Assembly: GCA_964519015.1 (NCBI GenBank) | Contig: CAZFHZ010000002.1 | Coordinates: 397 to 64,396 of the forward strand | Length of the DNA stretch: 64,000 nucleotides | From: an uncultured Gemmatimonadota bacterium | GTDB lineage: Bacteria; Blakebacterota; Blakebacteria; Blakebacterales; CAYUVJ01 | Direction: 5' to 3' | Shown here: positions 1 to 64,000 of the stretch, one piece after another | Position numbering within the stretch: the first letter of the stretch is position 1 | How the letters are laid out: each line of letters begins with the position of its first letter | Made by a program: the position numbers and the translations under genes | The notes under the pieces: generated by a model | What the model was told of the DNA's origin: nothing | Seen by the model: only the letters and a program-made list of their open reading frames with translations | Database searches by the model: none

Positions 1-804
1 GCTCACCTCCCACCGCCACGTCCCACCCCGCTCCGGGCACCAGCTCCAGGCCACCCGGAGGGAGTCGAACGGACCCAGCAGCGGCACCGGTTCGGGCGGG
101 CAGAGGACCACCGCTCCCCCGGGTCCTTCCCCCCGCAGGTGCGCCTCCAGACCCGACTGCAGCTGCCCCCCCTCCTCCCGCACGGTGGCGATGAGTCCGA
201 CCGTCGTCCCGGCGATCGGCGACGCCGGGGCCCCCAGCCACACCGTCCGGTCCCCCGGCTGCGGCGTCCAGGAATTGACCTCCCCGGGGGTGGAACCGGT
301 CGGGGCCCGGCTGGGCCGCCAGCTCCCCACCGCCGGCGAGGGAAGCCCGACCCGTTCCCAGGAGATCCCTTCCCCGGCCTCCACCGACCAGGCCACCGTG
401 TCCACCACGCCACCGGTCCGGTCGGTCAGGACCAGCCGGTCACCAGCGGCCCGCAGGCCGTTCCCGATCGAAGAGTCCTCGGGTCGCAGCAGCAGGGTCG
501 TGGCCGGAACGGGGATCCGGGATGGGTCGCTGTCGGGATCGAGCACCAGCGCCCGGCCACCCGGCTCCAGCCGGAGCAGGCCCGATCCCTCCCAGGCCTG
601 GAGCCGGTCGTCGGGATCGGTCCGGTCCCCGAGCGACCATCCGGCCAGTTCGACCGCCCGGTCGCCTTCGTTGAGGAGTTCCACCCATTCACCCGCCCCA
701 TCACCTTCCGGACCCGCCACATCGGAGAGTACCTCGACGATCCGGACGGGATCGGGGACAGGGGGGGACGAGAGAACGATCAGGATGACGACCAGCCAGG
801 GCAT
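1..804 (-). CDS. Secreted lamin-tail-domain (LTD) protein, partial (3' end runs off the window)
   Basis: Not in the ORF track. Manual translation from the ATG at 804 (alternative GTG at 810, GGAG upstream) gives MPWLVVILIVLSSPPVPDPVRIVEVLSDVAGPEGDGAGEWVELLNEGDRAVELAGWSLGD...RLVLTDRTGGVVDTVAW...SWER...STPGEVNS, open to position 1. The EWVEL.N...L.GW.L.D and TPG..NS motifs are typical of LTD. Confidence 0.75.
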   Translation of the reverse strand, partial: MPWLVVILIVLSSPPVPDPVRIVEVLSDVAGPEGDGAGEWVELLNEGDRAVELAGWSLGDRTDPDDRLQAWEGSGLLRLEPGGRALVLDPDSDPSRIPVPATTLLLRPEDSSIGNGLRAAGDRLVLTDRTGGVVDTVAWSVEAGEGISWERVGLPSPAVGSWRPSRAPTGSTPGEVNSWTPQPGDRTVWLGAPASPIAGTTVGLIATVREEGGQLQSGLEAHLRGEGPGGAVVLCPPEPVPLLGPFDSLRVAWSWCPERGGTWRWEVS

Positions 805-869
805 GGGCACGCTCCGTGCACAGGCCCGGGGGGAAGGGCGTCAGCGGGGGGTCGGTGCGGTCATCCGGC

Positions 870-1943
870 TCAGGCCGGTCCGCCCGGTGGTTCCTCGGGG
901 GGATGGGGGGGGGTGCTCTTCAGGCGCAACGTCGGATCGGCTTCGAGGGTCATCTCGTCCCGGATCCCGCGGGCCAGATGGAACGCGCCGGCGGCCGCGA
1001 TCATGGCGGCATTGTCCGTGCACAGACGCGGACTCGGGAAGGCCACCTCGAGATCGCGGGAACGGGCCAGTTCGGCCACCTCCCGGCGCAGCAGCCGGTT
1101 GTTGGCGACCCCGCCGGCCACCCCGATACGGGGCGCCCCGGTGGTCGCCAGGGCCGCTTCGATCCCGGCCCGCAGGGCATCCACGACCGCCCGGCGGAAG
1201 GCCGCCGCCACCGGACCGCGGGCTGACTCCCGCTCCGCCTCGGTCAGCCGCTGCCAGTGCTGGAGGACGGCGGTCTTCACCCCGCTGAAGGAAAAGTTGT
1301 GCCCCGGCCGACCGAGCCGGGCCACCGGGAACCGCAGCTCGCCCGCAGCGGAGTTTTCGGCCAGTCGGTCGAGGGCGGGACCGGAGGGATAGGGAAGACC
1401 TAGCAGTACCCCGACTTTATCGAAGGCCTCGCCCGCAGCATCGTCCACAGTGGCGCCCAGCCGTTGGTAGACGCCGGGTTCCTCCACCATGTGGAGTTCC
1501 GTATGGCCGCCTGAGACGATCAGGATCAAGAAAGGGGCGGACCAGTTCGGGTCCTCCAGCATCAGGCTGAAGATATGCCCCTCGAGATGATTGACCCCGA
1601 CCAGCGGCAGACCACTCCCCAGGGCGAGCCCCTTGGCCAGCGAGAGCCCGACCAGGAGCGCTCCGATCAGACCCGGCCCGCGCGTGACGGCGATCCCGTC
1701 GAGGTCGCCCCAGTCCACCCCGGCCGTGGTCATGGCCTGGCGCACGGCCGGCAGGGCGGTCCGGAGGTGTTCCCGGGAGGCGAGCTCGGGGACGACCCCT
1801 CCCCAGGCCGCATGGAGGTCCTGGCTCACCACCACGTTGGAGAGGATGCGCCTCCACCCACACACCACCGCGGCCGAGGTCTCGTCGCACGAGGTCTCGA
1901 TCCCGAGCACCAGGGGGCGTTCCAGCTGGTTCGTCTCGGCCAT
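870..1943 (-). CDS. tsaD: tRNA N6-adenosine threonylcarbamoyltransferase TsaD
   Basis: Motifs LGIETSCDETS, VNHLEGH, DDAAGEAFDK, FSFSGVKT, CTDNAAMIA; 357 aa. Confidence 0.97.
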   Translation of the reverse strand: MAETNQLERPLVLGIETSCDETSAAVVCGWRRILSNVVVSQDLHAAWGGVVPELASREHLRTALPAVRQAMTTAGVDWGDLDGIAVTRGPGLIGALLVGLSLAKGLALGSGLPLVGVNHLEGHIFSLMLEDPNWSAPFLILIVSGGHTELHMVEEPGVYQRLGATVDDAAGEAFDKVGVLLGLPYPSGPALDRLAENSAAGELRFPVARLGRPGHNFSFSGVKTAVLQHWQRLTEAERESARGPVAAAFRRAVVDALRAGIEAALATTGAPRIGVAGGVANNRLLRREVAELARSRDLEVAFPSPRLCTDNAAMIAAAGAFHLARGIRDEMTLEADPTLRLKSTPPHPPEEPPGGPA

Positions 1944-1960
1944 GGTTCTCCGCGCCTGCC

Positions 1961-2887
1961 TCAGTACTCGGTGACCCGGAAGGTCGGGGGTTCCACCTTC
2001 AGGAGGGTAATTCCGGTGGGGAGTTCCACCCGGGGGACGAGGGGGGTCAGACCGTCGGCCGCCTCCGAGCGCACATCGATGAAGAGCCGGACCTGGTCCT
2101 CGGTCAGCGCCTCGATGAGATGGATGCCCCCGCTGACGGTGACCCGGGCGGTGCGGGGCTGGGCAAGGTAACGGTTGCGTCCTCCCGTACCCAGCAGCCG
2201 GACCGGGATCTCGGCGAAACTCTGTTCGACGATCGGCTGGACGTCCTGGATGATGCGCACGCTGCGCGGCTCGAGCGTCACGTTGTAGATGTCGGGGACC
2301 TGGAGGGGGACCTCCTGCTCCACCGGAGTGCGCACCCGGTCGAGCCGTAAGGTGTCGGTCCAGACCACTCCGAGGTGTCCGATCCGGGAGCGCGGACCGG
2401 AGACGGCGACCGATCCGGGGCGTGCAGCGGTGGGGCCGACCCGGGTGTACCCGGCCGTGGTGCCCAGTTCGAGCACCGGTCCCACCGGCAGCACGACCGT
2501 ACCCGCCCGATCGAGTTCCACGGTGATCTCCTGGGGAGCGATGATCTCGACCGCTTCCAGTTCACGTCCTTCGGGGTAACGCACCTGGGAGAGGTCGAGG
2601 GAGAGCGTCCGGCGTGTCCGCACCCCGCTCACATCCACCACCACCGCCTTGTGGCGCCAAGTCAACAGTAGCAACTGCTTACCGTTGCCACGGAAACGGA
2701 CCTTCACCTGGGCCGGGACCGGGTCCACGACCACCTGGTCTTCGGGGAGGCCGGAGAGGGTCAGGGGTACCGCCATCACGCGCTCGTAGCCGTCGCGCTC
2801 GGTCGCCAGATGGAACCAGAGCAGCAGAGCCGAGATGATCGCTACCGCGCGCAACCCAAGGTCGCGGGTGATTCGGCTGCGGGCCAT
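1961..2887 (-). CDS. YbbR/CdaR-like domain protein
   Basis: N-terminal TM anchor (AIISALLLWFHL) followed by repeated beta-rich YbbR-like units (P..V.V..RG, P..V.VSGP.S, VELPTGITLLKVEP). Confidence 0.75.
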   Translation of the reverse strand: MARSRITRDLGLRAVAIISALLLWFHLATERDGYERVMAVPLTLSGLPEDQVVVDPVPAQVKVRFRGNGKQLLLLTWRHKAVVVDVSGVRTRRTLSLDLSQVRYPEGRELEAVEIIAPQEITVELDRAGTVVLPVGPVLELGTTAGYTRVGPTAARPGSVAVSGPRSRIGHLGVVWTDTLRLDRVRTPVEQEVPLQVPDIYNVTLEPRSVRIIQDVQPIVEQSFAEIPVRLLGTGGRNRYLAQPRTARVTVSGGIHLIEALTEDQVRLFIDVRSEAADGLTPLVPRVELPTGITLLKVEPPTFRVTEY

Positions 2888-2906
2888 GCCAGGGTTCTCG
2901 GGGGGA

Positions 2907-3104
2907 CTACTTCTTCACCTGGGAACGGGCGATGCCCTCACCCATGCTCAGTTCCCCGTTGTCGATCCGGATGTGGAACTGGCATTCGGGATTCGTGCAG
3001 ACCCAGGCCTTGTATGGGATGCTCGCCCCCTCCCGACCGTAGTCGGAGAGCGGGATCAGAGTGCCTTCACCACACTTCAGGCACTCGGGCAACTGGAGTT
3101 CCAT
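2907..3104 (-). CDS. Small (65 aa) putative Zn-ribbon protein
   Basis: CLKC ... CTNPEC cysteine pairs; GGAGGTG RBS upstream; sigma70-like promoter upstream. Confidence 0.75.
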   Translation of the reverse strand: MELQLPECLKCGEGTLIPLSDYGREGASIPYKAWVCTNPECQFHIRIDNGELSMGEGIARSQVKK

Positions 3105-3141
3105 CCGGGGTGCTCACCTCCCATCCTCGCATTCCTCCGCA

Positions 3142-3168
3142 CCGGGGCATCCCGGCGGGATGCTCCGG
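3142..3168 (-). other. Stem-loop at the 5' end of the leader of the Zn-ribbon/ybbR/tsaD transcript
   Basis: CCGGAGCATCCC-GCC-GGGATGCCCCGG on the minus strand (11/12 pairs), immediately downstream of the predicted -10. Confidence 0.45.
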
Positions 3169-3173
3169 GAAGG

Positions 3174-3203
3174 AGTATAGGAAGGCGTGCGCGAGGGGGT
3201 CAA
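3174..3203 (-). promoter_or_regulatory. Sigma70-type promoter for the Zn-ribbon-ybbR-tsaD-LTD operon
   Basis: TTGACC-N18-TATACT on the minus strand. Confidence 0.6.
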
Positions 3204-3215
3204 CCGGCATGCCCC

Positions 3216-3243
3216 TTGAGCCGGGAAGGCGGGTGGGTATAAC
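3216..3243 (+). promoter_or_regulatory. Sigma70-type promoter for cstA
   Basis: TTGAGC-N16-TATAAC, back-to-back with the minus-strand promoter. Confidence 0.45.
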
Positions 3244-3292
3244 GTTCGCCCCGATCCTCTCTGCAGCCAAGTGTCCGGAGGTGATGAGACCG

Positions 3293-5029
3293 ATGCTGGC
3301 TCTCGTGCTCTTCAGCGCCCTGCTGCTGTTCATCATCGCCTATCGCTGGTACGGCGGTTTCGTGGCCACCCGACTCGGTCTGGACGACCGACGGTCGGTC
3401 CCCAGTGAGTACCTCTACGACGGCACCGACTACGTACCGACGAAGACTCCCGTGCTCTTCGGCCATCACTTCAGTTCGATCGCCGGTGCGGGACCGATCG
3501 TGGGACCGATCCTGGCCGGGCTCTTCTTCGGCTGGCTTCCCACGGTAATCTGGATCGTACTCGGATCGATCTTCATCGGGGGCGTGCACGACTTCGGTTC
3601 CATGGTCGCTTCGATCCGCCACAAGGCCCGATCGGTGGCCGAACTGGCCCGGGACTACATGTCGCCGCTGGCCTTTCGGCTCTTTCTGGCCTTCATCTGG
3701 CTGACCATGGTCTACGTCATCGTAGTGTTCGTCGACCTGACCGCGGTCAGTTTCGTCGACGTACACGACGCCGCCGGCCTGGAGACCGCCCAGGGGAGCG
3801 GGGTGGCCACCGCCGCCGGGATCTTCATGCTGCTGGCGGTCGGGCTCGGCCTGGTCAACAACCACACCCGGCTCCCGGTCTGGGCCGCCACCTTGATCTT
3901 CGTCCCCCTGTTGCTGGTGACGGTCGGCCTGTGCAGCCGCATCCACTCCGACGGGAGCTACATACCCGCCTTCTTCGCCCAGCCGAAACACTTCTGGATC
4001 ACCCTGCTGCTCATCTACTGCCTGATCGCCAGCGTCACCCCGGTCTGGATCCTCCTCCAGTCACGCGACTATCTCTCCAGTTTTCTGCTCTACCTGCTGG
4101 TGCTGGGCGGCGCTCTGGGGATCGCGGCCGGGTCTCTGACGGGCGGACTGGCGGTGACCTGGCCCGCCCTGGTCGACCCGGCCGACCCGGTCTTCCGCGA
4201 GGTGGCGCGCCTGGGGCCGCTCTTCCCGATTCTCTTCATCACGGTGGCCTGCGGGGCCTGCAGCGGTTTCCACTCCATCGTGGCCTCCGGCACCACCGCC
4301 AAGCAGATCCGCTGCGAGACCGATACCCGTCGCATCGGGTACGGCGGCATGCTGGTGGAAGGCGTGGTGGCCGTCATCTCGCTGGCCACCGTGATGGTCC
4401 TCGGTTTCGGGATCGAAGCCCTGCGCGGCGACCCGGTCGGTCTTTTCTCGGCCGGGATCGGGCGTTTCCTGACCGCCCTGGGGATCCCCCTCCATTTCGG
4501 CACCATGCTCGGCCTGCTGGCTCTCTCCACCTTCCTGTTGACCACCCTCGACACCTGCACCCGTCTGGGCCGCTACGTCCTGCAGGAGTTCTTCGGCTGG
4601 GACAACCGGGCGGCGCGCAACCGCTGGATCGCCACCCTGATCACCCTGACCCTGCCGGCCGGGCTGGCCTTCCTCTCCTACACCACGCCCGACGGCCGCC
4701 TCATCCCGGTCTGGCGGGCCATCTGGCCGGTCTTCGGGGCGACCAACCAGCTCCTGGCCGGCCTGGCCCTGCTGGCGGTTACGGTCTGGCTGAAGCGGAC
4801 CGGGCGGAGCTGGATCTACGTGGGTCTGCCCATGCTGTTCATGGTGACGATGACCCTATCGGCCACCCTGCTACTGGTCGTCGACGGAACCACCGCCCCA
4901 CCGGTGCGCACCATCGCTTGTCTCCTCCTGGGTCTGGGGATCACCCTGGTGGTCGAGGCGGTCCGCGCGCTGCGAGGCCCCCAATTGCTCCCCGAGCCGG
5001 TCATCCTGAAGACGGTCGAGCAGGCCTGA
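3293..5029 (+). CDS. cstA: Carbon starvation protein A (peptide/pyruvate transporter family)
   Basis: Motifs DGTDYVPT, LFGHHFSSIAGAGPIVGP, GGVHDFG, ACGACSGFHS, GYGGMLVEG, LDTCTRLGRY, WPVFGATNQLLA. Start taken at ATG 3293 (alternative 3284) after GGAGG; the longer ORF-track start overlaps other genes. Confidence 0.92.
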   Translation: MLALVLFSALLLFIIAYRWYGGFVATRLGLDDRRSVPSEYLYDGTDYVPTKTPVLFGHHFSSIAGAGPIVGPILAGLFFGWLPTVIWIVLGSIFIGGVHDFGSMVASIRHKARSVAELARDYMSPLAFRLFLAFIWLTMVYVIVVFVDLTAVSFVDVHDAAGLETAQGSGVATAAGIFMLLAVGLGLVNNHTRLPVWAATLIFVPLLLVTVGLCSRIHSDGSYIPAFFAQPKHFWITLLLIYCLIASVTPVWILLQSRDYLSSFLLYLLVLGGALGIAAGSLTGGLAVTWPALVDPADPVFREVARLGPLFPILFITVACGACSGFHSIVASGTTAKQIRCETDTRRIGYGGMLVEGVVAVISLATVMVLGFGIEALRGDPVGLFSAGIGRFLTALGIPLHFGTMLGLLALSTFLLTTLDTCTRLGRYVLQEFFGWDNRAARNRWIATLITLTLPAGLAFLSYTTPDGRLIPVWRAIWPVFGATNQLLAGLALLAVTVWLKRTGRSWIYVGLPMLFMVTMTLSATLLLVVDGTTAPPVRTIACLLLGLGITLVVEAVRALRGPQLLPEPVILKTVEQA

Positions 5030-5220
5030 CCGGCTCCCTCCCGCCTCGGAACCGCTCGTGTCAATCTGGCATGGGTGTCCTCCGGAGGATCCGCTGTCCC
5101 GCCCTGGGCACAAGCGTTCGTGGCCCCGATCGAAGGAACGTCCTCGACCTGCTACGGCTACATCTTGCGGGCACCGAGACCGCTCTCCCCAAAGCCTGGT
5201 GTAAGGATTTCAGCTGGAGC

Positions 5221-5297
5221 GTCTTACATTTACCATATTCGTAAGACTTCATATTATCTCGTAAGAAATCACTCCGTTTGTCGGTCCCTGGTCTTAC
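5221..5297 (+). promoter_or_regulatory. Promoter and putative autoregulatory operator of the toxin-antitoxin operon
   Basis: TTTACC(5229)-N17-TATTAT(5252), overlapped by the inverted repeat GTCTTAC-N13-GTAAGAC (5221-5247); further half-sites GTAAGAA at 5261 and GTCTTAC at 5291; locally AT-rich. Confidence 0.6.
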
Positions 5298-5347
5298 TTT
5301 GGCCTAGAAAGAGTCCATCACGACCATTCGGGAATCGAGGTGGGAGG

Positions 5348-5578
5348 ATGCCGATCGTCCGGGCTTCTTCCAAAGGTCAGATCGTCATTCCGGCACGCCT
5401 GCGTCGGAAATATCAGATCGACAAGGGCACCCGAGTGAACATTATCGACGGCGATGGAGAACTCATCCTGCGCCCGGTCCTCAAAGACCCGGTCCTGGAG
5501 GCCAAGGGCCTCTTCCGGGGCGGCATCTCCTCGCTGCAGGAGCTGCTGCGTGAACGGCGGGAGGGAGGTAGCGTATGA
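5348..5578 (+). CDS. AbrB/MazE/SpoVT-family antitoxin
   Basis: MPIVRASSKGQIVIPARLRRKYQIDKGTRV...LILRPV is a swapped-hairpin AbrB signature; GGGAGG RBS; ATGA overlap with the PIN gene. Confidence 0.9.
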   Translation: MPIVRASSKGQIVIPARLRRKYQIDKGTRVNIIDGDGELILRPVLKDPVLEAKGLFRGGISSLQELLRERREGGSV

Positions 5579-6003
5579 GCGCTCCGACCGGGACCACCCC
5601 TTTGCGCAGTCTGGTCATGGACAGCCATGCCCTGCTGGTCTACCTGGAGGGGGAGAGTGGGGCCGAGTTCGTGGCCAATGCCCTGGGCATGGCCGAACAG
5701 GGGAGCCTGAACTGCTTTATGGCGATCGTGAACTGGGGGGAGGTCTACTTCAGTCTGCTGCGGGCCAAGGGGGAGGAGCGGGCCCACGAGGCGACCACCG
5801 TGCTCGACCAGCTCCCCATAGAGATCGTCAACATGGACATGAACCTGATCCAGCGGGCCAGCCGGTTCCGGGAGCAGTTCCGGACCCCCAACGGCCTCTG
5901 CTTCGCCGCCAGCCTGGCCGAGACCCACCACTGTCCGGTCCTGACCGGAGACCCGCTCTTCCGCAAACTGTCCGAAGAGGTCCAGATCCTGTGGCTGAAG
6001 TGA
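5575..6003 (+). CDS. PIN-domain (VapC-like) toxin
   Basis: VMDSHALL, VNWGEVY, FAASLA, VLTGDPLF; paired with the upstream AbrB antitoxin. Confidence 0.88.
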   Translation: MSAPTGTTPLRSLVMDSHALLVYLEGESGAEFVANALGMAEQGSLNCFMAIVNWGEVYFSLLRAKGEERAHEATTVLDQLPIEIVNMDMNLIQRASRFREQFRTPNGLCFAASLAETHHCPVLTGDPLFRKLSEEVQILWLK

Positions 6004-6650
6004 CCCTGCTCGCCCTGGGGGACATCCACGGCCGGATCGGCTGGACCCCGGCCCTGGAGTCGGCCGCCGCCTCCGCCGCCGCGATCGTGATCACCGGCGA
6101 CCTGACCCAGTTCGGCGGTCCCCGGGACGCCGACCGCATCCTGGAGGAGCTGTCCGTGTTCCCCGGCCCGACCTACGCCATCGCCGGCAACTGCGACTCG
6201 CCCGGGATCGAAGCCCACCTGGCGCAACGGGGTGTCTCACTCCATGGACAGGGCCGGATGATCGGTGACCGGATCGGCCTGTGTGGTGTGTCGGGCAGCA
6301 ACGTAACGCCGTTCGGAACCCCCCTGGAATACTCGGACGCCGAGCTGGAGGCCGCGCTCCACCGCGGCTGGGGCATGATCCGGACCGCCCCGCTGCGGAT
6401 CGTGGTCCACCATGCACCCCCCTGGGGTACGAGTGTGGACCTGACCGGTGACGGCCGTCATGTGGGTGTTAAGGGACTGCGGACCTTCTGCGAACAGGAG
6501 GGGCCTGAGCTGGTCCTATGCGGCCATATCCATGAGGCCCGGGGGATCGACCGTATCGGCGAGACCCTGGTGGTCAACGGCGGGATGGCCGCCCGCGGCC
6601 ACGGTGTGCACGTGCGGGTCTCCGATCAATGGTCGGTCGAGCTGATCTGA
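6000..6650 (+). CDS. Calcineurin-like metallophosphoesterase
   Basis: GTG start overlapping the PIN stop (GTGA); motifs GDIHG, ITGDL, AGNCD, HHAPP, CGHIHE. Confidence 0.9.
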   Translation: MTLLALGDIHGRIGWTPALESAAASAAAIVITGDLTQFGGPRDADRILEELSVFPGPTYAIAGNCDSPGIEAHLAQRGVSLHGQGRMIGDRIGLCGVSGSNVTPFGTPLEYSDAELEAALHRGWGMIRTAPLRIVVHHAPPWGTSVDLTGDGRHVGVKGLRTFCEQEGPELVLCGHIHEARGIDRIGETLVVNGGMAARGHGVHVRVSDQWSVELI

Positions 6651-6678
6651 AAAACGAACGCCCCCTGTGCGGGGGTGT
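6650..6678 (-). terminator. Rho-independent terminator of the dnaK/dksA-like transcript (possibly bidirectional)
   Basis: Minus strand: ACACCCCC-GCACA-GGGGGCGT followed by TCGTTTTT. Confidence 0.6.
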
Positions 6679-6705
6679 CGGGGTACAGGTCCTGGGTCCC
6701 GGGGG

Positions 6706-7173
6706 CTATTCCTCGTCCGCCCCGATGGTCAGGTCCTCCCGGTCACTTTCCTCCTCACCGGGTAGACTGGTGCGCTGGACGCGCTCCTGCCGGCGGTGCC
6801 GTCCCACGATCCCCTCCTCCTCTTCCTGGCGCTTGCAGTCCAAACAGAGGATCGCGGTGGGGATTGCTTCGAGCCGCTCCCGGTTGATCGGCTTGCGACA
6901 GCGCTCGCACAGCCCGTAGGTGCCATCGAGCACCTTCTCGAGCGCGTGGTTGATCTCTTCCAGACCGCGCGTCTGCTGCTCGATCAGTTTGGAGAGGTAC
7001 TCCTTGTCATCCGACAGGGTGACCTCTTCCTCGTACTCCGCTGCCCGGGTGTCCTTGATCTCATCCAGTGTCCCTTGGTGCCGGCCGAGCACGTCCAGTT
7101 TGCGCCGGCGCTCCTCCAGGATCAGCCGGATGAACCTCTCCCGGTCCTTCTTCTTCATTGCGGGCCTGGCCAC
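6706..7173 (-). CDS. TraR/DksA C4-type zinc-finger protein
   Basis: Coiled coil followed by GTYGLCERCRKPINRERLEAIPTAILCLDC; GAGGAGG RBS before the GTG. Confidence 0.9.
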   Translation of the reverse strand: MARPAMKKKDRERFIRLILEERRRKLDVLGRHQGTLDEIKDTRAAEYEEEVTLSDDKEYLSKLIEQQTRGLEEINHALEKVLDGTYGLCERCRKPINRERLEAIPTAILCLDCKRQEEEEGIVGRHRRQERVQRTSLPGEEESDREDLTIGADEE

Positions 7174-7315
7174 GTACGCCTCCTCGAAGCCTCAGATGCA
7201 CCGACAGCGCTGGGAGTCGGCCGGTTCCCGCCCCGCGGGAGACGGGAACCCGTGAAAATGGCCCGTAAATGTATGCGATTCCCCGGCCCGTTCCAACCGA
7301 ATCCGGAGGGTCCGG

Positions 7316-9238
7316 TTACTTCTTCTCCTGCTCGTCGTCCATGACCTCGTATTCGGCTTCTACGGCCCCTTCCCCCCGCCCCTGGTCCGCCTCGCCGGAT
7401 TCAGCCTGGGCATCGCCTGAAGCCTGTTGTCCGGCCGAGGTCTGGGTATAGAGTTCCTGGGCCGCCTGGTACCAGGCTTTCTCCAGCCGTTCGGTCCGTT
7501 CGCGGAGACGGTTGGGGTCCTCTCCCTTGAGCGCCTCCTTGAGGTCGGCCAGGGCCCGCTCCACCTCGGAGCGGGAAGCCTCGGTCAGTTTCTCCTTCTG
7601 CTCCTCGAGCTGCTTCTCGGTCTGGTAGACCAGCTGCTCCGCGCGGTTGCGCGTCTCCGCGCGTTCCCGCCGTTCGTGGTCCTCGGACGCGTGCGATTCG
7701 GCGTCCTTGACCATCCGGTCGATCTCATCGCGGGAGAGACCGCTGGAAGCCTCGATCCGGATGCTCTGCTCCTTACCGGTCGCCTTGTCCTTGGCCGAGA
7801 CGTGAAGGATCCCGTTGGCATCGATGTCGAAGGTGACCTCGATCTGCGGGATGCCCCGCATCGCCGGCGGGATACCGGTCAGCTGGAAACGCCCGATCGT
7901 CTTGTTGTCGATGGCCATGTCGCGCTCCCCCTGGAGCACGTGGATATCCACCGTGGTCTGACCGTCCGAGGCGGTACTGAAGATCTCCGACTTGCGGGTC
8001 GGGATGGTCGTGTTGCGCTCGATCAGCCGGGTGAAGATGCTGCCCAGGGTCTCGATCCCCAGCGAGAGCGGGGTCACATCGAGCAGCAGCACATCGGTCA
8101 CTTCACCTCCGAGCACCCCCCCCTGGATGGCGGCGCCCACCGCGACCACCTCGTCCGGGTTGACTCCCTTGTGGGGTTCCTTCCCGTCGAAGAGCCGGCG
8201 CACCGTTTCCTGGACCTTGGGGATGCGGATGGAACCGCCGACCAGGATCACTTCATCAATCTGACCCGGCTTCAAGCCGGCATCCCCGAGGGCCTGTCGG
8301 ACCGGTCCCACGGTACGCTCGATCAGGTCGTCCACCAGCGCCTCGAACTTCGCCCGGCTCAGCTTCAGGTTGAGGTGTTTCGGCCCGTTCTGATCGGCGG
8401 TGATGAAGGGGAGGTTGATCTCGGTCTCCATGGTGGTGGAGAGCTCACACTTCGCCTTCTCAGAGGCCTCTTTGAGGCGCTGGAGCGCCATCGGGTCTCG
8501 CCGCAGGTCGATCCCCTCGGCCTTTTTGAACTCATCGGCCAGCCAGTCCATGACGCGCTGGTCGAAGTCATCCCCCCCCAGGTGGGTGTCCCCGTTGGTG
8601 GACTTGACCTCGAAGACGCCGTCCCCCAGTTCCAGGATGGAGATGTCGAAGGTGCCTCCCCCCAGGTCGTAGACGGCGATTTTTTCGTCCTTCTTCTTGT
8701 CCAGACCGTAGGCCAGGGCCGCTGCGGTCGGCTCGTTGATGATGCGCTTTACCTTCAGACCGGCGATCTCGCCCGCATCCTTGGTGGCCTGGCGCTGACT
8801 GTCGTTGAAGTAGGCGGGGACCGTGATGACCGCCTCGGCCACTTTCTCGCCCAGGTAGTCCTCGGCCGTCTGCTTCATCTTCTGCAGGATCATGGCCGAG
8901 ATCTCGGGCGGGCTGAAGTCGCGGCCGCCGGCCTTCACCCGTACATCGCCCGAGGGCCCGCGGTTCACATCGTAGGGGACCTCGTCGCGCTCCACGACGA
9001 CCTCCTCATAGCCGCGCCCCATGAAGCGCTTGATGCTCATGACCGTGTTGGCGGGGTTGGTGATGGCCTGGCGCTTGGCCACCTGACCCACCAACCGTTC
9101 GCCGCTCTTGGAGAAAGCCACCACGCTCGGGGTGGTCCGTCCCCCCTCGGCGTTCGTGATGACCTTGGGCTCACCCGCTTCCATGATGGCGACCACCGAG
9201 TTGGTGGTGCCCAGGTCGATACCGATGATCTTCCCCAT
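7316..9238 (-). CDS. dnaK: Molecular chaperone DnaK (Hsp70)
   Basis: [64 protein letters not shown]; 640 aa. Confidence 0.99.
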
Positions 9239-9291
9239 TCCAGGTCCCCTTCCCGTCGCTATCCGACGTTCGACCGGTCAGTCCGGCCGGG

Positions 9292-9330
9292 AAAAGCCCC
9301 GCGGGAAGGATCCTTCCCTCCCGCAGGGCC
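9292..9330. repeat. Palindrome/hairpin in the hsp20-dnaK intergenic gap
   Basis: Perfect 16-bp palindrome GGGAAGGATCCTTCCC (9303-9318) within a larger GC-rich inverted repeat. Confidence 0.4.
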
Positions 9331-9357
9331 GGTTCACTCGGTTCGAGCCGCCCCCGC

Positions 9358-9801
9358 TCACTTGACGGCGACGTCGATCTCGCGCTGCTTGGCCTCCTCG
9401 GCCTTCGGCACGCTCACCTTGAGCACACCATCCGAGTAGTTGGCGCGGATTTTACCGGCATCCACCGTACGGGGCAGGGTGAACGCCCGCCGGAAGCAGC
9501 CGTAGGCGCGCTCGGTCAGGTGGTAGTTGGCCTGTTCCTCGGTGCGCTCCTGACGGCGCTCCCCGGAGATGAAGAGCACGTTGTCCTTCACGGTGACCTT
9601 GACGTCCTCCCGGCGCAGACCGGGCAGGTCGATCGAGACCAGGTACTCCTCTTCCTGCTCCTCGATATCCACGGCCGGGACCCAGGTCTCGTTCCCGCTG
9701 CGGGCGGGAGTCTGGCCCATCATGTCGTCGAACAGCCGGCTGATCTCGTGCTGCGTGTTCCAGAGCCAGTCCCGCTGTGGGGTCCAACGAACCAGCGTCA
9801 T
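9358..9801 (-). CDS. Hsp20/alpha-crystallin small heat-shock protein
   Basis: WVPAVDIEE, DLPGLRREDVKVTV, ERAYGCFRRAFTLP, ANYSDGVLKVSVPK. Start set at ATG 9801, 9 nt after AAGGAGG. Confidence 0.95.
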   Translation of the reverse strand: MTLVRWTPQRDWLWNTQHEISRLFDDMMGQTPARSGNETWVPAVDIEEQEEEYLVSIDLPGLRREDVKVTVKDNVLFISGERRQERTEEQANYHLTERAYGCFRRAFTLPRTVDAGKIRANYSDGVLKVSVPKAEEAKQREIDVAVK

Positions 9802-9883
9802 CGTCATTCGCCTCCTTGGCACGGCGCCACCTGGCGCCGACTCATGTTATCGTTGTGGGTCGTAGCTACCGCACAGAGATAAC

Positions 9884-9941
9884 ATCAAACGGTATGCCAA
9901 TCTTGGTCCCGTGCCGGCGCATATATTTTAACTTATTGTAT
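9884..9941 (-). promoter_or_regulatory. Putative sigma54-type promoter with upstream IHF-like site for hsp20-dnaK
   Basis: Minus strand TTGGCATACCGTTTGAT (9884-9900) has exact -24/-12 spacing, with GA in place of GC at -12. TAACTTATTGTAT (9929-9941) in an AT-rich tract resembles the IHF consensus YAA-N4-TTGATW. Confidence 0.45.
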
Positions 9942-10215
9942 TGCAACAAGATAATCAGATTCGATCACGTCGGACTGTAATCCTGGACCGATTCTCCCTG
10001 TGGTGTTTCGTGCCATCCTGGCCGTCAGTTGTCGGCTTGGCAAGGGATATTGCCGGAACGGCGGGATCGCGTCGAACTGGCAGTTCGGGGTGGACCGGTA
10101 TAAAATGATATGTAGGTGATGCTCAAACGCTTTCATCGAATCCTCTTCTTCCGCTATATTCGTAGTGGTCTGTCTTTCTCCGCTACAGACCGTACGTACG
10201 TGAGGAGGAACTCAG

Positions 10216-10401
10216 ATGTCGACCATCATGACCACCGACCAGATCTGCCAGGCGTTCGGGATCTCGAAGTCGACCCTGAACAACTGGCGCAAGGAGAAGG
10301 GTCTTCCCTTCATCAAGGTCGGGCGCACGGTGCGGTATGATTACCAGGCCGTCATCGACTGGCTGAAGAAGCACGAGGTGAGTGGTCGGAAGGAACGCTG
10401 A
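10216..10401 (+). CDS. Small excisionase/MerR-like helix-turn-helix DNA-binding protein (HTH_17-like)
   Basis: MTTDQICQAFGISKSTLNNWRKEKGLPFIKVGRTVRYD; GAGGAGG RBS. Confidence 0.88.
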   Translation: MSTIMTTDQICQAFGISKSTLNNWRKEKGLPFIKVGRTVRYDYQAVIDWLKKHEVSGRKER

Positions 10402-10413
10402 TCCCGCTTTCCC

Positions 10414-11832
10414 ATGGTGACCCCTCCTGAGGACACACGCGGTCGCGAGTTCCTGACGATCCTGATCCCCGCTTACAATGAGGCTGCGACCATCGAGACG
10501 GCCCTGCGGCGTCTCTGGAAGGTCGAACTACCGCTTCCCTGTGAGACCATCGTCATCGACGATGCGTCCGACGATCCCACCGCCGAGCTGGTCGAACGGC
10601 TCCGGGAGGAGAGCCCCTATCCCCTCCGGCTCATCCGCCACCAGCGCAACCGGGGTAAGACGGCCGCCCTCCGCTCCGGTCTGGCCCAGGCCCGGGGGAG
10701 CCTGACCCTGATCTACGACGCCGACCTGGAGTACGACCCGGCCGACATCCCCCGGCTGCTGGCGCCGGTACTCGAGGGCCTGGCCGACGCGGTCTACGGC
10801 TCCCGTTTCCAGTCCCCGGAGCGGCGCGTCCTCTTCTTCTGGCACGCCCTCGGGAACCGTCTGGTCACCGCCCTGGCCAATCTCTTCGCCAACCTGAACC
10901 TGACCGACATGGAGACCTGTTTCAAACTGGTGCGGACCGATACCCTTCGCCGGATGCGCCTGCGCTCGGAACGGTTCGGGTTCGAGCCGGAGGTGACCGT
11001 GAAGCTCGGCCGACTGGGGGAACGGGTCTACGAGGTCCCCATCCGTTACGCCGGCCGCTCCTACGACGAGGGGAAGAAGATCCGCTGGTGGGACGCCCTC
11101 CGGGCGGTCGGGACCATCCTGCGGGCCGGCCTGCTGGAGGCACCGCTGGCCGACCCCGAGGCCGCCTGGCGCTGGCGCCGGGAGCGGCTGCGGCGCTATC
11201 ACCGGGAACTGCTCCGCCGCCTGGCGCCGGCGGTGGGGCCCCGGGTCCTGGTCGCGGGCCCCGACCGCGATGGGCTCCTGTTGCACCTGCTCCCTTCCCG
11301 CCGACTGCTGGTCCTCGAGCCCGATCCCGACCGGGTGGCCCGGCTCCGCTCCCGCTTCTCCCATCGTCCCAACGTCGCCATCCGGCCCTGGTCCCCCGAC
11401 CAGGGTGAGGTGGGGATGGAGGGAGAGGTCTTCGACACGATCATCACCGCTCCCCCGGGGGACGGCTGCCCCGAGCGGCTCCCCTTCCTGCCGGACAGGA
11501 CGTATATGCCGGCTCCCGGCGGTCACCTGGTGGTACTGCTGCCGGCCGGTCCCGCCCCGGCCGGGGAGCCGGAACGCTGCCGGCCCGAACAGGCCCGGAG
11601 GATGGTGGAGGAAGCGGGTCTGACCCTGGTCCGGTTGGAGTACTTCGATATGGTCGGGGCGGTGGGCTGCTGGTGCGCCTCGCGGATCCCGGTCCTGCGG
11701 CGCCTGCGGTCCCGCTGGGTGGCCCTCTACCGGTACCTGCAGCCGCTGCTACTGCTCGAACGGATCGCGCCCCCCCCGATCGGACGGACCCTGCTGGTGA
11801 TCGCCCGCCCCCGGACCCCGGAGACGGACTGA
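10414..11832 (+). CDS. Glycosyltransferase family 2 fused to a degenerate SAM-methyltransferase-like domain
   Basis: ILIPAYNE, VIDDASDD, NRGKTAA, YDADLEYDP, DMETCFK, RFGFEPE, GKKIRWWDA; C-terminal VLVAG/LLVLEPD/FDTII/PGGHLVVLLP remnant of a Rossmann methyltransferase fold. Confidence 0.85.
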   Translation: MVTPPEDTRGREFLTILIPAYNEAATIETALRRLWKVELPLPCETIVIDDASDDPTAELVERLREESPYPLRLIRHQRNRGKTAALRSGLAQARGSLTLIYDADLEYDPADIPRLLAPVLEGLADAVYGSRFQSPERRVLFFWHALGNRLVTALANLFANLNLTDMETCFKLVRTDTLRRMRLRSERFGFEPEVTVKLGRLGERVYEVPIRYAGRSYDEGKKIRWWDALRAVGTILRAGLLEAPLADPEAAWRWRRERLRRYHRELLRRLAPAVGPRVLVAGPDRDGLLLHLLPSRRLLVLEPDPDRVARLRSRFSHRPNVAIRPWSPDQGEVGMEGEVFDTIITAPPGDGCPERLPFLPDRTYMPAPGGHLVVLLPAGPAPAGEPERCRPEQARRMVEEAGLTLVRLEYFDMVGAVGCWCASRIPVLRRLRSRWVALYRYLQPLLLLERIAPPPIGRTLLVIARPRTPETD

Positions 11833-11848
11833 CCCGTCCGGCTTCCAG

Positions 11849-13090
11849 CTACTCGTAGCGCAGCGATTCGATCGGGTCGAGCAAGGCCGCCTTGCGGGCC
11901 GGGTAGATCCCGAAGATGATCCCCACCCCGGCCGAGACCCCGAAAGCGAGGACCACGGCGAAGAGCGAGACGATGGTCCGCCACTTGGCGTAGAGGCTGA
12001 TGATCTTGGTCAGCGTGAAGCCGAGTCCGATACCGATCAGCCCGCCCAGGAAGGAGAGGAACACCGCCTCGACCAGGAACTGGTAGAGGATGTCGCGGCG
12101 GGTCGCTCCCACCGCCCGGCGCACCCCGATCTCCTTGGTACGCTCCAGCACGGTGGCCAGCATGATGTTCATGATCCCGATGCCCCCCACCAGCAGGCTG
12201 ATCCCCGCGATGGCCCCCATGACGATCCCCCAGATGCGCTGGGTCTCCTGACTCTGGCGGAGCAGCTCCTCGGGGATGATGATGCGGTAATCCTGGATGC
12301 CGTTGTGCCGGCGCAGCATCAACCGGTCGAGGATGACCGAGGATTCCCCGATCTTGGCGGCGTCCTCGACTTCGAGGGTGATCTGGTCGACCGGGCTGGC
12401 CAGCGTCGGGATGATGAAGCGCGACTGGGCGCTGGTGAGCGGCACGTAGATATCGCGGTTCACATCGCGGGCGACCACCTCACTGCTGGTCCCGGACGAG
12501 ATGGCCCGGCGTTCCATCACCCCGACCACCGTGAACCACTCGGTACCCAGCCGCACCTTCTCCCCCACCGGGTCGCGATAGTAGAAGAGTTCCTCCTTGA
12601 TGTCGGAGCCGAGCACGCAGACCTGGGAACGCTCACGCAGGTCGAGCTCGGTGATGAAGGCTCCTTCGATAGGCGCGAACTTGAAGATCCGGATGTAGTC
12701 GGACGTGGTCCCCAGCACCGTCGTGGAGGCGGTGATATCGCCGTAGGAGACGTCCATCGTGAATTCTTTCTGGGGCGCCACCGAGGTGACCGAAGTGAGC
12801 ACCTCACCGATGGAGGCCACATCCTGCAGGGTGATGCCGCGGGAGAAGTTGCTGCGCTGGTCCTCCGCCGCCGCATCCCCGCCGATGACCCCGGTGTCGC
12901 GCACGATGATGTTGTTGATCCCCATCAGTTTGATCTGCTCGAGGGCCTGCTGCTTGGCCCCCTCCCCGATGGAGAGCATGGCGATGACCGCGGCCACGCC
13001 GAAGATGATACCGAGCATGGTGAGCAGGCTGCGAAGCTTGTGGCTCTGCAGACCCTGGACGCTGACGCTGACGCTCTCGCCGAGGTTCAC
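11849..13090 (-). CDS. MacB/FtsX-family ABC transporter permease (no fused ATPase)
   Basis: RSLLTMLGIIFGVAAVIAMLSIGEG, ISLLVGGIGIMNIMLATVLERTKEIGVRRAVGA, YPARKAALLDPIESLRYE; 413 aa. Confidence 0.95.
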   Translation of the reverse strand: MNLGESVSVSVQGLQSHKLRSLLTMLGIIFGVAAVIAMLSIGEGAKQQALEQIKLMGINNIIVRDTGVIGGDAAAEDQRSNFSRGITLQDVASIGEVLTSVTSVAPQKEFTMDVSYGDITASTTVLGTTSDYIRIFKFAPIEGAFITELDLRERSQVCVLGSDIKEELFYYRDPVGEKVRLGTEWFTVVGVMERRAISSGTSSEVVARDVNRDIYVPLTSAQSRFIIPTLASPVDQITLEVEDAAKIGESSVILDRLMLRRHNGIQDYRIIIPEELLRQSQETQRIWGIVMGAIAGISLLVGGIGIMNIMLATVLERTKEIGVRRAVGATRRDILYQFLVEAVFLSFLGGLIGIGLGFTLTKIISLYAKWRTIVSLFAVVLAFGVSAGVGIIFGIYPARKAALLDPIESLRYE

Positions 13091-13124
13091 GTGTTCGCTT
13101 CCCTTCCCATTCTCACATTGGAGG

Positions 13125-14423
13125 TCACGGACGGCGTCCGCCCGGTCCCCCCGGAGCGGGGCTTGTCCCGGATGGGGCGGTCGTCTCCTTCGCCTTCTTC
13201 TCGCGCGGATCGCTCAGGGCGATCTCCTCGCCGGGATGCAATCCTTCGAGCACGACCACATACTCGAAGTTGCGCTCGCCCAGGTGCACTTCCCGGGGTT
13301 CGGGGAGGGAGCGGCGCGGGAAGACCACGGTCTTCCCCTCTTCCTCGAACACGGCCCGATAGGGGATGTAGAGGGCCTTATCGAGCTTGTCCACGATGAC
13401 CCGCAGGGTGGCCGTCATCCCGGGGCGCATACCCGCCGAGAGGGAGTCGAGCCGGGCCACTGCCTTGAAGTAGCTCGTCTTCTGGGTTACGTCGTAGTTG
13501 GCGATGACCGCGACCCACTCCAGGTGGGACGGGAAGACCGGCCCCTGGATGGCGTCGATGCGCACCTCCACGAACTCGTCGGTCCGGAGCTTCCGGTAGT
13601 CCCCCTCCCCGACACTGAAGTCCACCAGGATCTGGCTGAGGTCGGGGATGGTCACGATCGCCTGTCCCCGGTGGGCGGAATCGCCGATTCGGATCTTGCG
13701 CATCCCTTCCGAGGCCGTCCCGAAGGTCTCGCCATAGACCACCAGGCCGTCGATGGGCGCCCGCAGGATGGTGGCTTCCAGTTGCCGCTGCTGGTCGCGC
13801 AGGCGCTGCTCCGACTGTCGGATACGGGTGCGGTACTGGCGCTCCTGGAGATTGAGCTTGCTCTCCTGGCTGGCCAGCGCCCGCTGGGCGTTGTCGAGGC
13901 TCAACTTGGCGTTCTCGTAGTCGATCCGCCGCTGTTCCTTCACCTGGTCCGATTCGAACTCGGCAGCCGTCATTTGCATCTCGGCCAGTTCCAGGTCGTA
14001 CTCGGCGGTCCTGACCGAGGCCTGGGAGGAACTGACCTGTCCCGGCCGGCTGGCCAGGAAGTTCTGCAGGTTCTGGTTGGCGGTCTCCAGGTCGGTCTCG
14101 CGCTGGGCCACCCGGCTCTCCTGGTCGGCGTCGTTCATACGTACGACCACGTCACCGGCCTTCACCGGCAGACCTTCCGGAGCTAGCCAGACGATCTGGG
14201 TCTGGCCCTGCATCTCGGGGACCGATATGGACCGGGAGCGTTCGGCGCGCAGTTCACCGCGCACCACCACGTCGCGGATGAACTCCCCCTCGGTGGCCGT
14301 GGTGAAGACAAGGTCCTTCCAGGGATTGGCCAGCAGCTTCGGGAGCGCCAGGCCCCCGACCACCACCACCGCCAGAACGAACAGGAACCGTCGATCCCGT
14401 AGCAGCTTATTCATCCTCATCAC
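13125..14423 (-). CDS. Efflux periplasmic adaptor (membrane fusion protein) 3
   Basis: N-terminal TM; lipoyl half-motifs (EGLPVKAGDVVV, ILRAPIDGLVVY); long coiled coil; MRPGMTA; GLHPGEEIAL. Confidence 0.9.
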   Translation of the reverse strand: MMRMNKLLRDRRFLFVLAVVVVGGLALPKLLANPWKDLVFTTATEGEFIRDVVVRGELRAERSRSISVPEMQGQTQIVWLAPEGLPVKAGDVVVRMNDADQESRVAQRETDLETANQNLQNFLASRPGQVSSSQASVRTAEYDLELAEMQMTAAEFESDQVKEQRRIDYENAKLSLDNAQRALASQESKLNLQERQYRTRIRQSEQRLRDQQRQLEATILRAPIDGLVVYGETFGTASEGMRKIRIGDSAHRGQAIVTIPDLSQILVDFSVGEGDYRKLRTDEFVEVRIDAIQGPVFPSHLEWVAVIANYDVTQKTSYFKAVARLDSLSAGMRPGMTATLRVIVDKLDKALYIPYRAVFEEEGKTVVFPRRSLPEPREVHLGERNFEYVVVLEGLHPGEEIALSDPREKKAKETTAPSGTSPAPGGPGGRRP

Positions 14424-15872
14424 CTATCGGAATACCCGCATCGCGCCGCCGCCCCCGGGACCGCCGCCGCGACCCCCCAGCATCCGCAGGATGTCACTGG
14501 TGCCTCCGGCCGAACTGACGTTCCGCCGTTCCTTGAGTGCTTCCGCTCCGGCGGTTGCGATCGAAGGGAGCGGCGCGAACGGGTCGCGCAAGGCCACCCG
14601 GTTACCCGGCTGCAGCCCGGCGGTGACCACTACGAAGTTCCGGTTTTCCGGCCCCAATTCGATCGGGACCTCCTTGAAGGATCCGTCGAGCAGGTAGGCC
14701 AGCGCCTGTCCATCCCGCTTGAAGACCGCCTCGAGCGGGATCTGGAGCGCGGTCGGTTCGTAGCTGGTGATGATGCTGACCTGGGCGCTCATTCCGGGCC
14801 GCAGTCTCAGGTCGGTGCCCCGGATGGTCACCACGGCGTCGAACACCTTGACCTGGGAGAAGCCCATGCGGCGGGCCAACGGACTCACATCGGTGACCAC
14901 GGCCTGGTAGATGGTGTCGGGGTAGGCGTCCACCACCACCAGGACTTCCTGGTCCTTGGCGATCTTGTGGATATCCAGCTCCGAGACCGAGAGGGTGATG
15001 GTCATCCGCGCGAGGTTGGGCATGGTGATGATGGTCTGACCCGGGTAAGGGGTATCCCCCACCTTCACCTTGGTCTGGCCGGAGGGCCCCCAGCTCGGTT
15101 CGTAGCTGATCAGACCGGGCTGATCGGCGTAGATGACCGTCTTCTCCAGCTCGCGTTTCATGCCATCCAGGTCGGTCTGGTTACGAGTGATCCGCGACTG
15201 CACCCGCTGCAGTTCCGACGCATCCACCCGCTTCTGTGTCTCGATGGCCTCCTGGGCCCGCACCAGCGACATCTCACTCTTCTTGAAGCTGATCTCCTCC
15301 TGCCGCTTCCGGATCTCGGCCTCGAACTCCATCTTCTCCAGGTTCAGTTTGGCCTTCTCGAAACTGAACTGGGTCATCTCCAAGGAGGCGACCAGGGAGG
15401 CCATCTTGCTGTCCTGCTCGGCCAACGTCTTCTCTTTCTCCGCCAGGGCCTGTTCCAGGTCGTTGGTGCGGCTGACGATGGCCTCGCGCAGGGCGAGGGC
15501 GTCGAACCGGACGATCATGTCCCCCGGTTCCACCACGTTGCCCTCAGGGACCATCTCGACGATCTGGGCACTGCCGCTCTGCTGGCCGCCCCCCCCACCG
15601 CCGCCGAAGCTGCCCCCCCGGCTGCTGAACCCGCCCCCCCAGACCAGCCGGGGGGCGGCGATACTGGTCGTCCCACCGGCCTTCAGGACGCCCCGCTCGA
15701 CCACCATGGCCACGAAGGGGCGCTCGACGGCCTCGGTCACCATGACCGAATCCGCCTTCCGGCCGAGGCCGAAGAGACGCGCGGAGCCGACCACGACCAG
15801 CATCAGGGCGATGGCCGCAGCGGCGATCCAGCCCCGCAGGCCGAGTCGCGGGAGATGTACCCGGAACTTCAT
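14424..15872 (-). CDS. Efflux periplasmic adaptor (membrane fusion protein) 2
   Basis: TM anchor; EGNVVEPGDMIVRFD, IYADQPGLISY, LRPGMSAQVSI, GLQPGNRV; Gly-rich insertion. Confidence 0.9.
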   Translation of the reverse strand: MKFRVHLPRLGLRGWIAAAAIALMLVVVGSARLFGLGRKADSVMVTEAVERPFVAMVVERGVLKAGGTTSIAAPRLVWGGGFSSRGGSFGGGGGGGQQSGSAQIVEMVPEGNVVEPGDMIVRFDALALREAIVSRTNDLEQALAEKEKTLAEQDSKMASLVASLEMTQFSFEKAKLNLEKMEFEAEIRKRQEEISFKKSEMSLVRAQEAIETQKRVDASELQRVQSRITRNQTDLDGMKRELEKTVIYADQPGLISYEPSWGPSGQTKVKVGDTPYPGQTIITMPNLARMTITLSVSELDIHKIAKDQEVLVVVDAYPDTIYQAVVTDVSPLARRMGFSQVKVFDAVVTIRGTDLRLRPGMSAQVSIITSYEPTALQIPLEAVFKRDGQALAYLLDGSFKEVPIELGPENRNFVVVTAGLQPGNRVALRDPFAPLPSIATAGAEALKERRNVSSAGGTSDILRMLGGRGGGPGGGGAMRVFR

Positions 15873-17684
15873 CTAACGTCCTCCCGTCGGGTCAAGAACG
15901 GCCGGCGGCGGGGTCCCCGTCGGAGGAGGGGTCCGCATCCGCTGCCCGCTCATCAGATTCCAGGCCCGCAGGCTGTCGCGCAGTGCGGGCGAGATGTTCC
16001 GAAAGTCGAAGCTCCCGGAACCGATGATCTGTTGCACTTCCCGGCGCAGGCTGTCGGGAAGCGTGGCGATCCGCTGCCGCAGGCCGTCCATGATCTGGGC
16101 CGTGCGGGCCGAATCCAGCCCGGCCCGCTGGACGACCATCTCCCCCGCCTGGCCGGGCACCCGCATGACCGCCTGTCCCTCCTGGCCGGGCAGGCCGGCG
16201 GCCGGCGCGCCCTCCGCCTGCATCTGCTGCAAACGAGCGAGTTGCTCAGGGGTCATGCTCGAAGGGTCGAGCTGCATCTGGCGCCCCGCTCCGCCGCGAC
16301 CCTGGCCACGGCCGCCGCCCGGGCCGGCCGCCCCCTCCTGCTGCACCACGACTTTCGCTTTCCCGTAGTCCGCTCCCTGGGCCTGGATGGCCTGCAGTGT
16401 CCCTTCGGGGAGCGCGCGCCGTCCGGCCAGCTGGGTAAGCAGGCCGGTGGTGTCCTCCCGCCAGCCCAGTTCGATCCGATCCCCCTGCTGCAAACCGTCC
16501 ACTACCTGGACCATCGACTCGTTGCGGGCTCCCAGGGTAACCGTAACGGGGTCCTTCCGGCCGACCACCTTGACACAGCAGCCGCTGCCGATCACACCGA
16601 GCGCGGCCAGAGGTATGCGCAGCGCGTCCTCGAGGGTGTCCACCACGATCTCCACGCTCGCCGTCATACCCGGCCGGATCCGATCGTCGGTCTGATCGAG
16701 CGTCACCACAGCCGGGAAGACCCGCACGTTGCCGCCGTCGCTGGTGTCCTGGGCCAGGGTTGAGAGGTCGGTCACACTGGCCTCGAACACCTCGCGCGGG
16801 TAGGCCTCCAGCCGCACCCGGGCCTTCTGGCTGAGCTGCACCCGGTCGGCGTCCAGTTCGTTGATGAAGAAGGTCACTTCCATCACCGAGGGATCGGGGA
16901 TCTGGAGGAGCTGCTGCCCGCGGCGGACCGTGTCCCCCTCCCGGATCTTGGTGCGCTCCATCATCCGGCCCTGCTCGACATAGATGACCAGCCCCTGGAT
17001 CGGGGCCCGCAGGGTCAACGCCTTGATCTCGGCCCGGGTCTCCTCGACATCATCGCGGCGGCCGATCAGGTTGACCTCACTCTGCCGCCGGTTGGCCTCG
17101 TTGATGATCTTCTGGGCCGCCAGCTTGCGCTTCGCCTCGTCCCGCGAGATACGCGCGCGCTCCAGGTCGAGTTCCCCCGCCTGCTGGTCGAGCGCGGAGG
17201 AGAACTCGAGCGCCTGCAGGCGCAATTGGGCCTGTTCGTAGGAGAGCTCGGCCGAGCGGACCGAGTTCTCCAGGTTCTTGATGTTGTCGGCCAAGTCGGT
17301 GACCTGCTGGTCATACTGGGCCTGGGCCGTCTCGAGCGCATCGAGCTGGGTCTCCAGACTCTCGAGCGCCGCCGCGGTGTCGAGCTGGGCCACGATCTGG
17401 CCTTTCACCACCCGCTCCCCCTCAGGGATCAGGTAGATCAGCTGCAGGTCGCCGCTCACCTGGTCGGGCACGCGGACGAACTCCGCGTTCCGCGCCCGCA
17501 AGGTGCCGGCACCGGTGACGGTGACCTCCATCGGTCCGCGGGTGACGCGGTAGAACTCGGTCTGGCCACCGACCACACCGCTACTTCGGAAGAGGAGGAA
17601 GGCCAGGATGATCAGGACGACCAGTCCGCCTCCGCCCAGCAGGAGGCGCCGTCGTCCGTTCGAAGTCGTCATTAGTCCATTCAT
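15873..17684 (-). CDS. Efflux periplasmic adaptor (membrane fusion protein) 1 with long C-terminal extension
   Basis: TM anchor; EGERVVKGQIVAQLD, LRAPIQGLVIY, IRPGMTASVEI, GLQQGDRI; about 165 extra C-terminal residues. Confidence 0.9.
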   Translation of the reverse strand: MNGLMTTSNGRRRLLLGGGGLVVLIILAFLLFRSSGVVGGQTEFYRVTRGPMEVTVTGAGTLRARNAEFVRVPDQVSGDLQLIYLIPEGERVVKGQIVAQLDTAAALESLETQLDALETAQAQYDQQVTDLADNIKNLENSVRSAELSYEQAQLRLQALEFSSALDQQAGELDLERARISRDEAKRKLAAQKIINEANRRQSEVNLIGRRDDVEETRAEIKALTLRAPIQGLVIYVEQGRMMERTKIREGDTVRRGQQLLQIPDPSVMEVTFFINELDADRVQLSQKARVRLEAYPREVFEASVTDLSTLAQDTSDGGNVRVFPAVVTLDQTDDRIRPGMTASVEIVVDTLEDALRIPLAALGVIGSGCCVKVVGRKDPVTVTLGARNESMVQVVDGLQQGDRIELGWREDTTGLLTQLAGRRALPEGTLQAIQAQGADYGKAKVVVQQEGAAGPGGGRGQGRGGAGRQMQLDPSSMTPEQLARLQQMQAEGAPAAGLPGQEGQAVMRVPGQAGEMVVQRAGLDSARTAQIMDGLRQRIATLPDSLRREVQQIIGSGSFDFRNISPALRDSLRAWNLMSGQRMRTPPPTGTPPPAVLDPTGGR

Positions 17685-17831
17685 AGCGTTTGTTCGACAC
17701 CACCCGGAGTAATAGACTTGCCCACGTTCCGGTGGTCCGGAACGCGCCTGATCGGCGCCCGTGCCCGGGGACGCCTAGGGGATACAAGACCCCTCACGCC
17801 CCTATTCAACATTCCGTCGAGGACCTGTCCC

Positions 17832-19544
17832 ATGCCGACCCGACACGCCCTGTCCGCATTCGCGAGGAACACCCTCTTCCTCTCCGGCCTGCTGCTCGGC
17901 GCCGCCTGCGCCCGTCCGCCGGCGACCGACCTCTCCCACGCCCGCCACGGGATCGTGGTCTGCGCGGACACCCTGGCCGCTTCGGTCGGCCGGGACGTGC
18001 TGGCCGCCGGAGGGAACGCGGTGGACGCGGCGGTCGCGACCGGCTTCACCCTGGCGGTCACCTATCCGACCGCGGGTAATATCGGCGGCGGGGGCTTCAT
18101 GGTCATCCGTTTCCACGACGGACGGACCACGGCGTTCGATTTCCGGGAACGCGCCCCGGCGGCCGCCCGACCCGAGATGTTCACCGAACCGGGAGGCGCC
18201 TACTCCAGCCGGCGGCACCACAACAGCCATCTCTCGGTGGGGGTGCCGGGCACCGTGGCCGGCCTGGCCCTGGCCCATGAGCGCTACGGCCGGCTGGCCT
18301 GGGCCGACCTGGTCGCCCCGGCCCAGCGGCTGGCCTCGGAGGGCTTCCCCCTGACCGGCGGTCTGGCCCGCTCCCTGGAAGGCGCCCTCCGTTCCTTCCG
18401 TTCCTACCCCGCGAGCCGGCAGAAGTTCTCCCGCGACGGTGTTCCTTATAAGGAAGGGGAGGTCTGGGCGCAGCCCGACCTGGCCCGCACCCTCGAGCGG
18501 ATCCGGCTCCAGGGACGTGACGGCTTCTACCGGGGGGATACGGCCCGGTTGATCGCCGAGGAGATGCGCCGCGGCGGGGGCCTGATCACCGAGGCCGACC
18601 TGGCCGACTACGTCGCCAAGGAACGCACTCCGGTGACGGGGACGTACCGGGACTTCGAGGTCATCGGCATGTGCCCGCCCAGCAGCGGCGGCACCGCACT
18701 GATCGAGATGCTCAACATCCTGGAGGGCTACGATCTGGCCGAGCTCGGCCACAACTCCCCCGCCTACCTCCACCATGTGACGGAGGCGATGCGGTGCGCG
18801 TTCCGCGACCGGGCGCTCTATCTGGCCGACACCGACTACGCGACGGTCCCGATCGAGCACCTGACCAGCAAGGCGTACGCGGCCCAGCTCCGGGCGGGGA
18901 TCGACCCGGCTCGGGCGGGTACCTCCTCGCCGTCCGACCTGACCCTGCCGGAGGAGAGTCCCGAGACCACCCACATCTCCATCGTGGACGCCGAAGGGAA
19001 CGCGGTCGCGATGACCTACACGCTCGAGGCCGGGTACGGCTCCAAGATCACCGTCCCGGGAGCGGGCTTTCTGCTCAACAACGAGATGGGGGATTTCAAC
19101 GGGAAACCCGGCCTGACCGACGAGCGCGGGCTCATCGGGACCGAGCCCAACCTGGCCCGTCCGGGCCAGCGCATGCTCTCCAGCATGACGCCGACGATTC
19201 TCGTCCGGGACGACCGGCTCTTCGCCGTGGTCGGCAGCCCGGGGGGGCGCACCATCATCAACACCGTCCTCCAGGTCGTGCTCAACATCATCGACTTCCG
19301 GATGGACCTCACCGACGCCGTGGCGGCCGCCCGGATCCACCACCAGTGGCTACCCGACAATATCACCATCGAATCGGACGGAGTGCCGCCCGAGACCGTC
19401 CAGGCCCTGGAGGCCATGGGCTACCGGGTGCGGATGGGGGGACGACAGGGACACGCCAACTGCATCGTGATCGACGCCCGCACCGGGTTGCGCATCGGTG
19501 CGGCCGACCCGCGCCAGTCGGACGGCGCGGCCATCGGGTACTGA
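17832..19544 (+). CDS. ggt: Gamma-glutamyltransferase
   Basis: GGNAVDAAVA, AGNIGGGGF, DFRERAP, catalytic ETTHISIVD, LNNEMGDF, LSSMTPT, GSPGG, GAADPR; ATG at 17832. Confidence 0.95.
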   Translation: MPTRHALSAFARNTLFLSGLLLGAACARPPATDLSHARHGIVVCADTLAASVGRDVLAAGGNAVDAAVATGFTLAVTYPTAGNIGGGGFMVIRFHDGRTTAFDFRERAPAAARPEMFTEPGGAYSSRRHHNSHLSVGVPGTVAGLALAHERYGRLAWADLVAPAQRLASEGFPLTGGLARSLEGALRSFRSYPASRQKFSRDGVPYKEGEVWAQPDLARTLERIRLQGRDGFYRGDTARLIAEEMRRGGGLITEADLADYVAKERTPVTGTYRDFEVIGMCPPSSGGTALIEMLNILEGYDLAELGHNSPAYLHHVTEAMRCAFRDRALYLADTDYATVPIEHLTSKAYAAQLRAGIDPARAGTSSPSDLTLPEESPETTHISIVDAEGNAVAMTYTLEAGYGSKITVPGAGFLLNNEMGDFNGKPGLTDERGLIGTEPNLARPGQRMLSSMTPTILVRDDRLFAVVGSPGGRTIINTVLQVVLNIIDFRMDLTDAVAAARIHHQWLPDNITIESDGVPPETVQALEAMGYRVRMGGRQGHANCIVIDARTGLRIGAADPRQSDGAAIGY

Positions 19545-19555
19545 AAGGACGAGCC

Positions 19556-20356
19556 GTGGTCACCGCGATGACGATCGCCGGGTCCGATTCCGGCGGCGGG
19601 GCCGGCATCCAGGCCGACCTCAAGACCTTCCACGCCCACGGGGTGTTCGGCACCTCGGTCATCACCGCCCTGACCGCCCAGAACACCCTGGGGGTCAGCG
19701 CCATCCATGCGGTCCCACCCCGCTTCGTGGTGGCGCAGTTCACCCAGGTCATGGACGACATCGGCACCCACGCCGCCAAGACCGGGATGCTGGCCAACTC
19801 CAAGATCGTGCGGGCGCTCGGCCGGGCGCTCCGGGAGCGTCCCATCCCCCGCCTGGTGGTCGATCCGGTCATGATCAGCAAGGCGGGGGCCGCCCTGCTG
19901 GAGCCGGACGCGGTCGCCGCGCTCATCGAGCACATCCTCCCCCTGGCCGCCGTGGTGACCCCCAACCTGCACGAAGCGGCGGCCCTGACCGGCACCGGGG
20001 CGATCCGCGACCTGGAGGGGATGGCCCTGGCCGCCGAGCGCATCCGGGCGCTCGGCCCCCAGGCGGTCCTGGTCAAGGGGGGGCATCTGCCCGAGGAGGA
20101 CGAGGCGGTCGACCTGCTCTACGACGGATCGAAGACCCTCGAGTTCCGCTGCGAGCGGCTCGATCAGCATCACACCCACGGCACCGGCTGCACCTATTCG
20201 GCGGCTATCACCGCCGGGCTGGCCCGAGGCCTGCCCCTGGTCGATGCCGTCCGGCGGGCGAAGTTCTACATCACCGAGGCGATCCGGACCGCCCCCGGGT
20301 TGGGTTCGGGGGTGGGGCCGCTCAACCACTTCGTGGACGTGGACACGCCGTTTTGA
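19556..20356 (+). CDS. thiD: Hydroxymethylpyrimidine/phosphomethylpyrimidine kinase
   Basis: TIAGSDSGGGAGIQADLKT, TALTAQNT, KTGML, VVDPVM, TPNLHEA, VKGGH, THGTGCT; GTG at 19556. Confidence 0.95.
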   Translation: MVTAMTIAGSDSGGGAGIQADLKTFHAHGVFGTSVITALTAQNTLGVSAIHAVPPRFVVAQFTQVMDDIGTHAAKTGMLANSKIVRALGRALRERPIPRLVVDPVMISKAGAALLEPDAVAALIEHILPLAAVVTPNLHEAAALTGTGAIRDLEGMALAAERIRALGPQAVLVKGGHLPEEDEAVDLLYDGSKTLEFRCERLDQHHTHGTGCTYSAAITAGLARGLPLVDAVRRAKFYITEAIRTAPGLGSGVGPLNHFVDVDTPF

Positions 20357-20402
20357 CTCGTTCCGGCTCGACCGAGAGAGGCCCCCGCTCCACCGGGGAC
20401 CG

Positions 20403-21899
20403 ATGACCGATCAGCCCCTGACCGATCGCTACCTGGGGAACACCGTGGCCACCGGGCTGGGCCAGCTCGTCCGCTTCGCCGTGGTCTTCTGGCTCACTCC
20501 CATCCTCATCAACGGTCTGGGACTGACCCGCTACGGGATCTGGGTCCTTCTCTTCGCCCTGGTCGAGTACACCGAACTGTTCACCTTCGGCATCGGCACA
20601 TCCTTCTCCCGCTTCATCGCCGCGGCCGAGCGGGAACGTCGCCCCGCCGAGGTCTCCCGGGTGGTCTCCACCGGGGTGGCCATCTACTCGGTCTTGACCC
20701 TGGCCGTGGTCCTGCTCTGGTTCGTGGGGATCCCGCTCTGGCGGGCGCTGCTGGAATGGATTGTCGGCCCCGGATTCACCGGCCCCTTCCTCTTCCTGCT
20801 GGCGGCCTTCCTGCTCCGCAACCTGGGCACGCCCTACCGGGCCCTCATCAACGGTCTGCAGCGGATGGGCTGGACCAACCTGGTGATGGTCCTCTTCCAG
20901 CTCACCATGGCCGGCGGGTCGTGGTATGTGATCCGCCGCGGGGGAGGGATCCCCGAGCTGGCCCTGGTCTGGATGGCCGCCTCGGCGCTCAACCTGGTGC
21001 TCCTGGTCCTGGTCGGGCACCTCCTCTATCCCCCCCTGCGGATCCGGCCCGGCTCCGTCGACCGGGCCACCCTCAGGACCCTCTGGTTCTTCGGCATCAA
21101 GATCTACGCTTCCTCGGCGGCCGAGATCGGCAACCGCACCGCCGATAAACTCATCCTAAAGATCTTCCTGGGGCCGGTGGCCGGCCCGGTCAGCGCCGCG
21201 CTCTACGACGTCGGCCAGAAGCTGGCCGGACTGCTTATGATGGTGCCGGCGGTCGTGGTGCCGCCGATCGTGCCCGCCACCGCCGCCGGAGCCGGTGAAG
21301 GCGCCGTCACCCGGACGATGGACCAGGGTTACCGGCTCATCGGGGTGCTGGCCGTCCCCATGACCGTGATCCTCTGCCTGCACGCCCCGGATGTGGTGCG
21401 GGTCTGGACCGACCTGAAGGAATATGCGGTCGGAGGACAGGTGGCCCTGCTGCTGCTGGTCGCCACCTTCGCCTTCGTTCTGGCCAACCCGGCGGCGGCG
21501 GCGGCCCGCGGCCTGGGTGACCCGACCCTGGAGATGCAGGCCTCGATCGTCAAGCTGGTGGTCAACGTGATCCTGAGCGTGCTGCTGGTGGGGCGGTACG
21601 GACTCTTCGGCGTGGTCGTCGCCACCCTGGTCGCCTCGGTGGCGGTCTACGGCGTCCTGCTGGTGGGCCTGACCCGCCGCTTCCGGCTGCTGCCGATACC
21701 GGTCATGCTGCGGCTGCTGGCCGAACCGCTGGCCGTGAGCCTGCTGGCCGGGGGGGCGGGACGCCTCCTCTTCCGGAACGCCGGAGCGGGCTGGGGCCCG
21801 CTGCTGCTGGCCCTGGTCGCGGAAGGGGGGGTGGTGGTGGCGGTGCTCTTCACCACCCGGTACCTCGATCCCATCCTGGGACGGAAGCGGACGGGGTGA
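20403..21899 (+). CDS. Oligosaccharide flippase (Wzx-like)
   Basis: About 12-14 hydrophobic segments; LG...YGIW pattern near the N-terminus; located in a glycosyltransferase cluster; ATG at 20403. Confidence 0.8.
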   Translation: MTDQPLTDRYLGNTVATGLGQLVRFAVVFWLTPILINGLGLTRYGIWVLLFALVEYTELFTFGIGTSFSRFIAAAERERRPAEVSRVVSTGVAIYSVLTLAVVLLWFVGIPLWRALLEWIVGPGFTGPFLFLLAAFLLRNLGTPYRALINGLQRMGWTNLVMVLFQLTMAGGSWYVIRRGGGIPELALVWMAASALNLVLLVLVGHLLYPPLRIRPGSVDRATLRTLWFFGIKIYASSAAEIGNRTADKLILKIFLGPVAGPVSAALYDVGQKLAGLLMMVPAVVVPPIVPATAAGAGEGAVTRTMDQGYRLIGVLAVPMTVILCLHAPDVVRVWTDLKEYAVGGQVALLLLVATFAFVLANPAAAAARGLGDPTLEMQASIVKLVVNVILSVLLVGRYGLFGVVVATLVASVAVYGVLLVGLTRRFRLLPIPVMLRLLAEPLAVSLLAGGAGRLLFRNAGAGWGPLLLALVAEGGVVVAVLFTTRYLDPILGRKRTG

Positions 21900-22912
21900 C
21901 CATGCGGATCCTCTTCGTCGGCCACCGCAACCCCGACTTCCCCACCGTCACCGAGTTCCTCATCCAGGCCTTCGAAGCGCGGGGGCACCCGGTCCGGTTC
22001 GTGGAGTACCGCGACTACCTGCTGCCGGGACGGCTGGTCGGGGAGCGGGGGGCGGGCCAGGCGATCGAGTCGGCCCGGCTGGGGCACCGCTTCCGGAAGG
22101 CAGTCGCCGCCACCTCCCCCGAACTGGTCTTCGTCAATTACGGGGGATGGCTGCCGGTGAAGGCCCTGGAGGACGCGCGCCGGCGCTCCGGGGCGGTCAC
22201 GGTCGTCTGGTTCGCGGACTTCCCGGGGGACGAGGCCTACCGCCGGCGGGTTCTCGAGACGGCCGGTACCTACGATGTCGTCACCGTCCAGGGGCAGGAC
22301 ATGGCCGCCGTGCTGGAGCGGAGACTCGGGCTGGAGACCTTCTGGCTGCCGGCCGCCGCGGACCTCTCCTGTTACTACCCGGTCCCGGCCGGGCGGGAAG
22401 CCGTGATCCGCTTCTGCGGCTCCTGGTATCCCCGGCGGGAGGCCTTCCTGCGGTCGCTGGAGGGACTCCCCCTGGAGATTCGCGGGCCCGGCTGGCAGGG
22501 CGTTCGGCCGTGGCCGGAGTGCCGGATCATCCCCGGCGGAATCGGACCTGAGGAGAGCCGGCGGCTCTTCGCCTCCGCCGCCGTGGTGCTGAACATCCAC
22601 CTCATGGAGCCGTGGGGGGAGGTCCCTTTCGCCCAGGTGAGCCCCCGGGTCTTCGAAGTGCTCGCCTGCGGCGCCTTCCTGATGAGCGACCGCCCGCCGG
22701 ACCTGGATGCCCTGCTGACTCCTGGGATGCACTACGTCCCGTTCACCGACCCGGCCGAACTCCGCCGACGGGTCACTCACTACCTGGAGCACCCCGACGA
22801 ACGCGAGGCGATCGCGCGGGCCGGTCTCGAGCACGTCCGCCAGCACCACACCTACGAACACCGGATCGACCGGCTGATGGAGGCCCTGAAGGCCAGGGAG
22901 CGCACGCGTTGA
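21896..22912 (+). CDS. CgeB-like glycosyltransferase (GT-B)
   Basis: FCGSWYPRRE, LNIH, SPRVFEVLACGAFLMSD, HTYEHRIDRL. Confidence 0.85.
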   Translation: MTMRILFVGHRNPDFPTVTEFLIQAFEARGHPVRFVEYRDYLLPGRLVGERGAGQAIESARLGHRFRKAVAATSPELVFVNYGGWLPVKALEDARRRSGAVTVVWFADFPGDEAYRRRVLETAGTYDVVTVQGQDMAAVLERRLGLETFWLPAAADLSCYYPVPAGREAVIRFCGSWYPRREAFLRSLEGLPLEIRGPGWQGVRPWPECRIIPGGIGPEESRRLFASAAVVLNIHLMEPWGEVPFAQVSPRVFEVLACGAFLMSDRPPDLDALLTPGMHYVPFTDPAELRRRVTHYLEHPDEREAIARAGLEHVRQHHTYEHRIDRLMEALKARERTR

Positions 22913-23610
22913 GCCGCATCCCCAAGGACCGACTGCGCGCCTTCCTGGAGCTCCCGGAGTGGCGCCTGCTGAACCACCAGCTCCGCAAGGCCGAGATCAT
23001 CCGCGAGGTACTCCGCTTCCCGCCGGAGTTACTGGTCCTGGACGTGGGCTGCGCCGGGGGGGATATCGCCCTCGAGATCGCCGCCCACGGCTACCGGGTG
23101 AAGGGGATCGATTTCGACCCGCGGCGCCTGGAGACTGCCCGCCGGCTGGCCGCCGCCGAGGGGATGGATGTGCCCTTCGAGCTCTCGGACGCCGCCCGCC
23201 TGGCCCAGCTGGGGGAGCGGTACGACCTGATCATCCTGGGGGAGATCCTGGAGCACTTCTACGAACCGTGGAAGATCCTGGAGGAGGTGGCTGCCGTCTG
23301 CCGGCCGGGCGCCCACTTCATCGCCACTACCCCCAACATGGCCAGCCTCCGGAGCCGGCTCAAACTGCTCCTGCTGGGGATGTTCCCCGATCACAACCCG
23401 GAGCACCGCTACTACTACACCCGGCGCCGCTTCCGTGAGATGCTGGCCCGCTCCCCCTTCGAGATGGTGCGGGCCCGCACCATCGTCCCCACCCTGGTCA
23501 ACGACCTCGGCCCGCTCACCTTCCTCGACCGGGCGTTCTGGCGGGGGATCAACGCGATCGAGGGCGGCCTGGGGGAGAACCTGCTGGTGGTCGGCCGGCT
23601 GCGCGGCTGA
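22909..23610 (+). CDS. Class I SAM-dependent methyltransferase
   Basis: TTG start overlapping the upstream stop; VLDVGCAGG, KGIDFD, YDLIILGEILEH, TTPN. Confidence 0.88.
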   Translation: MSRIPKDRLRAFLELPEWRLLNHQLRKAEIIREVLRFPPELLVLDVGCAGGDIALEIAAHGYRVKGIDFDPRRLETARRLAAAEGMDVPFELSDAARLAQLGERYDLIILGEILEHFYEPWKILEEVAAVCRPGAHFIATTPNMASLRSRLKLLLLGMFPDHNPEHRYYYTRRRFREMLARSPFEMVRARTIVPTLVNDLGPLTFLDRAFWRGINAIEGGLGENLLVVGRLRG

Positions 23611-24649
23611 GCCCCTTCACCAGTTCCTCCCAGCCGGCCCGCATCTGTTCGGTCCGGATACCCTCGATCGTCCCATCGGGGGAGCGGACCACGACCTGGT
23701 GGGGACCGACCGGCCACCACCGGACCGGGTCGGTCGGTCCCAGGGTGGAGAGGGTGGGTACACCCAGCGCGCCGGCCAGGTGGAGCGGCCCGCTGTTGTT
23801 GCAGAGCAGCAAGTCCAGGCCGCGGATGGCCGTGGCCAGTTCCCAGGCATCGGCAGGGCGCACGACCGGCTGTCCCGGGCAACCCGATGCCCAGGTCCGG
23901 GCCAGGGCGGCTTCATCGTCCGGTGCCAGGAGCAGGACCGCGCTCGTGATCCCGCCCGAGTCCAGCAGCCCGGAGACCAGTTCCACCCACCGTTTGAAAG
24001 GCCAGCGCTGAGCGGGATAGAACCCCCCCGGCTGGACCCCGAGCGCGCGCAGGGCGGTCGGCGGGTCGCGGGGAGGCAGACCGAGACGGGGAAGGGTGGC
24101 GGGCGCCTCGATGCCCAGTGCGGCCAGCAGTCGCGCGTTGTTGGCCAGGAAATGAGCCCCCTCGTCCGGAAGGGGAGCGGGGAGTGAGTAGAAGACCTCT
24201 CGGCCCCCGCCGCCGAAGCCGATCCGCAGCGGAGCCAGCCGGGCGGCCAGCCGGGCCGGGGGAAGCGGCCAGTCCATGATGGGATCCACGACCAGCCCGT
24301 AGCGTTCCCGGCGCAGCCCGGCCAGGGCGTGCCGGCTCTCCCGGCCCCGGAGGCTGCGGGGACGACCCGTCCAGACCACCACCCGGTCCACGTCGGGATG
24401 GTCCCGCAGGACCGGGGCGTTGGCCGGGGAGGCCAGCACGTCCAGGCGGGCCGAGGGGAAGCGCCGCCGCAGTGCGGCCAGCAGCGGAGTGGTCAGGACC
24501 ATGTCGCCGATGCGGTCCCAGCGGATGACCAGGAGGCGTTCGGGATCCTCCGGCGGGAGGCTCACCCGACGCTGGCCCCGCTGGCCGAACAGGACCAGCA
24601 CGATCCGCCGCAGGCCCAGGTAGCGGCGCCGGAGCGACCGCCGGTCCAT
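23549..24649 (-). CDS. Glycosyltransferase family 9 (heptosyltransferase-like)
   Basis: RWDRIGDMVLTTPLL, QRWP, LLCNNSGPLHLAGALGVPTL..GPT.P..WWP. Confidence 0.9.
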   Translation of the reverse strand: MDRRSLRRRYLGLRRIVLVLFGQRGQRRVSLPPEDPERLLVIRWDRIGDMVLTTPLLAALRRRFPSARLDVLASPANAPVLRDHPDVDRVVVWTGRPRSLRGRESRHALAGLRRERYGLVVDPIMDWPLPPARLAARLAPLRIGFGGGGREVFYSLPAPLPDEGAHFLANNARLLAALGIEAPATLPRLGLPPRDPPTALRALGVQPGGFYPAQRWPFKRWVELVSGLLDSGGITSAVLLLAPDDEAALARTWASGCPGQPVVRPADAWELATAIRGLDLLLCNNSGPLHLAGALGVPTLSTLGPTDPVRWWPVGPHQVVVRSPDGTIEGIRTEQMRAGWEELVKGLSRAAGRPPAGSPPGRPRSR

Positions 24650-24918
24650 CAGGGACGCTCCTGGCGGTCGGCCAGCCAGCGGACCGTGGGATCGAGTCCC
24701 TCACGGATGCTCGCCCGGGGCCGGTAGCCCAGCAGCCGTCCGTCCCCCTGATGCTCCGCCAGGTTGTCGAGCGTCCCGGTCGAGAGGTTGTCCAGCACCC
24801 TCACCCTGGCCCCTATCCCCAGCAGGGCACTGACCAGGTTGGAACCGATGAAACCCGTCCCCCCGGTGACCAGCACCCGGCGATCCCGCAGGCGCTCCGA
24901 ACCGGCGACCTCGATCAT
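24649..24918 (-). pseudogene. NAD-dependent epimerase/dehydratase with a large in-frame internal deletion (89 aa)
   Basis: N-terminus VLVTGGTGFIGSNLV...VRVLDNLSTG joined directly to the C-terminal RLLGYRPRASIREGL..TVRW; catalytic YxxxK core absent. Confidence 0.8.
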
Positions 24919-26069
24919 CCCGCACGCCCTTTCCTGTCCGTGAGCAGTCCCCGGTAGACCGCCATCACCCGGGGGGCGACCGTGGCCAGGTCGAACTGCC
25001 CGGCCACGAACCTCCTTCCTTCTTTCCCCATCGATCGCCAGGTCTCCCCGGCCAGGAGCCGGGCCAGACCCTCGGTCCAGGCCCGCACATCCCGGGCCTT
25101 CAGAAGCACACCGGTCCGCCCGGGGACCACGACGTCGCGGCAGCCGGCTACGTCACTGGCGACCAGAGTCCGCTCCATGGCAGCCGCTTCCAGCAGCGTC
25201 CGGGGGAGTCCTTCGTTGAAGGAGGGGAGCGCCACCAGGTCGAGACCCGCCAGGACCGGCCGGACATCGGCCAGGGGGCCCAGGAAGTGGACCTGTCCCT
25301 CAAGTCCCGAGCGGACGGCCAGCTCCTTCAGGTGATGCCGGAAAGCGGGCTCCCCGGCGCCCACGAAGACGAGTCGCACCCGTTCGCGGAGAGGAGTGGG
25401 GAGGGCGGCGACCGCGGCGATGAGCAGGTCCTGCCCCTTACGGCGGGTGAGGTAGGCGATCTCCCCGATCACGGTCTCATCCCCGCGCTTGCGCAGGGCC
25501 GCCACCTCCTCCGCCGGCGCGATCCCGGGGGTGAACGCCTCCAGGTCCACCCCGTTGGGGACCAGGTGGATCTTCTCCTGGGCGAACCGGCGGAACCGCT
25601 CCGCCGCCCCCGAGGAGACACAGACCAGGGCGTCCGCGGAGCGGGCAAGGAGTCGCTCCAGCCAGACCGGCTCCTGTTCGCTGACCCGGATGTGGAAGGC
25701 CAGGGGGCACCCGAACGCCCGGGCGGCCCGGCCGTAGACCAGGGTCGCCCGTGGACCGTCGGTGTGGATCAGGTCGATCCGCTCGCGGGCCAGCAGGTCC
25801 CGGATCGCGGCGACCGTGCGCGTTACCCGGGGGAGGGTCCAGGGCCGCAGGGGCGGTAGGGGCATGACATGGGTCGGGTGACCGAGGGCGCGGACGGCCG
25901 CCAGGAAGTCCCCTTCCTGGGGTGCCGCGACGATGGGGGTCACCCCCAACCGGGAGATGTGCTCGATCAGCAGCCGCAGGCTGTGCTGACCCCCTCCCTG
26001 GAAGCCGCCGAAGCTGGAGACGTAGAGCACCCGCATGGGAGTGTCGGTCTCAGGCATGAGAGATCTCAT
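24915..26069 (-). CDS. Glycosyltransferase family 4
   Basis: MRVLYV..GGGQHSL, IDLIHTD, VPNGVD, KGQDLLI, ALPSFNEGLPRTLLEAAA; true start may be slightly downstream. Confidence 0.92.
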   Translation of the reverse strand: MRSLMPETDTPMRVLYVSSFGGFQGGGQHSLRLLIEHISRLGVTPIVAAPQEGDFLAAVRALGHPTHVMPLPPLRPWTLPRVTRTVAAIRDLLARERIDLIHTDGPRATLVYGRAARAFGCPLAFHIRVSEQEPVWLERLLARSADALVCVSSGAAERFRRFAQEKIHLVPNGVDLEAFTPGIAPAEEVAALRKRGDETVIGEIAYLTRRKGQDLLIAAVAALPTPLRERVRLVFVGAGEPAFRHHLKELAVRSGLEGQVHFLGPLADVRPVLAGLDLVALPSFNEGLPRTLLEAAAMERTLVASDVAGCRDVVVPGRTGVLLKARDVRAWTEGLARLLAGETWRSMGKEGRRFVAGQFDLATVAPRVMAVYRGLLTDRKGRAG

Positions 26070-27123
26070 TGTAGAGGGCGAGCAGGTCCCGGACCGAGTG
26101 CTCGAGTGAGAACCGCTCGGCCACCCGGCTCCGGCCGACTTCCGCCAGCCGCTCCGCCCGGGCGGGGTCCGTCAGCAGCGTCTCGATGGCCTCGGCCAGG
26201 GCCGGGACATCGCCCGGTTCGACCAGCAGGCCGCTCTCCCCGGTCACGACCTCCTCGATCCCGCCGCATCGGGTGGCCACCACCGGAAGTCCCATGGCCA
26301 TGGCTTCCAGCAGGGCGATCCCCAGACCCTCACGTCGGACCGAGGGCAGGACGAAGATCCCGCCGGAGACCAGTTCTCTCCGGACGTCCGCGAGCGCACC
26401 GGTGAAACGGACCCACTGCGCGAGACCGAGCCGGTTCGCCTGCTTCGTCAGAGCCGGCCGTTCCGGGCCCTCTCCTACCAGGACCACTTCCAGGCCGGGC
26501 CAGCGCCCGGCCAGCCGGCCGACCGCTTCCAGCAGGAAACGGTGCCCCTTGTGGAGGGTGAGCGAGCCGACCGAGACGATCCGGGGGTGGGTCCGGAAGG
26601 GAGACAGGGGGAAGCGCTCGAGGTCAATACCGTTGAGCACGACCACCGTCTCCTCGGGGGTCGCGATTCCGGCCTCCCACAGAGAACGGGCCACCGCCTG
26701 TGAGATGCAGACCACCCGGAGGGCACCGTGGGCGACCCGGCGTTCCGCGAGGAGCTGCCGATGGGGGTGGACATCCTCCCACATCGTGTGGTGGTGGATG
26801 AGGTAGTCGCGCCGGACGGGGAGTGAGCAGGCGAAACCGGTCATGATGTTGGCGAACGAGCCGTGGGCGTGGATCAGGTCCGCCCCGCTCCGCTCGATCG
26901 CCTTCCTGAGGGCCAACACTTGGCGTGGACTCCAGTAGCTGTGCAGTCCGAGCCGTTCCACGACGATACCGGCCTCCTGCAGTGAGGAAGCGAGCGGCCC
27001 CAGGTTGGAGAGACAGAAGAGGAAGACCTCGTGTCCCGCCTGCCGGAGACGGGGCAGGAGCCCCTCGAGGAGCCGCTCGGTCCCACCGATACCGAGGTCC
27101 TGGATGACGTGGAGCAGTCTCAT
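26050..27123 (-). CDS. Glycosyltransferase family 4
   Basis: MRLLHVIQDLGIGGTE, DLIHAH, VLNGID, HKGHRFL, VLPSVRREGLGIALLEAMA; ATG at 27123. Confidence 0.92.
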   Translation of the reverse strand: MRLLHVIQDLGIGGTERLLEGLLPRLRQAGHEVFLFCLSNLGPLASSLQEAGIVVERLGLHSYWSPRQVLALRKAIERSGADLIHAHGSFANIMTGFACSLPVRRDYLIHHHTMWEDVHPHRQLLAERRVAHGALRVVCISQAVARSLWEAGIATPEETVVVLNGIDLERFPLSPFRTHPRIVSVGSLTLHKGHRFLLEAVGRLAGRWPGLEVVLVGEGPERPALTKQANRLGLAQWVRFTGALADVRRELVSGGIFVLPSVRREGLGIALLEAMAMGLPVVATRCGGIEEVVTGESGLLVEPGDVPALAEAIETLLTDPARAERLAEVGRSRVAERFSLEHSVRDLLALYNEISHA

Positions 27124-27321
27124 TCCCGCCCAGTTTGTTCCAACCGGCACCGGGGCGTAAACATCATTCCTTCCGAGCGGACCCGCGGACCCCGGGAGAG
27201 CGGGCTCTCGACAGGGGTAGTCCCCCTTTCTACCTTGTCGGGTGCAGTACCTATCATGATGCTGGATTGAAGCATCCGTCGCACGCTGGCGCCGTCCAGC
27301 TTTGTCGAGGAGCCTGACCGG

Positions 27322-28407
27322 ATGAAGCTCCCTGCCCGGCTCGTCCCGACCGGGGTCGTCTTCCTGCTCGGCAGCGCCTGCGCGGGGGGTGCGCCACCCG
27401 GTACCCTTCCCCCGCCACCGCCGGCCTCCGGCATCTACCTGCCGATCCCGGAATCGGTGCAGACGGCCGCTCCCTGGCAGCGCCCGCCCGCTCCTGAAGC
27501 GAACGCCTCCTTCCTGGCCATCGACAGCGTCCCCTACTACCGGCTCGGACCGAGGGATGAACTGGAACTCACTATCGCGATCGGTGAGACCGAGCGGAGT
27601 TACCCGGTCCGGATCAGCGAGGGGGGAGAAGTCGGACTGCCGGCCGGCCTGGCCACCGGTCGGGTGCGCATCGGGGGACTCGCCCTCCCCCAGGCCGAAG
27701 CGCGTCTCATCGAGGCGCTCGGGCGCACGGTCCGTGACCCGCAGGTCCGCCTGCGCGTGACGGTCTATCGCGGCTCGCCGGTCACTCTGCTCGGGGAGCT
27801 GACCACCCGCGTCGCCACTGGGGAATCGGGCCCCGGTATCTATCCCCTCGAAGGGGCCACCAACCTGCTCGAATTCATCTTCCGGCACGCCGCCTTCACC
27901 GAGCAGAGCGACCTGACCGCCGTGCTCGTGACCGATGCCTCGGGGCGAACCGGCATGTTCGACCTGTCCGCCGTCCTCTACCGGGGGGAGAACGCCCAGA
28001 ACCCGCTCCTCGACCGGGGGGACGTGGTGACCATCCCCTCGCTGATGAGCACCCGCCGTTACGTCTATGTGCTCGGCGAGGTCACCACTCCGGGGCTGAT
28101 GCGGCCGCAGCCAGGCATGACCGTGGTGGACGCGGTCGCACTGGCCGGCGGGCCCAACACCCGGGCCCGCCAGGGGTGGGTTACCGTGGCGCGGGGCCGG
28201 GGGGAGGACACCCAGCTCTTCCGGGTGCCTTACACCCGCATCCTCAGGAAAGGGGAACTGACCGCCAACATGGTCGTACTGCCCGGTGACATCGTCTACG
28301 TGAGCCGCAGCTCGATGGACACCGTGGGCACGTTCTTCCGAGATATCTGGGGGATCCTGCAAACCGGTGTGGTCTTCACCTTCTTCGTCAACCAGGTGAA
28401 ACCCTGA
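27322..28407 (+). CDS. wza: Polysaccharide export lipoprotein (Wza/SLBB family)
   Basis: Lipobox LGSAC; YRLGPRDELEL, IGGLALPQAE..L, DPQV, VYVLGEVTTPG, DAVALAGG, PGDIVYV; C-terminal amphipathic helix. Confidence 0.88.
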   Translation: MKLPARLVPTGVVFLLGSACAGGAPPGTLPPPPPASGIYLPIPESVQTAAPWQRPPAPEANASFLAIDSVPYYRLGPRDELELTIAIGETERSYPVRISEGGEVGLPAGLATGRVRIGGLALPQAEARLIEALGRTVRDPQVRLRVTVYRGSPVTLLGELTTRVATGESGPGIYPLEGATNLLEFIFRHAAFTEQSDLTAVLVTDASGRTGMFDLSAVLYRGENAQNPLLDRGDVVTIPSLMSTRRYVYVLGEVTTPGLMRPQPGMTVVDAVALAGGPNTRARQGWVTVARGRGEDTQLFRVPYTRILRKGELTANMVVLPGDIVYVSRSSMDTVGTFFRDIWGILQTGVVFTFFVNQVKP

Positions 28408-31361
28408 TGCCTCGCTACGAGCTGAACCTGCGCGACTACTACCGGATCGTCCGGCGCCACATCATCGTGATCGCCGCGGTGGCGCTCGGCCTGGGCGGGC
28501 TCTCCTACATGCTGACCGAACAGGTACCCACCTACCGGGCCCGGGCCACCGTGCGGATCCAGCGCGCCAGCGACATCACCAGCTTCATCATGGAGACATT
28601 CTACTGGAGTCCTGAGGACAACATCTCCACCCAGGTCCGGCTCATCAGCAGCCAGCCAGTGCTGCTCCGGGTAGCACAGAAGCTGTACACGCAATTAGGC
28701 GAACTGGAACTGGATACAATCGCAGAGACCCGGCGCTCACTGCTAGATACCCTCAATGTCCTCTCCGGCCAGATCAGCGCCCAGCAGGTGGAGGCCTCGG
28801 GTCTGGTCGATATCATCGCGAGCGTCAAGGATCCGGATCGCACCGGCACGGCTGGGGAGAGGGCCACGAAGCTGGCGAGACACGCAGCCAACGCTTTCAT
28901 GGAGTTCAGTAACGATCAGGCTAAATTCCGGACGAAAGAGGCGGGTGACTTCGTCGAGGGGCAGCTCGGCATCGTGCAAGACCGACTCGCTACGAGTCAG
29001 ACCGACCTCAAGAAATTCCTCGAGGATAACTTAGAAACCGCGAGCGCCGATGTATCCGGCCTCTCCGTCCTGATCGATCGCCAGCGCAACCTGCAGAGCC
29101 GGATCGTACTATTGCAGGAACAGCTGCGCCGCCTCCGGATTGGGGACTTCAACCTCCCTTCCTCCGGATCTTCCGTCGACCCGGCAGCAGTGAGCTACCA
29201 GGTCGAGACCTTCCGGCCGCTCACCGACCTCCTGACCCGCCGGGCGAACCTGCTTATTACCTACACGTCCCAGGCCCCCGCAGTGCGCGCCCTGGAAGCA
29301 CGTATCGAGGAAGTCCGCCGCGAGATCCGCACGACCCTGGAGATGGACCTGACTTCGCTCCAATCCCAGCTTGAATCGATCAACGGAATCCTGCACGACT
29401 ACCCTCAGGAAGAGATCGAGCTGGCCACCCGGCGGAGGGCGGTGGAGCTGAACACCCAACTGGTCGAGCAGCTACAGACGCGTCGGCAGGAGATCCAGAT
29501 CCAGGAGAGCCAGAAATCGGGTGAGGTGACCATCGTCAACTACCCGACCTCGGCCACCTCCGACCAGCAGGAGGGGGGGAAGGGGCTCAAGACGATCGTC
29601 GGGCTGTTGCTCGGGCTCATGCTGGGGGTGTTGCTCGCCTTTCTGCTGGAGTCGATGGACACCTCCATCGGCACCATCGAGGACGTCGAGGAGTACCTGG
29701 AACTGCCCGTGCTGGCGGTCATCCCCCACCTGGGCGTGGACAAGGTGGCGGCCCGGCTGGTCCAGGAGAGCCCGCAGCTCAGGGACGACCCCAACCTGGA
29801 CATGTACGCCCGCCTCATCCCGCAGTACGACCCGAAGTCACCGGCAGCCGAGGCGTACCGCACCCTGCGTACCAACCTGCAGTTCGCCACCGCCGCGGCC
29901 GAGACCGGCGAGGAGACCAAGAACACCTTCGTCTTCACCTCCTCCTCCCTGCAGGAGGGGAAGACCACCACCATCATCAACCTGGCCATCACCATGGCCC
30001 AGGCCGGCAGCCGGGTGCTCCTGATGGGCTGCAACATGCGCCGCCCGACCCTCTACAAGTCGTTCGGGGTGCCGCGGGAGCGCGGCATGACCGACATCCT
30101 GACCGGCCAGCTCAACTGGCGGGACTGCGTCAAGACGGTCACCGACATGATGGTTGGGCCGCTCAGCCTGCAGAGCGTCATGTCGATGCCGGGGCTGGAC
30201 AACCTGCACCTGATCACGGCCGGGGGCATCCCCCCCAACCCCAGCGAACTGCTCAACTCCCACCGCTTCGGAGAGCTGATCGCCGAGGTCCGCAAGGAGT
30301 TCGATTACGTCATCGTGGACTGCCCCCCCATCCTCCCGGTCACCGACGCCGCCGTGGTCGGCCGTCAGGTCGACTGGAGCGTACTCGTCTACCAGGTCGG
30401 GAAGGTGCCGCGGAACGCCCTGCGAAGAGCCCGTACCCACCTGCAGAACGTGGGGGGTCACGTGCTCGGCATCGCCATGAACGACGTGCGGGCCGAGATC
30501 AGCGGCTACTCCCCCTACAGCCAGTACATGACCAAGTACTACGGGGAGGAGGGGAGGGGCCGCAGAACACTGCTCCAGCGGGTCTTCGGTCGGGGCCGCA
30601 AGGGGACGCCGGCAGCCAAGGCAGGAGAGGAGAAGAAGGCCCGCCGGACGCTCCTCCAGATGATGTTCAACCGTTTCCGCAAAGGTGAGTCCGCCCGCCG
30701 GGCGGGGCCGGAGAAACCCGGCCGGATCAAGGCCGACCTGGACCGTTCCTGGATCGGCGTGCCCTACCACGAAGAAGTGGATGAGGGAAAGCCGGACCGC
30801 ACGCAGCTCGCGCGACTCCCCTACTCCCGCCTCACGCCACCGGAGGAGCCCACGCCGAAACCACCCGGGAGCGAGCCCGCGAAGGAGTCCGATCAGCCGG
30901 CTGAGTCCGCTCCCCGCCGGAGCCTGCTCGATCTCATCCCGCTGTGGGCCTGGCTGGTCGCCCTGGTCGTCGTGGTGCTGATCATCGTGCTCAGCCTGCT
31001 CGGCGTCTGGTCGGGCGGCGGCACCGCCGCCGTCCCCACCCCCACCGTCCGCGTGCTGGCCGAGTCCACATCACCACCGGCTCTCCCCGTGTCTGCCTCC
31101 GTGTGGAGCGTGCTGACCGGCTCCTTCCCGACCGAGGCGGAGGCGCACCGGCTCGTCCGCGCGCTCGAGGCGTCGTCGGAACTGACGGCGGCCGGGATCT
31201 GGACCCGCCCCGAAGAGGTCCCCGGGCTCGGCACCTGGTACCGGGTCTGGGTGGGACGCTTCACCGGGAAGGAGGAAGGGGAAGCGGCCGCCGAGCAGGT
31301 GCGGCGCACCGGCCTGACCGCTCTGGCCTTGCTGCGCAGCACCATCGCCCCGCTCCCCTGA
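28407..31361 (+). CDS. wzc: Wzc-like polysaccharide co-polymerase/BY-kinase with extra C-terminal TM and SPOR-like domain
   Basis: ELNLRDY, two TMs flanking a coiled-coil periplasmic domain, AEAYRTLRTNL, Walker A SSSLQEGKTT, Walker B IVDCPP, Tyr cluster GYSPYSQYMTKYY; then a third TM and a SPOR-like VLTGSF...WYRVWVGRF. Confidence 0.9.
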   Translation: MPRYELNLRDYYRIVRRHIIVIAAVALGLGGLSYMLTEQVPTYRARATVRIQRASDITSFIMETFYWSPEDNISTQVRLISSQPVLLRVAQKLYTQLGELELDTIAETRRSLLDTLNVLSGQISAQQVEASGLVDIIASVKDPDRTGTAGERATKLARHAANAFMEFSNDQAKFRTKEAGDFVEGQLGIVQDRLATSQTDLKKFLEDNLETASADVSGLSVLIDRQRNLQSRIVLLQEQLRRLRIGDFNLPSSGSSVDPAAVSYQVETFRPLTDLLTRRANLLITYTSQAPAVRALEARIEEVRREIRTTLEMDLTSLQSQLESINGILHDYPQEEIELATRRRAVELNTQLVEQLQTRRQEIQIQESQKSGEVTIVNYPTSATSDQQEGGKGLKTIVGLLLGLMLGVLLAFLLESMDTSIGTIEDVEEYLELPVLAVIPHLGVDKVAARLVQESPQLRDDPNLDMYARLIPQYDPKSPAAEAYRTLRTNLQFATAAAETGEETKNTFVFTSSSLQEGKTTTIINLAITMAQAGSRVLLMGCNMRRPTLYKSFGVPRERGMTDILTGQLNWRDCVKTVTDMMVGPLSLQSVMSMPGLDNLHLITAGGIPPNPSELLNSHRFGELIAEVRKEFDYVIVDCPPILPVTDAAVVGRQVDWSVLVYQVGKVPRNALRRARTHLQNVGGHVLGIAMNDVRAEISGYSPYSQYMTKYYGEEGRGRRTLLQRVFGRGRKGTPAAKAGEEKKARRTLLQMMFNRFRKGESARRAGPEKPGRIKADLDRSWIGVPYHEEVDEGKPDRTQLARLPYSRLTPPEEPTPKPPGSEPAKESDQPAESAPRRSLLDLIPLWAWLVALVVVVLIIVLSLLGVWSGGGTAAVPTPTVRVLAESTSPPALPVSASVWSVLTGSFPTEAEAHRLVRALEASSELTAAGIWTRPEEVPGLGTWYRVWVGRFTGKEEGEAAAEQVRRTGLTALALLRSTIAPLP

Positions 31362-31368
31362 ACGCCCG

Positions 31369-32805
31369 ATGGCCAGGCTGGAACCGGGCGAACAGACGCT
31401 CAAGGTCATCATTTTCCTGATCGTGGGCGTCATCTGCGTCTTCGTCGCCACCGTCGTCGCGCAGTCCAGCAACCTGGTCGCCCTGGGCGTCACCTTCGGC
31501 ATCATCATCTTCGCGATCGCCTTCCTCTATCCCGAGGCGGGTCTCTACATCCTCCTGCTCTCCATGCTGCTCAGTCCCGAGATCATCGTCGGTGGTCTGG
31601 GCGCAGGAGCCTCGGCCAGCCGCGGAGTCACCCTGCGCCTCGATGACTTCCTGCTCCTGCTGCTGGCCGCCACCTGGCTCGCGCGGGGAGCGATCTACAA
31701 GGAGCTGGGGGTCTTCCTCTCCAGCCCGCTCAACCGGCCGATCGCCATCTACCTGGCCATCGCCACCGTCTCCACCCTGATCGGGATGCTCTTCGATCGG
31801 GTCCGCCCCATGCTGGGCACCCTCTATGTCCTCAAGTACGCCGAGTACTTCATCGTCTACTTCGCGACCCTGAACTTCATCACCACCAAGCAGCAGATCC
31901 GGCGCCTGACCATAGTCGCCATCCTGACCGCGGTGGCGGTGGCCTTCTTCGCCATCGCCCAGATCCCGCGGGGGGTCCGCGTCTCCGCTCCCTTCGAGGG
32001 CACGACGGGCGAGCCGAACACCCTGGGGGGGTATCTGATCCTCCTCGCGTCCATCCTGGCCGGACTCATGCTCACCGCACCCAGCCTGCGCCAGGGGATG
32101 CGCTACGTCACCGGCATCATGCTGCTCGGGGTCCCCTTCATCTTCACGCTCTCCCGGGCCTCCTATCTGGCCGCCCTGGCGGTCGCACCGGTCCTGATCT
32201 ACTTCTCCCGCCGCAAGATCATCGCCGGTTTCTCCATAGTGACCATCTTCCTGATCATGGTCCTGATCGCTCCGACCTCGGTGGCCGAGCGGATCCGCTA
32301 CACCTTCGGCGGTCAGGGGGTGCGCAGCGACCAGGTCGTCATCGGGAGCATCCGTCTCGACACTTCGACCTCGGCCCGTCTCGCCTCCTACCAGGAGGTC
32401 CTGCGCGACTTCCCCCGTGAACCGGTGATCGGCTACGGCGTCACCGGCTATAGTTTCGTGGACGGCCAGTACATGCGGGTGCTCATCGAGACCGGCCTGG
32501 TCGGTCTGGCCGCTTTCCTCTGGCTCCTGGTCGCTCTGGTCCGGCAGGGGCTGGCTTCGTTCCGGAGTGCGACCGACGAGTGGGAGCGGGGGCTGGCCAT
32601 CGGCTACCTGGCGGGTCTGGCCGGGCTGATCCTGCACGCCCTCGGGAGCAATACGTTCATCATCGTGCGGATCATGGAACCGTTCTGGTTCTTCACCGGG
32701 GTTGTGACCCTCCTTCATCTCTTCAACACCGGTGCTCACACTGAGGAGTTGCCGGTACCGAAGCAGAAGGAGTGGACGCGTTTCTCCGGACTCCTGCGCC
32801 CCTGA
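31369..32805 (+). CDS. O-antigen ligase/polymerase family protein (Wzy/WaaL-like)
   Basis: Multi-TM; EPNTLGGYL, FTLSRASY, P.IGYG, GQYMRVLIETGLVGL. Confidence 0.85.
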   Translation: MARLEPGEQTLKVIIFLIVGVICVFVATVVAQSSNLVALGVTFGIIIFAIAFLYPEAGLYILLLSMLLSPEIIVGGLGAGASASRGVTLRLDDFLLLLLAATWLARGAIYKELGVFLSSPLNRPIAIYLAIATVSTLIGMLFDRVRPMLGTLYVLKYAEYFIVYFATLNFITTKQQIRRLTIVAILTAVAVAFFAIAQIPRGVRVSAPFEGTTGEPNTLGGYLILLASILAGLMLTAPSLRQGMRYVTGIMLLGVPFIFTLSRASYLAALAVAPVLIYFSRRKIIAGFSIVTIFLIMVLIAPTSVAERIRYTFGGQGVRSDQVVIGSIRLDTSTSARLASYQEVLRDFPREPVIGYGVTGYSFVDGQYMRVLIETGLVGLAAFLWLLVALVRQGLASFRSATDEWERGLAIGYLAGLAGLILHALGSNTFIIVRIMEPFWFFTGVVTLLHLFNTGAHTEELPVPKQKEWTRFSGLLRP

Positions 32806-32813
32806 GGTCGCCG

Positions 32814-33335
32814 ATGGAACCATCCGGACAGCTCAGACTGAACCTGGGTAGTGGGGCCCGTCCGCTCGAGGGGTATGTCAACGTCGACCTGCGGGCCATG
32901 CCCGGGGTCGACGTGATCCACGACCTGGACGTCTATCCCTGGCCCTGGGCGGATGATTCGGTCGACCGGATCGAGATGCACCAGGTCCTGGAGCACCTCG
33001 GCGATCACAACCGGGCCATGCGGGAGATCCATCGGATCCTGAAGCCAGGTGGGACCGCCTACCTCTCCGTGCCCCACTTCACATGGCAGTACGCCTTCCA
33101 CGATCCCACCCACCGGTCGTTCTGGGGCTATCAGACGTTCTTCTACTATGTCAACCGGGGTGGGTACTTCGATTTCCGGTTCGCTTCGGTGCAGGTCCGT
33201 CTGGAGTTCGGGAAGGGCCGGGCCTTCTACAACCGCCTGATCGAGCCGATCGCCAACCGCTGGCCGTACCTCTATGAGTCAACACCCCTGCGGGTCTTCC
33301 CGGCCATGAAGGTCCATGCGTGGTTGACCAAGTGA
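32814..33335 (+). CDS. Small class I SAM-dependent methyltransferase
   Basis: LNLGSG, GYVNVD, HDLDVYPWPWADDSVD, VLEHL, EIHRILKPGG, DPTH. Confidence 0.88.
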   Translation: MEPSGQLRLNLGSGARPLEGYVNVDLRAMPGVDVIHDLDVYPWPWADDSVDRIEMHQVLEHLGDHNRAMREIHRILKPGGTAYLSVPHFTWQYAFHDPTHRSFWGYQTFFYYVNRGGYFDFRFASVQVRLEFGKGRAFYNRLIEPIANRWPYLYESTPLRVFPAMKVHAWLTK

Positions 33336-34381
33336 TCCCGCCCTCCGAACCCCACTCGGAACCTACCCTGGTGCTGGCCCTGGCCGGCATCGGCGACCTC
33401 CTGCTGGCCTCCCCGGCCATACGACGTCTGGAAGGGCACCATGGCGCCGGGCAGCTGCGGCTGGCCGTCGTCCCCCGGGCAACGGGCCTGCTCCCGCTGC
33501 TCGGCCTGGACTGCCGGATCCTCACCCTCCCGCTCAACCAGGTACGGCTGCCCGCTCCCCTCCGGCACGGTTCGGCCCGCCGCCGACTCGCGGCCTTCCT
33601 TGAGGAGGTGCGGGGAGAGGATATCGCCCGGGTGATCAGTCTGCACGAGATCGGCTCGCTGCGGGGATTGGTCAGCATGCACCTGCTGCTGCGCGGGATC
33701 GGGGCCCGAGAGACCCTCGGCCGGGGTTACCGCTCCACCACCCTCCCCTTCCGGACGGCCCTCCCTGAGACCACCCTGGCCGGCCTTCACAACGTCATCC
33801 GCTACCACCGGGTGGCCGACCTGGCCGGCGCTCCCGGTGAACACGCCGCGCCCCGGTTGACGCCGCCGGCGCTCCCCGACGGTCTGCCCGGACTTCCCGA
33901 GCCCCTGCTCTGTCTCAACCCCGGGGCCAACCGGGATGAGAAGCGCTGGCCGCCGGAGCACCTGATCGTGACCGGACACCGGTTGAAGGAGCGGTTCGCC
34001 AGCCTGGCCGTGCTGGGCGGACCCGACGAGGCGGCTGAGAGCACCCGCATCGCCGAGGCGATCGGACCGCCCGCCGTCTCACTGGCGGGACGCGTGGACC
34101 TCATGGGGCTGGCCGCCGTGCTCGGCCGGGCGGAGGTCGTGGTGACCAGCAACTCCGGACCGATGCACCTGGCGGCGGCCCTGGGTACCCGGGTGGTGGC
34201 CATCTTCGGGAACCTGCCCACCGACACCCTCCATCCCTACCTCCCGGCCGAGCGTTTCCGGGTACTTTCCAGCGCAGATACCCAACGGTCAGCCGCCCGG
34301 CGGCGGCAGCTGGCCGCTTCGATGCGCGCGGTGACTACCGACGCCGTGGTCGCCGCCGTGGACGAACTGACCGGGGTCTGA
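33320..34381 (+). CDS. Glycosyltransferase family 9 (heptosyltransferase-like)
   Basis: AGIGDLLLASP, LNPGA...KRWP, LAGRVDLMGLAAVL, VTSNSGPMHLAAALGT. Confidence 0.88.
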   Translation: MVDQVIPPSEPHSEPTLVLALAGIGDLLLASPAIRRLEGHHGAGQLRLAVVPRATGLLPLLGLDCRILTLPLNQVRLPAPLRHGSARRRLAAFLEEVRGEDIARVISLHEIGSLRGLVSMHLLLRGIGARETLGRGYRSTTLPFRTALPETTLAGLHNVIRYHRVADLAGAPGEHAAPRLTPPALPDGLPGLPEPLLCLNPGANRDEKRWPPEHLIVTGHRLKERFASLAVLGGPDEAAESTRIAEAIGPPAVSLAGRVDLMGLAAVLGRAEVVVTSNSGPMHLAAALGTRVVAIFGNLPTDTLHPYLPAERFRVLSSADTQRSAARRRQLAASMRAVTTDAVVAAVDELTGV

Positions 34382-34382
34382 G

Positions 34383-35564
34383 GTGACGGACAGCCGACCG
34401 ATCCTGCACGTGATCACCCGCCTGGAGGCCGGTGGGGCCCCTCGCAGCCTGCTGCTGCTGCTCGAAGGGTTGCGGGCGGCCGGGATCGAGGTGGAACTGG
34501 CAACCGGGTTTACACCTCCCCCCGCGCTCGATCTGCTCCCCGAAGCCGAACGCCTGGGGATACCCCTCCATGTGATCCACCACTTGCGGCGCGATCCCCA
34601 TCCGTGGCATGACGCGGCCGCCCTGGTCGAACTCGTCCGGCTCATCCGCCGCCGCCGGCCGGTCATGGTCCACGCCCACACCAGTAAGGCCGGCTTCCTG
34701 GGCCGGCTGGCCGCCCGCCTGACCGGGATCCCCTCCGTCTACTCCCCCCGCGGCACCATCCTGGAGGGGTATTTCACCGGCCTGCGGCGCGGTCTCTTCC
34801 TCCGGCTCGATCGGCTGGCCGCCCGCTGGTCCTCCTTTATCGTCGGCCTGACCCCCGAGGAGTCGGCCTCCTATCTGGCCGCCGGGATCGGGCGGCCCGA
34901 CCAGCACGTGAATATCCCCATCGGGGTGGACTGCGCACTCTTCACCCCGCCCGAGACGGCCGAGCGTACCCGGCGCCGGGCCGACATCGGTCTGCGGGAG
35001 GAGGAACTCCTGCTCCTTTCGGTGGGCCGTCTGGTACCGGTGAAGGATCAGGCCACCCTGGTGCGGGGGCTGGCCCTGCTGCCGGCCGACCTCCCTCCCT
35101 GGCAGTGCTGGATCGTGGGCGCCGGGCCCGAGGAAGAGAGACTCTCCCGGCTGATCAACGAGAGCGGGTTGACCGGTCGGGTCCGGCTGACCGGCCATTC
35201 CGACGAGGTACCCCGCCTGCTCGGTCTGGGCGACCTCTTCCTTTTGACCTCGGTCAACGAGGGGTTCGGCCGGGTGCTGCTGGAGGCGATGGCGGCCGGC
35301 CTGCCGGTGGTAGCCACCTCGGTGGGCGGGATCCCCAGCGTGCTCGATGAGGGGAGGGCCGGACGGCTGGTACCCCCCAGCGACCCCGACCGTCTGGCCG
35401 CAGTGCTGACGCCGCTTCTGCGCGACCCCGGGGAACGGGCCCGGCTCGCCCGACTCGGCCGGGAACGAGTCCGTACCACCTACAGTCTGGAGGCGGGGGT
35501 GCAGCAGCATCAGCAGCTCTACCAACGGGTGCTGGGTGGCGGGAGTACCGGCGGGCTGGTATAG
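34383..35564 (+). CDS. Glycosyltransferase family 4
   Basis: ILHVITRLEAGGA, VHAHTSKAG, VGRLVPVKD, LTSVNEGFGRVLLEAMAAGLPVVAT. Confidence 0.93.
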   Translation: MTDSRPILHVITRLEAGGAPRSLLLLLEGLRAAGIEVELATGFTPPPALDLLPEAERLGIPLHVIHHLRRDPHPWHDAAALVELVRLIRRRRPVMVHAHTSKAGFLGRLAARLTGIPSVYSPRGTILEGYFTGLRRGLFLRLDRLAARWSSFIVGLTPEESASYLAAGIGRPDQHVNIPIGVDCALFTPPETAERTRRRADIGLREEELLLLSVGRLVPVKDQATLVRGLALLPADLPPWQCWIVGAGPEEERLSRLINESGLTGRVRLTGHSDEVPRLLGLGDLFLLTSVNEGFGRVLLEAMAAGLPVVATSVGGIPSVLDEGRAGRLVPPSDPDRLAAVLTPLLRDPGERARLARLGRERVRTTYSLEAGVQQHQQLYQRVLGGGSTGGLV

Positions 35565-35634
35565 TGTCATCGTCCGGCGCAATCTTTGTTTTTGAAGGGT
35601 CGTGTAAGCCGGTCCAGCTTCACCCTATGGGAGC

Positions 35635-36447
35635 ATGAGCATGTACCTGGATTTCTGGGGTCTTGAGCGCATGCCGTTCAAGAACACACCCGACCCCGAA
35701 TTCTATTTCCACTCCCCGCAGCACGAAGAGACGCTCACCCGCATGCTCTTCTGCGTGCAGAACGACATGGGCGCGGCGGTCGTCACGGGCGTCTTCGGCT
35801 GCGGCAAGACGCTGCTCATCCACCTGCTCCGCACCCGGCTGGAACGGAGTAACTACCAGTTCGTGATGGTCTCCAACCCCCAGCTGGATGACGTCGAGCT
35901 GCTCCGCATGATCCTCATCAAGATGGGCCTCTCGGTGGTGCCGCACGCCAAGGCCGACGTGGTCAGCCGCCTGGAGGAACACCTGCTCAACAACCAGCGT
36001 GACGGCCGCCAGACCCTCCTGATCATCGACGAAGCGCACATCATCGAGCGACGGGAGACGTTCGAGGAGATCAGGCTGCTCCTCAACTACCAGAGCGAAG
36101 GGCGCTCCCTCCTCAGTCTCTTCCTGGTAGGGCAGCCCGAACTGAGCCTCAAGGTGGACCTCAACAAGCCGCTGGCGCAGCGGGTGGCGATGCGGGCCCA
36201 CCTGGGGCCCTTCACCCTCGCGGACACGACGGCCTACGTACGGCATCGTCTCAAGACCGGCGGTTGTGAGCGGGAGATCCTGACCGAGAAGGCGTACGAA
36301 CTGGTGCACGACCTGAGCGCGGGCATCCCCCGGCGGATCAACAACATCTGCAACCTGGCCCTCCTCCTGGGCGCCTCGCGCGGACAGGAGCGGGTCGATG
36401 AGATGATCGTCTACGAAGTCTCCCGCACCCTGGAGGGGGAGTACTGA
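35635..36447 (+). CDS. ExeA/GspA-like AAA ATPase (ATPase domain only)
   Basis: MYLDFWGL..PF..TPDP.F, Walker A GVFGCGKT, Walker B LLIIDEAH, LVGQPEL, GIPRRINNIC; 270 aa, no TM or peptidoglycan-binding tail. Confidence 0.92.
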   Translation: MSMYLDFWGLERMPFKNTPDPEFYFHSPQHEETLTRMLFCVQNDMGAAVVTGVFGCGKTLLIHLLRTRLERSNYQFVMVSNPQLDDVELLRMILIKMGLSVVPHAKADVVSRLEEHLLNNQRDGRQTLLIIDEAHIIERRETFEEIRLLLNYQSEGRSLLSLFLVGQPELSLKVDLNKPLAQRVAMRAHLGPFTLADTTAYVRHRLKTGGCEREILTEKAYELVHDLSAGIPRRINNICNLALLLGASRGQERVDEMIVYEVSRTLEGEY

Positions 36448-36452
36448 ACCGG

Positions 36453-37907
36453 TTGATGCGGATGCGCTATCTCCCGCTGGTCACCATCCTCCTGCTGGGT
36501 CCTTCCGTCGCTGCCGCAACCGTTCCCCCCGACACTACCCTGGCCGTACTCCTGCACAGCCACGCCCTCTTCGACACCTACGGTTCCGAGGGGCCGGTCC
36601 GGCTGCAGCAGGCCGCCCGGGAGGCGGGGATCGGGGCGGTCGTGCTCACCGAGCAACTGGTCGCCGACTGGACCTGGGCTCCTCCCCTCCTGCGGCTCTT
36701 CGGCGGCGCCCGCCTGCGTCGGGTGTCGGTGAGCAGCTACGGAATCGAGCGCTACTTCCGGGAAGTCACCGAGGCCGACCGGCAGGTGCCGGAAGTGATC
36801 CTGATCGCCGGTGTCGAGGCCGCGCCCTACTACCGCTGGAGCGGTGCCCCCTGGTCGGGTTCGCTCACCATGTGGGACTGGCAGCGCAACCTGCTCGTCC
36901 TCGGTCTCCCGGAGCCTTCGGACTACGAGCACCTCCCGGTGGTGGGCCTGCGGAGCCGGCTGATCGCCTCGCCACGCGACCTGCCCTGGCTCGTGCTGGT
37001 GGTGGCGACCGGCTTCGCCTTCCTGGTCGCACTCAACCGTCTCCGGGTCCTCCCCACCCTGCTCGCCCTCACCCTGTTCGGTCTCCTGATCTGGTCGGGC
37101 CCCCCCCCACCCGCCCCCTTCTCCCCCTACGGACCCGACCCCGGCGTGCGTCCCTGGCAGACCTTCATCGACAGCGTGCGGGCCCGGGGTGGACTGGCGA
37201 TGTGGACGCAGGTGGAGGCGGTGGACGACAGCCGTCCGCTCCGGGGATGGGTTCACATCCACACCGACCCTCACCCCCAGGTGCTCCTGGATACCTGGGA
37301 TTATCAGATGCTCGGAGTGATCTACCCTTCCTCCTCGTCGGCCCAGGAGCCCGGACGTGAGTGGGACCAGGCCCTGCTCGCCTATCTGGCCGGCCAGCGG
37401 GCCGAGCCCGTCTGGGGGTGGGGGGAGTCGGCCCTCCACTACCCCTCGCAGGTCACCGGCGGTGCCAGTGGGAAACGGGTGGACGAGGTACTCAGTTTCG
37501 TCCGGACCCCTTCCGCCTCCCCCCGGGACATTTTGGCCGCGCTGGCCGCTGGGCATGGCTGGTCGGCACGCTCGGCCGTAGCGCCGGGAAGGCTCGAGCT
37601 GGCAGGATTCGCGGCGGTCCGGGGTGGGCAATCGGCCGGCAGTGGGGAGTGGCTGGAGGGGACGGGACCGCTGCGGGTCGAAGCGGCCTGGCGGTTCGAA
37701 GGACCCGATCCCCCGCTGGTGCGTGCCCGCCTGGTGAGGGACGGCCGGGTGGTGGTCGAACGGTCCGGCCGTGGAGCGATGGGACTGGACTGGGTGGAGC
37801 CGGTCGGAGCCGCCGGTGAGCAGCACTTTTTCCGGCTCGAGGTGGACAGCCAGGCCTACCGGTTGTTGACCAATCCAGTGTTCGTTCGTTTCGGGGAACG
37901 CCGATGA
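36453..37907 (+). CDS. Exported PHP-like (amidohydrolase-fold) protein
   Basis: Signal peptide; LHSH, GIGAVVLTEQ, LIAGVE matching the layout of PHP motifs; internal TM hairpin; C-terminal beta-domain ending LLTNPVF. Confidence 0.6.
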   Translation: MMRMRYLPLVTILLLGPSVAAATVPPDTTLAVLLHSHALFDTYGSEGPVRLQQAAREAGIGAVVLTEQLVADWTWAPPLLRLFGGARLRRVSVSSYGIERYFREVTEADRQVPEVILIAGVEAAPYYRWSGAPWSGSLTMWDWQRNLLVLGLPEPSDYEHLPVVGLRSRLIASPRDLPWLVLVVATGFAFLVALNRLRVLPTLLALTLFGLLIWSGPPPPAPFSPYGPDPGVRPWQTFIDSVRARGGLAMWTQVEAVDDSRPLRGWVHIHTDPHPQVLLDTWDYQMLGVIYPSSSSAQEPGREWDQALLAYLAGQRAEPVWGWGESALHYPSQVTGGASGKRVDEVLSFVRTPSASPRDILAALAAGHGWSARSAVAPGRLELAGFAAVRGGQSAGSGEWLEGTGPLRVEAAWRFEGPDPPLVRARLVRDGRVVVERSGRGAMGLDWVEPVGAAGEQHFFRLEVDSQAYRLLTNPVFVRFGERR

Positions 37908-38605
37908 TCCTCGCTGTACACCAGCCGCAGTACTTACCCTGGTCGGGCTACCTGGACAAGATCGATCGGGCGGACCGTTTCGTGCTGCTCGATACCGTGC
38001 AGTTCAAGAAGGGGGAGTGGCAGAACCGTAACCGCATCAAGACCGCCGCCGGCTGGCAGTGGCTCACCGTACCCATCCTGCACGACCATGGCCAGGCCAT
38101 CCGCGAGGTCCGGATCGATCCGGCGCGGGACACCTGGGGCCGCAAACACCAGGAAGCCCTCCGGACCAACTACGCGGCCACGCCGTACTACGACTGGGTG
38201 CGGGCGGCCCTCGACCCGGTCTGGGAGGGGAAGTGGGAATGGCTGGCCCCCCTCAACCGGGCCACGGTGGAGGCTCTGACCGGACTGCTGGGCATCACCA
38301 CTCCGATCTGTCCAGCCTCGGAACTGGGAGAGACCCCCGAGCAACCCGACGAGCGCCTCATCGAGCTCTGCCGCCGGCTGGGCGCCGACACCTACCTGGC
38401 TGGCGCGGGGGGTGGTGCCTATATGGAACTCGATCGCTGGGAGAAGGCGGGCATCCGGGTCGAGGTACAGCGTTTCATCCACCCCGAGTATGCGCAGCCT
38501 TTCGGCGACTTCCTTCCCGCCATGTCGGCCGTGGACCTACTATGCAACTGCGGGCCCGGGGCCCTGGCACTGCTGCGCAGCGCCAACGGGCGCCCGGCCG
38601 GCTGA
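37904..38605 (+). CDS. WbqC-family protein
   Basis: MILAVHQPQYLPW.GY.DKI, DTVQF.K..WQNRNRI, LTVPI, YLAGAGG..Y, MSAVDLLCN.GP. Confidence 0.93.
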   Translation: MILAVHQPQYLPWSGYLDKIDRADRFVLLDTVQFKKGEWQNRNRIKTAAGWQWLTVPILHDHGQAIREVRIDPARDTWGRKHQEALRTNYAATPYYDWVRAALDPVWEGKWEWLAPLNRATVEALTGLLGITTPICPASELGETPEQPDERLIELCRRLGADTYLAGAGGGAYMELDRWEKAGIRVEVQRFIHPEYAQPFGDFLPAMSAVDLLCNCGPGALALLRSANGRPAG

Positions 38606-38618
38606 GAGGGGAGTCCCC

Positions 38619-39254
38619 ATGAACGTCCCGGACGAGCGGATCGATATCCTGGCCATCGGGTCCCACCCTGATGACATCGAGTACGGCTGCGGCGGGACCC
38701 TCATCAAGTACACCGACGCGGGACATCGGGTATTCCTCTATGTGGCCACACAGGGATCGTTCGGGGGCGAGCCGGGGATCCGCCGGCAGGAGATGGAGGA
38801 ATCCGCCCGGCTCATGGGGATCGAAGAACTCATCTGGGGGGACTACACCGACACCCGGATCCCCCTCTCCCAGGAAGTCATCGAGGAGATGGAGGGCATC
38901 ATCCGCCGGGTCCGGCCCCGCTTCATCTTCACCCACTGGCATGACGACACCCATCAGGACCACCGGCATCTGACGGCCTGTACCCTGTCGGCCACCCGCT
39001 ACATCCCGAACTTCCTCCTCTACGAGGGACCCACTTCCCAGAACTTCAACGCCAACGTCTTCGTGGACATCACCGCCGTGCTGAAGCGCAAGATGGGCCT
39101 GCTGGAAGCCCACGCCTCCCAGATGACCAAGACCCACATCGAGGAGACCTCGATCCTGGACATGGCCCGGAGCGCCGCGACCTTCCGCGGTATCCAGGCC
39201 CGCGTGCGTTATGCCGAGGGTTTCGCCAGCCAGCGCCTGCTGATCAATGTCTGA
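38619..39254 (+). CDS. PIG-L family deacetylase
   Basis: IGSHPDDIEYGCGGTL, R.QEM, THWHDDTHQDH, HASQ; ATG at 38619. Confidence 0.93.
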   Translation: MNVPDERIDILAIGSHPDDIEYGCGGTLIKYTDAGHRVFLYVATQGSFGGEPGIRRQEMEESARLMGIEELIWGDYTDTRIPLSQEVIEEMEGIIRRVRPRFIFTHWHDDTHQDHRHLTACTLSATRYIPNFLLYEGPTSQNFNANVFVDITAVLKRKMGLLEAHASQMTKTHIEETSILDMARSAATFRGIQARVRYAEGFASQRLLINV

Positions 39255-40305
39255 GCCCATCCCCCACTCGCGTCCGACCCTGGGTGAGGCCGAGGAAGCC
39301 GCTCTGCTGCGCGTGGTGCGCAGCGGCCAGCTCGCCCAGGGCCCGGAGGTCGCGGCCCTGGAACACGAGGCCGCCCCGCTGCTCGGGCACCTGGACGGGG
39401 TGGCCTGCGGATCGGGCAGCCAGGCCCTGCTGCTCGCCCTGAGCACGCTCGGTCTGGGGGCCGGCCGGCGGGTGGCCCTGCCCGCGTTCACCTGTTCGGC
39501 CGTGCTGCACGCCGTCCAGTGGGCCGGGGCCGAGCCCGTGCTGCTCGACAACGCCCCGGAAGGGATCGCACCGGGGGTGGCGGAACTGGCTGCGGCCGGC
39601 CCCATCGAGGGGGTAGTGCTGGTCCACCCCTGGGGCTATCCGCTCGAGCTGTCACCTTGGCGGGAGGTAACCGTCCCAATCATCGAGGACTGCGCCGGCA
39701 GTGTGGGGGCTTCCCGGGAGGGGGTACCGGTCGGCGCCACCGGGGATGCCGCCATCCTCTCCTTCTACGCGACCAAGATGCTCTGTGCCGGAGAGGGGGG
39801 ACTGCTGGCCGCCCCCGATCCCGTCCTGTTGGAGCGGGCACGCGACCGGCGCGACTACGATGGCCGGTCGGAGTGGGCGATGCGTTTCAATTTCAAACTG
39901 AGCGACCTGCAGGCCGCCGTGGCGCGCGTGCAGGTGGCCCGGCTCCCCTCGTTCCTCGAACGCCGCCGCCGGCTGGCCGCACGATACGACCAGGAGGTCC
40001 CCGGCCTCGGTCTGACCCCGGTCGCCGCCGGCCCGGGGGCGGACCCCTCGTTCTTCCGCTACCTCTGCTGGGCCCGCGGGGACATCACGGAACTGCTGGC
40101 CCACTGCGAAGAACGCGGGGTACACTGCCGGCGACCAGTGCCGGTCACCCTGGATGTGCTGCTGGGGACGGGCCGCCGGCCACACGTCCGGGAGGCCTTC
40201 CACCGTCTGATCAGCCTGCCCCTCTACCCCTCGCTGACCGAGGAGGAGCAGCAGCGCGTGCTGGAGGTGCTGGCTGGGGGCCCGGTCCCGGGAGGGATGG
40301 TGTGA
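39247..40305 (+). CDS. DegT/DnrJ/EryC1/StrS aminotransferase
   Basis: SGSQAL, IIEDCA, PLP lysine motif SFYATKML..GEGG, FNFKLSDLQAA, SLPLYPSL. Confidence 0.93.
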   Translation: MSEPIPHSRPTLGEAEEAALLRVVRSGQLAQGPEVAALEHEAAPLLGHLDGVACGSGSQALLLALSTLGLGAGRRVALPAFTCSAVLHAVQWAGAEPVLLDNAPEGIAPGVAELAAAGPIEGVVLVHPWGYPLELSPWREVTVPIIEDCAGSVGASREGVPVGATGDAAILSFYATKMLCAGEGGLLAAPDPVLLERARDRRDYDGRSEWAMRFNFKLSDLQAAVARVQVARLPSFLERRRRLAARYDQEVPGLGLTPVAAGPGADPSFFRYLCWARGDITELLAHCEERGVHCRRPVPVTLDVLLGTGRRPHVREAFHRLISLPLYPSLTEEEQQRVLEVLAGGPVPGGMV

Positions 40306-41465
40306 AGCGGATCACCCTCATCGCGACCCCCGCCGCGCTCCTGCTCACGCTCCTCTTCCTCTGGCTCCGGCAGCGGGTGGAGACTCCCGACTGGTTGAAC
40401 TGGGGCGGTCCCGGTCTGCTCTCCGCTCTGGTGACCTTGGGACTGGTCCCACTCCTGCAGGCACTCGCCGGCCGCATCGGACTGCTCGACCACCCTGACG
40501 CCCGCAAACAGCACCAGGGAGCGGTCCCGCTGGTCGGAGGCCTGGCCATCTACGGCGGGATGCTGGTCACGGTCCTGGTCTACCCGGTCTACCTGCTGAA
40601 CCCGGCGGTACGTGCCATCCTGCTGGCCGGTGGTCTCCTGCTGGTCATCGGGGTCATGGACGACCTGTTCGAGGTCCAAGCGTCGGTCAAGCTGCTCTTC
40701 CAGGTGTCGGCCGTGGCGGTGGTCATGAGCGGCGGTGTGATGGTGACTTTCCTGCCGGCCGTCTGGTGGGGAGTCGGGCTGGAAGTCCTTATCACCGCGA
40801 TCTGGCTCATCGGGGTGACCAACGCGGTCAACTTCCTGGACGGGGTGGACGGACTGGCGACCTCGCTCACCATCATCGCCGCCCTCGCCTTCGGGCTGGT
40901 GGCCGTCCAGACGAGCCAGCCTTTCTTCCTGCTGCTCTGTGCCGCCCTGGCGGGGGCGTGTTTGGGTTTCCTCCCCTATAATTTCCGCCCCCGGCCGGCT
41001 TCCGCCTTCCTGGGGGATGCCGGAGCCACCCTGCTCGGGTTCCTGCTGGCCTCGATCGCGATCGTCGGGGAGTGGGGAGGATCGGGCGGGATGACCCTCG
41101 ATCTCATCGTACCACTGCTCATCCTGGGAGTGCCCATCTTCGACACCACCTTCATCACCATCACCCGGATCGCGGACGGTCGGATCCGCACCTTTCGGGA
41201 GTGGCTGGAGTACACCGGCCGGGATCACTTCCACCACCGGCTGCTCAAGCTGGGCTTGAACCGCTTCGATGCGGTGGGTTTCATCTGCCTGCTCAGCGCG
41301 ATCCTGGCCCTGAGCGCCATCATCCTGAGGGGCGCCAGCGGCGCTTTGCCCATCCTGTCCCTGCTTCAGGGTGTTATAATCCTCTCCATCATCGGACGCT
41401 TCATGCTCTTCATCGAACATCGCGACCGCGTCAAGGAAGGGAGTCGGAATGGTTCGGCTGGCTGA
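40302..41465 (+). CDS. WecA/MraY-family undecaprenyl-phosphate sugar-1-phosphate transferase
   Basis: DHPDARKQH..PLVGG, GVMDD, TNAVNFLDGVDGL, YNF.P...FLGDAG, DHFHHRL; GTG at 40302. Confidence 0.93.
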   Translation: MKRITLIATPAALLLTLLFLWLRQRVETPDWLNWGGPGLLSALVTLGLVPLLQALAGRIGLLDHPDARKQHQGAVPLVGGLAIYGGMLVTVLVYPVYLLNPAVRAILLAGGLLLVIGVMDDLFEVQASVKLLFQVSAVAVVMSGGVMVTFLPAVWWGVGLEVLITAIWLIGVTNAVNFLDGVDGLATSLTIIAALAFGLVAVQTSQPFFLLLCAALAGACLGFLPYNFRPRPASAFLGDAGATLLGFLLASIAIVGEWGGSGGMTLDLIVPLLILGVPIFDTTFITITRIADGRIRTFREWLEYTGRDHFHHRLLKLGLNRFDAVGFICLLSAILALSAIILRGASGALPILSLLQGVIILSIIGRFMLFIEHRDRVKEGSRNGSAG

Positions 41466-43044
41466 TGTCCTACCGGGGGGTAAGGGACCTCAGAAGCCAG
41501 GTACCCCCGAGACACCCACGTCGGAGAGCCCGCCCGAAGTGCTCATCCTGACGGCCCGTGAGGAGATCGTGGACCTGGTCCGAAGTGCCGTTGAAGAACG
41601 CGGCTGGCGTCTTCACCGGGCCGGGTCGGCGGAGGAAGTGCTGGAACGTCTCCGCCTGCTCACCCGGGTACGGGTAGTGCTGGACGGACATCATGATGGG
41701 ACCCCGAGTCTGATCGACCATTCCGCGCTCGATTCCCGGACCTGGGTTGTCCTGGTCGACGAGACCTCGATGAAGGAAGCGTCGTTCCAGGCCTTACCGG
41801 AAACCCGCAAGCTCGGTCCGACGGTCGATCCCCAGGAATTGTTCGCGCGGCTCCAGCCGGCCACCGCGGCCTCTGCCCGGACCGAATCCGGCCGGGTGTT
41901 CACCCGACCGGTCCCGGTGCCCCCGCCGGTCACCGAGCCGGTCGCTCCTCCGGTCGCGAAGACTCCTCCCTCGCCGAGTCCGCCTCCGGTGGCGCAACCC
42001 TCACCGAAGCCGGCCGCTCCTGCCCCCCCGCGGACGCTCCAGCCCCAGGCGCCGCTCCGGGCCCCGGTTCCCCCTCCCACCCCGACGGCCACCCCCCGGG
42101 TCGCCCCGGCGACCACCCCCGCACCGGTCAGGAGCCGGGGACCCTACGAAGTCACCGTCGCCGCGATCGCCACATTCCTCAAGGGGCATCGCAACCGGTC
42201 CAATCCACCCCTCAACGAAATCGCCGAGGCAGTTACCGGACTCATCAAGGGTGCCCGCACTTCCAACGAAGACTTCCTCAAGATGATTGAGCCCCGGCCG
42301 GAGTTCGAGGAGGTCGACCTCTTCCTGGCTTATCACCAGGTCAACACTACCATCCTGGTCAACAAGATCGGCCGCGGACGGCACCTCCCCGACCAGGAGC
42401 TCTTCGAATTGTCCCTGGCGGCGGCCATTCACGATGTGGGTATGACCCGGTTACCTGAGGGACTGATCGCCCGGCCGGGGAAACTCGACCCGTCAGGCTA
42501 CTCACAGATCAAGCAGCACCCGGCTTACGGCCGCGACATCGTAAAGGCGTACGCAGACGCCTACCCCTGGCTGCCCCAGGTGGTCTACCAGGAACATGAG
42601 CGCTTCGACGGATCGGGCTATCCGGAAGGACTCAAGGGGGAGGCGATCCACAAGTACGCCCAGATCATCGGACTGGCCGATACCTACGAGGCCCTGACCC
42701 ACCCGCGTACGTTCCGGGAGAGCATGATCCCATTCAACGTGCTCCAGCAGCTCATCCGGCTTGGCGGGAGGCTCTTCCCCAGTGACCTGGTCAAGGCGTT
42801 CATCCAGGAGATCAGCGTCTTCCCTCTGGGTTCCGATGTCCGTCTCAGCACCGGCGAGGTGGGCACCGTCGTGGAGATCAACCAGGGCTATCCCCTGCGC
42901 CCATTGGTCCAGATCCACTTCTCTTCGACCGGAGTCCCGCTGGGAGAGGAGGAGCGGCGGGTGGATCTGAGACAGGAACCGATGATCTATATCACCGGTC
43001 CGGTTGATGCGCGGGAGAAGAAGCCGGGCGCAAGTATCGGTTGA
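41449..43044 (+). CDS. HD-GYP domain protein with receiver-like N-terminus and Pro-rich linker
   Basis: AIHDVGM, IKQHP, EHERFDGSGYPEGLKG, LADTYEALTHPR.FR, VFPLGS.VRLSTGE.G.VV. Confidence 0.9.
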   Translation: MVRLADVLPGGKGPQKPGTPETPTSESPPEVLILTAREEIVDLVRSAVEERGWRLHRAGSAEEVLERLRLLTRVRVVLDGHHDGTPSLIDHSALDSRTWVVLVDETSMKEASFQALPETRKLGPTVDPQELFARLQPATAASARTESGRVFTRPVPVPPPVTEPVAPPVAKTPPSPSPPPVAQPSPKPAAPAPPRTLQPQAPLRAPVPPPTPTATPRVAPATTPAPVRSRGPYEVTVAAIATFLKGHRNRSNPPLNEIAEAVTGLIKGARTSNEDFLKMIEPRPEFEEVDLFLAYHQVNTTILVNKIGRGRHLPDQELFELSLAAAIHDVGMTRLPEGLIARPGKLDPSGYSQIKQHPAYGRDIVKAYADAYPWLPQVVYQEHERFDGSGYPEGLKGEAIHKYAQIIGLADTYEALTHPRTFRESMIPFNVLQQLIRLGGRLFPSDLVKAFIQEISVFPLGSDVRLSTGEVGTVVEINQGYPLRPLVQIHFSSTGVPLGEEERRVDLRQEPMIYITGPVDAREKKPGASIG

Positions 43045-43071
43045 TCCGGCCCGCACCCCTCTACCTGGACG

Positions 43072-43098
43072 AAAAAGAGCGGCTCGCGCCGCCCTTTT
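43072..43098. terminator. Bidirectional rho-independent terminator between convergent genes
   Basis: AAAAAGAGCGG-CTCGCG-CCGCCCTTTT, with A/T tracts on both sides. Confidence 0.65.
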
Positions 43099-43122
43099 CG
43101 CTGCTCCCTTCCGCTGGAACTG

Positions 43123-44037
43123 TCAGGCCGGCGGGATCCGGGTCTTGACGGTGTCGGGCTTTTCAGTGACGTACTTTTCCCGGTTGGTGATCAGTTCGAT
43201 CTGGTGGTTCGCATTCTGCCGCCACATGGCGTCCCGGCTCGCCTGCCGGAAGACGGCGGTGGCCTCATCCCACTTCTCCTGGTTCTTCAGCGCCATCCCC
43301 TTCTCGTAGAGGGCGCCGCCGTTGCCCGGCTGCCGCTCCAGGGCTTTATCCGCGGCCTCGATGGCGGCGGCATAGTCCCCCATGGCGTTGAGCACGTTGG
43401 CCTGCTGGAAGTAGGGCTCCCACCAGTTGGGCTCCTTCTGGATGGCCAGGGAGAAGTTCATCAGCGCCGTCGACCAGTCCCCCTTCTCCCGGTAGATCCG
43501 GCCCATGTAGTTGTAGGCGTGCTCGTTGTCGGGTTCCCACTGGATCACCTTGCCGAAGGCCACCAGCGCTTCGTCGTTCCGCCCCTGCTCCATGAGGATC
43601 GCCCCGAGGTTGAAGGGGGCTTTCGAGTAGGTCCGACCGGTCCGATCGCAGGCCTGGATGGCGTTGGTATAAGCCTCGATCGCCCTGTTCAGGTCGTTCT
43701 TCTCCTTATAGGCCTCGCCCAGTGCAAAGTACGCTTGATGGTAATCCGTATTGAACTTGACCGCGGCCTCGTACTGTTCGATGGCCGGATCGAGCTGGCG
43801 CAACTGCTTGTAGGTCATCCCGGCCAGGTAGTGGGCCAGGTAAAATCCAGGCTGCAGTTTGGTCGCCTCGATCAGCAGGTTCAGAGCGTCCTGGTACTTA
43901 CCCTCCCGGTAAAGGGCGAGCGCATCATTGTACTTCTTCCCTGCCTCCGGATTGATCTGCGGCTGCCCTTGCGCTCCGGCCACCACCGGGAGCAGCAGCA
44001 GGGCGAGCAGGGATAGAACCGAAACGGTCCGCTTCAT
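43123..44037 (-). CDS. Secreted tetratricopeptide-repeat protein
   Basis: Signal peptide (LLALLLLPVVAGA); about 7 TPR-like repeats (AHYLAG, AYFALG, APFNLG, AYNYMG, ALYEKG). Confidence 0.9.
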   Translation of the reverse strand: MKRTVSVLSLLALLLLPVVAGAQGQPQINPEAGKKYNDALALYREGKYQDALNLLIEATKLQPGFYLAHYLAGMTYKQLRQLDPAIEQYEAAVKFNTDYHQAYFALGEAYKEKNDLNRAIEAYTNAIQACDRTGRTYSKAPFNLGAILMEQGRNDEALVAFGKVIQWEPDNEHAYNYMGRIYREKGDWSTALMNFSLAIQKEPNWWEPYFQQANVLNAMGDYAAAIEAADKALERQPGNGGALYEKGMALKNQEKWDEATAVFRQASRDAMWRQNANHQIELITNREKYVTEKPDTVKTRIPPA

Positions 44038-44085
44038 ACAGGCTTCCTCCCGAAAACGTAACGACCCATCTTACAACAGCTACAC

Positions 44086-44115
44086 AGGTTACGAATCGGG
44101 TCCCGATACCGTCAA
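44086..44115 (-). promoter_or_regulatory. Possible sigma70 promoter of the TPR gene
   Basis: TTGACG-N18-TAACCT on the minus strand. Confidence 0.35.
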
Positions 44116-44193
44116 GCCCTGATTGGAGCGCTCGCCGATCCCGGTCGGGACCCACCCGTCCGGCAGGTAGGACGCACGGCCCCCCCCGGACCT

Positions 44194-45351
44194 TTACTCC
44201 TTTCCACCGGTGAAGACCACCTCCAGTCCCCGCCCGGCCAGGGCGGCCAGGAAGGGATCGGCCGGCACGGCGCTCTCCGGCGGGAGCACGCCGCGGCGGT
44301 CGATCGTGCCGTCCGCCTGCATCAGGGTGATGGCGGCCGCCGGCAGTGCTGTAGTGCGCTGCATGGCCGAGAGGCCGGTCACCGGGTCGGCCCGGTCGAT
44401 CAACTCGAAGTCCGCCGTTCGCCCGGTCCGGGAGACGGCGCTCACCCGCAGCAGGACCACGTCCGTGTCGTCGTCTTCCAGGGCCGCGCGGAACCGTTCC
44501 TCGACCATGCGTCGCGGGGCCAGCCGGAGGCCGTCCACCTCGACCGACTCCGGGGAGAAGAGTCCGAGCGCCAGCAGCCCTTCCATGATGGCATAGTGCC
44601 CCGGATAGCGCAGGGTCTTGTAATCCAGTTCCCGGACCCGACCGGCCAGGGTACGGGCCAGGGTGGAACTGCCCCCCGAAGTGTGACGGGCTTCCAGCTC
44701 GCCGAAGGGGGCGGGGAAAGTGACCTGTTCCGGGCCGGTGAGGGGAGCCACTTCGAACGGCTCCCCCCCCCGCAGCACCCGGCAGGGTTCCACGTACTCG
44801 TTGACCAGCCCGGCCGGCGAGAAGACCAGCTTGTAGAACAGGGGTGGGCGGGGGTGAGCCGGCAGACCTCCGACCCGGATCTGGATCCGGTCGCACTCCG
44901 GCAGTCGTTCCAGCAGGGTCGCCGCCAGCACGTTGGTGGTACCGGGCGCGAGTCCGCAATCGGGGATCACCAACACTCCCGCGGCCGCCGCTTCCCGGTC
45001 GAGTGCCAGCTGGTGGTCGACCACCTCGGGGTTGCCCCCCAGATCGCACAGGTGCACTCCTGCCCGGATGGCTGCCCGGGTGGTGCCCAGGTTGAGCCGG
45101 TAGGGAAGCGCGCACAGGGCGGCGCGGTGGCCGGTCAGGAGTTCGGCGGTGGTCGCCTCGGCGGAGAGATCGGCCCGGAGGGGGACCAGCCGGTCCCGGT
45201 CAGTTCCCCGTTCTTCCAGGAAGCCGAGCGCGTCCTCGAGTACCCGGGGGTCTCTCTCGACCAGGGTGACCGACCCGATCCCGGGCTGCCGGGCCAGGTC
45301 CCAGGCGGCGGCCCGCCCCATGAGCCCGGCGCCCAGGACGGCGAGGCGCAT
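44194..45351 (-). CDS. Saccharopine dehydrogenase-like oxidoreductase (lysine 6-dehydrogenase family)
   Basis: MRLAVLGAGLMG, CDLGG, PDCGLAPG, RVGGLP, GLVNEY, YKTLRYPGH, AMQRTT; ATG at 45351. Confidence 0.9.
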   Translation of the reverse strand: MRLAVLGAGLMGRAAAWDLARQPGIGSVTLVERDPRVLEDALGFLEERGTDRDRLVPLRADLSAEATTAELLTGHRAALCALPYRLNLGTTRAAIRAGVHLCDLGGNPEVVDHQLALDREAAAAGVLVIPDCGLAPGTTNVLAATLLERLPECDRIQIRVGGLPAHPRPPLFYKLVFSPAGLVNEYVEPCRVLRGGEPFEVAPLTGPEQVTFPAPFGELEARHTSGGSSTLARTLAGRVRELDYKTLRYPGHYAIMEGLLALGLFSPESVEVDGLRLAPRRMVEERFRAALEDDDTDVVLLRVSAVSRTGRTADFELIDRADPVTGLSAMQRTTALPAAAITLMQADGTIDRRGVLPPESAVPADPFLAALAGRGLEVVFTGGKE

Positions 45352-45365
45352 CGGACCGGCTGTGC

Positions 45366-46301
45366 TCACGCCCCGAAGCGGGCCAGGATCTCCTTGACCC
45401 GGGTCGTGATCGCCAATGCCTCCGCTTTCTTCCGCTGCCACATGTTGCGGCCGAAGATCAGGCCGGTCGCCCCCGCCCGCATGGCCATCTCGACCTTCTT
45501 GAGCAGGTCGTCGTCCCCCATCTTCGAACCACCCGAGAGCAGGACCATGCTGTTACCGGCCGAGAGGATCACCTTGCGGAGCATATCCTCGGGAGTCATA
45601 TCCAGGTCGTTGTAGGGCTTGGGGCTGTCCGGGCTGGTCCCCTTCGGGACGTTCAACTTGATCACGTCGGCACCCAGCTCGTGGGCCAGCCGCGCCGCGT
45701 AGTCGATCGCATAGAGGGAGTCCCGCCCCCCCTTGGTCTCGATGGCCGATCCGCGGGGATACGACCAGACCACCAGGGGCATCCCGAACTCGTCGCAGGC
45801 CTGGCGTGCCTCGACCAGTTGCATGATGTCTTCGTCCTGCCGCGGGCTGCCCACGAAGAGGGTATAGCCCACCGCGTCCGCCCCGAGGCGCACGGCGTCC
45901 TCCACCGTGGCCGTCAGCGGCGAGAGGGCTTCGTCATCCGAGGGTATGGTGCTCTTGCCGTTGATCTTGAGCAGCAATGGCACCTTGCCGGCATAGGGTC
46001 CCATATACCGGTCGGCCAGACCGTAGTGGAGGGCGATCCCGGAGTAACCTCCGGCGAGAGCCAGATCCCACTGGAATCGCGGATCGATAGAGTCGGGATT
46101 GTCGAACATGTCGATCGGTCCGTGTTCCACCCCCTGGTCGATCGGCAGCAGCAGCAGGGTCCCGTTGCCGGGACCGTGCTCATAGAGCAAGCGGTGGAGA
46201 CGCACCCGCTTGCCGTGTGCCAGACCGGTCAGGTTCTCCAGGGTGGGACGGGGGATTTCGACCTTGAGGGTCCCTTTCGCGTCGACACTCTTCACCGCCA
46301 T
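45366..46301 (-). CDS. Class I fructose-bisphosphate aldolase (DhnA/FbaB family)
   Basis: LPIDQGVEHGP, AVRLGADAVG.T.F.GS, WSYPRG, ELGADVIKL, LSGG, GLIFGRN.WQR. Confidence 0.92.
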   Translation of the reverse strand: MAVKSVDAKGTLKVEIPRPTLENLTGLAHGKRVRLHRLLYEHGPGNGTLLLLPIDQGVEHGPIDMFDNPDSIDPRFQWDLALAGGYSGIALHYGLADRYMGPYAGKVPLLLKINGKSTIPSDDEALSPLTATVEDAVRLGADAVGYTLFVGSPRQDEDIMQLVEARQACDEFGMPLVVWSYPRGSAIETKGGRDSLYAIDYAARLAHELGADVIKLNVPKGTSPDSPKPYNDLDMTPEDMLRKVILSAGNSMVLLSGGSKMGDDDLLKKVEMAMRAGATGLIFGRNMWQRKKAEALAITTRVKEILARFGA

Positions 46302-46350
46302 CGGACTGCTCCTTGCGGCTGGGAACGCACCGGGTGCGGTCCCGCAGTGG

Positions 46351-47253
46351 TTACTTCTTCAACGAGAACATCGCCTTGAACACGTGCCCGGCCACGGCGG
46401 GATTCTCCTTCAGGCGCCGGGTCGAGTAAGCATACCACGCTTCCCCGTACGGTACGTAGACCCTGAGGTGATGGCCGGCTGCCACGATCTCCCGTCGCAG
46501 ACCGGGGAGTACCCCCAGCAGCACCTGGAACTCGTATCGGTCTTTCGACAGGCCCATCTGCTCCACGAGTTGGAAGGAACGTTGCACCAGTTGCCGGTCG
46601 TGGGTGGCGATCCCCACGTGGCAGTCGTTCTGAAGCAGAAGTTCGACCATCGCCATGAAGTTCTCGCGCACCTTCTCGCGGTCCCGGTAGGCGATACTCT
46701 CCGGCTCCACGTAGATCCCCTTGCAGACGCGGACCGAGACCTTCAGGGGCAGGAGTGAGCGGATGTCATCCAGACTGCGATGGAGCATGGACTGGAGCAC
46801 GACGCCCACGTTGTCGTATTTCTCGCGCAGCCGCCGGTAGAGGGCCAGCGTGTCGTCGGTCGTGCTGGAGTCCTCCATGTCGATGCGGACGTAACTGGCC
46901 CGCTCCCCCGCCCGGTCCATGATCCGCCGCACGTTCTGCTCGCAAAGGTCGGGGGCGATCTTCTGGCCGAGTGCCGAGAGCTTGATGGAGATGTTGGCGT
47001 CGATCCCCTCCGAGGCGATGCGATCGAGCGTGTTCAGATACATCTGGGTGAAGGCCATGGTCTCTTCGTCCCGGGTCACTTCCTCCCCCAGCACGTCCAT
47101 GGTGGCGCGGCAGCCTTCGGCCATGAGGGTGCGCACGGTGGCCATCCCGTCGTCCAGGGTATCCCCGGCGATATAGGGATGGGCGACCCGACCTACGATC
47201 ACTTTTGGTACCAGGGGCATGAGGGAGACGACCGCTTTATCGAAGATGCTCAT
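46351..47253 (-). CDS. Monofunctional proline dehydrogenase
   Basis: ISIKLSALG, VRIDMED, VRVCKGIY, IATHD, EFQVLLG, RVYVPYG, RRLKENP. Confidence 0.93.
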   Translation of the reverse strand: MSIFDKAVVSLMPLVPKVIVGRVAHPYIAGDTLDDGMATVRTLMAEGCRATMDVLGEEVTRDEETMAFTQMYLNTLDRIASEGIDANISIKLSALGQKIAPDLCEQNVRRIMDRAGERASYVRIDMEDSSTTDDTLALYRRLREKYDNVGVVLQSMLHRSLDDIRSLLPLKVSVRVCKGIYVEPESIAYRDREKVRENFMAMVELLLQNDCHVGIATHDRQLVQRSFQLVEQMGLSKDRYEFQVLLGVLPGLRREIVAAGHHLRVYVPYGEAWYAYSTRRLKENPAVAGHVFKAMFSLKK

Positions 47254-47349
47254 GGCGTGCAGACTCCCTTCACAGGGGCGGGTGGCGGCAGTCTACGCAG
47301 GCCGGTCGGGAGCGTCAAGCGGTGTCACGGCAGCGCTCCCCGGAACCGG

Positions 47350-48471
47350 TCAACCCTCCTCCCGACCGCGGGATATCTGCGTCAGTTCCTGCTGGCTGAT
47401 CCCCTTCCGTAGGGCCACCACGCTCACGTTCGCGGCCACCGTTCGGGCCAGATCGCGGAAGGCCCGACCGGTCTCCGATTCAGGACTCTGGACCATCACG
47501 GGCGTGCCGGCGTCCCCCCCCTGGCAGATGGTGCCGTCGAGCGGGATTTCCCCGAGGAAGGGGATATCCAGTTCGGTGGCGGCTTTCCTTCCCCCGCCGG
47601 CGGAAAAGATGTCATGACGCTTGCCGCAGCCGTTACAGATGAACCAGGACATGTTCTCGACCAGGCCCAGGATGGGCACTTCCACCCGGGTGAACATACG
47701 CAGCGCCCGGGTCACATCCTCCAGGGCGACCTCCTGGGGAGTGGTGACCACGATGGCGCCGGAGAGCGGTGCGCTCTGGACCAGGGTGAGTTGGGCATCG
47801 CCCGTGCCCGGGGGAAGGTCGACGACCAGGTAATCCAGCTCCCCCCAGGCGGTGTTGGCGAGGAACTCCTGGACCATCTTGCCCACCAGCGGTCCGCGCC
47901 AGATGACCGGACTGCGCTCATCCGCGATGAACCCGATGGACATGAGTTTGATCCCGTAACGATCGATCGGGATCAGTTTCTTGTCGTTGGTGATCGAGGG
48001 ACGCTCGTGGGTCCCGAACATGATGTGCTGGCTGGGGCCGTAGATATCGGCGTCCAGCAGGCCGACCCGGGCTCCCTCCGCGGCCAGGGCCAGCGCCAGG
48101 TTAGCCGCCACCGTGGATTTGCCCACCCCCCCTTTACCGCTGGCCACGGCGATGCTGTGGGCGATCCCGGGGATCAGGTTCTGATGGACGACGCCGCGGG
48201 TGGCCGTGTTGGCGGTCATGCGGATCTCGACGGAAGAGACCCCGTCAAGACCGCCGACCAGCTCCCGGGCCTGGTCCCGGAAGTGCTCTTTGACGGGACA
48301 GGCGGGGGTGGTCAACTCGATGTCGAAGGCGACCCGGCCCGCCTCGATGACCAGGTTCTTCACGAAGCCCAGGCTGACGATGTCCTGGTGCAGGTCGGGG
48401 TCCTGGATGGCTCGGAGGGCATCTAGCACCATCGCCTCGGTGGGGCCCGGGACTTGCTTCGCTGACGTCAT
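47350..48471 (-). CDS. mrp: Mrp/NBP35 (ApbC) Fe-S cluster carrier ATPase
   Basis: DPDLHQDIVSLG, TPACPVK, ASGKGGVGKST, DADIYGPS, WRGP, DLPPGTGD, VENMS..C..C; ATG at 48471. Confidence 0.95.
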   Translation of the reverse strand: MTSAKQVPGPTEAMVLDALRAIQDPDLHQDIVSLGFVKNLVIEAGRVAFDIELTTPACPVKEHFRDQARELVGGLDGVSSVEIRMTANTATRGVVHQNLIPGIAHSIAVASGKGGVGKSTVAANLALALAAEGARVGLLDADIYGPSQHIMFGTHERPSITNDKKLIPIDRYGIKLMSIGFIADERSPVIWRGPLVGKMVQEFLANTAWGELDYLVVDLPPGTGDAQLTLVQSAPLSGAIVVTTPQEVALEDVTRALRMFTRVEVPILGLVENMSWFICNGCGKRHDIFSAGGGRKAATELDIPFLGEIPLDGTICQGGDAGTPVMVQSPESETGRAFRDLARTVAANVSVVALRKGISQQELTQISRGREEG

Positions 48472-48496
48472 GGTTCTTCCCTTTGCTATATATAAA

Positions 48497-48545
48497 TGGT
48501 GTCCCCAGGGGGAATCGAACCCGTGCGGATTGGGACGCCCCGGTT
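48497..48545 (-). repeat. Degenerate duplicate of the tRNA-Glu 3' half (att-like)
   Basis: TGGTGTCCCCAGGGGGAATCGAACCC is identical at 48497-48522 and 48621-48646; weaker similarity continues towards the anticodon arm. Confidence 0.8.
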
Positions 48546-48620
48546 CCTCTCCGCCCCGGGCCGTCCCGATCCTGCAACGACATTCACGACGTGTCCTGTG
48601 GACCCATCGTGAACACACGA

Positions 48621-48696
48621 TGGTGTCCCCAGGGGGAATCGAACCCCCGTTTCCGGATTGAAAGCCCGGTGTCCTAGGCCACTGGACGATGGGGAC
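48621..48696 (-). tRNA. tRNA-Glu (TTC)
   Basis: GTCCCCA...TGGGGAC acceptor stem, CT-TTC-AA anticodon loop, GGTTCGATTCC T-arm, encoded CCA; 76 nt. Confidence 0.95.
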
Positions 48697-48698
48697 GA

Positions 48699-48776
48699 TG
48701 GGGAGAGAGAGGGGATTTGAACCCCCGGCCCCCAGGGCCACAACCTGGTGCTCTAACCAACTGAGCTACTCTCTCC
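48699..48776 (-). tRNA. tRNA-His (GTG)
   Basis: 8-bp acceptor including G-1 (GGAGAGAG/CTCTCTCC), TAGCTCAGTTGG D-arm, TT-GTG-GC loop, GGTTCAAATCC, CCA. Confidence 0.95.
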
Positions 48777-48786
48777 ACGTGCCGGT

Positions 48787-48863
48787 TGGCGCGCCTGGCA
48801 GGAGTCGAACCTGCGACCGGTGGATTAGAAGTCCACTGCTCTATCCAACTGAGCTACAGGCGC
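48787..48863 (-). tRNA. tRNA-Arg (TCT)
   Basis: GCGCCTG...CAGGCGC acceptor, CT-TCT-AA loop, GGTTCGACTCC, CCA. Confidence 0.95.
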
Positions 48864-49041
48864 TCGCAGGTCATTGCTCCAGAATACGCCAAAATGCACG
48901 GCACCTCCAACACACGCAACGCGAATCACTTGCGGGGTACCCTCCGGACGCATACCCTGAGCGTAAACAGGACGCTCCGGGCTGCGTATCAATGTTGTCG
49001 GACCCACTGAACCCGGACCTCACCATCCGAGGAGCCCTCAG

Positions 49042-49647
49042 GTGACCCTACCCTTCCACCGCCTCGCCCCGATCGTCCTGCTGCTCACCTTCTCCCTCCC
49101 CACCCAGGGACAGGAGTCGGTGGTCACACCGTCGGGATCGGCCTCCCTGCTCGGTCTGAGGGTTACTCCCCTGTGGATGGCCACCCGTTACAGCCTATCG
49201 GACGTGATCTCGGCTTCCAATCCGCTCGCTGCTCCCGCTCCCATGCAGTACGGGGTCGGCGCCGCGGACTGGGAAGTGGGTCGGGCCTGGCTCGGGTCCC
49301 TGATCGGTCTGGGCTATGCTTATGTCGGTGACCTGCTGGTCCACTACCAGACCGATTTCAGCAAGGGGAACATGTTCCTGGACGAGGACGGCAGTTCGGG
49401 AGAGGTCGTCTACAACGTCCTGCTCTATAGCACCTTCGCCCCTTTGTTCAGCCTGCGCAGCCTGCGCCAGGTGAATCCCTGGTACGGCAGCAAGACCGGG
49501 GGTTATCTGGGCGGGGTGGTGGGCAGTCTGGCCGGTCTCGCCTACTGGACCAACCTCGGTGAGGTCAACAACGCGGCCGGCATCCTGGTCACCAGCGGCC
49601 TGATGGCCATCGGCACGACGCTCGGATACCACCTCTTCCGCAGGTAA
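49042..49647 (+). CDS. Hypothetical exported/membrane protein
   Basis: GAGGAG RBS, GTG start, signal peptide, several Gly-rich hydrophobic helices; no recognised family. Confidence 0.7.
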   Translation: MTLPFHRLAPIVLLLTFSLPTQGQESVVTPSGSASLLGLRVTPLWMATRYSLSDVISASNPLAAPAPMQYGVGAADWEVGRAWLGSLIGLGYAYVGDLLVHYQTDFSKGNMFLDEDGSSGEVVYNVLLYSTFAPLFSLRSLRQVNPWYGSKTGGYLGGVVGSLAGLAYWTNLGEVNNAAGILVTSGLMAIGTTLGYHLFRR

Positions 49648-49659
49648 AGTTAGGAAACC

Positions 49660-49736
49660 TGGTCGGGGCGGCCGGATTTGAACCGGCGACATCCTGCTCC
49701 CAAAGCAGGTGCGCTACCGGACTGCGCCACGCCCCG
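49660..49736 (-). tRNA. tRNA-Pro (TGG)
   Basis: CGGGGCG...CGCCCCG acceptor, TT-TGG-GA loop, GGTTCAAATCC, CCA. Confidence 0.95.
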
Positions 49737-49758
49737 AGCTGCTCGTCGACTCAGGCGG

Positions 49759-50397
49759 TCAATCTAACGGTTCCCCTTCACGGGCCAAAGCCTCGAGGTG
49801 TCCCGCCAGCTCTCCGAAGGCCCGGGCCCGGTGGGAATGCCGTCGTTTATAAGCTGCCCCCAGTTCGGCGACCGTCCGCCCCTTTTCCGGGATGAGGAAG
49901 ACGGGATCGTAGCCGAACCCGGAGCTCCCCCGTTCCCGGTCGGTAATCACACCCGCCCACTCCCCCCGGCAGACCCTCTCCTGAGCCGGCCCGGAGCCCG
50001 GCACCACCAGCACGGCCGTGCAGACGAACCGCGCCCGGCGTCCCTCTTCCGGCACCCCGGCCAGTCGTTCCAGCAGCAGTCTCCGGTTGGCGGCGTCATC
50101 GGCCGCCCCGCCGGCGAAGCGGGAGGAGTGCAGACCCGGCCCGCCGTCGAGCGCCGCCACCTCCAGACCGGAGTCGTCGGCCACCGCCGGCAGGCCGCTG
50201 GCTCCGGCCAGCGCCCGCGCCTTCTTCAGCGCGTTCTCCTCATAGGAGGTACCGTCCTCGACCACGTCCAGCCGCAGGTCCAGGTCGGCCGGGGTCAGCA
50301 AGACCACCGGGGCCGTCCCGAGCAATTCCCGGATCTCCTTCACCTTGTTCCGGTTACCCGTGGCCAGGGCGATCCGCAGCCGTTCCCCTCGCTTCAC
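49759..50397 (-). CDS. rdgB: dITP/XTP pyrophosphatase (RdgB/HAM1)
   Basis: ATGNRNKVKE, EDGTSYEENALKKA, ADDSGLEV, GFGYDPVF, SHRARA. Confidence 0.95.
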   Translation of the reverse strand: MKRGERLRIALATGNRNKVKEIRELLGTAPVVLLTPADLDLRLDVVEDGTSYEENALKKARALAGASGLPAVADDSGLEVAALDGGPGLHSSRFAGGAADDAANRRLLLERLAGVPEEGRRARFVCTAVLVVPGSGPAQERVCRGEWAGVITDRERGSSGFGYDPVFLIPEKGRTVAELGAAYKRRHSHRARAFGELAGHLEALAREGEPLD

Positions 50398-51536
50398 ACT
50401 CCCTCCGGCTCGGCGCGACCCGCCGCCCCTTCGCGGGCCAGCTGGTCCTCCAGTTCGTCGACCTCATCGGGCCACTCGAGCAACGCCTCGCCATCCTTGC
50501 GCCGGCGCAGGTCGAGGTAGAAGGCGGTCAGACCGCCGGTCAGGCTGCTCATCGAATAGGCGGCGACCACTCCGGTGGACAACAGCAGGGTGATCCCGGC
50601 CAGGAGGGCGCCGAGCAGCGGCCCGGGAGCGGCGGGGAAAGGACCGGGGACCGGAGCCCCGGCCACGATCGGCGGCAGGGCGACCAGCCAGCGTGACGGG
50701 TCGGCGAAGAGCGGGCAGCCCAGGGGGAGGAAGTGGAGGGCGGCGCCGGCGATCGCGTGAAAGCCTTCTCCCATGGCCGGTGCGACCACTCCGGCGAAGA
50801 GGCCGAGGGCCGAGAAGAGGAGCGAGGCGCCCAGCCAGGACGCCACCGCCGTCGTGCCCACGACCACCACCACGCCGGCGGCCGTCCGCCAGGGGAGGGC
50901 GAAGATCAGCCCGAAGACCTGGACGAGCCCTTCGACCGGGTCGTCCCCGGTGGTCCCGACCACCGCCGGGACGAAGAGCAGGCCGGTCAGCAGGGCCAGC
51001 AGCAGGAGCACACCGGCGAGCGCGACGACCAGTCCGAGCGGTGCCGACAGGCCGACCAGGAACGGACCGAGCTGGGGGATGCGACCGATCCAGCCGAGCA
51101 GGGTCAGCCCGAGGACGGCCGGGATCAGCAGGAGGCCGAGCAGGAAGGGGGCGCCGATAGTCGAGCGGGCATGGGCGAGGGCGAACCGCCAGGCGTCATT
51201 CGCCCCATAGAAGTCATCCCCCTTCAGTTCCCGGTAGGTGATCTTGGCCACTCCGGCGGCAGCCGTCAACACGAGCAGCAGGCCGGCCACCAGCCCGGTG
51301 TTCCAGATGAGGTCGGGCAACAGACCCTGTCCGGGCGGCAGGGGGAAGAGATACTCGGAACGCCAGACGGAGGCCGGCGCGTCCCCGGCGACCAGGTGAG
51401 CGAGGTAGCCCATGACCAGGTAGCCGAACCAGCCCCAGGCGAGGCCGCGGAAGGCCACCGCCATCTTCTTGATGCTGGCCCCCAGCCGGGGCGACCGCCA
51501 CGCTTCCCACATCCCGCCGCGTAATGAACCCTGCAT
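50394..51536 (-). CDS. Hypothetical integral membrane protein
   Basis: About 7-8 hydrophobic segments; overlaps the rdgB start (GTGA); C-terminal YLDLRRRKDG. Confidence 0.75.
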   Translation of the reverse strand: MQGSLRGGMWEAWRSPRLGASIKKMAVAFRGLAWGWFGYLVMGYLAHLVAGDAPASVWRSEYLFPLPPGQGLLPDLIWNTGLVAGLLLVLTAAAGVAKITYRELKGDDFYGANDAWRFALAHARSTIGAPFLLGLLLIPAVLGLTLLGWIGRIPQLGPFLVGLSAPLGLVVALAGVLLLLALLTGLLFVPAVVGTTGDDPVEGLVQVFGLIFALPWRTAAGVVVVVGTTAVASWLGASLLFSALGLFAGVVAPAMGEGFHAIAGAALHFLPLGCPLFADPSRWLVALPPIVAGAPVPGPFPAAPGPLLGALLAGITLLLSTGVVAAYSMSSLTGGLTAFYLDLRRRKDGEALLEWPDEVDELEDQLAREGAAGRAEPEGV

Positions 51537-51547
51537 CGTCCCCTCCT

Positions 51548-52402
51548 CTAGCTGCGGTGCCGACCGTCCTTGCTCCGCCCTGATGATACATCGAGCCCCG
51601 CCTCGAGCACACGGGCGAGGGCCACGAACTCCTCCAGGGAGAGACTCTCCGGCCGGCGGGTCAGGTCGATCCCCGATTCGGTGCCCGCGGCGGTCAGTCC
51701 CTCGCGGTCGAGACCGGTCAGAGATCCCAGGCTGTTGTGCAGCATCTTGCGCCGCTGAGCGAAGGCGGTCCGGACCACGGTGTGGAGGGCCCGGCGGGAG
51801 GGTCCGGTCTCGGAACCGACACCGAAACGGGACCGGGGGAGCAGGGTGAGCCGGAGTACGGCCGAGTCCACCCGTGGCGGGGGCTGGAAGGCGCCGCGCC
51901 CCACCCGGAAGAGCAGTTCGACGTCCGCCTGCACGGCCAGCAGCACACTCAGGATCCCGTAGATCCGGCTCCCCGGTCCGGCCGAGAGCCGTTCGGCCAC
52001 CTCCTTCTGCATCATCAGGACCGCACGTTCCGGAGGGGCCTCGGAGTCCAGCACCGCGAAGAGGATCGGGCTGGTGATGGCATAAGGGAGGTTACCGACC
52101 AGCAGCCAGCCCTCCGCCGGCACCGGTCCCAGCCAGTCCGCCAGGGGACGGGCGAGCACATCGGCGCGATGTACGACCACCTGGTCGGCCGACCACCGGT
52201 GGGTGAGCGAGGAGGCCAGCCGGCGGTCGATCTCCACGGCGATCAGCCGGCGGGCGCGGGAGGCGATCCGGCTGGTCAGCACTCCTCGGCCGGGGCCGAT
52301 CTCGAGCACCTCCCGTCCGTCCGGGTCGAGCGCTTGCACGATCCGGTCCGCCACCGCTCCATCGTGCAGGAAATGCTGCCCCAGCGGCGGACGGCGGGCC
52401 AT
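51548..52402 (-). CDS. rsmA: 16S rRNA dimethyladenosine transferase RsmA/KsgA
   Basis: LGQHFL, LEIGPGRG.LT, AVEID, VGNLPYAITSP, QKEVAERL, F.PPPRVDS, FAQRRKML. Confidence 0.96.
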   Translation of the reverse strand: MARRPPLGQHFLHDGAVADRIVQALDPDGREVLEIGPGRGVLTSRIASRARRLIAVEIDRRLASSLTHRWSADQVVVHRADVLARPLADWLGPVPAEGWLLVGNLPYAITSPILFAVLDSEAPPERAVLMMQKEVAERLSAGPGSRIYGILSVLLAVQADVELLFRVGRGAFQPPPRVDSAVLRLTLLPRSRFGVGSETGPSRRALHTVVRTAFAQRRKMLHNSLGSLTGLDREGLTAAGTESGIDLTRRPESLSLEEFVALARVLEAGLDVSSGRSKDGRHRS

Positions 52403-52403
52403 C

Positions 52404-53189
52404 TCATCCCCTCCCGGCGCATCTGGGGAAGACCCGGAAAGCGTTCGCGCGGGTCCGCTCGGCCACCTCCTCCGGTCCCAGCCCCAGCACTTCGGCCAGC
52501 ACCCCGGCGGTCAGGGTGATCAGGGCGGGCTCGTTACGCTTTCCCCGGTGGGGTGCCGGGGCCAGGAAGGGACTGTCGGTCTCCAGCAGGATCCGGTCGA
52601 AGTCCCAGGCGGCGACCCGCTCCCGCAGGTCACTCGAACGGAAGGTCAGCACGCCCCCCAGTCCGAGATAGTGTCCGCATTCGATCGCCCAGCGGCCATA
52701 CATCTCATCCCCGGTGAAGCAGTGGAAGACGGCCGTGACCCCTCTCCCCCAGGACTCGATCGCCTCCCGCAGTTCGGTGTCGGCCCGGCGGTTGTGGAGC
52801 ACCACCGGCAGACCGGTCCGACGAGCCAGGTCCAGGTGGTCACGCAGGGCGGCCAACTGGATCTCCCGGTCGACATGCTCCCGGTAGAAGTCGAGCCCGG
52901 TCTCCCCGATCGCCACCACCCGGGGATGGGTACAGAGGGCCTCGATGGCCTTCAGATTGCCCGCCGGGTCGGCGGCGTATTCCTGGAGGTCGTTGGGATG
53001 CAGGCCGACGGCGGCCCAGCAGAGGGGTTCCCGCTCGGCCAGGGCCAGGCAGCTGCGGCTGGTGGCCACCGTGGTCCCCAGGTTGAGCACCTCCCCCACC
53101 CCGGCCGCCCGGGCCCGGGCGAGCACCTCCTCCCGGTCGGCATCGAAATCGCTCCACCAGAGATGGGCGTGGGTGTCGAAGAGGGTCAA
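52404..53189 (-). CDS. tatD: TatD family hydrolase
   Basis: DTHAHL, VGLHP, AIGETGLD, VLHNR, FHCF, LLETDSPFLAP. Confidence 0.95.
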   Translation of the reverse strand: MTLFDTHAHLWWSDFDADREEVLARARAAGVGEVLNLGTTVATSRSCLALAEREPLCWAAVGLHPNDLQEYAADPAGNLKAIEALCTHPRVVAIGETGLDFYREHVDREIQLAALRDHLDLARRTGLPVVLHNRRADTELREAIESWGRGVTAVFHCFTGDEMYGRWAIECGHYLGLGGVLTFRSSDLRERVAAWDFDRILLETDSPFLAPAPHRGKRNEPALITLTAGVLAEVLGLGPEEVAERTRANAFRVFPRCAGRG

Positions 53190-54763
53190 GCCCGGAGCTC
53201 CTCCGGCAGTTCCGCCCGCGGGAAGAGCCCTTCACCACCGGGCAGGGGGGCACCGGCGGTCAGTCCTCCCCAGGCGGTGAGGGCTTCATAGTCCCCCCCC
53301 GGCTGCGGGGCGGGGGCACCGAGCTGGGCCAGCAGCGCCGCCATCCGCTCCGGCATGACCGGCAGCAGCAGCAGGCCGGCGATGCGCAGGGCCTCGGCGC
53401 CGTGATAGAGGACCGAGTCGAGCACCTGGCCCGACTCCTCCCGCTTGGCCAGCTGCCACGGTTCGCGCACCTCGAGGTAGCGGTTCACTTCGCGCACCAG
53501 GCCCATGGCCACATCGAGGGCGTCGTTGATGGCCAGATGTTCGAGTCCGGTGCGCACGCGTCCCGGAGCGGCTCCGGCCAGCGCCACCAGGTCCCGCTCC
53601 GGGTCCTCCACCAGCGCCCCGGAAGGGAGCACCCCCTGGCGGTAGCGGTCCACCATCCGGGTCACGCGGTTCAAGGCGTTCCCCAGTCCGTTGGCCAGGT
53701 CGCTGTTGTAGCGCTGGACCAGTTCCACCTCGCTGAAGGAACGGTCCTGCCCCAGGGTCATGTCGCGCATCAGGAAGTACCGGAAGGCGTCCACTCCGTA
53801 GCGTTCGGCCAGTTCCAGCGGCTGGATCACGTTGCCGCGGCTCTTCGACATCTTCTGCTCGTCCACCAGCCACCAGCCGTGGGCGGCGATCCGGCCGGGC
53901 AGCGCCAGGCCGGCCGCTTTGAGCATGGTGGGCCAGTAGACGCAGTGGGTGGTGACGATGTCCTTGCCGATCAGGTGGAGGTCGGCGGGCCACCAGCTCC
54001 CCGGACCCGCCGGTCCGTCCAGCGCCTGCACGGCGCTGACGTAGTTGAGCAGCGCATCGAACCAGACATAGGTTACGTAGCCGTCGTCGAAAGGGAGTGG
54101 GATCCCCCAGCTCAGCCGGCTCTTCGGTCGGCTGATACAGAGGTCGGTCAATCCCTGCCGCAGGAAGCCGAGCACTTCGTTGCAGCGCGACTCGGGGAAG
54201 ATGAACCCGGGATTCGACTCGATGTGCCCGATCAGCCATTCCCGGTAGGCGGACATGCGGAAGAAGTAGTTCGTCTCCTCCAGCTCCACGACGGGGCGCC
54301 CGCACTCCGGGCAGTTCCCTTCGACCAGGTCCTTCTCGGTCCAGAAGCGCTCGTCGGGGACGCAGTACCACCCCTTGTAGGGGGCGGAGTAGATCTCCCC
54401 GGCGTCCCAGAGCTGTTGCAGGATCTGTTGCACATAGGCGATGTGGTCGCCGTCGGTGGTCCGGATGAAACGGTCGTACCGGATATCGAGCCGCTCCCAG
54501 AACTCCTTGAAGCGGATCACCACGCTGTCGCAGTACTCCTTCGGCTGCATCCCCTCGGCTTCGGCGGCTTCCTGGATCTTGAGCCCGTGCTCGTCGGTGC
54601 CGGTCAGAAACCACGCCGGCCGCCCGAAGAGGAGGTGGTAGCGGGCCAGTACGTCGGCCAGGATGGTCGTATAGGCGTGCCCGATGTGGGGGATGCCGTT
54701 GACGTAGTAGATGGGCGTGGTGACGTAGAAGCGTTCCGGATGGTCAGCACTCACAGGGCACAC
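53186..54763 (-). CDS. metG: Methionine--tRNA ligase (short form, no C-terminal tRNA-binding domain)
   Basis: YVTTPIYYVN..PHIGHAYTT, GTDEHGLKI, YVWFDAL.NY, IGKDI, KMSKSRGN. Confidence 0.97.
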   Translation of the reverse strand: MCPVSADHPERFYVTTPIYYVNGIPHIGHAYTTILADVLARYHLLFGRPAWFLTGTDEHGLKIQEAAEAEGMQPKEYCDSVVIRFKEFWERLDIRYDRFIRTTDGDHIAYVQQILQQLWDAGEIYSAPYKGWYCVPDERFWTEKDLVEGNCPECGRPVVELEETNYFFRMSAYREWLIGHIESNPGFIFPESRCNEVLGFLRQGLTDLCISRPKSRLSWGIPLPFDDGYVTYVWFDALLNYVSAVQALDGPAGPGSWWPADLHLIGKDIVTTHCVYWPTMLKAAGLALPGRIAAHGWWLVDEQKMSKSRGNVIQPLELAERYGVDAFRYFLMRDMTLGQDRSFSEVELVQRYNSDLANGLGNALNRVTRMVDRYRQGVLPSGALVEDPERDLVALAGAAPGRVRTGLEHLAINDALDVAMGLVREVNRYLEVREPWQLAKREESGQVLDSVLYHGAEALRIAGLLLLPVMPERMAALLAQLGAPAPQPGGDYEALTAWGGLTAGAPLPGGEGLFPRAELPEELRA

Positions 54764-54777
54764 CGATCGTCATAGGA

Positions 54778-55965
54778 TCATCGGGCATGGGCGCCGGGGG
54801 TGGCCGCATCGCCGGCGGCGAGCACGCTCAGCGCCTCGGACAACGTCGCATAAATCAAGGCCAGATTGACGAAGCCGTCAACCTCCCCCCGGGCCTCGGC
54901 CACCGCCTCGATGGCCTTCAGAACGGCGGCGGGGGGAAGCCGTCGAGCGATCCCTTCGAGCCGTCCGGCCACGTCCGGGTTGAGCAGGGCCCCCTCCCCC
55001 GCCTGGATCGCGGCCAGGTCGCGGACCAGGCTGAGCAGTTCGTCGAGTACCGCGCGCGCCTGGTTCCAGGCGTCTCCGGCGCTGCGGAAGACCAGTCCCG
55101 AGGCGCGTTCGAGGGCTTGGAGCCGCCGCCCGGCAGCCGCTTCCTCGAGCAGCGCGAGCGCCTCCGCCCGCCCTGGTACTCCTTCCTCGAGAATGCGTAG
55201 GGCTCGCTTCAGGCTGCCCCGGGCGAGTTGGGCGGGATCGGGCCCGTCGCCGGTCTCCAGCCCCTGCCCGCGGAGCCAGGAGGAGATCACCTCCACCGGG
55301 AGCGGCCCGAAGGGGATGCTCTGGCAGCGCGAACGCACGGTCGGGAGCAGTGCTTCCGGCTGGGCGGTGGTCAGGATGAAAAGGGTCCGGGCAGGCGGTT
55401 CCTCGAGCGATTTCAGGAGCGTATTCTGCGCCTCCTCTCCCAGGCGCTCCGCCTCGCGGAAGATGATCACGCGCCACTGGGCCTCAACCGGGGGGTACCC
55501 CAGGCCGCGCAGTACGGCCCGCACATCCTTGATGCCGATTGAGAGGTTGCCTCCCTGTATATCGGGGTCACGCCACGGGTGCTCCGCCTTGAAACGGAGA
55601 GCCTCGGAAGGGTCAGCCGCTTCATCTTCCCGGGGGCGCGGCAGCGGCAGACGCACGATCACGTCGGGATGCAGGTAGCGGCCGATCCGCAGGCAGCTGC
55701 CGCAACTCCCGCAGCCGCCCAGCCGGGACTGCTCGTCCCGGCCTTCCAGCGGCGTGGGTGCGGGGGCCGGCGCGAAGAGGTCGGGGAGGGCACCCGCCGT
55801 CCAGGTGGTGCAGTTGAGCGCCTGCGCGAAGGCGAGGGCGGCCTCCTCCTTACCGGTCCCGGGCGGTCCATGGAAGAGGTAGGAGGGGGCGAAGCGCCCG
55901 GTGGCCAGGGCGCGCTCAAGGACGGCCCGGGCCCGGGCCTGATCGAGGAAGGCCCCGGCGCTCAC
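54778..55965 (-). CDS. holB: DNA polymerase III subunit delta'
   Basis: YLFHGPPGTGK, CGSCGSC...HPD, AQNTLLKSLEEPP, LLPTVRSRC. Confidence 0.9.
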   Translation of the reverse strand: MSAGAFLDQARARAVLERALATGRFAPSYLFHGPPGTGKEEAALAFAQALNCTTWTAGALPDLFAPAPAPTPLEGRDEQSRLGGCGSCGSCLRIGRYLHPDVIVRLPLPRPREDEAADPSEALRFKAEHPWRDPDIQGGNLSIGIKDVRAVLRGLGYPPVEAQWRVIIFREAERLGEEAQNTLLKSLEEPPARTLFILTTAQPEALLPTVRSRCQSIPFGPLPVEVISSWLRGQGLETGDGPDPAQLARGSLKRALRILEEGVPGRAEALALLEEAAAGRRLQALERASGLVFRSAGDAWNQARAVLDELLSLVRDLAAIQAGEGALLNPDVAGRLEGIARRLPPAAVLKAIEAVAEARGEVDGFVNLALIYATLSEALSVLAAGDAATPGAHAR

Positions 55966-57191
55966 CTTGGTACCCCCAGCCAGGGGATCGGGTCCTGCGC
56001 CTCACCCTCCTTGTAAATACTGAAACGGAGCAGGTTCCGGGCGTTACTCGGCTCATCCCCTACCGGGCGCAGGGTCATCCCCACCCCTCCCATCACCAGG
56101 CCGGCCGGGACGTAGTCACCCACGTCCACCTGCAGGTCACGGGTGTTGGTGTAGACGGTCATGTAGCCGTCCCCGTGGGCGAGGATGATCACCGTCCCCA
56201 TGTAGTTGAGCCATTCGATCCTGACCACCTGGCTGTTGTGTACCGCCAGGACGGAGGCGCGCGGATCGGTCATGATGTCGATCCCCGGTGAAGTGACCAC
56301 CGTGTTGTCACGTCCCCGCAGGCGGCCGAACCCCCGGACGATGCTCCCCGGACCGTTGGGGCTGCGCACCGGCCAGGGGAGCCGTCCCCGCATCTGGGGG
56401 AAGCCGGAGAGGGTGACGCCCCCCCGCTCGGCCAGCCGGCGTTGCTCATCGGCCAGTTCCCTGATGAGACGGTCGAGCTCGGCCTGGGCCTGCTGCTGGA
56501 CCTGCTGGACCTGCCGGGAGTCCCGGGCGATCCGGTCCAACTCCTGCTGCGACTGGCGTCGCTTTGCCTGGAGGCTGGTGCGGGTACGCTCCTGTATCTG
56601 GCGGTCCCGCTGCAGGGCGGTCAGCCGCCGGTTGACATCGGCCTGGGCCTCGGAGCGTTCCCCCCGCAACAGGAGCATCCGGTCAACATCGCGGCGCTGG
56701 CGGGCGGCCACCACGGTGATCCCCTTGAGGCGCCGCACCCCTTCGGTGAAACTCTCGCTGCCCAGTACCAGCTCCCAGCTCCGCCGCCGGCCGTGCTTGT
56801 AAAGGTCCACCAGGTAGGCGGCCACCCCTTCCTGGAGTCGTCCCATCCGGGCATCCAGTTGGGCGATCTCCCCCTGCAGGCGTTCCGCATCCCGGGTGTT
56901 GTTGCGGATCTGCTGGGCGAGTGCGTTCAGAAGCTGCTCCGACTTCACGATCTGGGTGCCCAGTTGCTTGAGGAGGGCCTGGGTGTCCCCCTGCTGCCGG
57001 ATCAGCCGGGCCTCCCTCGCCTCGGCATCCGCGAGTTCCCGGCGCAGCCGCTCGATCTTCTTCTCCAATTCCTCGAGCCGGGTGGGCTGCTGGGGGAAGG
57101 CAGGTCCGCCGGTCAGCACCAGCAGCCCGACGGTCAGCACCACCAGGCCGCACCGGGGACCGCGCCCGAGGGAACCGGTCAGGGTTCGCAC
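55962..57191 (-). CDS. envC: Murein hydrolase activator EnvC (coiled coil + M23-like domain)
   Basis: Signal peptide, long coiled coil, GRLPWPV, GIDI, G.VIILAHGDGY.TVY; follows ftsEX. Confidence 0.88.
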   Translation of the reverse strand: MRTLTGSLGRGPRCGLVVLTVGLLVLTGGPAFPQQPTRLEELEKKIERLRRELADAEAREARLIRQQGDTQALLKQLGTQIVKSEQLLNALAQQIRNNTRDAERLQGEIAQLDARMGRLQEGVAAYLVDLYKHGRRRSWELVLGSESFTEGVRRLKGITVVAARQRRDVDRMLLLRGERSEAQADVNRRLTALQRDRQIQERTRTSLQAKRRQSQQELDRIARDSRQVQQVQQQAQAELDRLIRELADEQRRLAERGGVTLSGFPQMRGRLPWPVRSPNGPGSIVRGFGRLRGRDNTVVTSPGIDIMTDPRASVLAVHNSQVVRIEWLNYMGTVIILAHGDGYMTVYTNTRDLQVDVGDYVPAGLVMGGVGMTLRPVGDEPSNARNLLRFSIYKEGEAQDPIPWLGVPR

Positions 57192-57195
57192 CCGC

Positions 57196-58050
57196 TCACA
57201 CCTCCAGGAACTGCTTCAGACTGACCTGGCTGCCGATCGCCCCGAGCACGGTGCCCATCCCGACCACGGCTAGGCTCCCCACCCGGGGGAGGAAGACCAC
57301 CCCTCCCAGCCCGGGGGCCGCATAGAGGAAGATCAGGTAGAGGAGCAGGAGGGAGAGGAGCGAGCCGGTCAGACCCTGGAGGGTCCCTTCGATCAGGAAG
57401 GGGAGCTTCACATAACGGTCGCTGGCCCCCACCAGTTTCATGATCTCGATGGCGTCCCGGCGTGCCCAGACCGTCAGCTTAACGGTGTTCGAGATGACGA
57501 ACACGCTGGCCAGGCTCACCACCAGGCCGATCAACACACTGACTGCCGAGAGGACCAGGATCAGGTCGTCGAGCCGGGTGATCCAGTTGCGCCCCCAGAC
57601 CACCTCGTCCACCCCGCTCAGGTCCTGGATACGGGTCGCCACCGACTCCACCCCGGCGGCGGTGCGCCGGTCCTCGGTGAGCTGGACGACGAAGGAGGCG
57701 GGGAGCGGGTTGCTCTCGAGCAGGGTCAGCAGACTGTCCCCGAACTCGGCCGCGAAGCGGGCCTGCGCCTGTTCCTTGGAGATGAAACGGACGGCCGCCA
57801 CCCCGGGGATGGTGGCGATCTCCCCCTGCAGGCGGCGGCGGGCCTCATCCGGGATCCCCTCTTCCAGGAAGGCCTCCACGTCCACCCGGGAGCGGACCTC
57901 CTGGAGCGCGAGCCGCACGTTGTAGGTCACCGTCAAAAAGAGACCGAAGACCAGCAGCGAGAGGCTGATGGTGCCCACCGCGACGGTGCTCATCAGCGGC
58001 ACGCGCCGGATCGACCGGAAGGCCTCGGTGGCTGCGTAGAGGAGCTTCAC
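57196..58050 (-). CDS. ftsX: Cell division permease FtsX
   Basis: 4-TM layout, FISKEQA..F, NPLPASF.V, ISNTVKLTVWARRDAIEIMKLVGA, PFLIEG. Confidence 0.95.
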   Translation of the reverse strand: MKLLYAATEAFRSIRRVPLMSTVAVGTISLSLLVFGLFLTVTYNVRLALQEVRSRVDVEAFLEEGIPDEARRRLQGEIATIPGVAAVRFISKEQAQARFAAEFGDSLLTLLESNPLPASFVVQLTEDRRTAAGVESVATRIQDLSGVDEVVWGRNWITRLDDLILVLSAVSVLIGLVVSLASVFVISNTVKLTVWARRDAIEIMKLVGASDRYVKLPFLIEGTLQGLTGSLLSLLLLYLIFLYAAPGLGGVVFLPRVGSLAVVGMGTVLGAIGSQVSLKQFLEV

Positions 58051-58730
58051 AGGCTCCCCCCCCGTCGCTCGAGGAGCACCCCATCCTCCAGGTGGGCCCG
58101 CCGGACGGGGAGCTGTTCGATCAGCCCCAGATTGTGGGTGGCCATCAGGACGGCGGTCCCCATGCGGTTGACTTTCTGGAAGAGCTCCACGATACCGGCT
58201 CCCGCTTCCTGGTCCAGGTTGCCGGTCGGTTCGTCCGCGAGCAGCAGGACCGGATCTCCCACCAGCGCCCGCGCGAGCGCGACCCGCTGCTGCTCACCCC
58301 CGGAGAGTTCACTCGGGAAGGCGTTCCGCTTGTGTCCCAACCCGACCTGGGTGAGGGCCCGGGTGGTCCGCTTGCGCACCTCCCGCATCGGGGTCCCGGT
58401 CACCTGGAGTGCGAAGGCGACGTTCTCGGAGGCGGTCCGTTCCCGGAGGAGCTTGAAGTCCTGGAAGAGTACGCCGATCCGGCGGCGCAGCAGCGGGATC
58501 TGGACCGGGCGGACGGTGTCGGTGCGCACGCCGTCCACGATCACCAGACCATCGGTCGGGTGTTCATCCATGTAGATGAGTTTCATGAGGGTGGACTTGC
58601 CCGATCCGGTGGCGCCGGTCAGGCAGACGAAATCCCCTCGTTCCATGATGAGGTTGACGTCGCGGAGGACCTCCACGACCCCGTACGACTTGGCGACATG
58701 ATAGATCTGGAGGAGCGACACCGGCATCAC
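58047..58730 (-). CDS. ftsE: Cell division ATP-binding protein FtsE
   Basis: GATGSGKST, RRRIGVLFQDFKLL, LSGGEQQRV, LADEPTGNLD, MATH. Confidence 0.95.
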   Translation of the reverse strand: MMPVSLLQIYHVAKSYGVVEVLRDVNLIMERGDFVCLTGATGSGKSTLMKLIYMDEHPTDGLVIVDGVRTDTVRPVQIPLLRRRIGVLFQDFKLLRERTASENVAFALQVTGTPMREVRKRTTRALTQVGLGHKRNAFPSELSGGEQQRVALARALVGDPVLLLADEPTGNLDQEAGAGIVELFQKVNRMGTAVLMATHNLGLIEQLPVRRAHLEDGVLLERRGGSL

Positions 58731-58791
58731 TCCGCTGCTCTTGGGGATCGTCGTCAGCCTGTAATGAAACGGCGGTGCCTGACAGCCCGTC

Positions 58792-59787
58792 TCAGCGCAC
58801 CCCTTGGCCCACGATCAGTTCATGGGCGAGCCGGGCAGCGGCCAGCATCGCAGATTCGGAGGCGATCCCCCGCCCGGCGATATCGAAGGCCGTTCCGTGG
58901 TCGGGGGAGGTGCGCACGATCGGCAACCCGAGGGTAACGTTCACTCCGGCGCCCGCCGCCTCCATCTTGACCGGCACCAGGCCCTGGTCGTGGAAGGGGG
59001 AGACCACGGCATGGTAGGAACTCCACTGCCGCCGGCCGAAGAAACTGTCGGCACTGAAGAGACCCTCCACCGCGATCCCCTCGGCCCGGGCCCGCTCCAG
59101 TGCGGGCTGGAGGACCTCCCGCTCCTCGCGGTCGGCTTCCGCGTGCATCCCCCCGTGCGGATTGAGGGCCAGCATCGCGATCCGCGGTTCAGGGAGGGCG
59201 AACCGGTGACGGAGGCCCTGGTCGAGGACCCGCAGCCGCTTGAGGATCCCTTCCAGTTCCAGTCCCTCCGCAACCTGCCGTACCGGCAGATGAGTGGTCA
59301 GCAGCGCCACCCGCAACCGGGCCCCCACCAGGAGCATGACCGGCATCTCGGCCCCCAGGCGCTCGGCCAGCCATTCGGTGTGTCCGGGGGCCTTCTCCCC
59401 CGCGGCGTGGAAGGCGGCCTTGTTCAGGGGAGCGGTGACCAGCGCCCTCCGGTCGGGTTCGGCCGCGACCAGGTCACAGGCGGTGCGCAACGAGGCGATG
59501 GCGATTTGTGCCGCCGGCACCGAGGTCCGTCCGGAGAAGAGCAGGACGCGGACCTCCTCGGAGCTCAGGGCACGCTCCACGGGGGGTTCGATGATCTCCA
59601 CCCCATGCGACTGGGGGGGGAGCACGCCGAGTTCGCGGGCGGCCAGTTCCCAGAAGGTGGTCGGTCCCACCACCGCCATGGGGACCTCCCAGCCGAGGCG
59701 GAGCGGGAGGAGGGCTTTCAGCACCACTTCCGGTCCGATCCCGGTGGGATCGCCCAGCGTGAAGATCAGTCGGGGAGGCTCGGCCAT
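58792..59787 (-). CDS. pdxA: 4-hydroxythreonine-4-phosphate dehydrogenase PdxA
   Basis: LGDPTGIGPEV, TAPLNK, GHTEWL, LNPH, HDQGL, NVTLGLPIVRTSPDHGTAFDIAG. Confidence 0.96.
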   Translation of the reverse strand: MAEPPRLIFTLGDPTGIGPEVVLKALLPLRLGWEVPMAVVGPTTFWELAARELGVLPPQSHGVEIIEPPVERALSSEEVRVLLFSGRTSVPAAQIAIASLRTACDLVAAEPDRRALVTAPLNKAAFHAAGEKAPGHTEWLAERLGAEMPVMLLVGARLRVALLTTHLPVRQVAEGLELEGILKRLRVLDQGLRHRFALPEPRIAMLALNPHGGMHAEADREEREVLQPALERARAEGIAVEGLFSADSFFGRRQWSSYHAVVSPFHDQGLVPVKMEAAGAGVNVTLGLPIVRTSPDHGTAFDIAGRGIASESAMLAAARLAHELIVGQGVR

Positions 59788-59788
59788 C

Positions 59789-61147
59789 TCAGCGTTTTTT
59801 AATCTCGACGTAGGTCTGGCGCCGCAACTCCTCGAACCAGTCCTGGACGGCGGCCTGGCGCCGTTCGTTCTGGACCTGGCTCTCCACCTGGGTGAACCGG
59901 TGCTGCAGGAGCTGGGCGATCACATCCTCGTCGAGGGCCACCCGCTGGACGAAATGGACACTGCTGCCCCCCTGGGCATCGGTCAGTTCGAGGGGTCCGG
60001 CCCACGTCCCGCTCTCCAGACCCTGGAGCGCCTGGACCCAGGCGGGGGTCAGGCCCGACCCGGTCGGGGAGATCGGGAGGCGTACGATGGCGAACAATCC
60101 CCCGCTGGTCACCGCGTCCGGCTCGTCGCTCCAGCGGGCGACCAGTTCGCGGAAGTCGGTCCCGGACACCAGTGCGGTGCGAACGGCCTCGATCGTGTCG
60201 GCCAGTGCCTGGAGGGCGTTCCCGCCACCCGAAGGCCGGATCAGAATGTGCCGCACGTGCACCTGGTCGGCGGTACGTTCCAGCACCTGGAGCAGGTGCC
60301 AGCCGAACGAGGAGCGGACGGGTTCGGAGACCTCGCCGACCGGCAGCGACCAGGCGACCGTCTCCACCGCCGCCACGTAGGTCCCCTTGGGGACGATGCC
60401 CAGGTCGCCCCCTTCCGGGGCGGAACCGGGGTCCTGGGAGAAGCGTCGGGCCAGATCGGCGAAGTCCTCCCCCGTCTCCACGATCCGTCGTCTCAGGTCG
60501 ACGATCCGGGCCAGGGCGGCCGCATCGGGATCTCCCTCCGGACCGGGCGGGTCGAGCCGGATGTCCCGGAGCACCATGAGCTGATCACGGTTGGTACGTA
60601 GCCAGGCCGCGCCGTCCCGCCGGGAGACCGTGGTCGGCCTCCCGATGTTGGCCTGCTGCATGAGCTTCTGGCTCAATAGAAAGTTCTCCGCCTGACCGGC
60701 CATCCGGCGCCGGAACTCTGTCAGGGAGAGGCCTTCCGCCTGCAGGGCCTCCTGGAAGCCATCCTCTCCACCGAACCGCTCCCGGATCATCGCGATCTGG
60801 CTGTCGACCTGCCGGTCCACTTCGCTGCGGGTGACCAAGACCGAGTCGCGTCGGGCCTTGGCCAGGATGAGGGCGTTGTTGATCAACTCGTCCAGGACCT
60901 GGGTACGGAGCTGCTCCCGCTGCTGGGGGGTCAGGTTCTCCGGGTTCAGGCCCTGCTCGTAGGCGGCCTGGTTGAGGGCGAGTTCCACTTCGCTGCGCAG
61001 CACGATCTGGTTGCCCACCACGGCCGCGATCCCGTCGACCGGGACCCGCTGCCCGGGCTGCGGCTGCTGACCGGCGGCCGGGCGCCCGGGTGAACCCGCC
61101 GCCAGCAGGGCTCCCAGGAGGAGGAGGGTACCGGACCGGCGGCTCAC
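59789..61147 (-). CDS. surA: SurA-like peptidylprolyl isomerase/chaperone
   Basis: VDGIAAVVGNQIVLRSEV, FADLARRFSQDPGSAPEGGDLG, VSEPVRSSFGWHLLQV, VRHILI; immediately upstream of pdxA. Confidence 0.88.
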   Translation of the reverse strand: MSRRSGTLLLLGALLAAGSPGRPAAGQQPQPGQRVPVDGIAAVVGNQIVLRSEVELALNQAAYEQGLNPENLTPQQREQLRTQVLDELINNALILAKARRDSVLVTRSEVDRQVDSQIAMIRERFGGEDGFQEALQAEGLSLTEFRRRMAGQAENFLLSQKLMQQANIGRPTTVSRRDGAAWLRTNRDQLMVLRDIRLDPPGPEGDPDAAALARIVDLRRRIVETGEDFADLARRFSQDPGSAPEGGDLGIVPKGTYVAAVETVAWSLPVGEVSEPVRSSFGWHLLQVLERTADQVHVRHILIRPSGGGNALQALADTIEAVRTALVSGTDFRELVARWSDEPDAVTSGGLFAIVRLPISPTGSGLTPAWVQALQGLESGTWAGPLELTDAQGGSSVHFVQRVALDEDVIAQLLQHRFTQVESQVQNERRQAAVQDWFEELRRQTYVEIKKR

Positions 61148-62016
61148 GGCCGATCGCTCCCGCGTAATGTCCGCAGGGCCGTGTCGATGTCGATGGCGAC
61201 CTCCGAGTCCTCGAGGAGGCGGCTGAGCAGCTCCTCGAGCTTGATATTGCGCAGGTCGGCGGCCATGCGGGCCACGATGTCCTCCCGGACCTCGGCCAGT
61301 TCCCGGACCGTGCCCGCGTTCTGCCGCTGCTCCACCCGGATGAGCACGTACCCGGTCCCGATGCGGGTGGGTCGGCTGAGTACGCCCTCTGTCTGACGGA
61401 AGACGGTCGATCCCAGTTCCTCTCCCAGGTCGGCCTCGGTCATGAAACCCGAATCGAGCTCCGCGGCCAGAACCCCGAAGCTGGTGTCCACCGCTACCTC
61501 CTCGAGATCGCGGCCCGCCAAGATCGCGTCGCGGGCTCGCTGCGCGGTGGGACTGTCGCCGAACCAGAGGATGGCGACCCGTACTTCGTCCGTGGAGCGG
61601 CGGAACTCCTCCTGGTTGTTCAGATAGTAGTTCTCGACCTCGGAATCGGAGATGAGCGGATCGACGTCCAGCTCATCCTCCAGGAAGACGTCCACCAGGA
61701 TGCTCCGGGTGGCTTCCTCGAGCCGGTCACGAACCCGTCCGTCCTTGGCGTAGCCCATGCTGCGAGCGGCCTGCTGGAGCAGTTCGGTGCGGACCCAGCC
61801 GTTGACGAAGGCGAGCAGGTCCTGCCGGTCGGCCCGAGCCAGTACTTCGGCCGGGAGGCTCGTCCGCAGGTCCTCCAGGGTGAGGGTGGACCCGCCGACC
61901 CGGGCGATGACCGGAGAGGGGTCGGTGCCCCGGGAACAGGCGGAAGTCCACGGCAGCACCGCCAGGGCACCGATCAGCAGCGCGCTTCGCAGGGGATGGG
62001 GCCGGCAGCCGTTCAT
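61144..62016 (-). CDS. Parvulin-type peptidylprolyl isomerase lipoprotein
   Basis: Lipobox TSAC, VIARVGGSTLTLEDL, SRPTRIGTGY..I.V, RELAEVREDI. Confidence 0.8.
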   Translation of the reverse strand: MNGCRPHPLRSALLIGALAVLPWTSACSRGTDPSPVIARVGGSTLTLEDLRTSLPAEVLARADRQDLLAFVNGWVRTELLQQAARSMGYAKDGRVRDRLEEATRSILVDVFLEDELDVDPLISDSEVENYYLNNQEEFRRSTDEVRVAILWFGDSPTAQRARDAILAGRDLEEVAVDTSFGVLAAELDSGFMTEADLGEELGSTVFRQTEGVLSRPTRIGTGYVLIRVEQRQNAGTVRELAEVREDIVARMAADLRNIKLEELLSRLLEDSEVAIDIDTALRTLRGSDRP

Positions 62017-62025
62017 GAGGCCGGC

Positions 62026-63765
62026 CTATTCGCCCGGCGGATCGACAGGGTCGTTCGGCGGTTCGGTCCGGCCGGCCGTCCGGTTGGCCACCACTTCGGC
62101 GGCATACGAGCGGAGCAGATCTTCGTCCCGCCGAACCGGCCAGCGACGGCGGGCCTCGGTCAGGAAGGAATCTATCGCCGATGAACGCCACTCCATCCGC
62201 AATCGTTCCCGCAGGTTATCCCGAATTTCATCGAGGGTAACCACATGGGCCGGAGAGACGCCATCCACGCGGAAGACCGAGAAGCCGAGGGGGGTCTCCA
62301 CCACCGGACCCAGCTGCCCTTTCGCCACCTGGGAGGCCGCCTCGCCCAGCGGCGCCAGCTCGTCCCGGGCCAGGGGCGCCATCCGACCCCGCCGCTCGCG
62401 GAAGCCCTCCCGGATGGTGGCTTCCGCGGCCAGGTCGGCCAGATCCTCCCCCTGCTGCGCCCGGGCCAGGATACCCTCGGCCTCGGTGCGGGTGGCCAGC
62501 AGGACCTCGGTCAGCGCCCGGCGCTCCGGGATGTCGAACTCCTGCGGATGCTCCGTGTAATAGCGTTCCAGGTAGGCACCGTTGGGCACACCACGGGCGG
62601 CCTCGAGGATTCCCAGTTTATCGGCGTAGAGCTTACTGTTGGTGAAGCGCTCCAGGGCACTTCGGATTGAAGGGTCGCGGTCGAATCCCAGACGGCGGGC
62701 CTCGGCCGCCACTTCGTTGGTGATGACCCACTCGATGAACTGGTTCTGCCAGTCGGGCAGCGTGATGTTGTTATCCCGCGCCTGGGCGTTGACCAGCTCC
62801 AGCCGGTCGAGCAGGTCCTGGGCGGTGTAGGGTGTCCGGGTGGATTGGATCACCACCCGGCGGCCGTCCTCCGGGGAGAGTCGGGGGACCGGGTTGTTCC
62901 GCGGATCCTGTTCGAAGGATGCGCCGATCTTCTCGACCAGCCAGCGGAAGTGGTCCTGGTTGATCCCGTACCCCCCCTCCGACCAGATCCGGTTGACCAG
63001 TTTCTGTTCCCGGTCGTCCTGGCGGAGCGACATGATGCGAGCGCGGGCGTTGGCCCGTTCCAGCTCAGGTGAGCCAAGCTGTCGGTCCCGTTCCTCGGTG
63101 ATCTTGATGAAGTGGTATTCCGGCCCCGAGCGGAGCGGGCCATCCCAGGTGCCGACCGGGATGCTGTAGACGAGCGGTTCGAGGTCGGGGTAAGAGGGGA
63201 AGGGTCCCTGCCCCCAGCTCAGCCAGCCGAGGTCGCCGCCGTGTAGCAGGCGGCGAGGGTCGTCCGACTCGGCGAGGGCCAGTTCCCTCCAGTCAGCCCC
63301 CGACTCGAGCTGCTGCTGGATCTGTTGTGCTTTCCCAGCGGAGATGGTCACCATGTGCAGGACGTGGCGTTCCTTGAGGGAACGGGCCAGGAAGGTGTCC
63401 ACATCGGCCTCGGAGATACGGATCTGATCCACGATCTGGCGCTGCTTGTAGAGCCGGTTGAGCAGGTCCTTCTCGTGGTTGGCACGCGCCAGGCGGAAAG
63501 CCTCGGTGCGCTCGAGACCATCGGCGCGGCCCCCCTGTTCGATGAGGGTATAGCCGATCAGTTCATCGAGCCGCTGGCTCATCACCCGGTACTCATCCTC
63601 GACGCTGCGCTCGGCCGGTTGCGTCCGGTAGTACTCCATGAAACGGGTGAGGGTGATCGCGCGGGGACCGACCCGGGCCACGACCCGTTCCTGGCCGGAT
63701 CGTCCGCAGGCGGGGGCCAGCAAGAGCAGCAGGAGTAGCGGCGTCAGGCACTTGCTATCAGGCAT
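62026..63765 (-). CDS. Parvulin-type peptidylprolyl isomerase lipoprotein (two PPIase domains)
   Basis: Lipobox APAC, VVARVG...ITL, GGDLGW, PVVETPLGFSVFRV; ATG at 63765 (alternative GTG at 63774). Confidence 0.85.
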   Translation of the reverse strand: MPDSKCLTPLLLLLLLAPACGRSGQERVVARVGPRAITLTRFMEYYRTQPAERSVEDEYRVMSQRLDELIGYTLIEQGGRADGLERTEAFRLARANHEKDLLNRLYKQRQIVDQIRISEADVDTFLARSLKERHVLHMVTISAGKAQQIQQQLESGADWRELALAESDDPRRLLHGGDLGWLSWGQGPFPSYPDLEPLVYSIPVGTWDGPLRSGPEYHFIKITEERDRQLGSPELERANARARIMSLRQDDREQKLVNRIWSEGGYGINQDHFRWLVEKIGASFEQDPRNNPVPRLSPEDGRRVVIQSTRTPYTAQDLLDRLELVNAQARDNNITLPDWQNQFIEWVITNEVAAEARRLGFDRDPSIRSALERFTNSKLYADKLGILEAARGVPNGAYLERYYTEHPQEFDIPERRALTEVLLATRTEAEGILARAQQGEDLADLAAEATIREGFRERRGRMAPLARDELAPLGEAASQVAKGQLGPVVETPLGFSVFRVDGVSPAHVVTLDEIRDNLRERLRMEWRSSAIDSFLTEARRRWPVRRDEDLLRSYAAEVVANRTAGRTEPPNDPVDPPGE

Positions 63766-64000
63766 TGAGACCACTCAGGTCACGGTCAAAAGCGCTTTCG
63801 AGTGAAGCAAGGTACCCGGCCTCTTCCGACGTCAGCAAGCGGTTTCTGGCCGCCCGCAGGCGCTCGAGCGGCTCCCGGACGGCCAGCCGGACGCGGAAGC
63901 GGAGAGGTGCCTCGCCGGCGAATCGCACGTCGGTACCCAGGCGGGCGAGCAGGGCCTCCCACCCGGAACGTTCCAGGACGCGATCGGGTGGGAAGCGCCC
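63758..64000 (-). CDS. 3' end of a gene entering the window, probably transcription-repair coupling factor Mfd
   Basis: An open frame of 80 codons (GRFPPDRV...VRFAGEAPLRFRV...SGLNA*) ends at a stop overlapping the next gene. The Mfd call rests on the common mfd-PPIase-surA-pdxA synteny, not on a motif. Confidence 0.45.
   Translation of the reverse strand, partial: GRFPPDRVLERSGWEALLARLGTDVRFAGEAPLRFRVRLAVREPLERLRAARNRLLTSEEAGYLASLESAFDRDLSGLNA

Follow-up and report, generated by a model that had tools for sequence, protein, structure and literature searches.

The 64-kb stretch of DNA analysed here (the window) includes what is probably a complete Wzx/Wzy-dependent EPS/capsule locus of a salt-marsh and marine-sediment Gemmatimonadota, composed of two conserved blocks of genes and characterized by an ATPase/HD-GYP pair, a periplasmic PHP-like protein, and a SPOR tail on Wzc. 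The ATPase, the HD-GYP protein, and the PHP-like protein, three of the four accessory parts, are a conserved module across many phyla. DNA of the locus was detected in salt-marsh and marine-sediment metagenomes, and the nearest ATPase loci, with 86% and 75% identity, are labelled 'uncultured Gemmatimonadota'.

A Pfam and NCBIfam scan combined with measurement of the junctions defined 13 densely packed + strand genes between nucleotides 27322 and 43044. They encode a Wza-type OPX outer-membrane polysaccharide export protein with a lipoprotein-like N-terminus (27322..28407; Poly_export and SLBB), a 984-amino acid PCP-2a/BY-kinase Wzc with an extra C-terminal tail (28407..31361; Wzz, GNVR, AAA_31), a Wzy_C family membrane protein that could be a polymerase or a ligase (31369..32805; Pfam), a small class I SAM methyltransferase (32814..33335; domain match), a GT9 glycosyltransferase (33320..34381; domain match), a GT4 glycosyltransferase (34383..35564; Pfam/NCBIfam), an ATPase-only ExeA/MshM-family AAA+ protein of 270 amino acids (35635..36447), a predicted periplasm-facing, membrane-tethered hydrolase-like (PHP-like) protein of 483/484 amino acids (36453..37907; sequence and model), a WbqC-family protein (37904..38605; PF08889, 234 bits), a PIG-L/LmbE-family de-N-acetylase (38619..39254; domain match), a DegT/DnrJ/EryC1 sugar aminotransferase (39247..40305; domain match), a WecA-type polyprenyl-phosphate HexNAc-1-P transferase (40302..41465; Glycos_transf_4), and an HD-GYP protein (41449..43044; HD_5, 87.5 bits). 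Neighbouring genes overlap by 1 (wza/wzc), 16 (methyltransferase/GT9), 4 (PHP-like/WbqC), 8 (PIG-L/DegT), 4 (DegT/wecA), and 17 nt (wecA/HD-GYP), or are separated by gaps of 7 (wzc/Wzy_C), 8 (Wzy_C/methyltransferase), 1 (GT9/GT4), 70 (GT4/ATPase), 5 (ATPase/PHP-like), and 13 nt (WbqC/PIG-L), a packing that is consistent with one operon. The original prediction had described such a packed + strand run, with an HD-GYP start overlapping the wecA stop, and the junctions agree with it; all the genes that it listed are present, but it missed the methyltransferase at 32814-33335 and the upstream part of the locus.

The locus reaches upstream, on both strands, to about nucleotide 20244. The + strand includes a Wzx-like MOP-family flippase candidate (20244..21899; weak Pfam MurJ/MatE matches), a glycosyltransferase-like protein (21896..22912; Glyco_trans_1_2), and a class I methyltransferase of uncertain start whose domain begins near ORF residue 125 (22612..23610), while the − strand encodes a GT9 glycosyltransferase (23549..24649; Pfam) and two GT4 glycosyltransferases (24915..26069 and 26050..27123; domain matches), the second of them divergent from wza. 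In related loci the neighbourhood of the Wzx-like candidate likewise encodes a Polysacc_synt flippase, and the locus L001 has the same 357-amino acid GT4 gene as that at 26050..27123. The 198-bp intergenic segment 27124-27321 is likely a divergent promoter region. Thirty-five nucleotides past the HD-GYP stop there is a terminator-like hairpin with a T-run (43079..43101, + strand), which is suggestive by position alone, as terminator-like sites here do not exceed the number expected by chance. It is followed by a convergent gene for a TPR protein (43123..44037, − strand), a possible member of the system, that is syntenic in all Gemmatimonadota relatives. As had been predicted, a Pfam scan of the whole 64 kb found no T2SS genes, exosortase, or LMW-PTP Wzb.

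The gene and domain content, conservation, synteny, fusions, and predicted topology lead us to infer the following roles. Wza, Wzc, Wzy, and the glycosyltransferases would constitute one block, and the ATPase, the PHP-like protein, WbqC, PIG-L, DegT, WecA, and the HD-GYP protein a second one, each of them conserved in other bacteria. WecA would load HexNAc-1-phosphate onto undecaprenyl phosphate, the amino sugars would be tailored by PIG-L, DegT, WbqC, and the methyltransferases, and the repeat unit would be extended by the GT4 and GT9 enzymes, flipped by the upstream Wzx-like protein, polymerised by Wzy, and exported by Wzc and Wza. An OPX protein (Wza) and a PCP-2a Wzc with kinase domain and tyrosine cluster are both present, as a group 1-like pathway requires.

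The ATPase, which had been described as an ATPase-only ExeA homologue, indeed matches AAA_22 only; it spans the ExeA/MshM ATPase domain as a full-length homologue and has intact Walker A (GVFGCGKT, residues 52-59) and Walker B (LLIIDEAH, residues 128-135) motifs. ExeA/GspA belongs to type II secretion and MshM to the MSHA pilus. Eighty species-level genomes that carry the closest relatives of the ATPase were compared; they are its best matches and do not sample the family at random. In 58 of the 80, from about ten phyla, the ATPase is in polysaccharide loci. By type of locus, the set divides into 41 genomes with a PHP/WbqC/PIG-L/WecA cassette, 17 in which only HD-GYP and/or Wzc/Wza accompany the ATPase, 12 whose sister ATPases belong to type IV pilus/secretin loci, and 10 ambiguous ones. 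In an NJ tree the pilus-type sisters, located between T2SSE+MshEN and T2SSF genes and accompanied by secretin, PilM/N/O, and MshEN-PilZ genes, fall inside the polysaccharide-type group.

Within 10 kb of the ATPase the partners found in the 66 non-pilus loci were WecA (33), PIG-L (29), WbqC (25), the PHP-like protein (23), HD-GYP (21), Wzc (20), and Wza (15), and the commonest direct neighbours were WbqC and PIG-L, not Wzc. Recurrent gene orders include GT4-PHP-WbqC-ATPase-PIGL-WecA, WbqC-PIGL-DegT-WecA-HD-ATPase-Wza-Wzc-Wzy (L071, L075, and L081), and ATPase-HD-Wzc (L019 and L025). The ATPase, the PHP-like protein, HD-GYP, and Wzc/Wza are all together in loci labelled as Planctomycetales (L053), Omnitrophota (L058), Desulfobacterales (L071), and Methylomirabilales (L083), and one locus, L006, keeps PHP-WbqC-PIGL-DegT-WecA with no ATPase or HD-GYP nearby. 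Most cassette-type loci have no Wza or Wzc within 10 kb, so that the client of the ATPase may be the initiation/tailoring block and not the exporter; those of Elusimicrobiota, also devoid of nearby Wza/Wzc, adjoin MacB/FtsX-type ABC genes. The four accessory parts had been expected to co-occur across genomes, and this holds beyond Gemmatimonadota for the ATPase, HD-GYP, and the PHP-like protein but not for the SPOR tail, which is restricted to one lineage.

The HD-GYP protein consists of a receiver-like N-terminus, a Pro-rich linker, the HD-GYP domain with the motifs HDVG (residues 328-331) and HERFDGSGYP (residues 383-392), and a conserved C-terminal region. The ATPase adjoins HD-GYP in 17 loci, and in two of those compared, L058 and L063, both are fused in a single protein. 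These fusions support the tie to cyclic-dinucleotide control contained in the proposal of control by c-di-GMP; the nucleotide itself, c-di-GMP or cGAMP, is not certain because the nearest solved HD-GYP structures include a cGAMP-specific enzyme. The cytoplasmic ExeA/MshM-family ATPase and the predicted HD-GYP phosphodiesterase would be a conserved control or assembly pair, most likely coupling the c-di-GMP state to the assembly or activity of an inner-membrane platform (Wzc and/or WecA initiation). A parallel case would be the pilus loci, where the sister ATPases accompany secretins and c-di-GMP-binding ATPases of the MshE type. A broader formulation, to which we give a low probability, is that the two proteins are a widespread, unrecognised cyclic-dinucleotide-gated assembly/activation factor whose clients are Wza/Wzc exporters and the amino-sugar glycan pathway (PHP-like protein, WbqC, PIG-L, and WecA). 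If so, OPX channels, like secretins, would own a AAA+ helper, and in Gemmatimonadota its wall-binding half would have passed to a SPOR domain added to Wzc.

Wzc has transmembrane (TM) helices at residues 19-36 and 396-414, a Walker A motif at residues 513-521, and a tyrosine cluster, GYSPYSQYMTKYYGEE, at residues 700-715 (30504..30551, + strand as are the features that follow). The added TM and SPOR tail that had been proposed is present. It includes a basic amphipathic motif, RRTLLQ..F.R.RKG, which is present twice (30561..30686) and once in relatives, a third TM helix at residues 843-868 with arginines on its N-terminal, cytoplasmic side (30933..31010), and beyond this helix a SPOR domain, predicted to be periplasmic, at residues 898-972 (31098..31322; PF05036, E 2.3e-7, 31.5 bits against a gathering cut-off of 21). 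The third TM helix and SPOR domain are kept in nine related Wzc (L001, L007, L013, L014, and L093-L097), as are the cytoplasmic tail motifs RTLLQRV, WIDVPY, and LPYSR.

According to the original prediction the ATPase and the SPOR tail may act together as a split ExeA-like device that, under the control of c-di-GMP, positions the Wza-Wzc channel in the wall. The cytoplasmic ATPase, the TM helix, and the peptidoglycan binder would then reconstitute an ExeA-like protein able to open or position the channel. The homology of the ATPase to the ExeA/MshM domain over its full length and the sister clades in secretin-containing pilus loci favour this idea, the conserved motifs ahead of the TM and SPOR segments could dock a partner, and in L097 a SPOR-Wzc and the ATPase are again in one locus. 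However, among the Wzc partners of the ATPase loci compared, the tail was seen solely in the Gemmatimonadota lineage. In other phyla 15 of 17 Wzc partners stop 0-58 amino acids past the kinase domain alignment (the other two are L083, cut by the contig end inside the kinase domain, and L089, with a truncated 119-amino acid extension), and the ATPase is retained in all those loci whose Wzc were checked. The predominance of WbqC and PIG-L as neighbours and the many loci lacking Wzc within 10 kb also argue against it, and in L002/L015 and L094 the ATPase and SPOR-Wzc blocks do not adjoin, L094 having no ATPase across the next 5.7 kb. Since the tail is confined to one lineage, a split ExeA is not supported as a general mechanism, and we consider it unlikely. 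The third TM helix and SPOR domain would instead be a lineage-specific addition that anchors the Wzc oligomer to peptidoglycan.

It is improbable that we are dealing with a standard XrtA/PEP-CTERM EPS locus, with the exosortase and PEP-CTERM proteins encoded elsewhere in the genome and the ATPase as its TIGR03015 protein. Wza, Wzc, the ATPase, GT4, and Wzy all have XrtA-system models as their top NCBIfam hits, and the gene order resembles that of the canonical XrtA locus, which is wza, chain-length determinant, kinase, exported protein, ATPase, epimerase, deacetylase, and FemAB (PMC3684757). Nevertheless, all scores are far under the cut-offs (in bits, 202 against 324.5 for the ATPase with TIGR03015, 75 against 180 for Wza with TIGR03027, 120 against 231 for the kinase with TIGR03018, 77 against 279 with TIGR03007, and 175 against 409 with TIGR03088). 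Pilus-linked ATPases score alike with TIGR03015, 191-210 bits, and the match of the window ATPase is therefore generic. Exosortase is absent from the window, and 37 polytopic membrane ORFs lying within 10 kb in related non-pilus loci, for which 25 families were listed, gave none either; the expectation that the accessory parts co-occur without a recurring exosortase was thus upheld over that distance.

We assign a similarly low probability to a locus for LPS O-antigen or an O-antigen capsule, and not free EPS, in which the Wzy_C protein would be a WaaL-type ligase and the GT9 enzymes would act on the core. A Wzy_C/O-antigen ligase match, two GT9 proteins (heptosyltransferase family), and a WecA-type initiator are typical of O-antigen loci, and the Elusimicrobiota cassettes beside ABC genes point in the same direction, but a Wza with a complete BY-kinase Wzc is characteristic of the export of group 1/4 capsule or EPS, and lipid A/core genes are absent from the window. 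One reading does not preclude the other.

The PHP-like protein has a signal-peptide-like segment (residues 1-21), an HSH motif (residues 34-36), a hydrophobic helical hairpin (residues 178-213), and a C-terminal beta-sandwich from about residue 345. The Pfam scan found no match for it, and some relatives have weak or faint PHP matches. The family, which comprises 533 50%-identity clusters at E<=1e-30, gave a profile matching the PHP-like phosphoesterase of PDB 3e38 with an E of 3.9e-4, and in Foldseek its AF2 model (pLDDT 89) matched PHP domains with E of 0.045-0.1. E121, E254, D304, and several Trp/Tyr are conserved across the family and the classical PHP histidines are not (H36 in 11/24 and H328 in 8/24 relatives), H34 and H36 being present in the window protein. 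Of the earlier description as an exported PHP-like protein the signal-like N-terminus stands, whereas the PHP assignment is weak and the hairpin, kept like the N-terminus in nearly all 25 relatives, indicates a membrane-tethered protein that is not merely exported. Its Arg-rich loop fits the predicted periplasmic orientation. The protein would be held in the membrane by the hairpin, facing the periplasm, and may be a TIM-barrel hydrolase-like enzyme or binder acting on lipid-linked or nascent glycan. CpsB-type phosphatases are known partners of BY-kinases, and this pairing, the lack of an LMW-PTP gene in the window, and the weak PHP-like similarity with its N-terminal HSH motif could suggest that the protein is the missing Wzc phosphatase, replacing Wzb as do CpsB/YwqE in Gram-positive capsule loci, but this is most improbable because a catalytic domain predicted to face the periplasm (from the signal-like N-terminus and from the hairpin, whose Arg-rich loop would be cytoplasmic) cannot substitute for Wzb on a cytoplasmic tyrosine cluster, the protein accompanies WbqC/PIG-L/WecA even without Wzc nearby, and the histidine cluster is gone in many relatives.

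The preferred reading, a Wzx/Wzy-dependent EPS/capsule locus, can be compared with several known systems. With E. coli-type Wza-Wzc-Wzb export of group 1 capsule and colanic acid (PMC8285477, PMC12881504) it shares the OPX lipoprotein, a probable Wzx/Wzy-dependent logic, and a PCP-2a Wzc with two TM helices, periplasmic domain, Walker-type kinase, and C-terminal tyrosine cluster. It differs in having no Wzb in the window and in the 269 additional amino acids past the tyrosine cluster, namely the basic motif, third TM helix, and periplasmic SPOR domain. A BY-kinase review (PMC9800525) mentions neither 'SPOR' nor 'peptidoglycan', and the sole match in the literature searched to 'SPOR domain' together with 'Wzc' was an unrelated genome report.

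ExeA/GspA and MshM have the same AAA_22 ATPase domain with its characteristic N-terminal motif, and in MSHA-like contexts beside a secretin the sister ATPases, of 37-45% identity, are flanked by MshE-like and PilC-like genes. Unlike ExeA/GspA, the window ATPase is the ATPase domain alone, without TM segment or peptidoglycan-binding domain, and, in contrast to both systems, it is set among sugar-biosynthesis and Wza/Wzc genes with no GspB or secretin partner in the window. PmGH (4mcw), PA4781 (4r8z), and V-cGAP3 (5z7c) resemble the HD-GYP protein (E 1e-18 to 1e-20) and like it have intact HD and HHExxDGxGYP motifs; here the receiver-like N-terminus has no Response_reg match, the Pro-rich linker is long, and the C-terminal region is common to HD-GYP partners in other phyla. 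The PHP-like protein has a marginal similarity to two-domain PHP-like metallohydrolases (PDB 3e38; CehA/McbA NF038032), sharing with them the N-terminal HxH strand, the distorted TIM-barrel, and a beta-sandwich at the C-terminus that ends in a ...NP(V/I)F(V/I) motif, but it has a predicted signal peptide and a two-helix membrane hairpin inserted in the barrel, and its histidine ligands are not family-conserved.

The XrtA/PEP-CTERM EPS core (Haft et al. 2006, PMC1569441; Rubrivivax gelatinosus gene table, PMC3684757) likewise clusters the genes of a Wza-type exporter, of a chain-length determinant and a tyrosine autokinase, of GT4 transferases and a sugar de-N-acetylase, of an exported protein without assigned function, and of an ATPase-only ExeA homologue from the TIGR03015 family. 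Exosortase, PrsK/PrsR, and PEP-CTERM genes were not seen at our locus, its deacetylase is of PIG-L type in place of the polysaccharide deacetylase of XrtA loci (PMC3684757), WbqC takes the place of FemAB, and the module includes a WecA-type initiator and an HD-GYP protein. A name for the ATPase/HD-GYP/PHP-like module was not found in the curated families or literature searched, and to this extent the proposal of an undescribed system holds. In view of the parallel with the XrtA-type core, systems of this kind have in part been described, and the polysaccharide module, with no exosortase seen nearby, appears from its gene content to be a variant parallel to the XrtA/PEP-CTERM EPS core.

The polysaccharide locus includes 13 genes with high third-position G+C, all on the + strand, between nucleotides 27322 and 43044 of the window, whose G+C content is about 68%. 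Pfam and NCBIfam searches bore out the gene list of the original prediction and confirmed its observation of this region overall. They encode Wza (Poly_export and SLBB domains), a Wzc of 984 aa (Wzz, GNVR, and AAA_31 domains), a member of the Wzy_C family, glycosyltransferases of families GT9 and GT4, a 270-aa ATPase whose sole domain is AAA_22, a PHP-like protein of 483/484 aa with no Pfam match, WbqC, a deacetylase of the PIG-L type, a DegT aminotransferase, a WecA-type transferase, and an HD-GYP protein in which the motifs HDVG and HERFDGSGYP are intact. A small methyltransferase (32814-33335) was absent from the predicted list. All start codons were verified, several of them preceded by purine-rich stretches. 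Eleven of the 12 gene junctions are overlaps or gaps of at most 13 nt, the remaining one being a 70-nt gap before the ATPase gene, and this packing suggests that the 13 genes form an operon. A hairpin with a T-run is located 3' of the final stop; a promoter and terminator scan of the region yielded sites not above chance, with no enrichment of hairpin/T-run sites.

A divergent set of genes upstream, which includes two GT4 genes, a GT9 gene, a methyltransferase, a GT-like gene, and a Wzx-like MOP protein (20244-21899), is part of the same polysaccharide locus. As predicted for T2SS, exosortase, and Wzb genes, a Pfam scan of the 64-kb window detected no T2SS gene, exosortase, or LMW-PTP. The remainder of the window is composed of housekeeping genes, among others those for DnaK, MetRS, FtsEX, SurA-like PPIases, and ProDH. 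The FtsE/FtsX genes, the latter with an extracellular domain, form a cluster with an M23 peptidase gene on the − strand (55962-58730); systems of this type activate septal amidases that generate denuded glycan, to which SPOR domains bind. Also on the − strand, a MacB-type permease gene is followed by three successive HlyD-family adaptor genes (11849-17684), an unusual triple arrangement, and this set is flanked by a GT2 gene (10414-11832) and a gamma-glutamyltranspeptidase gene (17718-19544). DNA nearly identical to nucleotides 35000-38600 (up to 82% of sampled words) is present in several salt-marsh metagenomes, with weaker matches in marine-sediment metagenomes, which indicates the probable habitat of the organism.

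A word-index search with the ATPase detected more than 3,400 homologues. An "ExeA family protein [Gemmatimonadota bacterium]" is among the nearest tier, whose members are 74-97% identical; those of a second tier (about 50%), found in Elusimicrobiota, Omnitrophota, and other phyla, are 264-268 aa long and ATPase-only. The Walker A, Walker B, and GIPRRIN motifs are invariant throughout the alignment. No solved structure was close to the ATPase, the top match being MuB (E 1.8e-5), and WbqC had no meaningful match in the PDB by sequence. The ATPase alignment was scanned against one genome per species, and the best 80 loci, carrying at least a dozen phylum-level labels, were analyzed by matching their ORFs to the window proteins and clustering the remaining neighbors, with cluster names confirmed by Pfam. 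The ATPase was found with a cassette of PHP-like, WbqC, PIG-L, and WecA genes in 41 of these loci, with HD-GYP and/or Wzc/Wza only in 17, and in type IV pilus or MSHA-like loci in 12; the other 10 were unclear. The pilus-type loci have the ATPase gene between those for a T2SSE+MshEN ATPase and a T2SSF platform protein, and also hold a secretin, PilM/N, PilO, and an MshEN-PilZ protein. In a neighbor-joining tree, rough and midpoint-rooted, the pilus-type ATPases fall into two clades that lie within the polysaccharide-type sequences. A TPR gene was also found in the pilus-type loci; in the window, a TPR protein is encoded convergently to the putative operon (43123-44037, − strand) and is syntenic in all Gemmatimonadota relatives. 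In MSHA loci the ExeA-like MshM is paired with the TPR protein MshN.

Partners were counted within 10 kb of the ATPase gene in 66 non-pilus loci, the counts being lowered by contigs that end near the gene. WecA was present in 33 of them, PIG-L in 29, WbqC in 25, the PHP-like protein in 23, HD-GYP in 21, Wzc in 20, DegT in 17, and Wza in 15. Directly upstream of the ATPase the commonest neighbor is WbqC (15 loci), and directly downstream it is PIG-L (19 loci); HD-GYP adjoins the ATPase in 17 loci. Moreover, the two are fused into a single protein with a complete HD-GYP domain in two of the loci from related genomes and metagenomes, L058 (positions 12934-14763 of that locus, 609 aa) and L063 (1602-3590, 662 aa). 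The four accessory families (ATPase, Wzc, PHP-like, and HD-GYP) are co-located in Gemmatimonadota loci as well as in loci of Planctomycetales (L053), Omnitrophota (L058), Desulfobacterales (L071), and Methylomirabilales (L083). The Desulfobacterales versions of the module received no system-specific NCBIfam names, and literature searches on the families concerned (TIGR03015, WbqC, ExeA with PEP-CTERM, MshM, SPOR with Wzc) yielded no functional data on the ATPase/cassette module.

Several loci show variations. L058 has, besides the fusion, a separate ATPase gene beside the cassette. Two tandem ATPase paralogues are found in L029, L034, L041, L045, and L054, often with HD-GYP genes on both flanks (L045, L054). 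About 15 ATPase/HD-GYP loci include a radical SAM/SPASM protein (e.g., L055:4546-5565 and L053:2681-3781), accompanied in about 5 by an NTP_transf_5 nucleotidyltransferase, and L011/L012 include a PqqD-like gene (L011:15392-15685); this set looks like a peptide-maturation cassette. In the Elusimicrobia loci L008-L010 (12580-20795) the PHP-like/WbqC/PIG-L/WecA cassette has no Wza or Wzc nearby and is followed by a Phenol_MetA_deg outer-membrane barrel, a second small PHP protein, an ABC ATPase, two FtsX/MacB permeases, and a TP_0789-like protein, so that this version may represent a different export route.

The closest solved relatives of the HD-GYP protein are PmGH, PA4781, and the cGAMP-specific V-cGAP3. 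By homology, a role in cyclic-dinucleotide hydrolysis is well founded, with c-di-GMP or cGAMP alike as possible substrates. A receiver-like N-terminus is limited to the Gemmatimonadota versions, and the HD-GYP partners in other phyla share with it a region C-terminal to the HD-GYP domain.

From the genes observed, how they are conserved, the fusion proteins, and the topology predictions, we infer the following mechanism. WecA would initiate the repeat unit on undecaprenyl phosphate, modified amino sugars would be made by PIG-L, DegT, WbqC, and the methyltransferases, the GT4 and GT9 enzymes would extend the unit, and Wzx, Wzy, Wzc, and Wza would carry out flipping, polymerization, and export. 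The cyclic-dinucleotide level may act through the ATPase/HD-GYP pair on the assembly or activity of the inner-membrane machinery. An analogous case is that of the pilus-type sister ATPases, which adjoin MshEN proteins; MshEN proteins bind c-di-GMP. As for the client of the ATPase, initiation and tailoring are suggested by the proximity of WbqC, PIG-L, and WecA, and the exporter by the proximity of HD-GYP, Wza, and Wzc together with the kinship of the ATPase with those of secretin systems. To our knowledge, how Wza-Wzc is assembled, placed through peptidoglycan, and switched on is still open despite recent cryo-EM structures. The AAA+ ATPase/HD-GYP pair, found in loci of roughly ten phyla, is a testable candidate for a step in Wza-Wzc control or assembly, and a candidate link that would tie polysaccharide loci directly to cyclic-dinucleotide signaling. 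The novel and testable elements of the system are, in our view, this pair, the SPOR-tailed Wzc, and the periplasmic protein family that lacks annotation.

In the window Wzc, a tyrosine cluster (residues 700-715) comes after the kinase domain. Beyond it, the basic amphipathic motif RRTLLQ..F.R.RKG and a linker rich in acidic residues and proline lead to a hydrophobic helix (843-868) with arginines on its N-terminal side and then to a SPOR domain (898-972; PF05036, score above the gathering cut-off). Because of the helix and its preceding arginines, the SPOR domain is predicted to be periplasmic, and in the Gemmatimonadota lineage this tail would anchor Wzc to peptidoglycan. The basic motif is found twice in the window Wzc (30561-30686) and once in L001, L007, and L013, the result of a recent 27-aa internal duplication. 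All related Wzc proteins retrieved have the SPOR tail (L001, L007, L013, L014, and L093-L097). Those of L093-L097 came from a metagenome scan; when the tail served as query in a word-index search, a single fragment was recovered, probably because the prefilter was swamped by low-complexity sequence. Within this set the identity of the PHP-like partner drops to about 45-50% while the tail is kept, which indicates that the tail is under selection in the lineage.

The original prediction had proposed that the ATPase and the SPOR tail may form a split ExeA-like device. Co-occurrence across loci supports the part that takes the accessory genes as a conserved module, but the SPOR tail falls outside the general design: it is missing outside the Gemmatimonadota lineage, where 15 of 17 ATPase-linked Wzc proteins of other phyla end 0-58 aa past the kinase domain alignment. 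Of the remaining two, one is cut by a contig end inside the kinase domain and that of L089 has a truncated 119-aa extension. Three Desulfobacterota Wzc proteins have a similar basic motif and a third C-terminal TM helix without SPOR (L071:9432-11738, L089:5923-8439, and L090:3148-5385), and two others terminate in the basic motif alone (L065, L075); this suggests a stepwise origin of the tail in which SPOR was the last addition. Neither "SPOR" nor "peptidoglycan" occurs in a BY-kinase review, "peptidoglycan" is absent from a Wza-Wzc structure paper, and a literature search pairing "SPOR domain" with "Wzc" returned an unrelated genome report only. The SPOR-tailed Wzc is the only BY-kinase co-polymerase with its own peptidoglycan-binding domain found in this analysis.

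The PHP-like protein first appeared to be very rare, with 17 relatives in a word-index search, an idea that was dropped when an exhaustive HMM profile search gave 1553. At E≤1e-30 there are 533 clusters at 50% identity, nearly all of 460-530 aa, so that the family, for which Pfam has no model, is sizeable. An AlphaFold2 model from the family alignment was confident (pLDDT 89, pTM 0.87) and includes a beta/alpha barrel-like N-domain (residues about 27-160 and 232-345), two long hydrophobic helices (173-214) between the barrel halves, and a C-terminal beta-sandwich. The N-terminus resembles a Sec signal peptide (MRMRYLPLVTILLLGPSVAAA) and the hairpin loop is Arg-rich, so the enzyme-like domain is predicted to be held at the membrane facing the periplasm; the signal/TM segment and the hairpin are conserved in nearly all of 25 relatives from other phyla. 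A CpsB-like phosphatase acting on Wzc was rejected on topology, since a periplasmic domain could not reach the cytoplasmic Tyr cluster.

A full-length fold search matched only the C-terminal sandwich (RhoGDI, UNC119, and the Wzt C-terminal domain, TM about 0.4). A prenyl-binding role was dropped, as the sandwich also matches, weakly, the C-terminal part of the CehA/McbA model (E 7e-4), and the family profile matches PDB 3e38, a "two-domain PHP-like phosphoesterase" (E 3.9e-4); the sandwich is probably not a special feature of this protein. With the N-domain alone, the top PDB matches were PHP domains (Pol III alpha, histidinol phosphatase, and EndoQ), at non-significant values (E 0.045-0.25, TM about 0.2). 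Support for a PHP assignment is consistent but weak. Among 24 sequences of several phyla, E121, E254, D304, Y126, W128, W250, W303, R460, and N473-P474 are invariant or nearly so, and conservation is lower for the PHP-type histidines (H34 in 19, H36 in 11, and H328 in 8). The window protein, which keeps HSH, may be a metal-dependent hydrolase; the family-wide carboxylates and aromatic residues would fit a glycan-binding or glycan-cleaving barrel equally well. In L006 the PHP-like gene is found with WbqC, PIG-L, DegT, and WecA though ATPase and HD-GYP are absent, and its co-travel with WbqC, PIG-L, and WecA hints at an uncharacterized glycan-processing step on the periplasmic side. A distant homologue without HxH (27-30% identity) is located among unrelated metabolic genes in L004/L005 (10001-11431).

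The only curated family touched by the ATPase was TIGR03015 ("XrtA/PEP-CTERM system-associated ATPase"), with 202 bits against a cut-off of 324.5, and the best specific matches of Wza, Wzc, GT4, and Wzy were also XrtA-system models, all far under cut-off. Pilus-linked ATPases score 191-210 bits with TIGR03015 and cassette-linked ATPases of other phyla 193-236; since these ranges are alike, the match is generic for ATPase-only ExeA homologues and no sign of XrtA membership. Among the 25 Pfam families listed for 37 polytopic membrane ORFs of the non-pilus loci (12 single-member families stand outside this list) were ABC-2 permeases, PMT_2, flippases, and acyltransferases, but no exosortase. In a published XrtA-type cluster (PMC3684757), wza is followed in turn by genes for a chain-length determinant, a kinase, an unknown exported protein, an ATPase, an epimerase, a deacetylase, and FemAB, a clear likeness to the window genes for Wza, Wzc, the ATPase, the exported protein, WbqC, and the deacetylase. 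The module can be read as a system sister to the XrtA EPS core and independent of a nearby exosortase.
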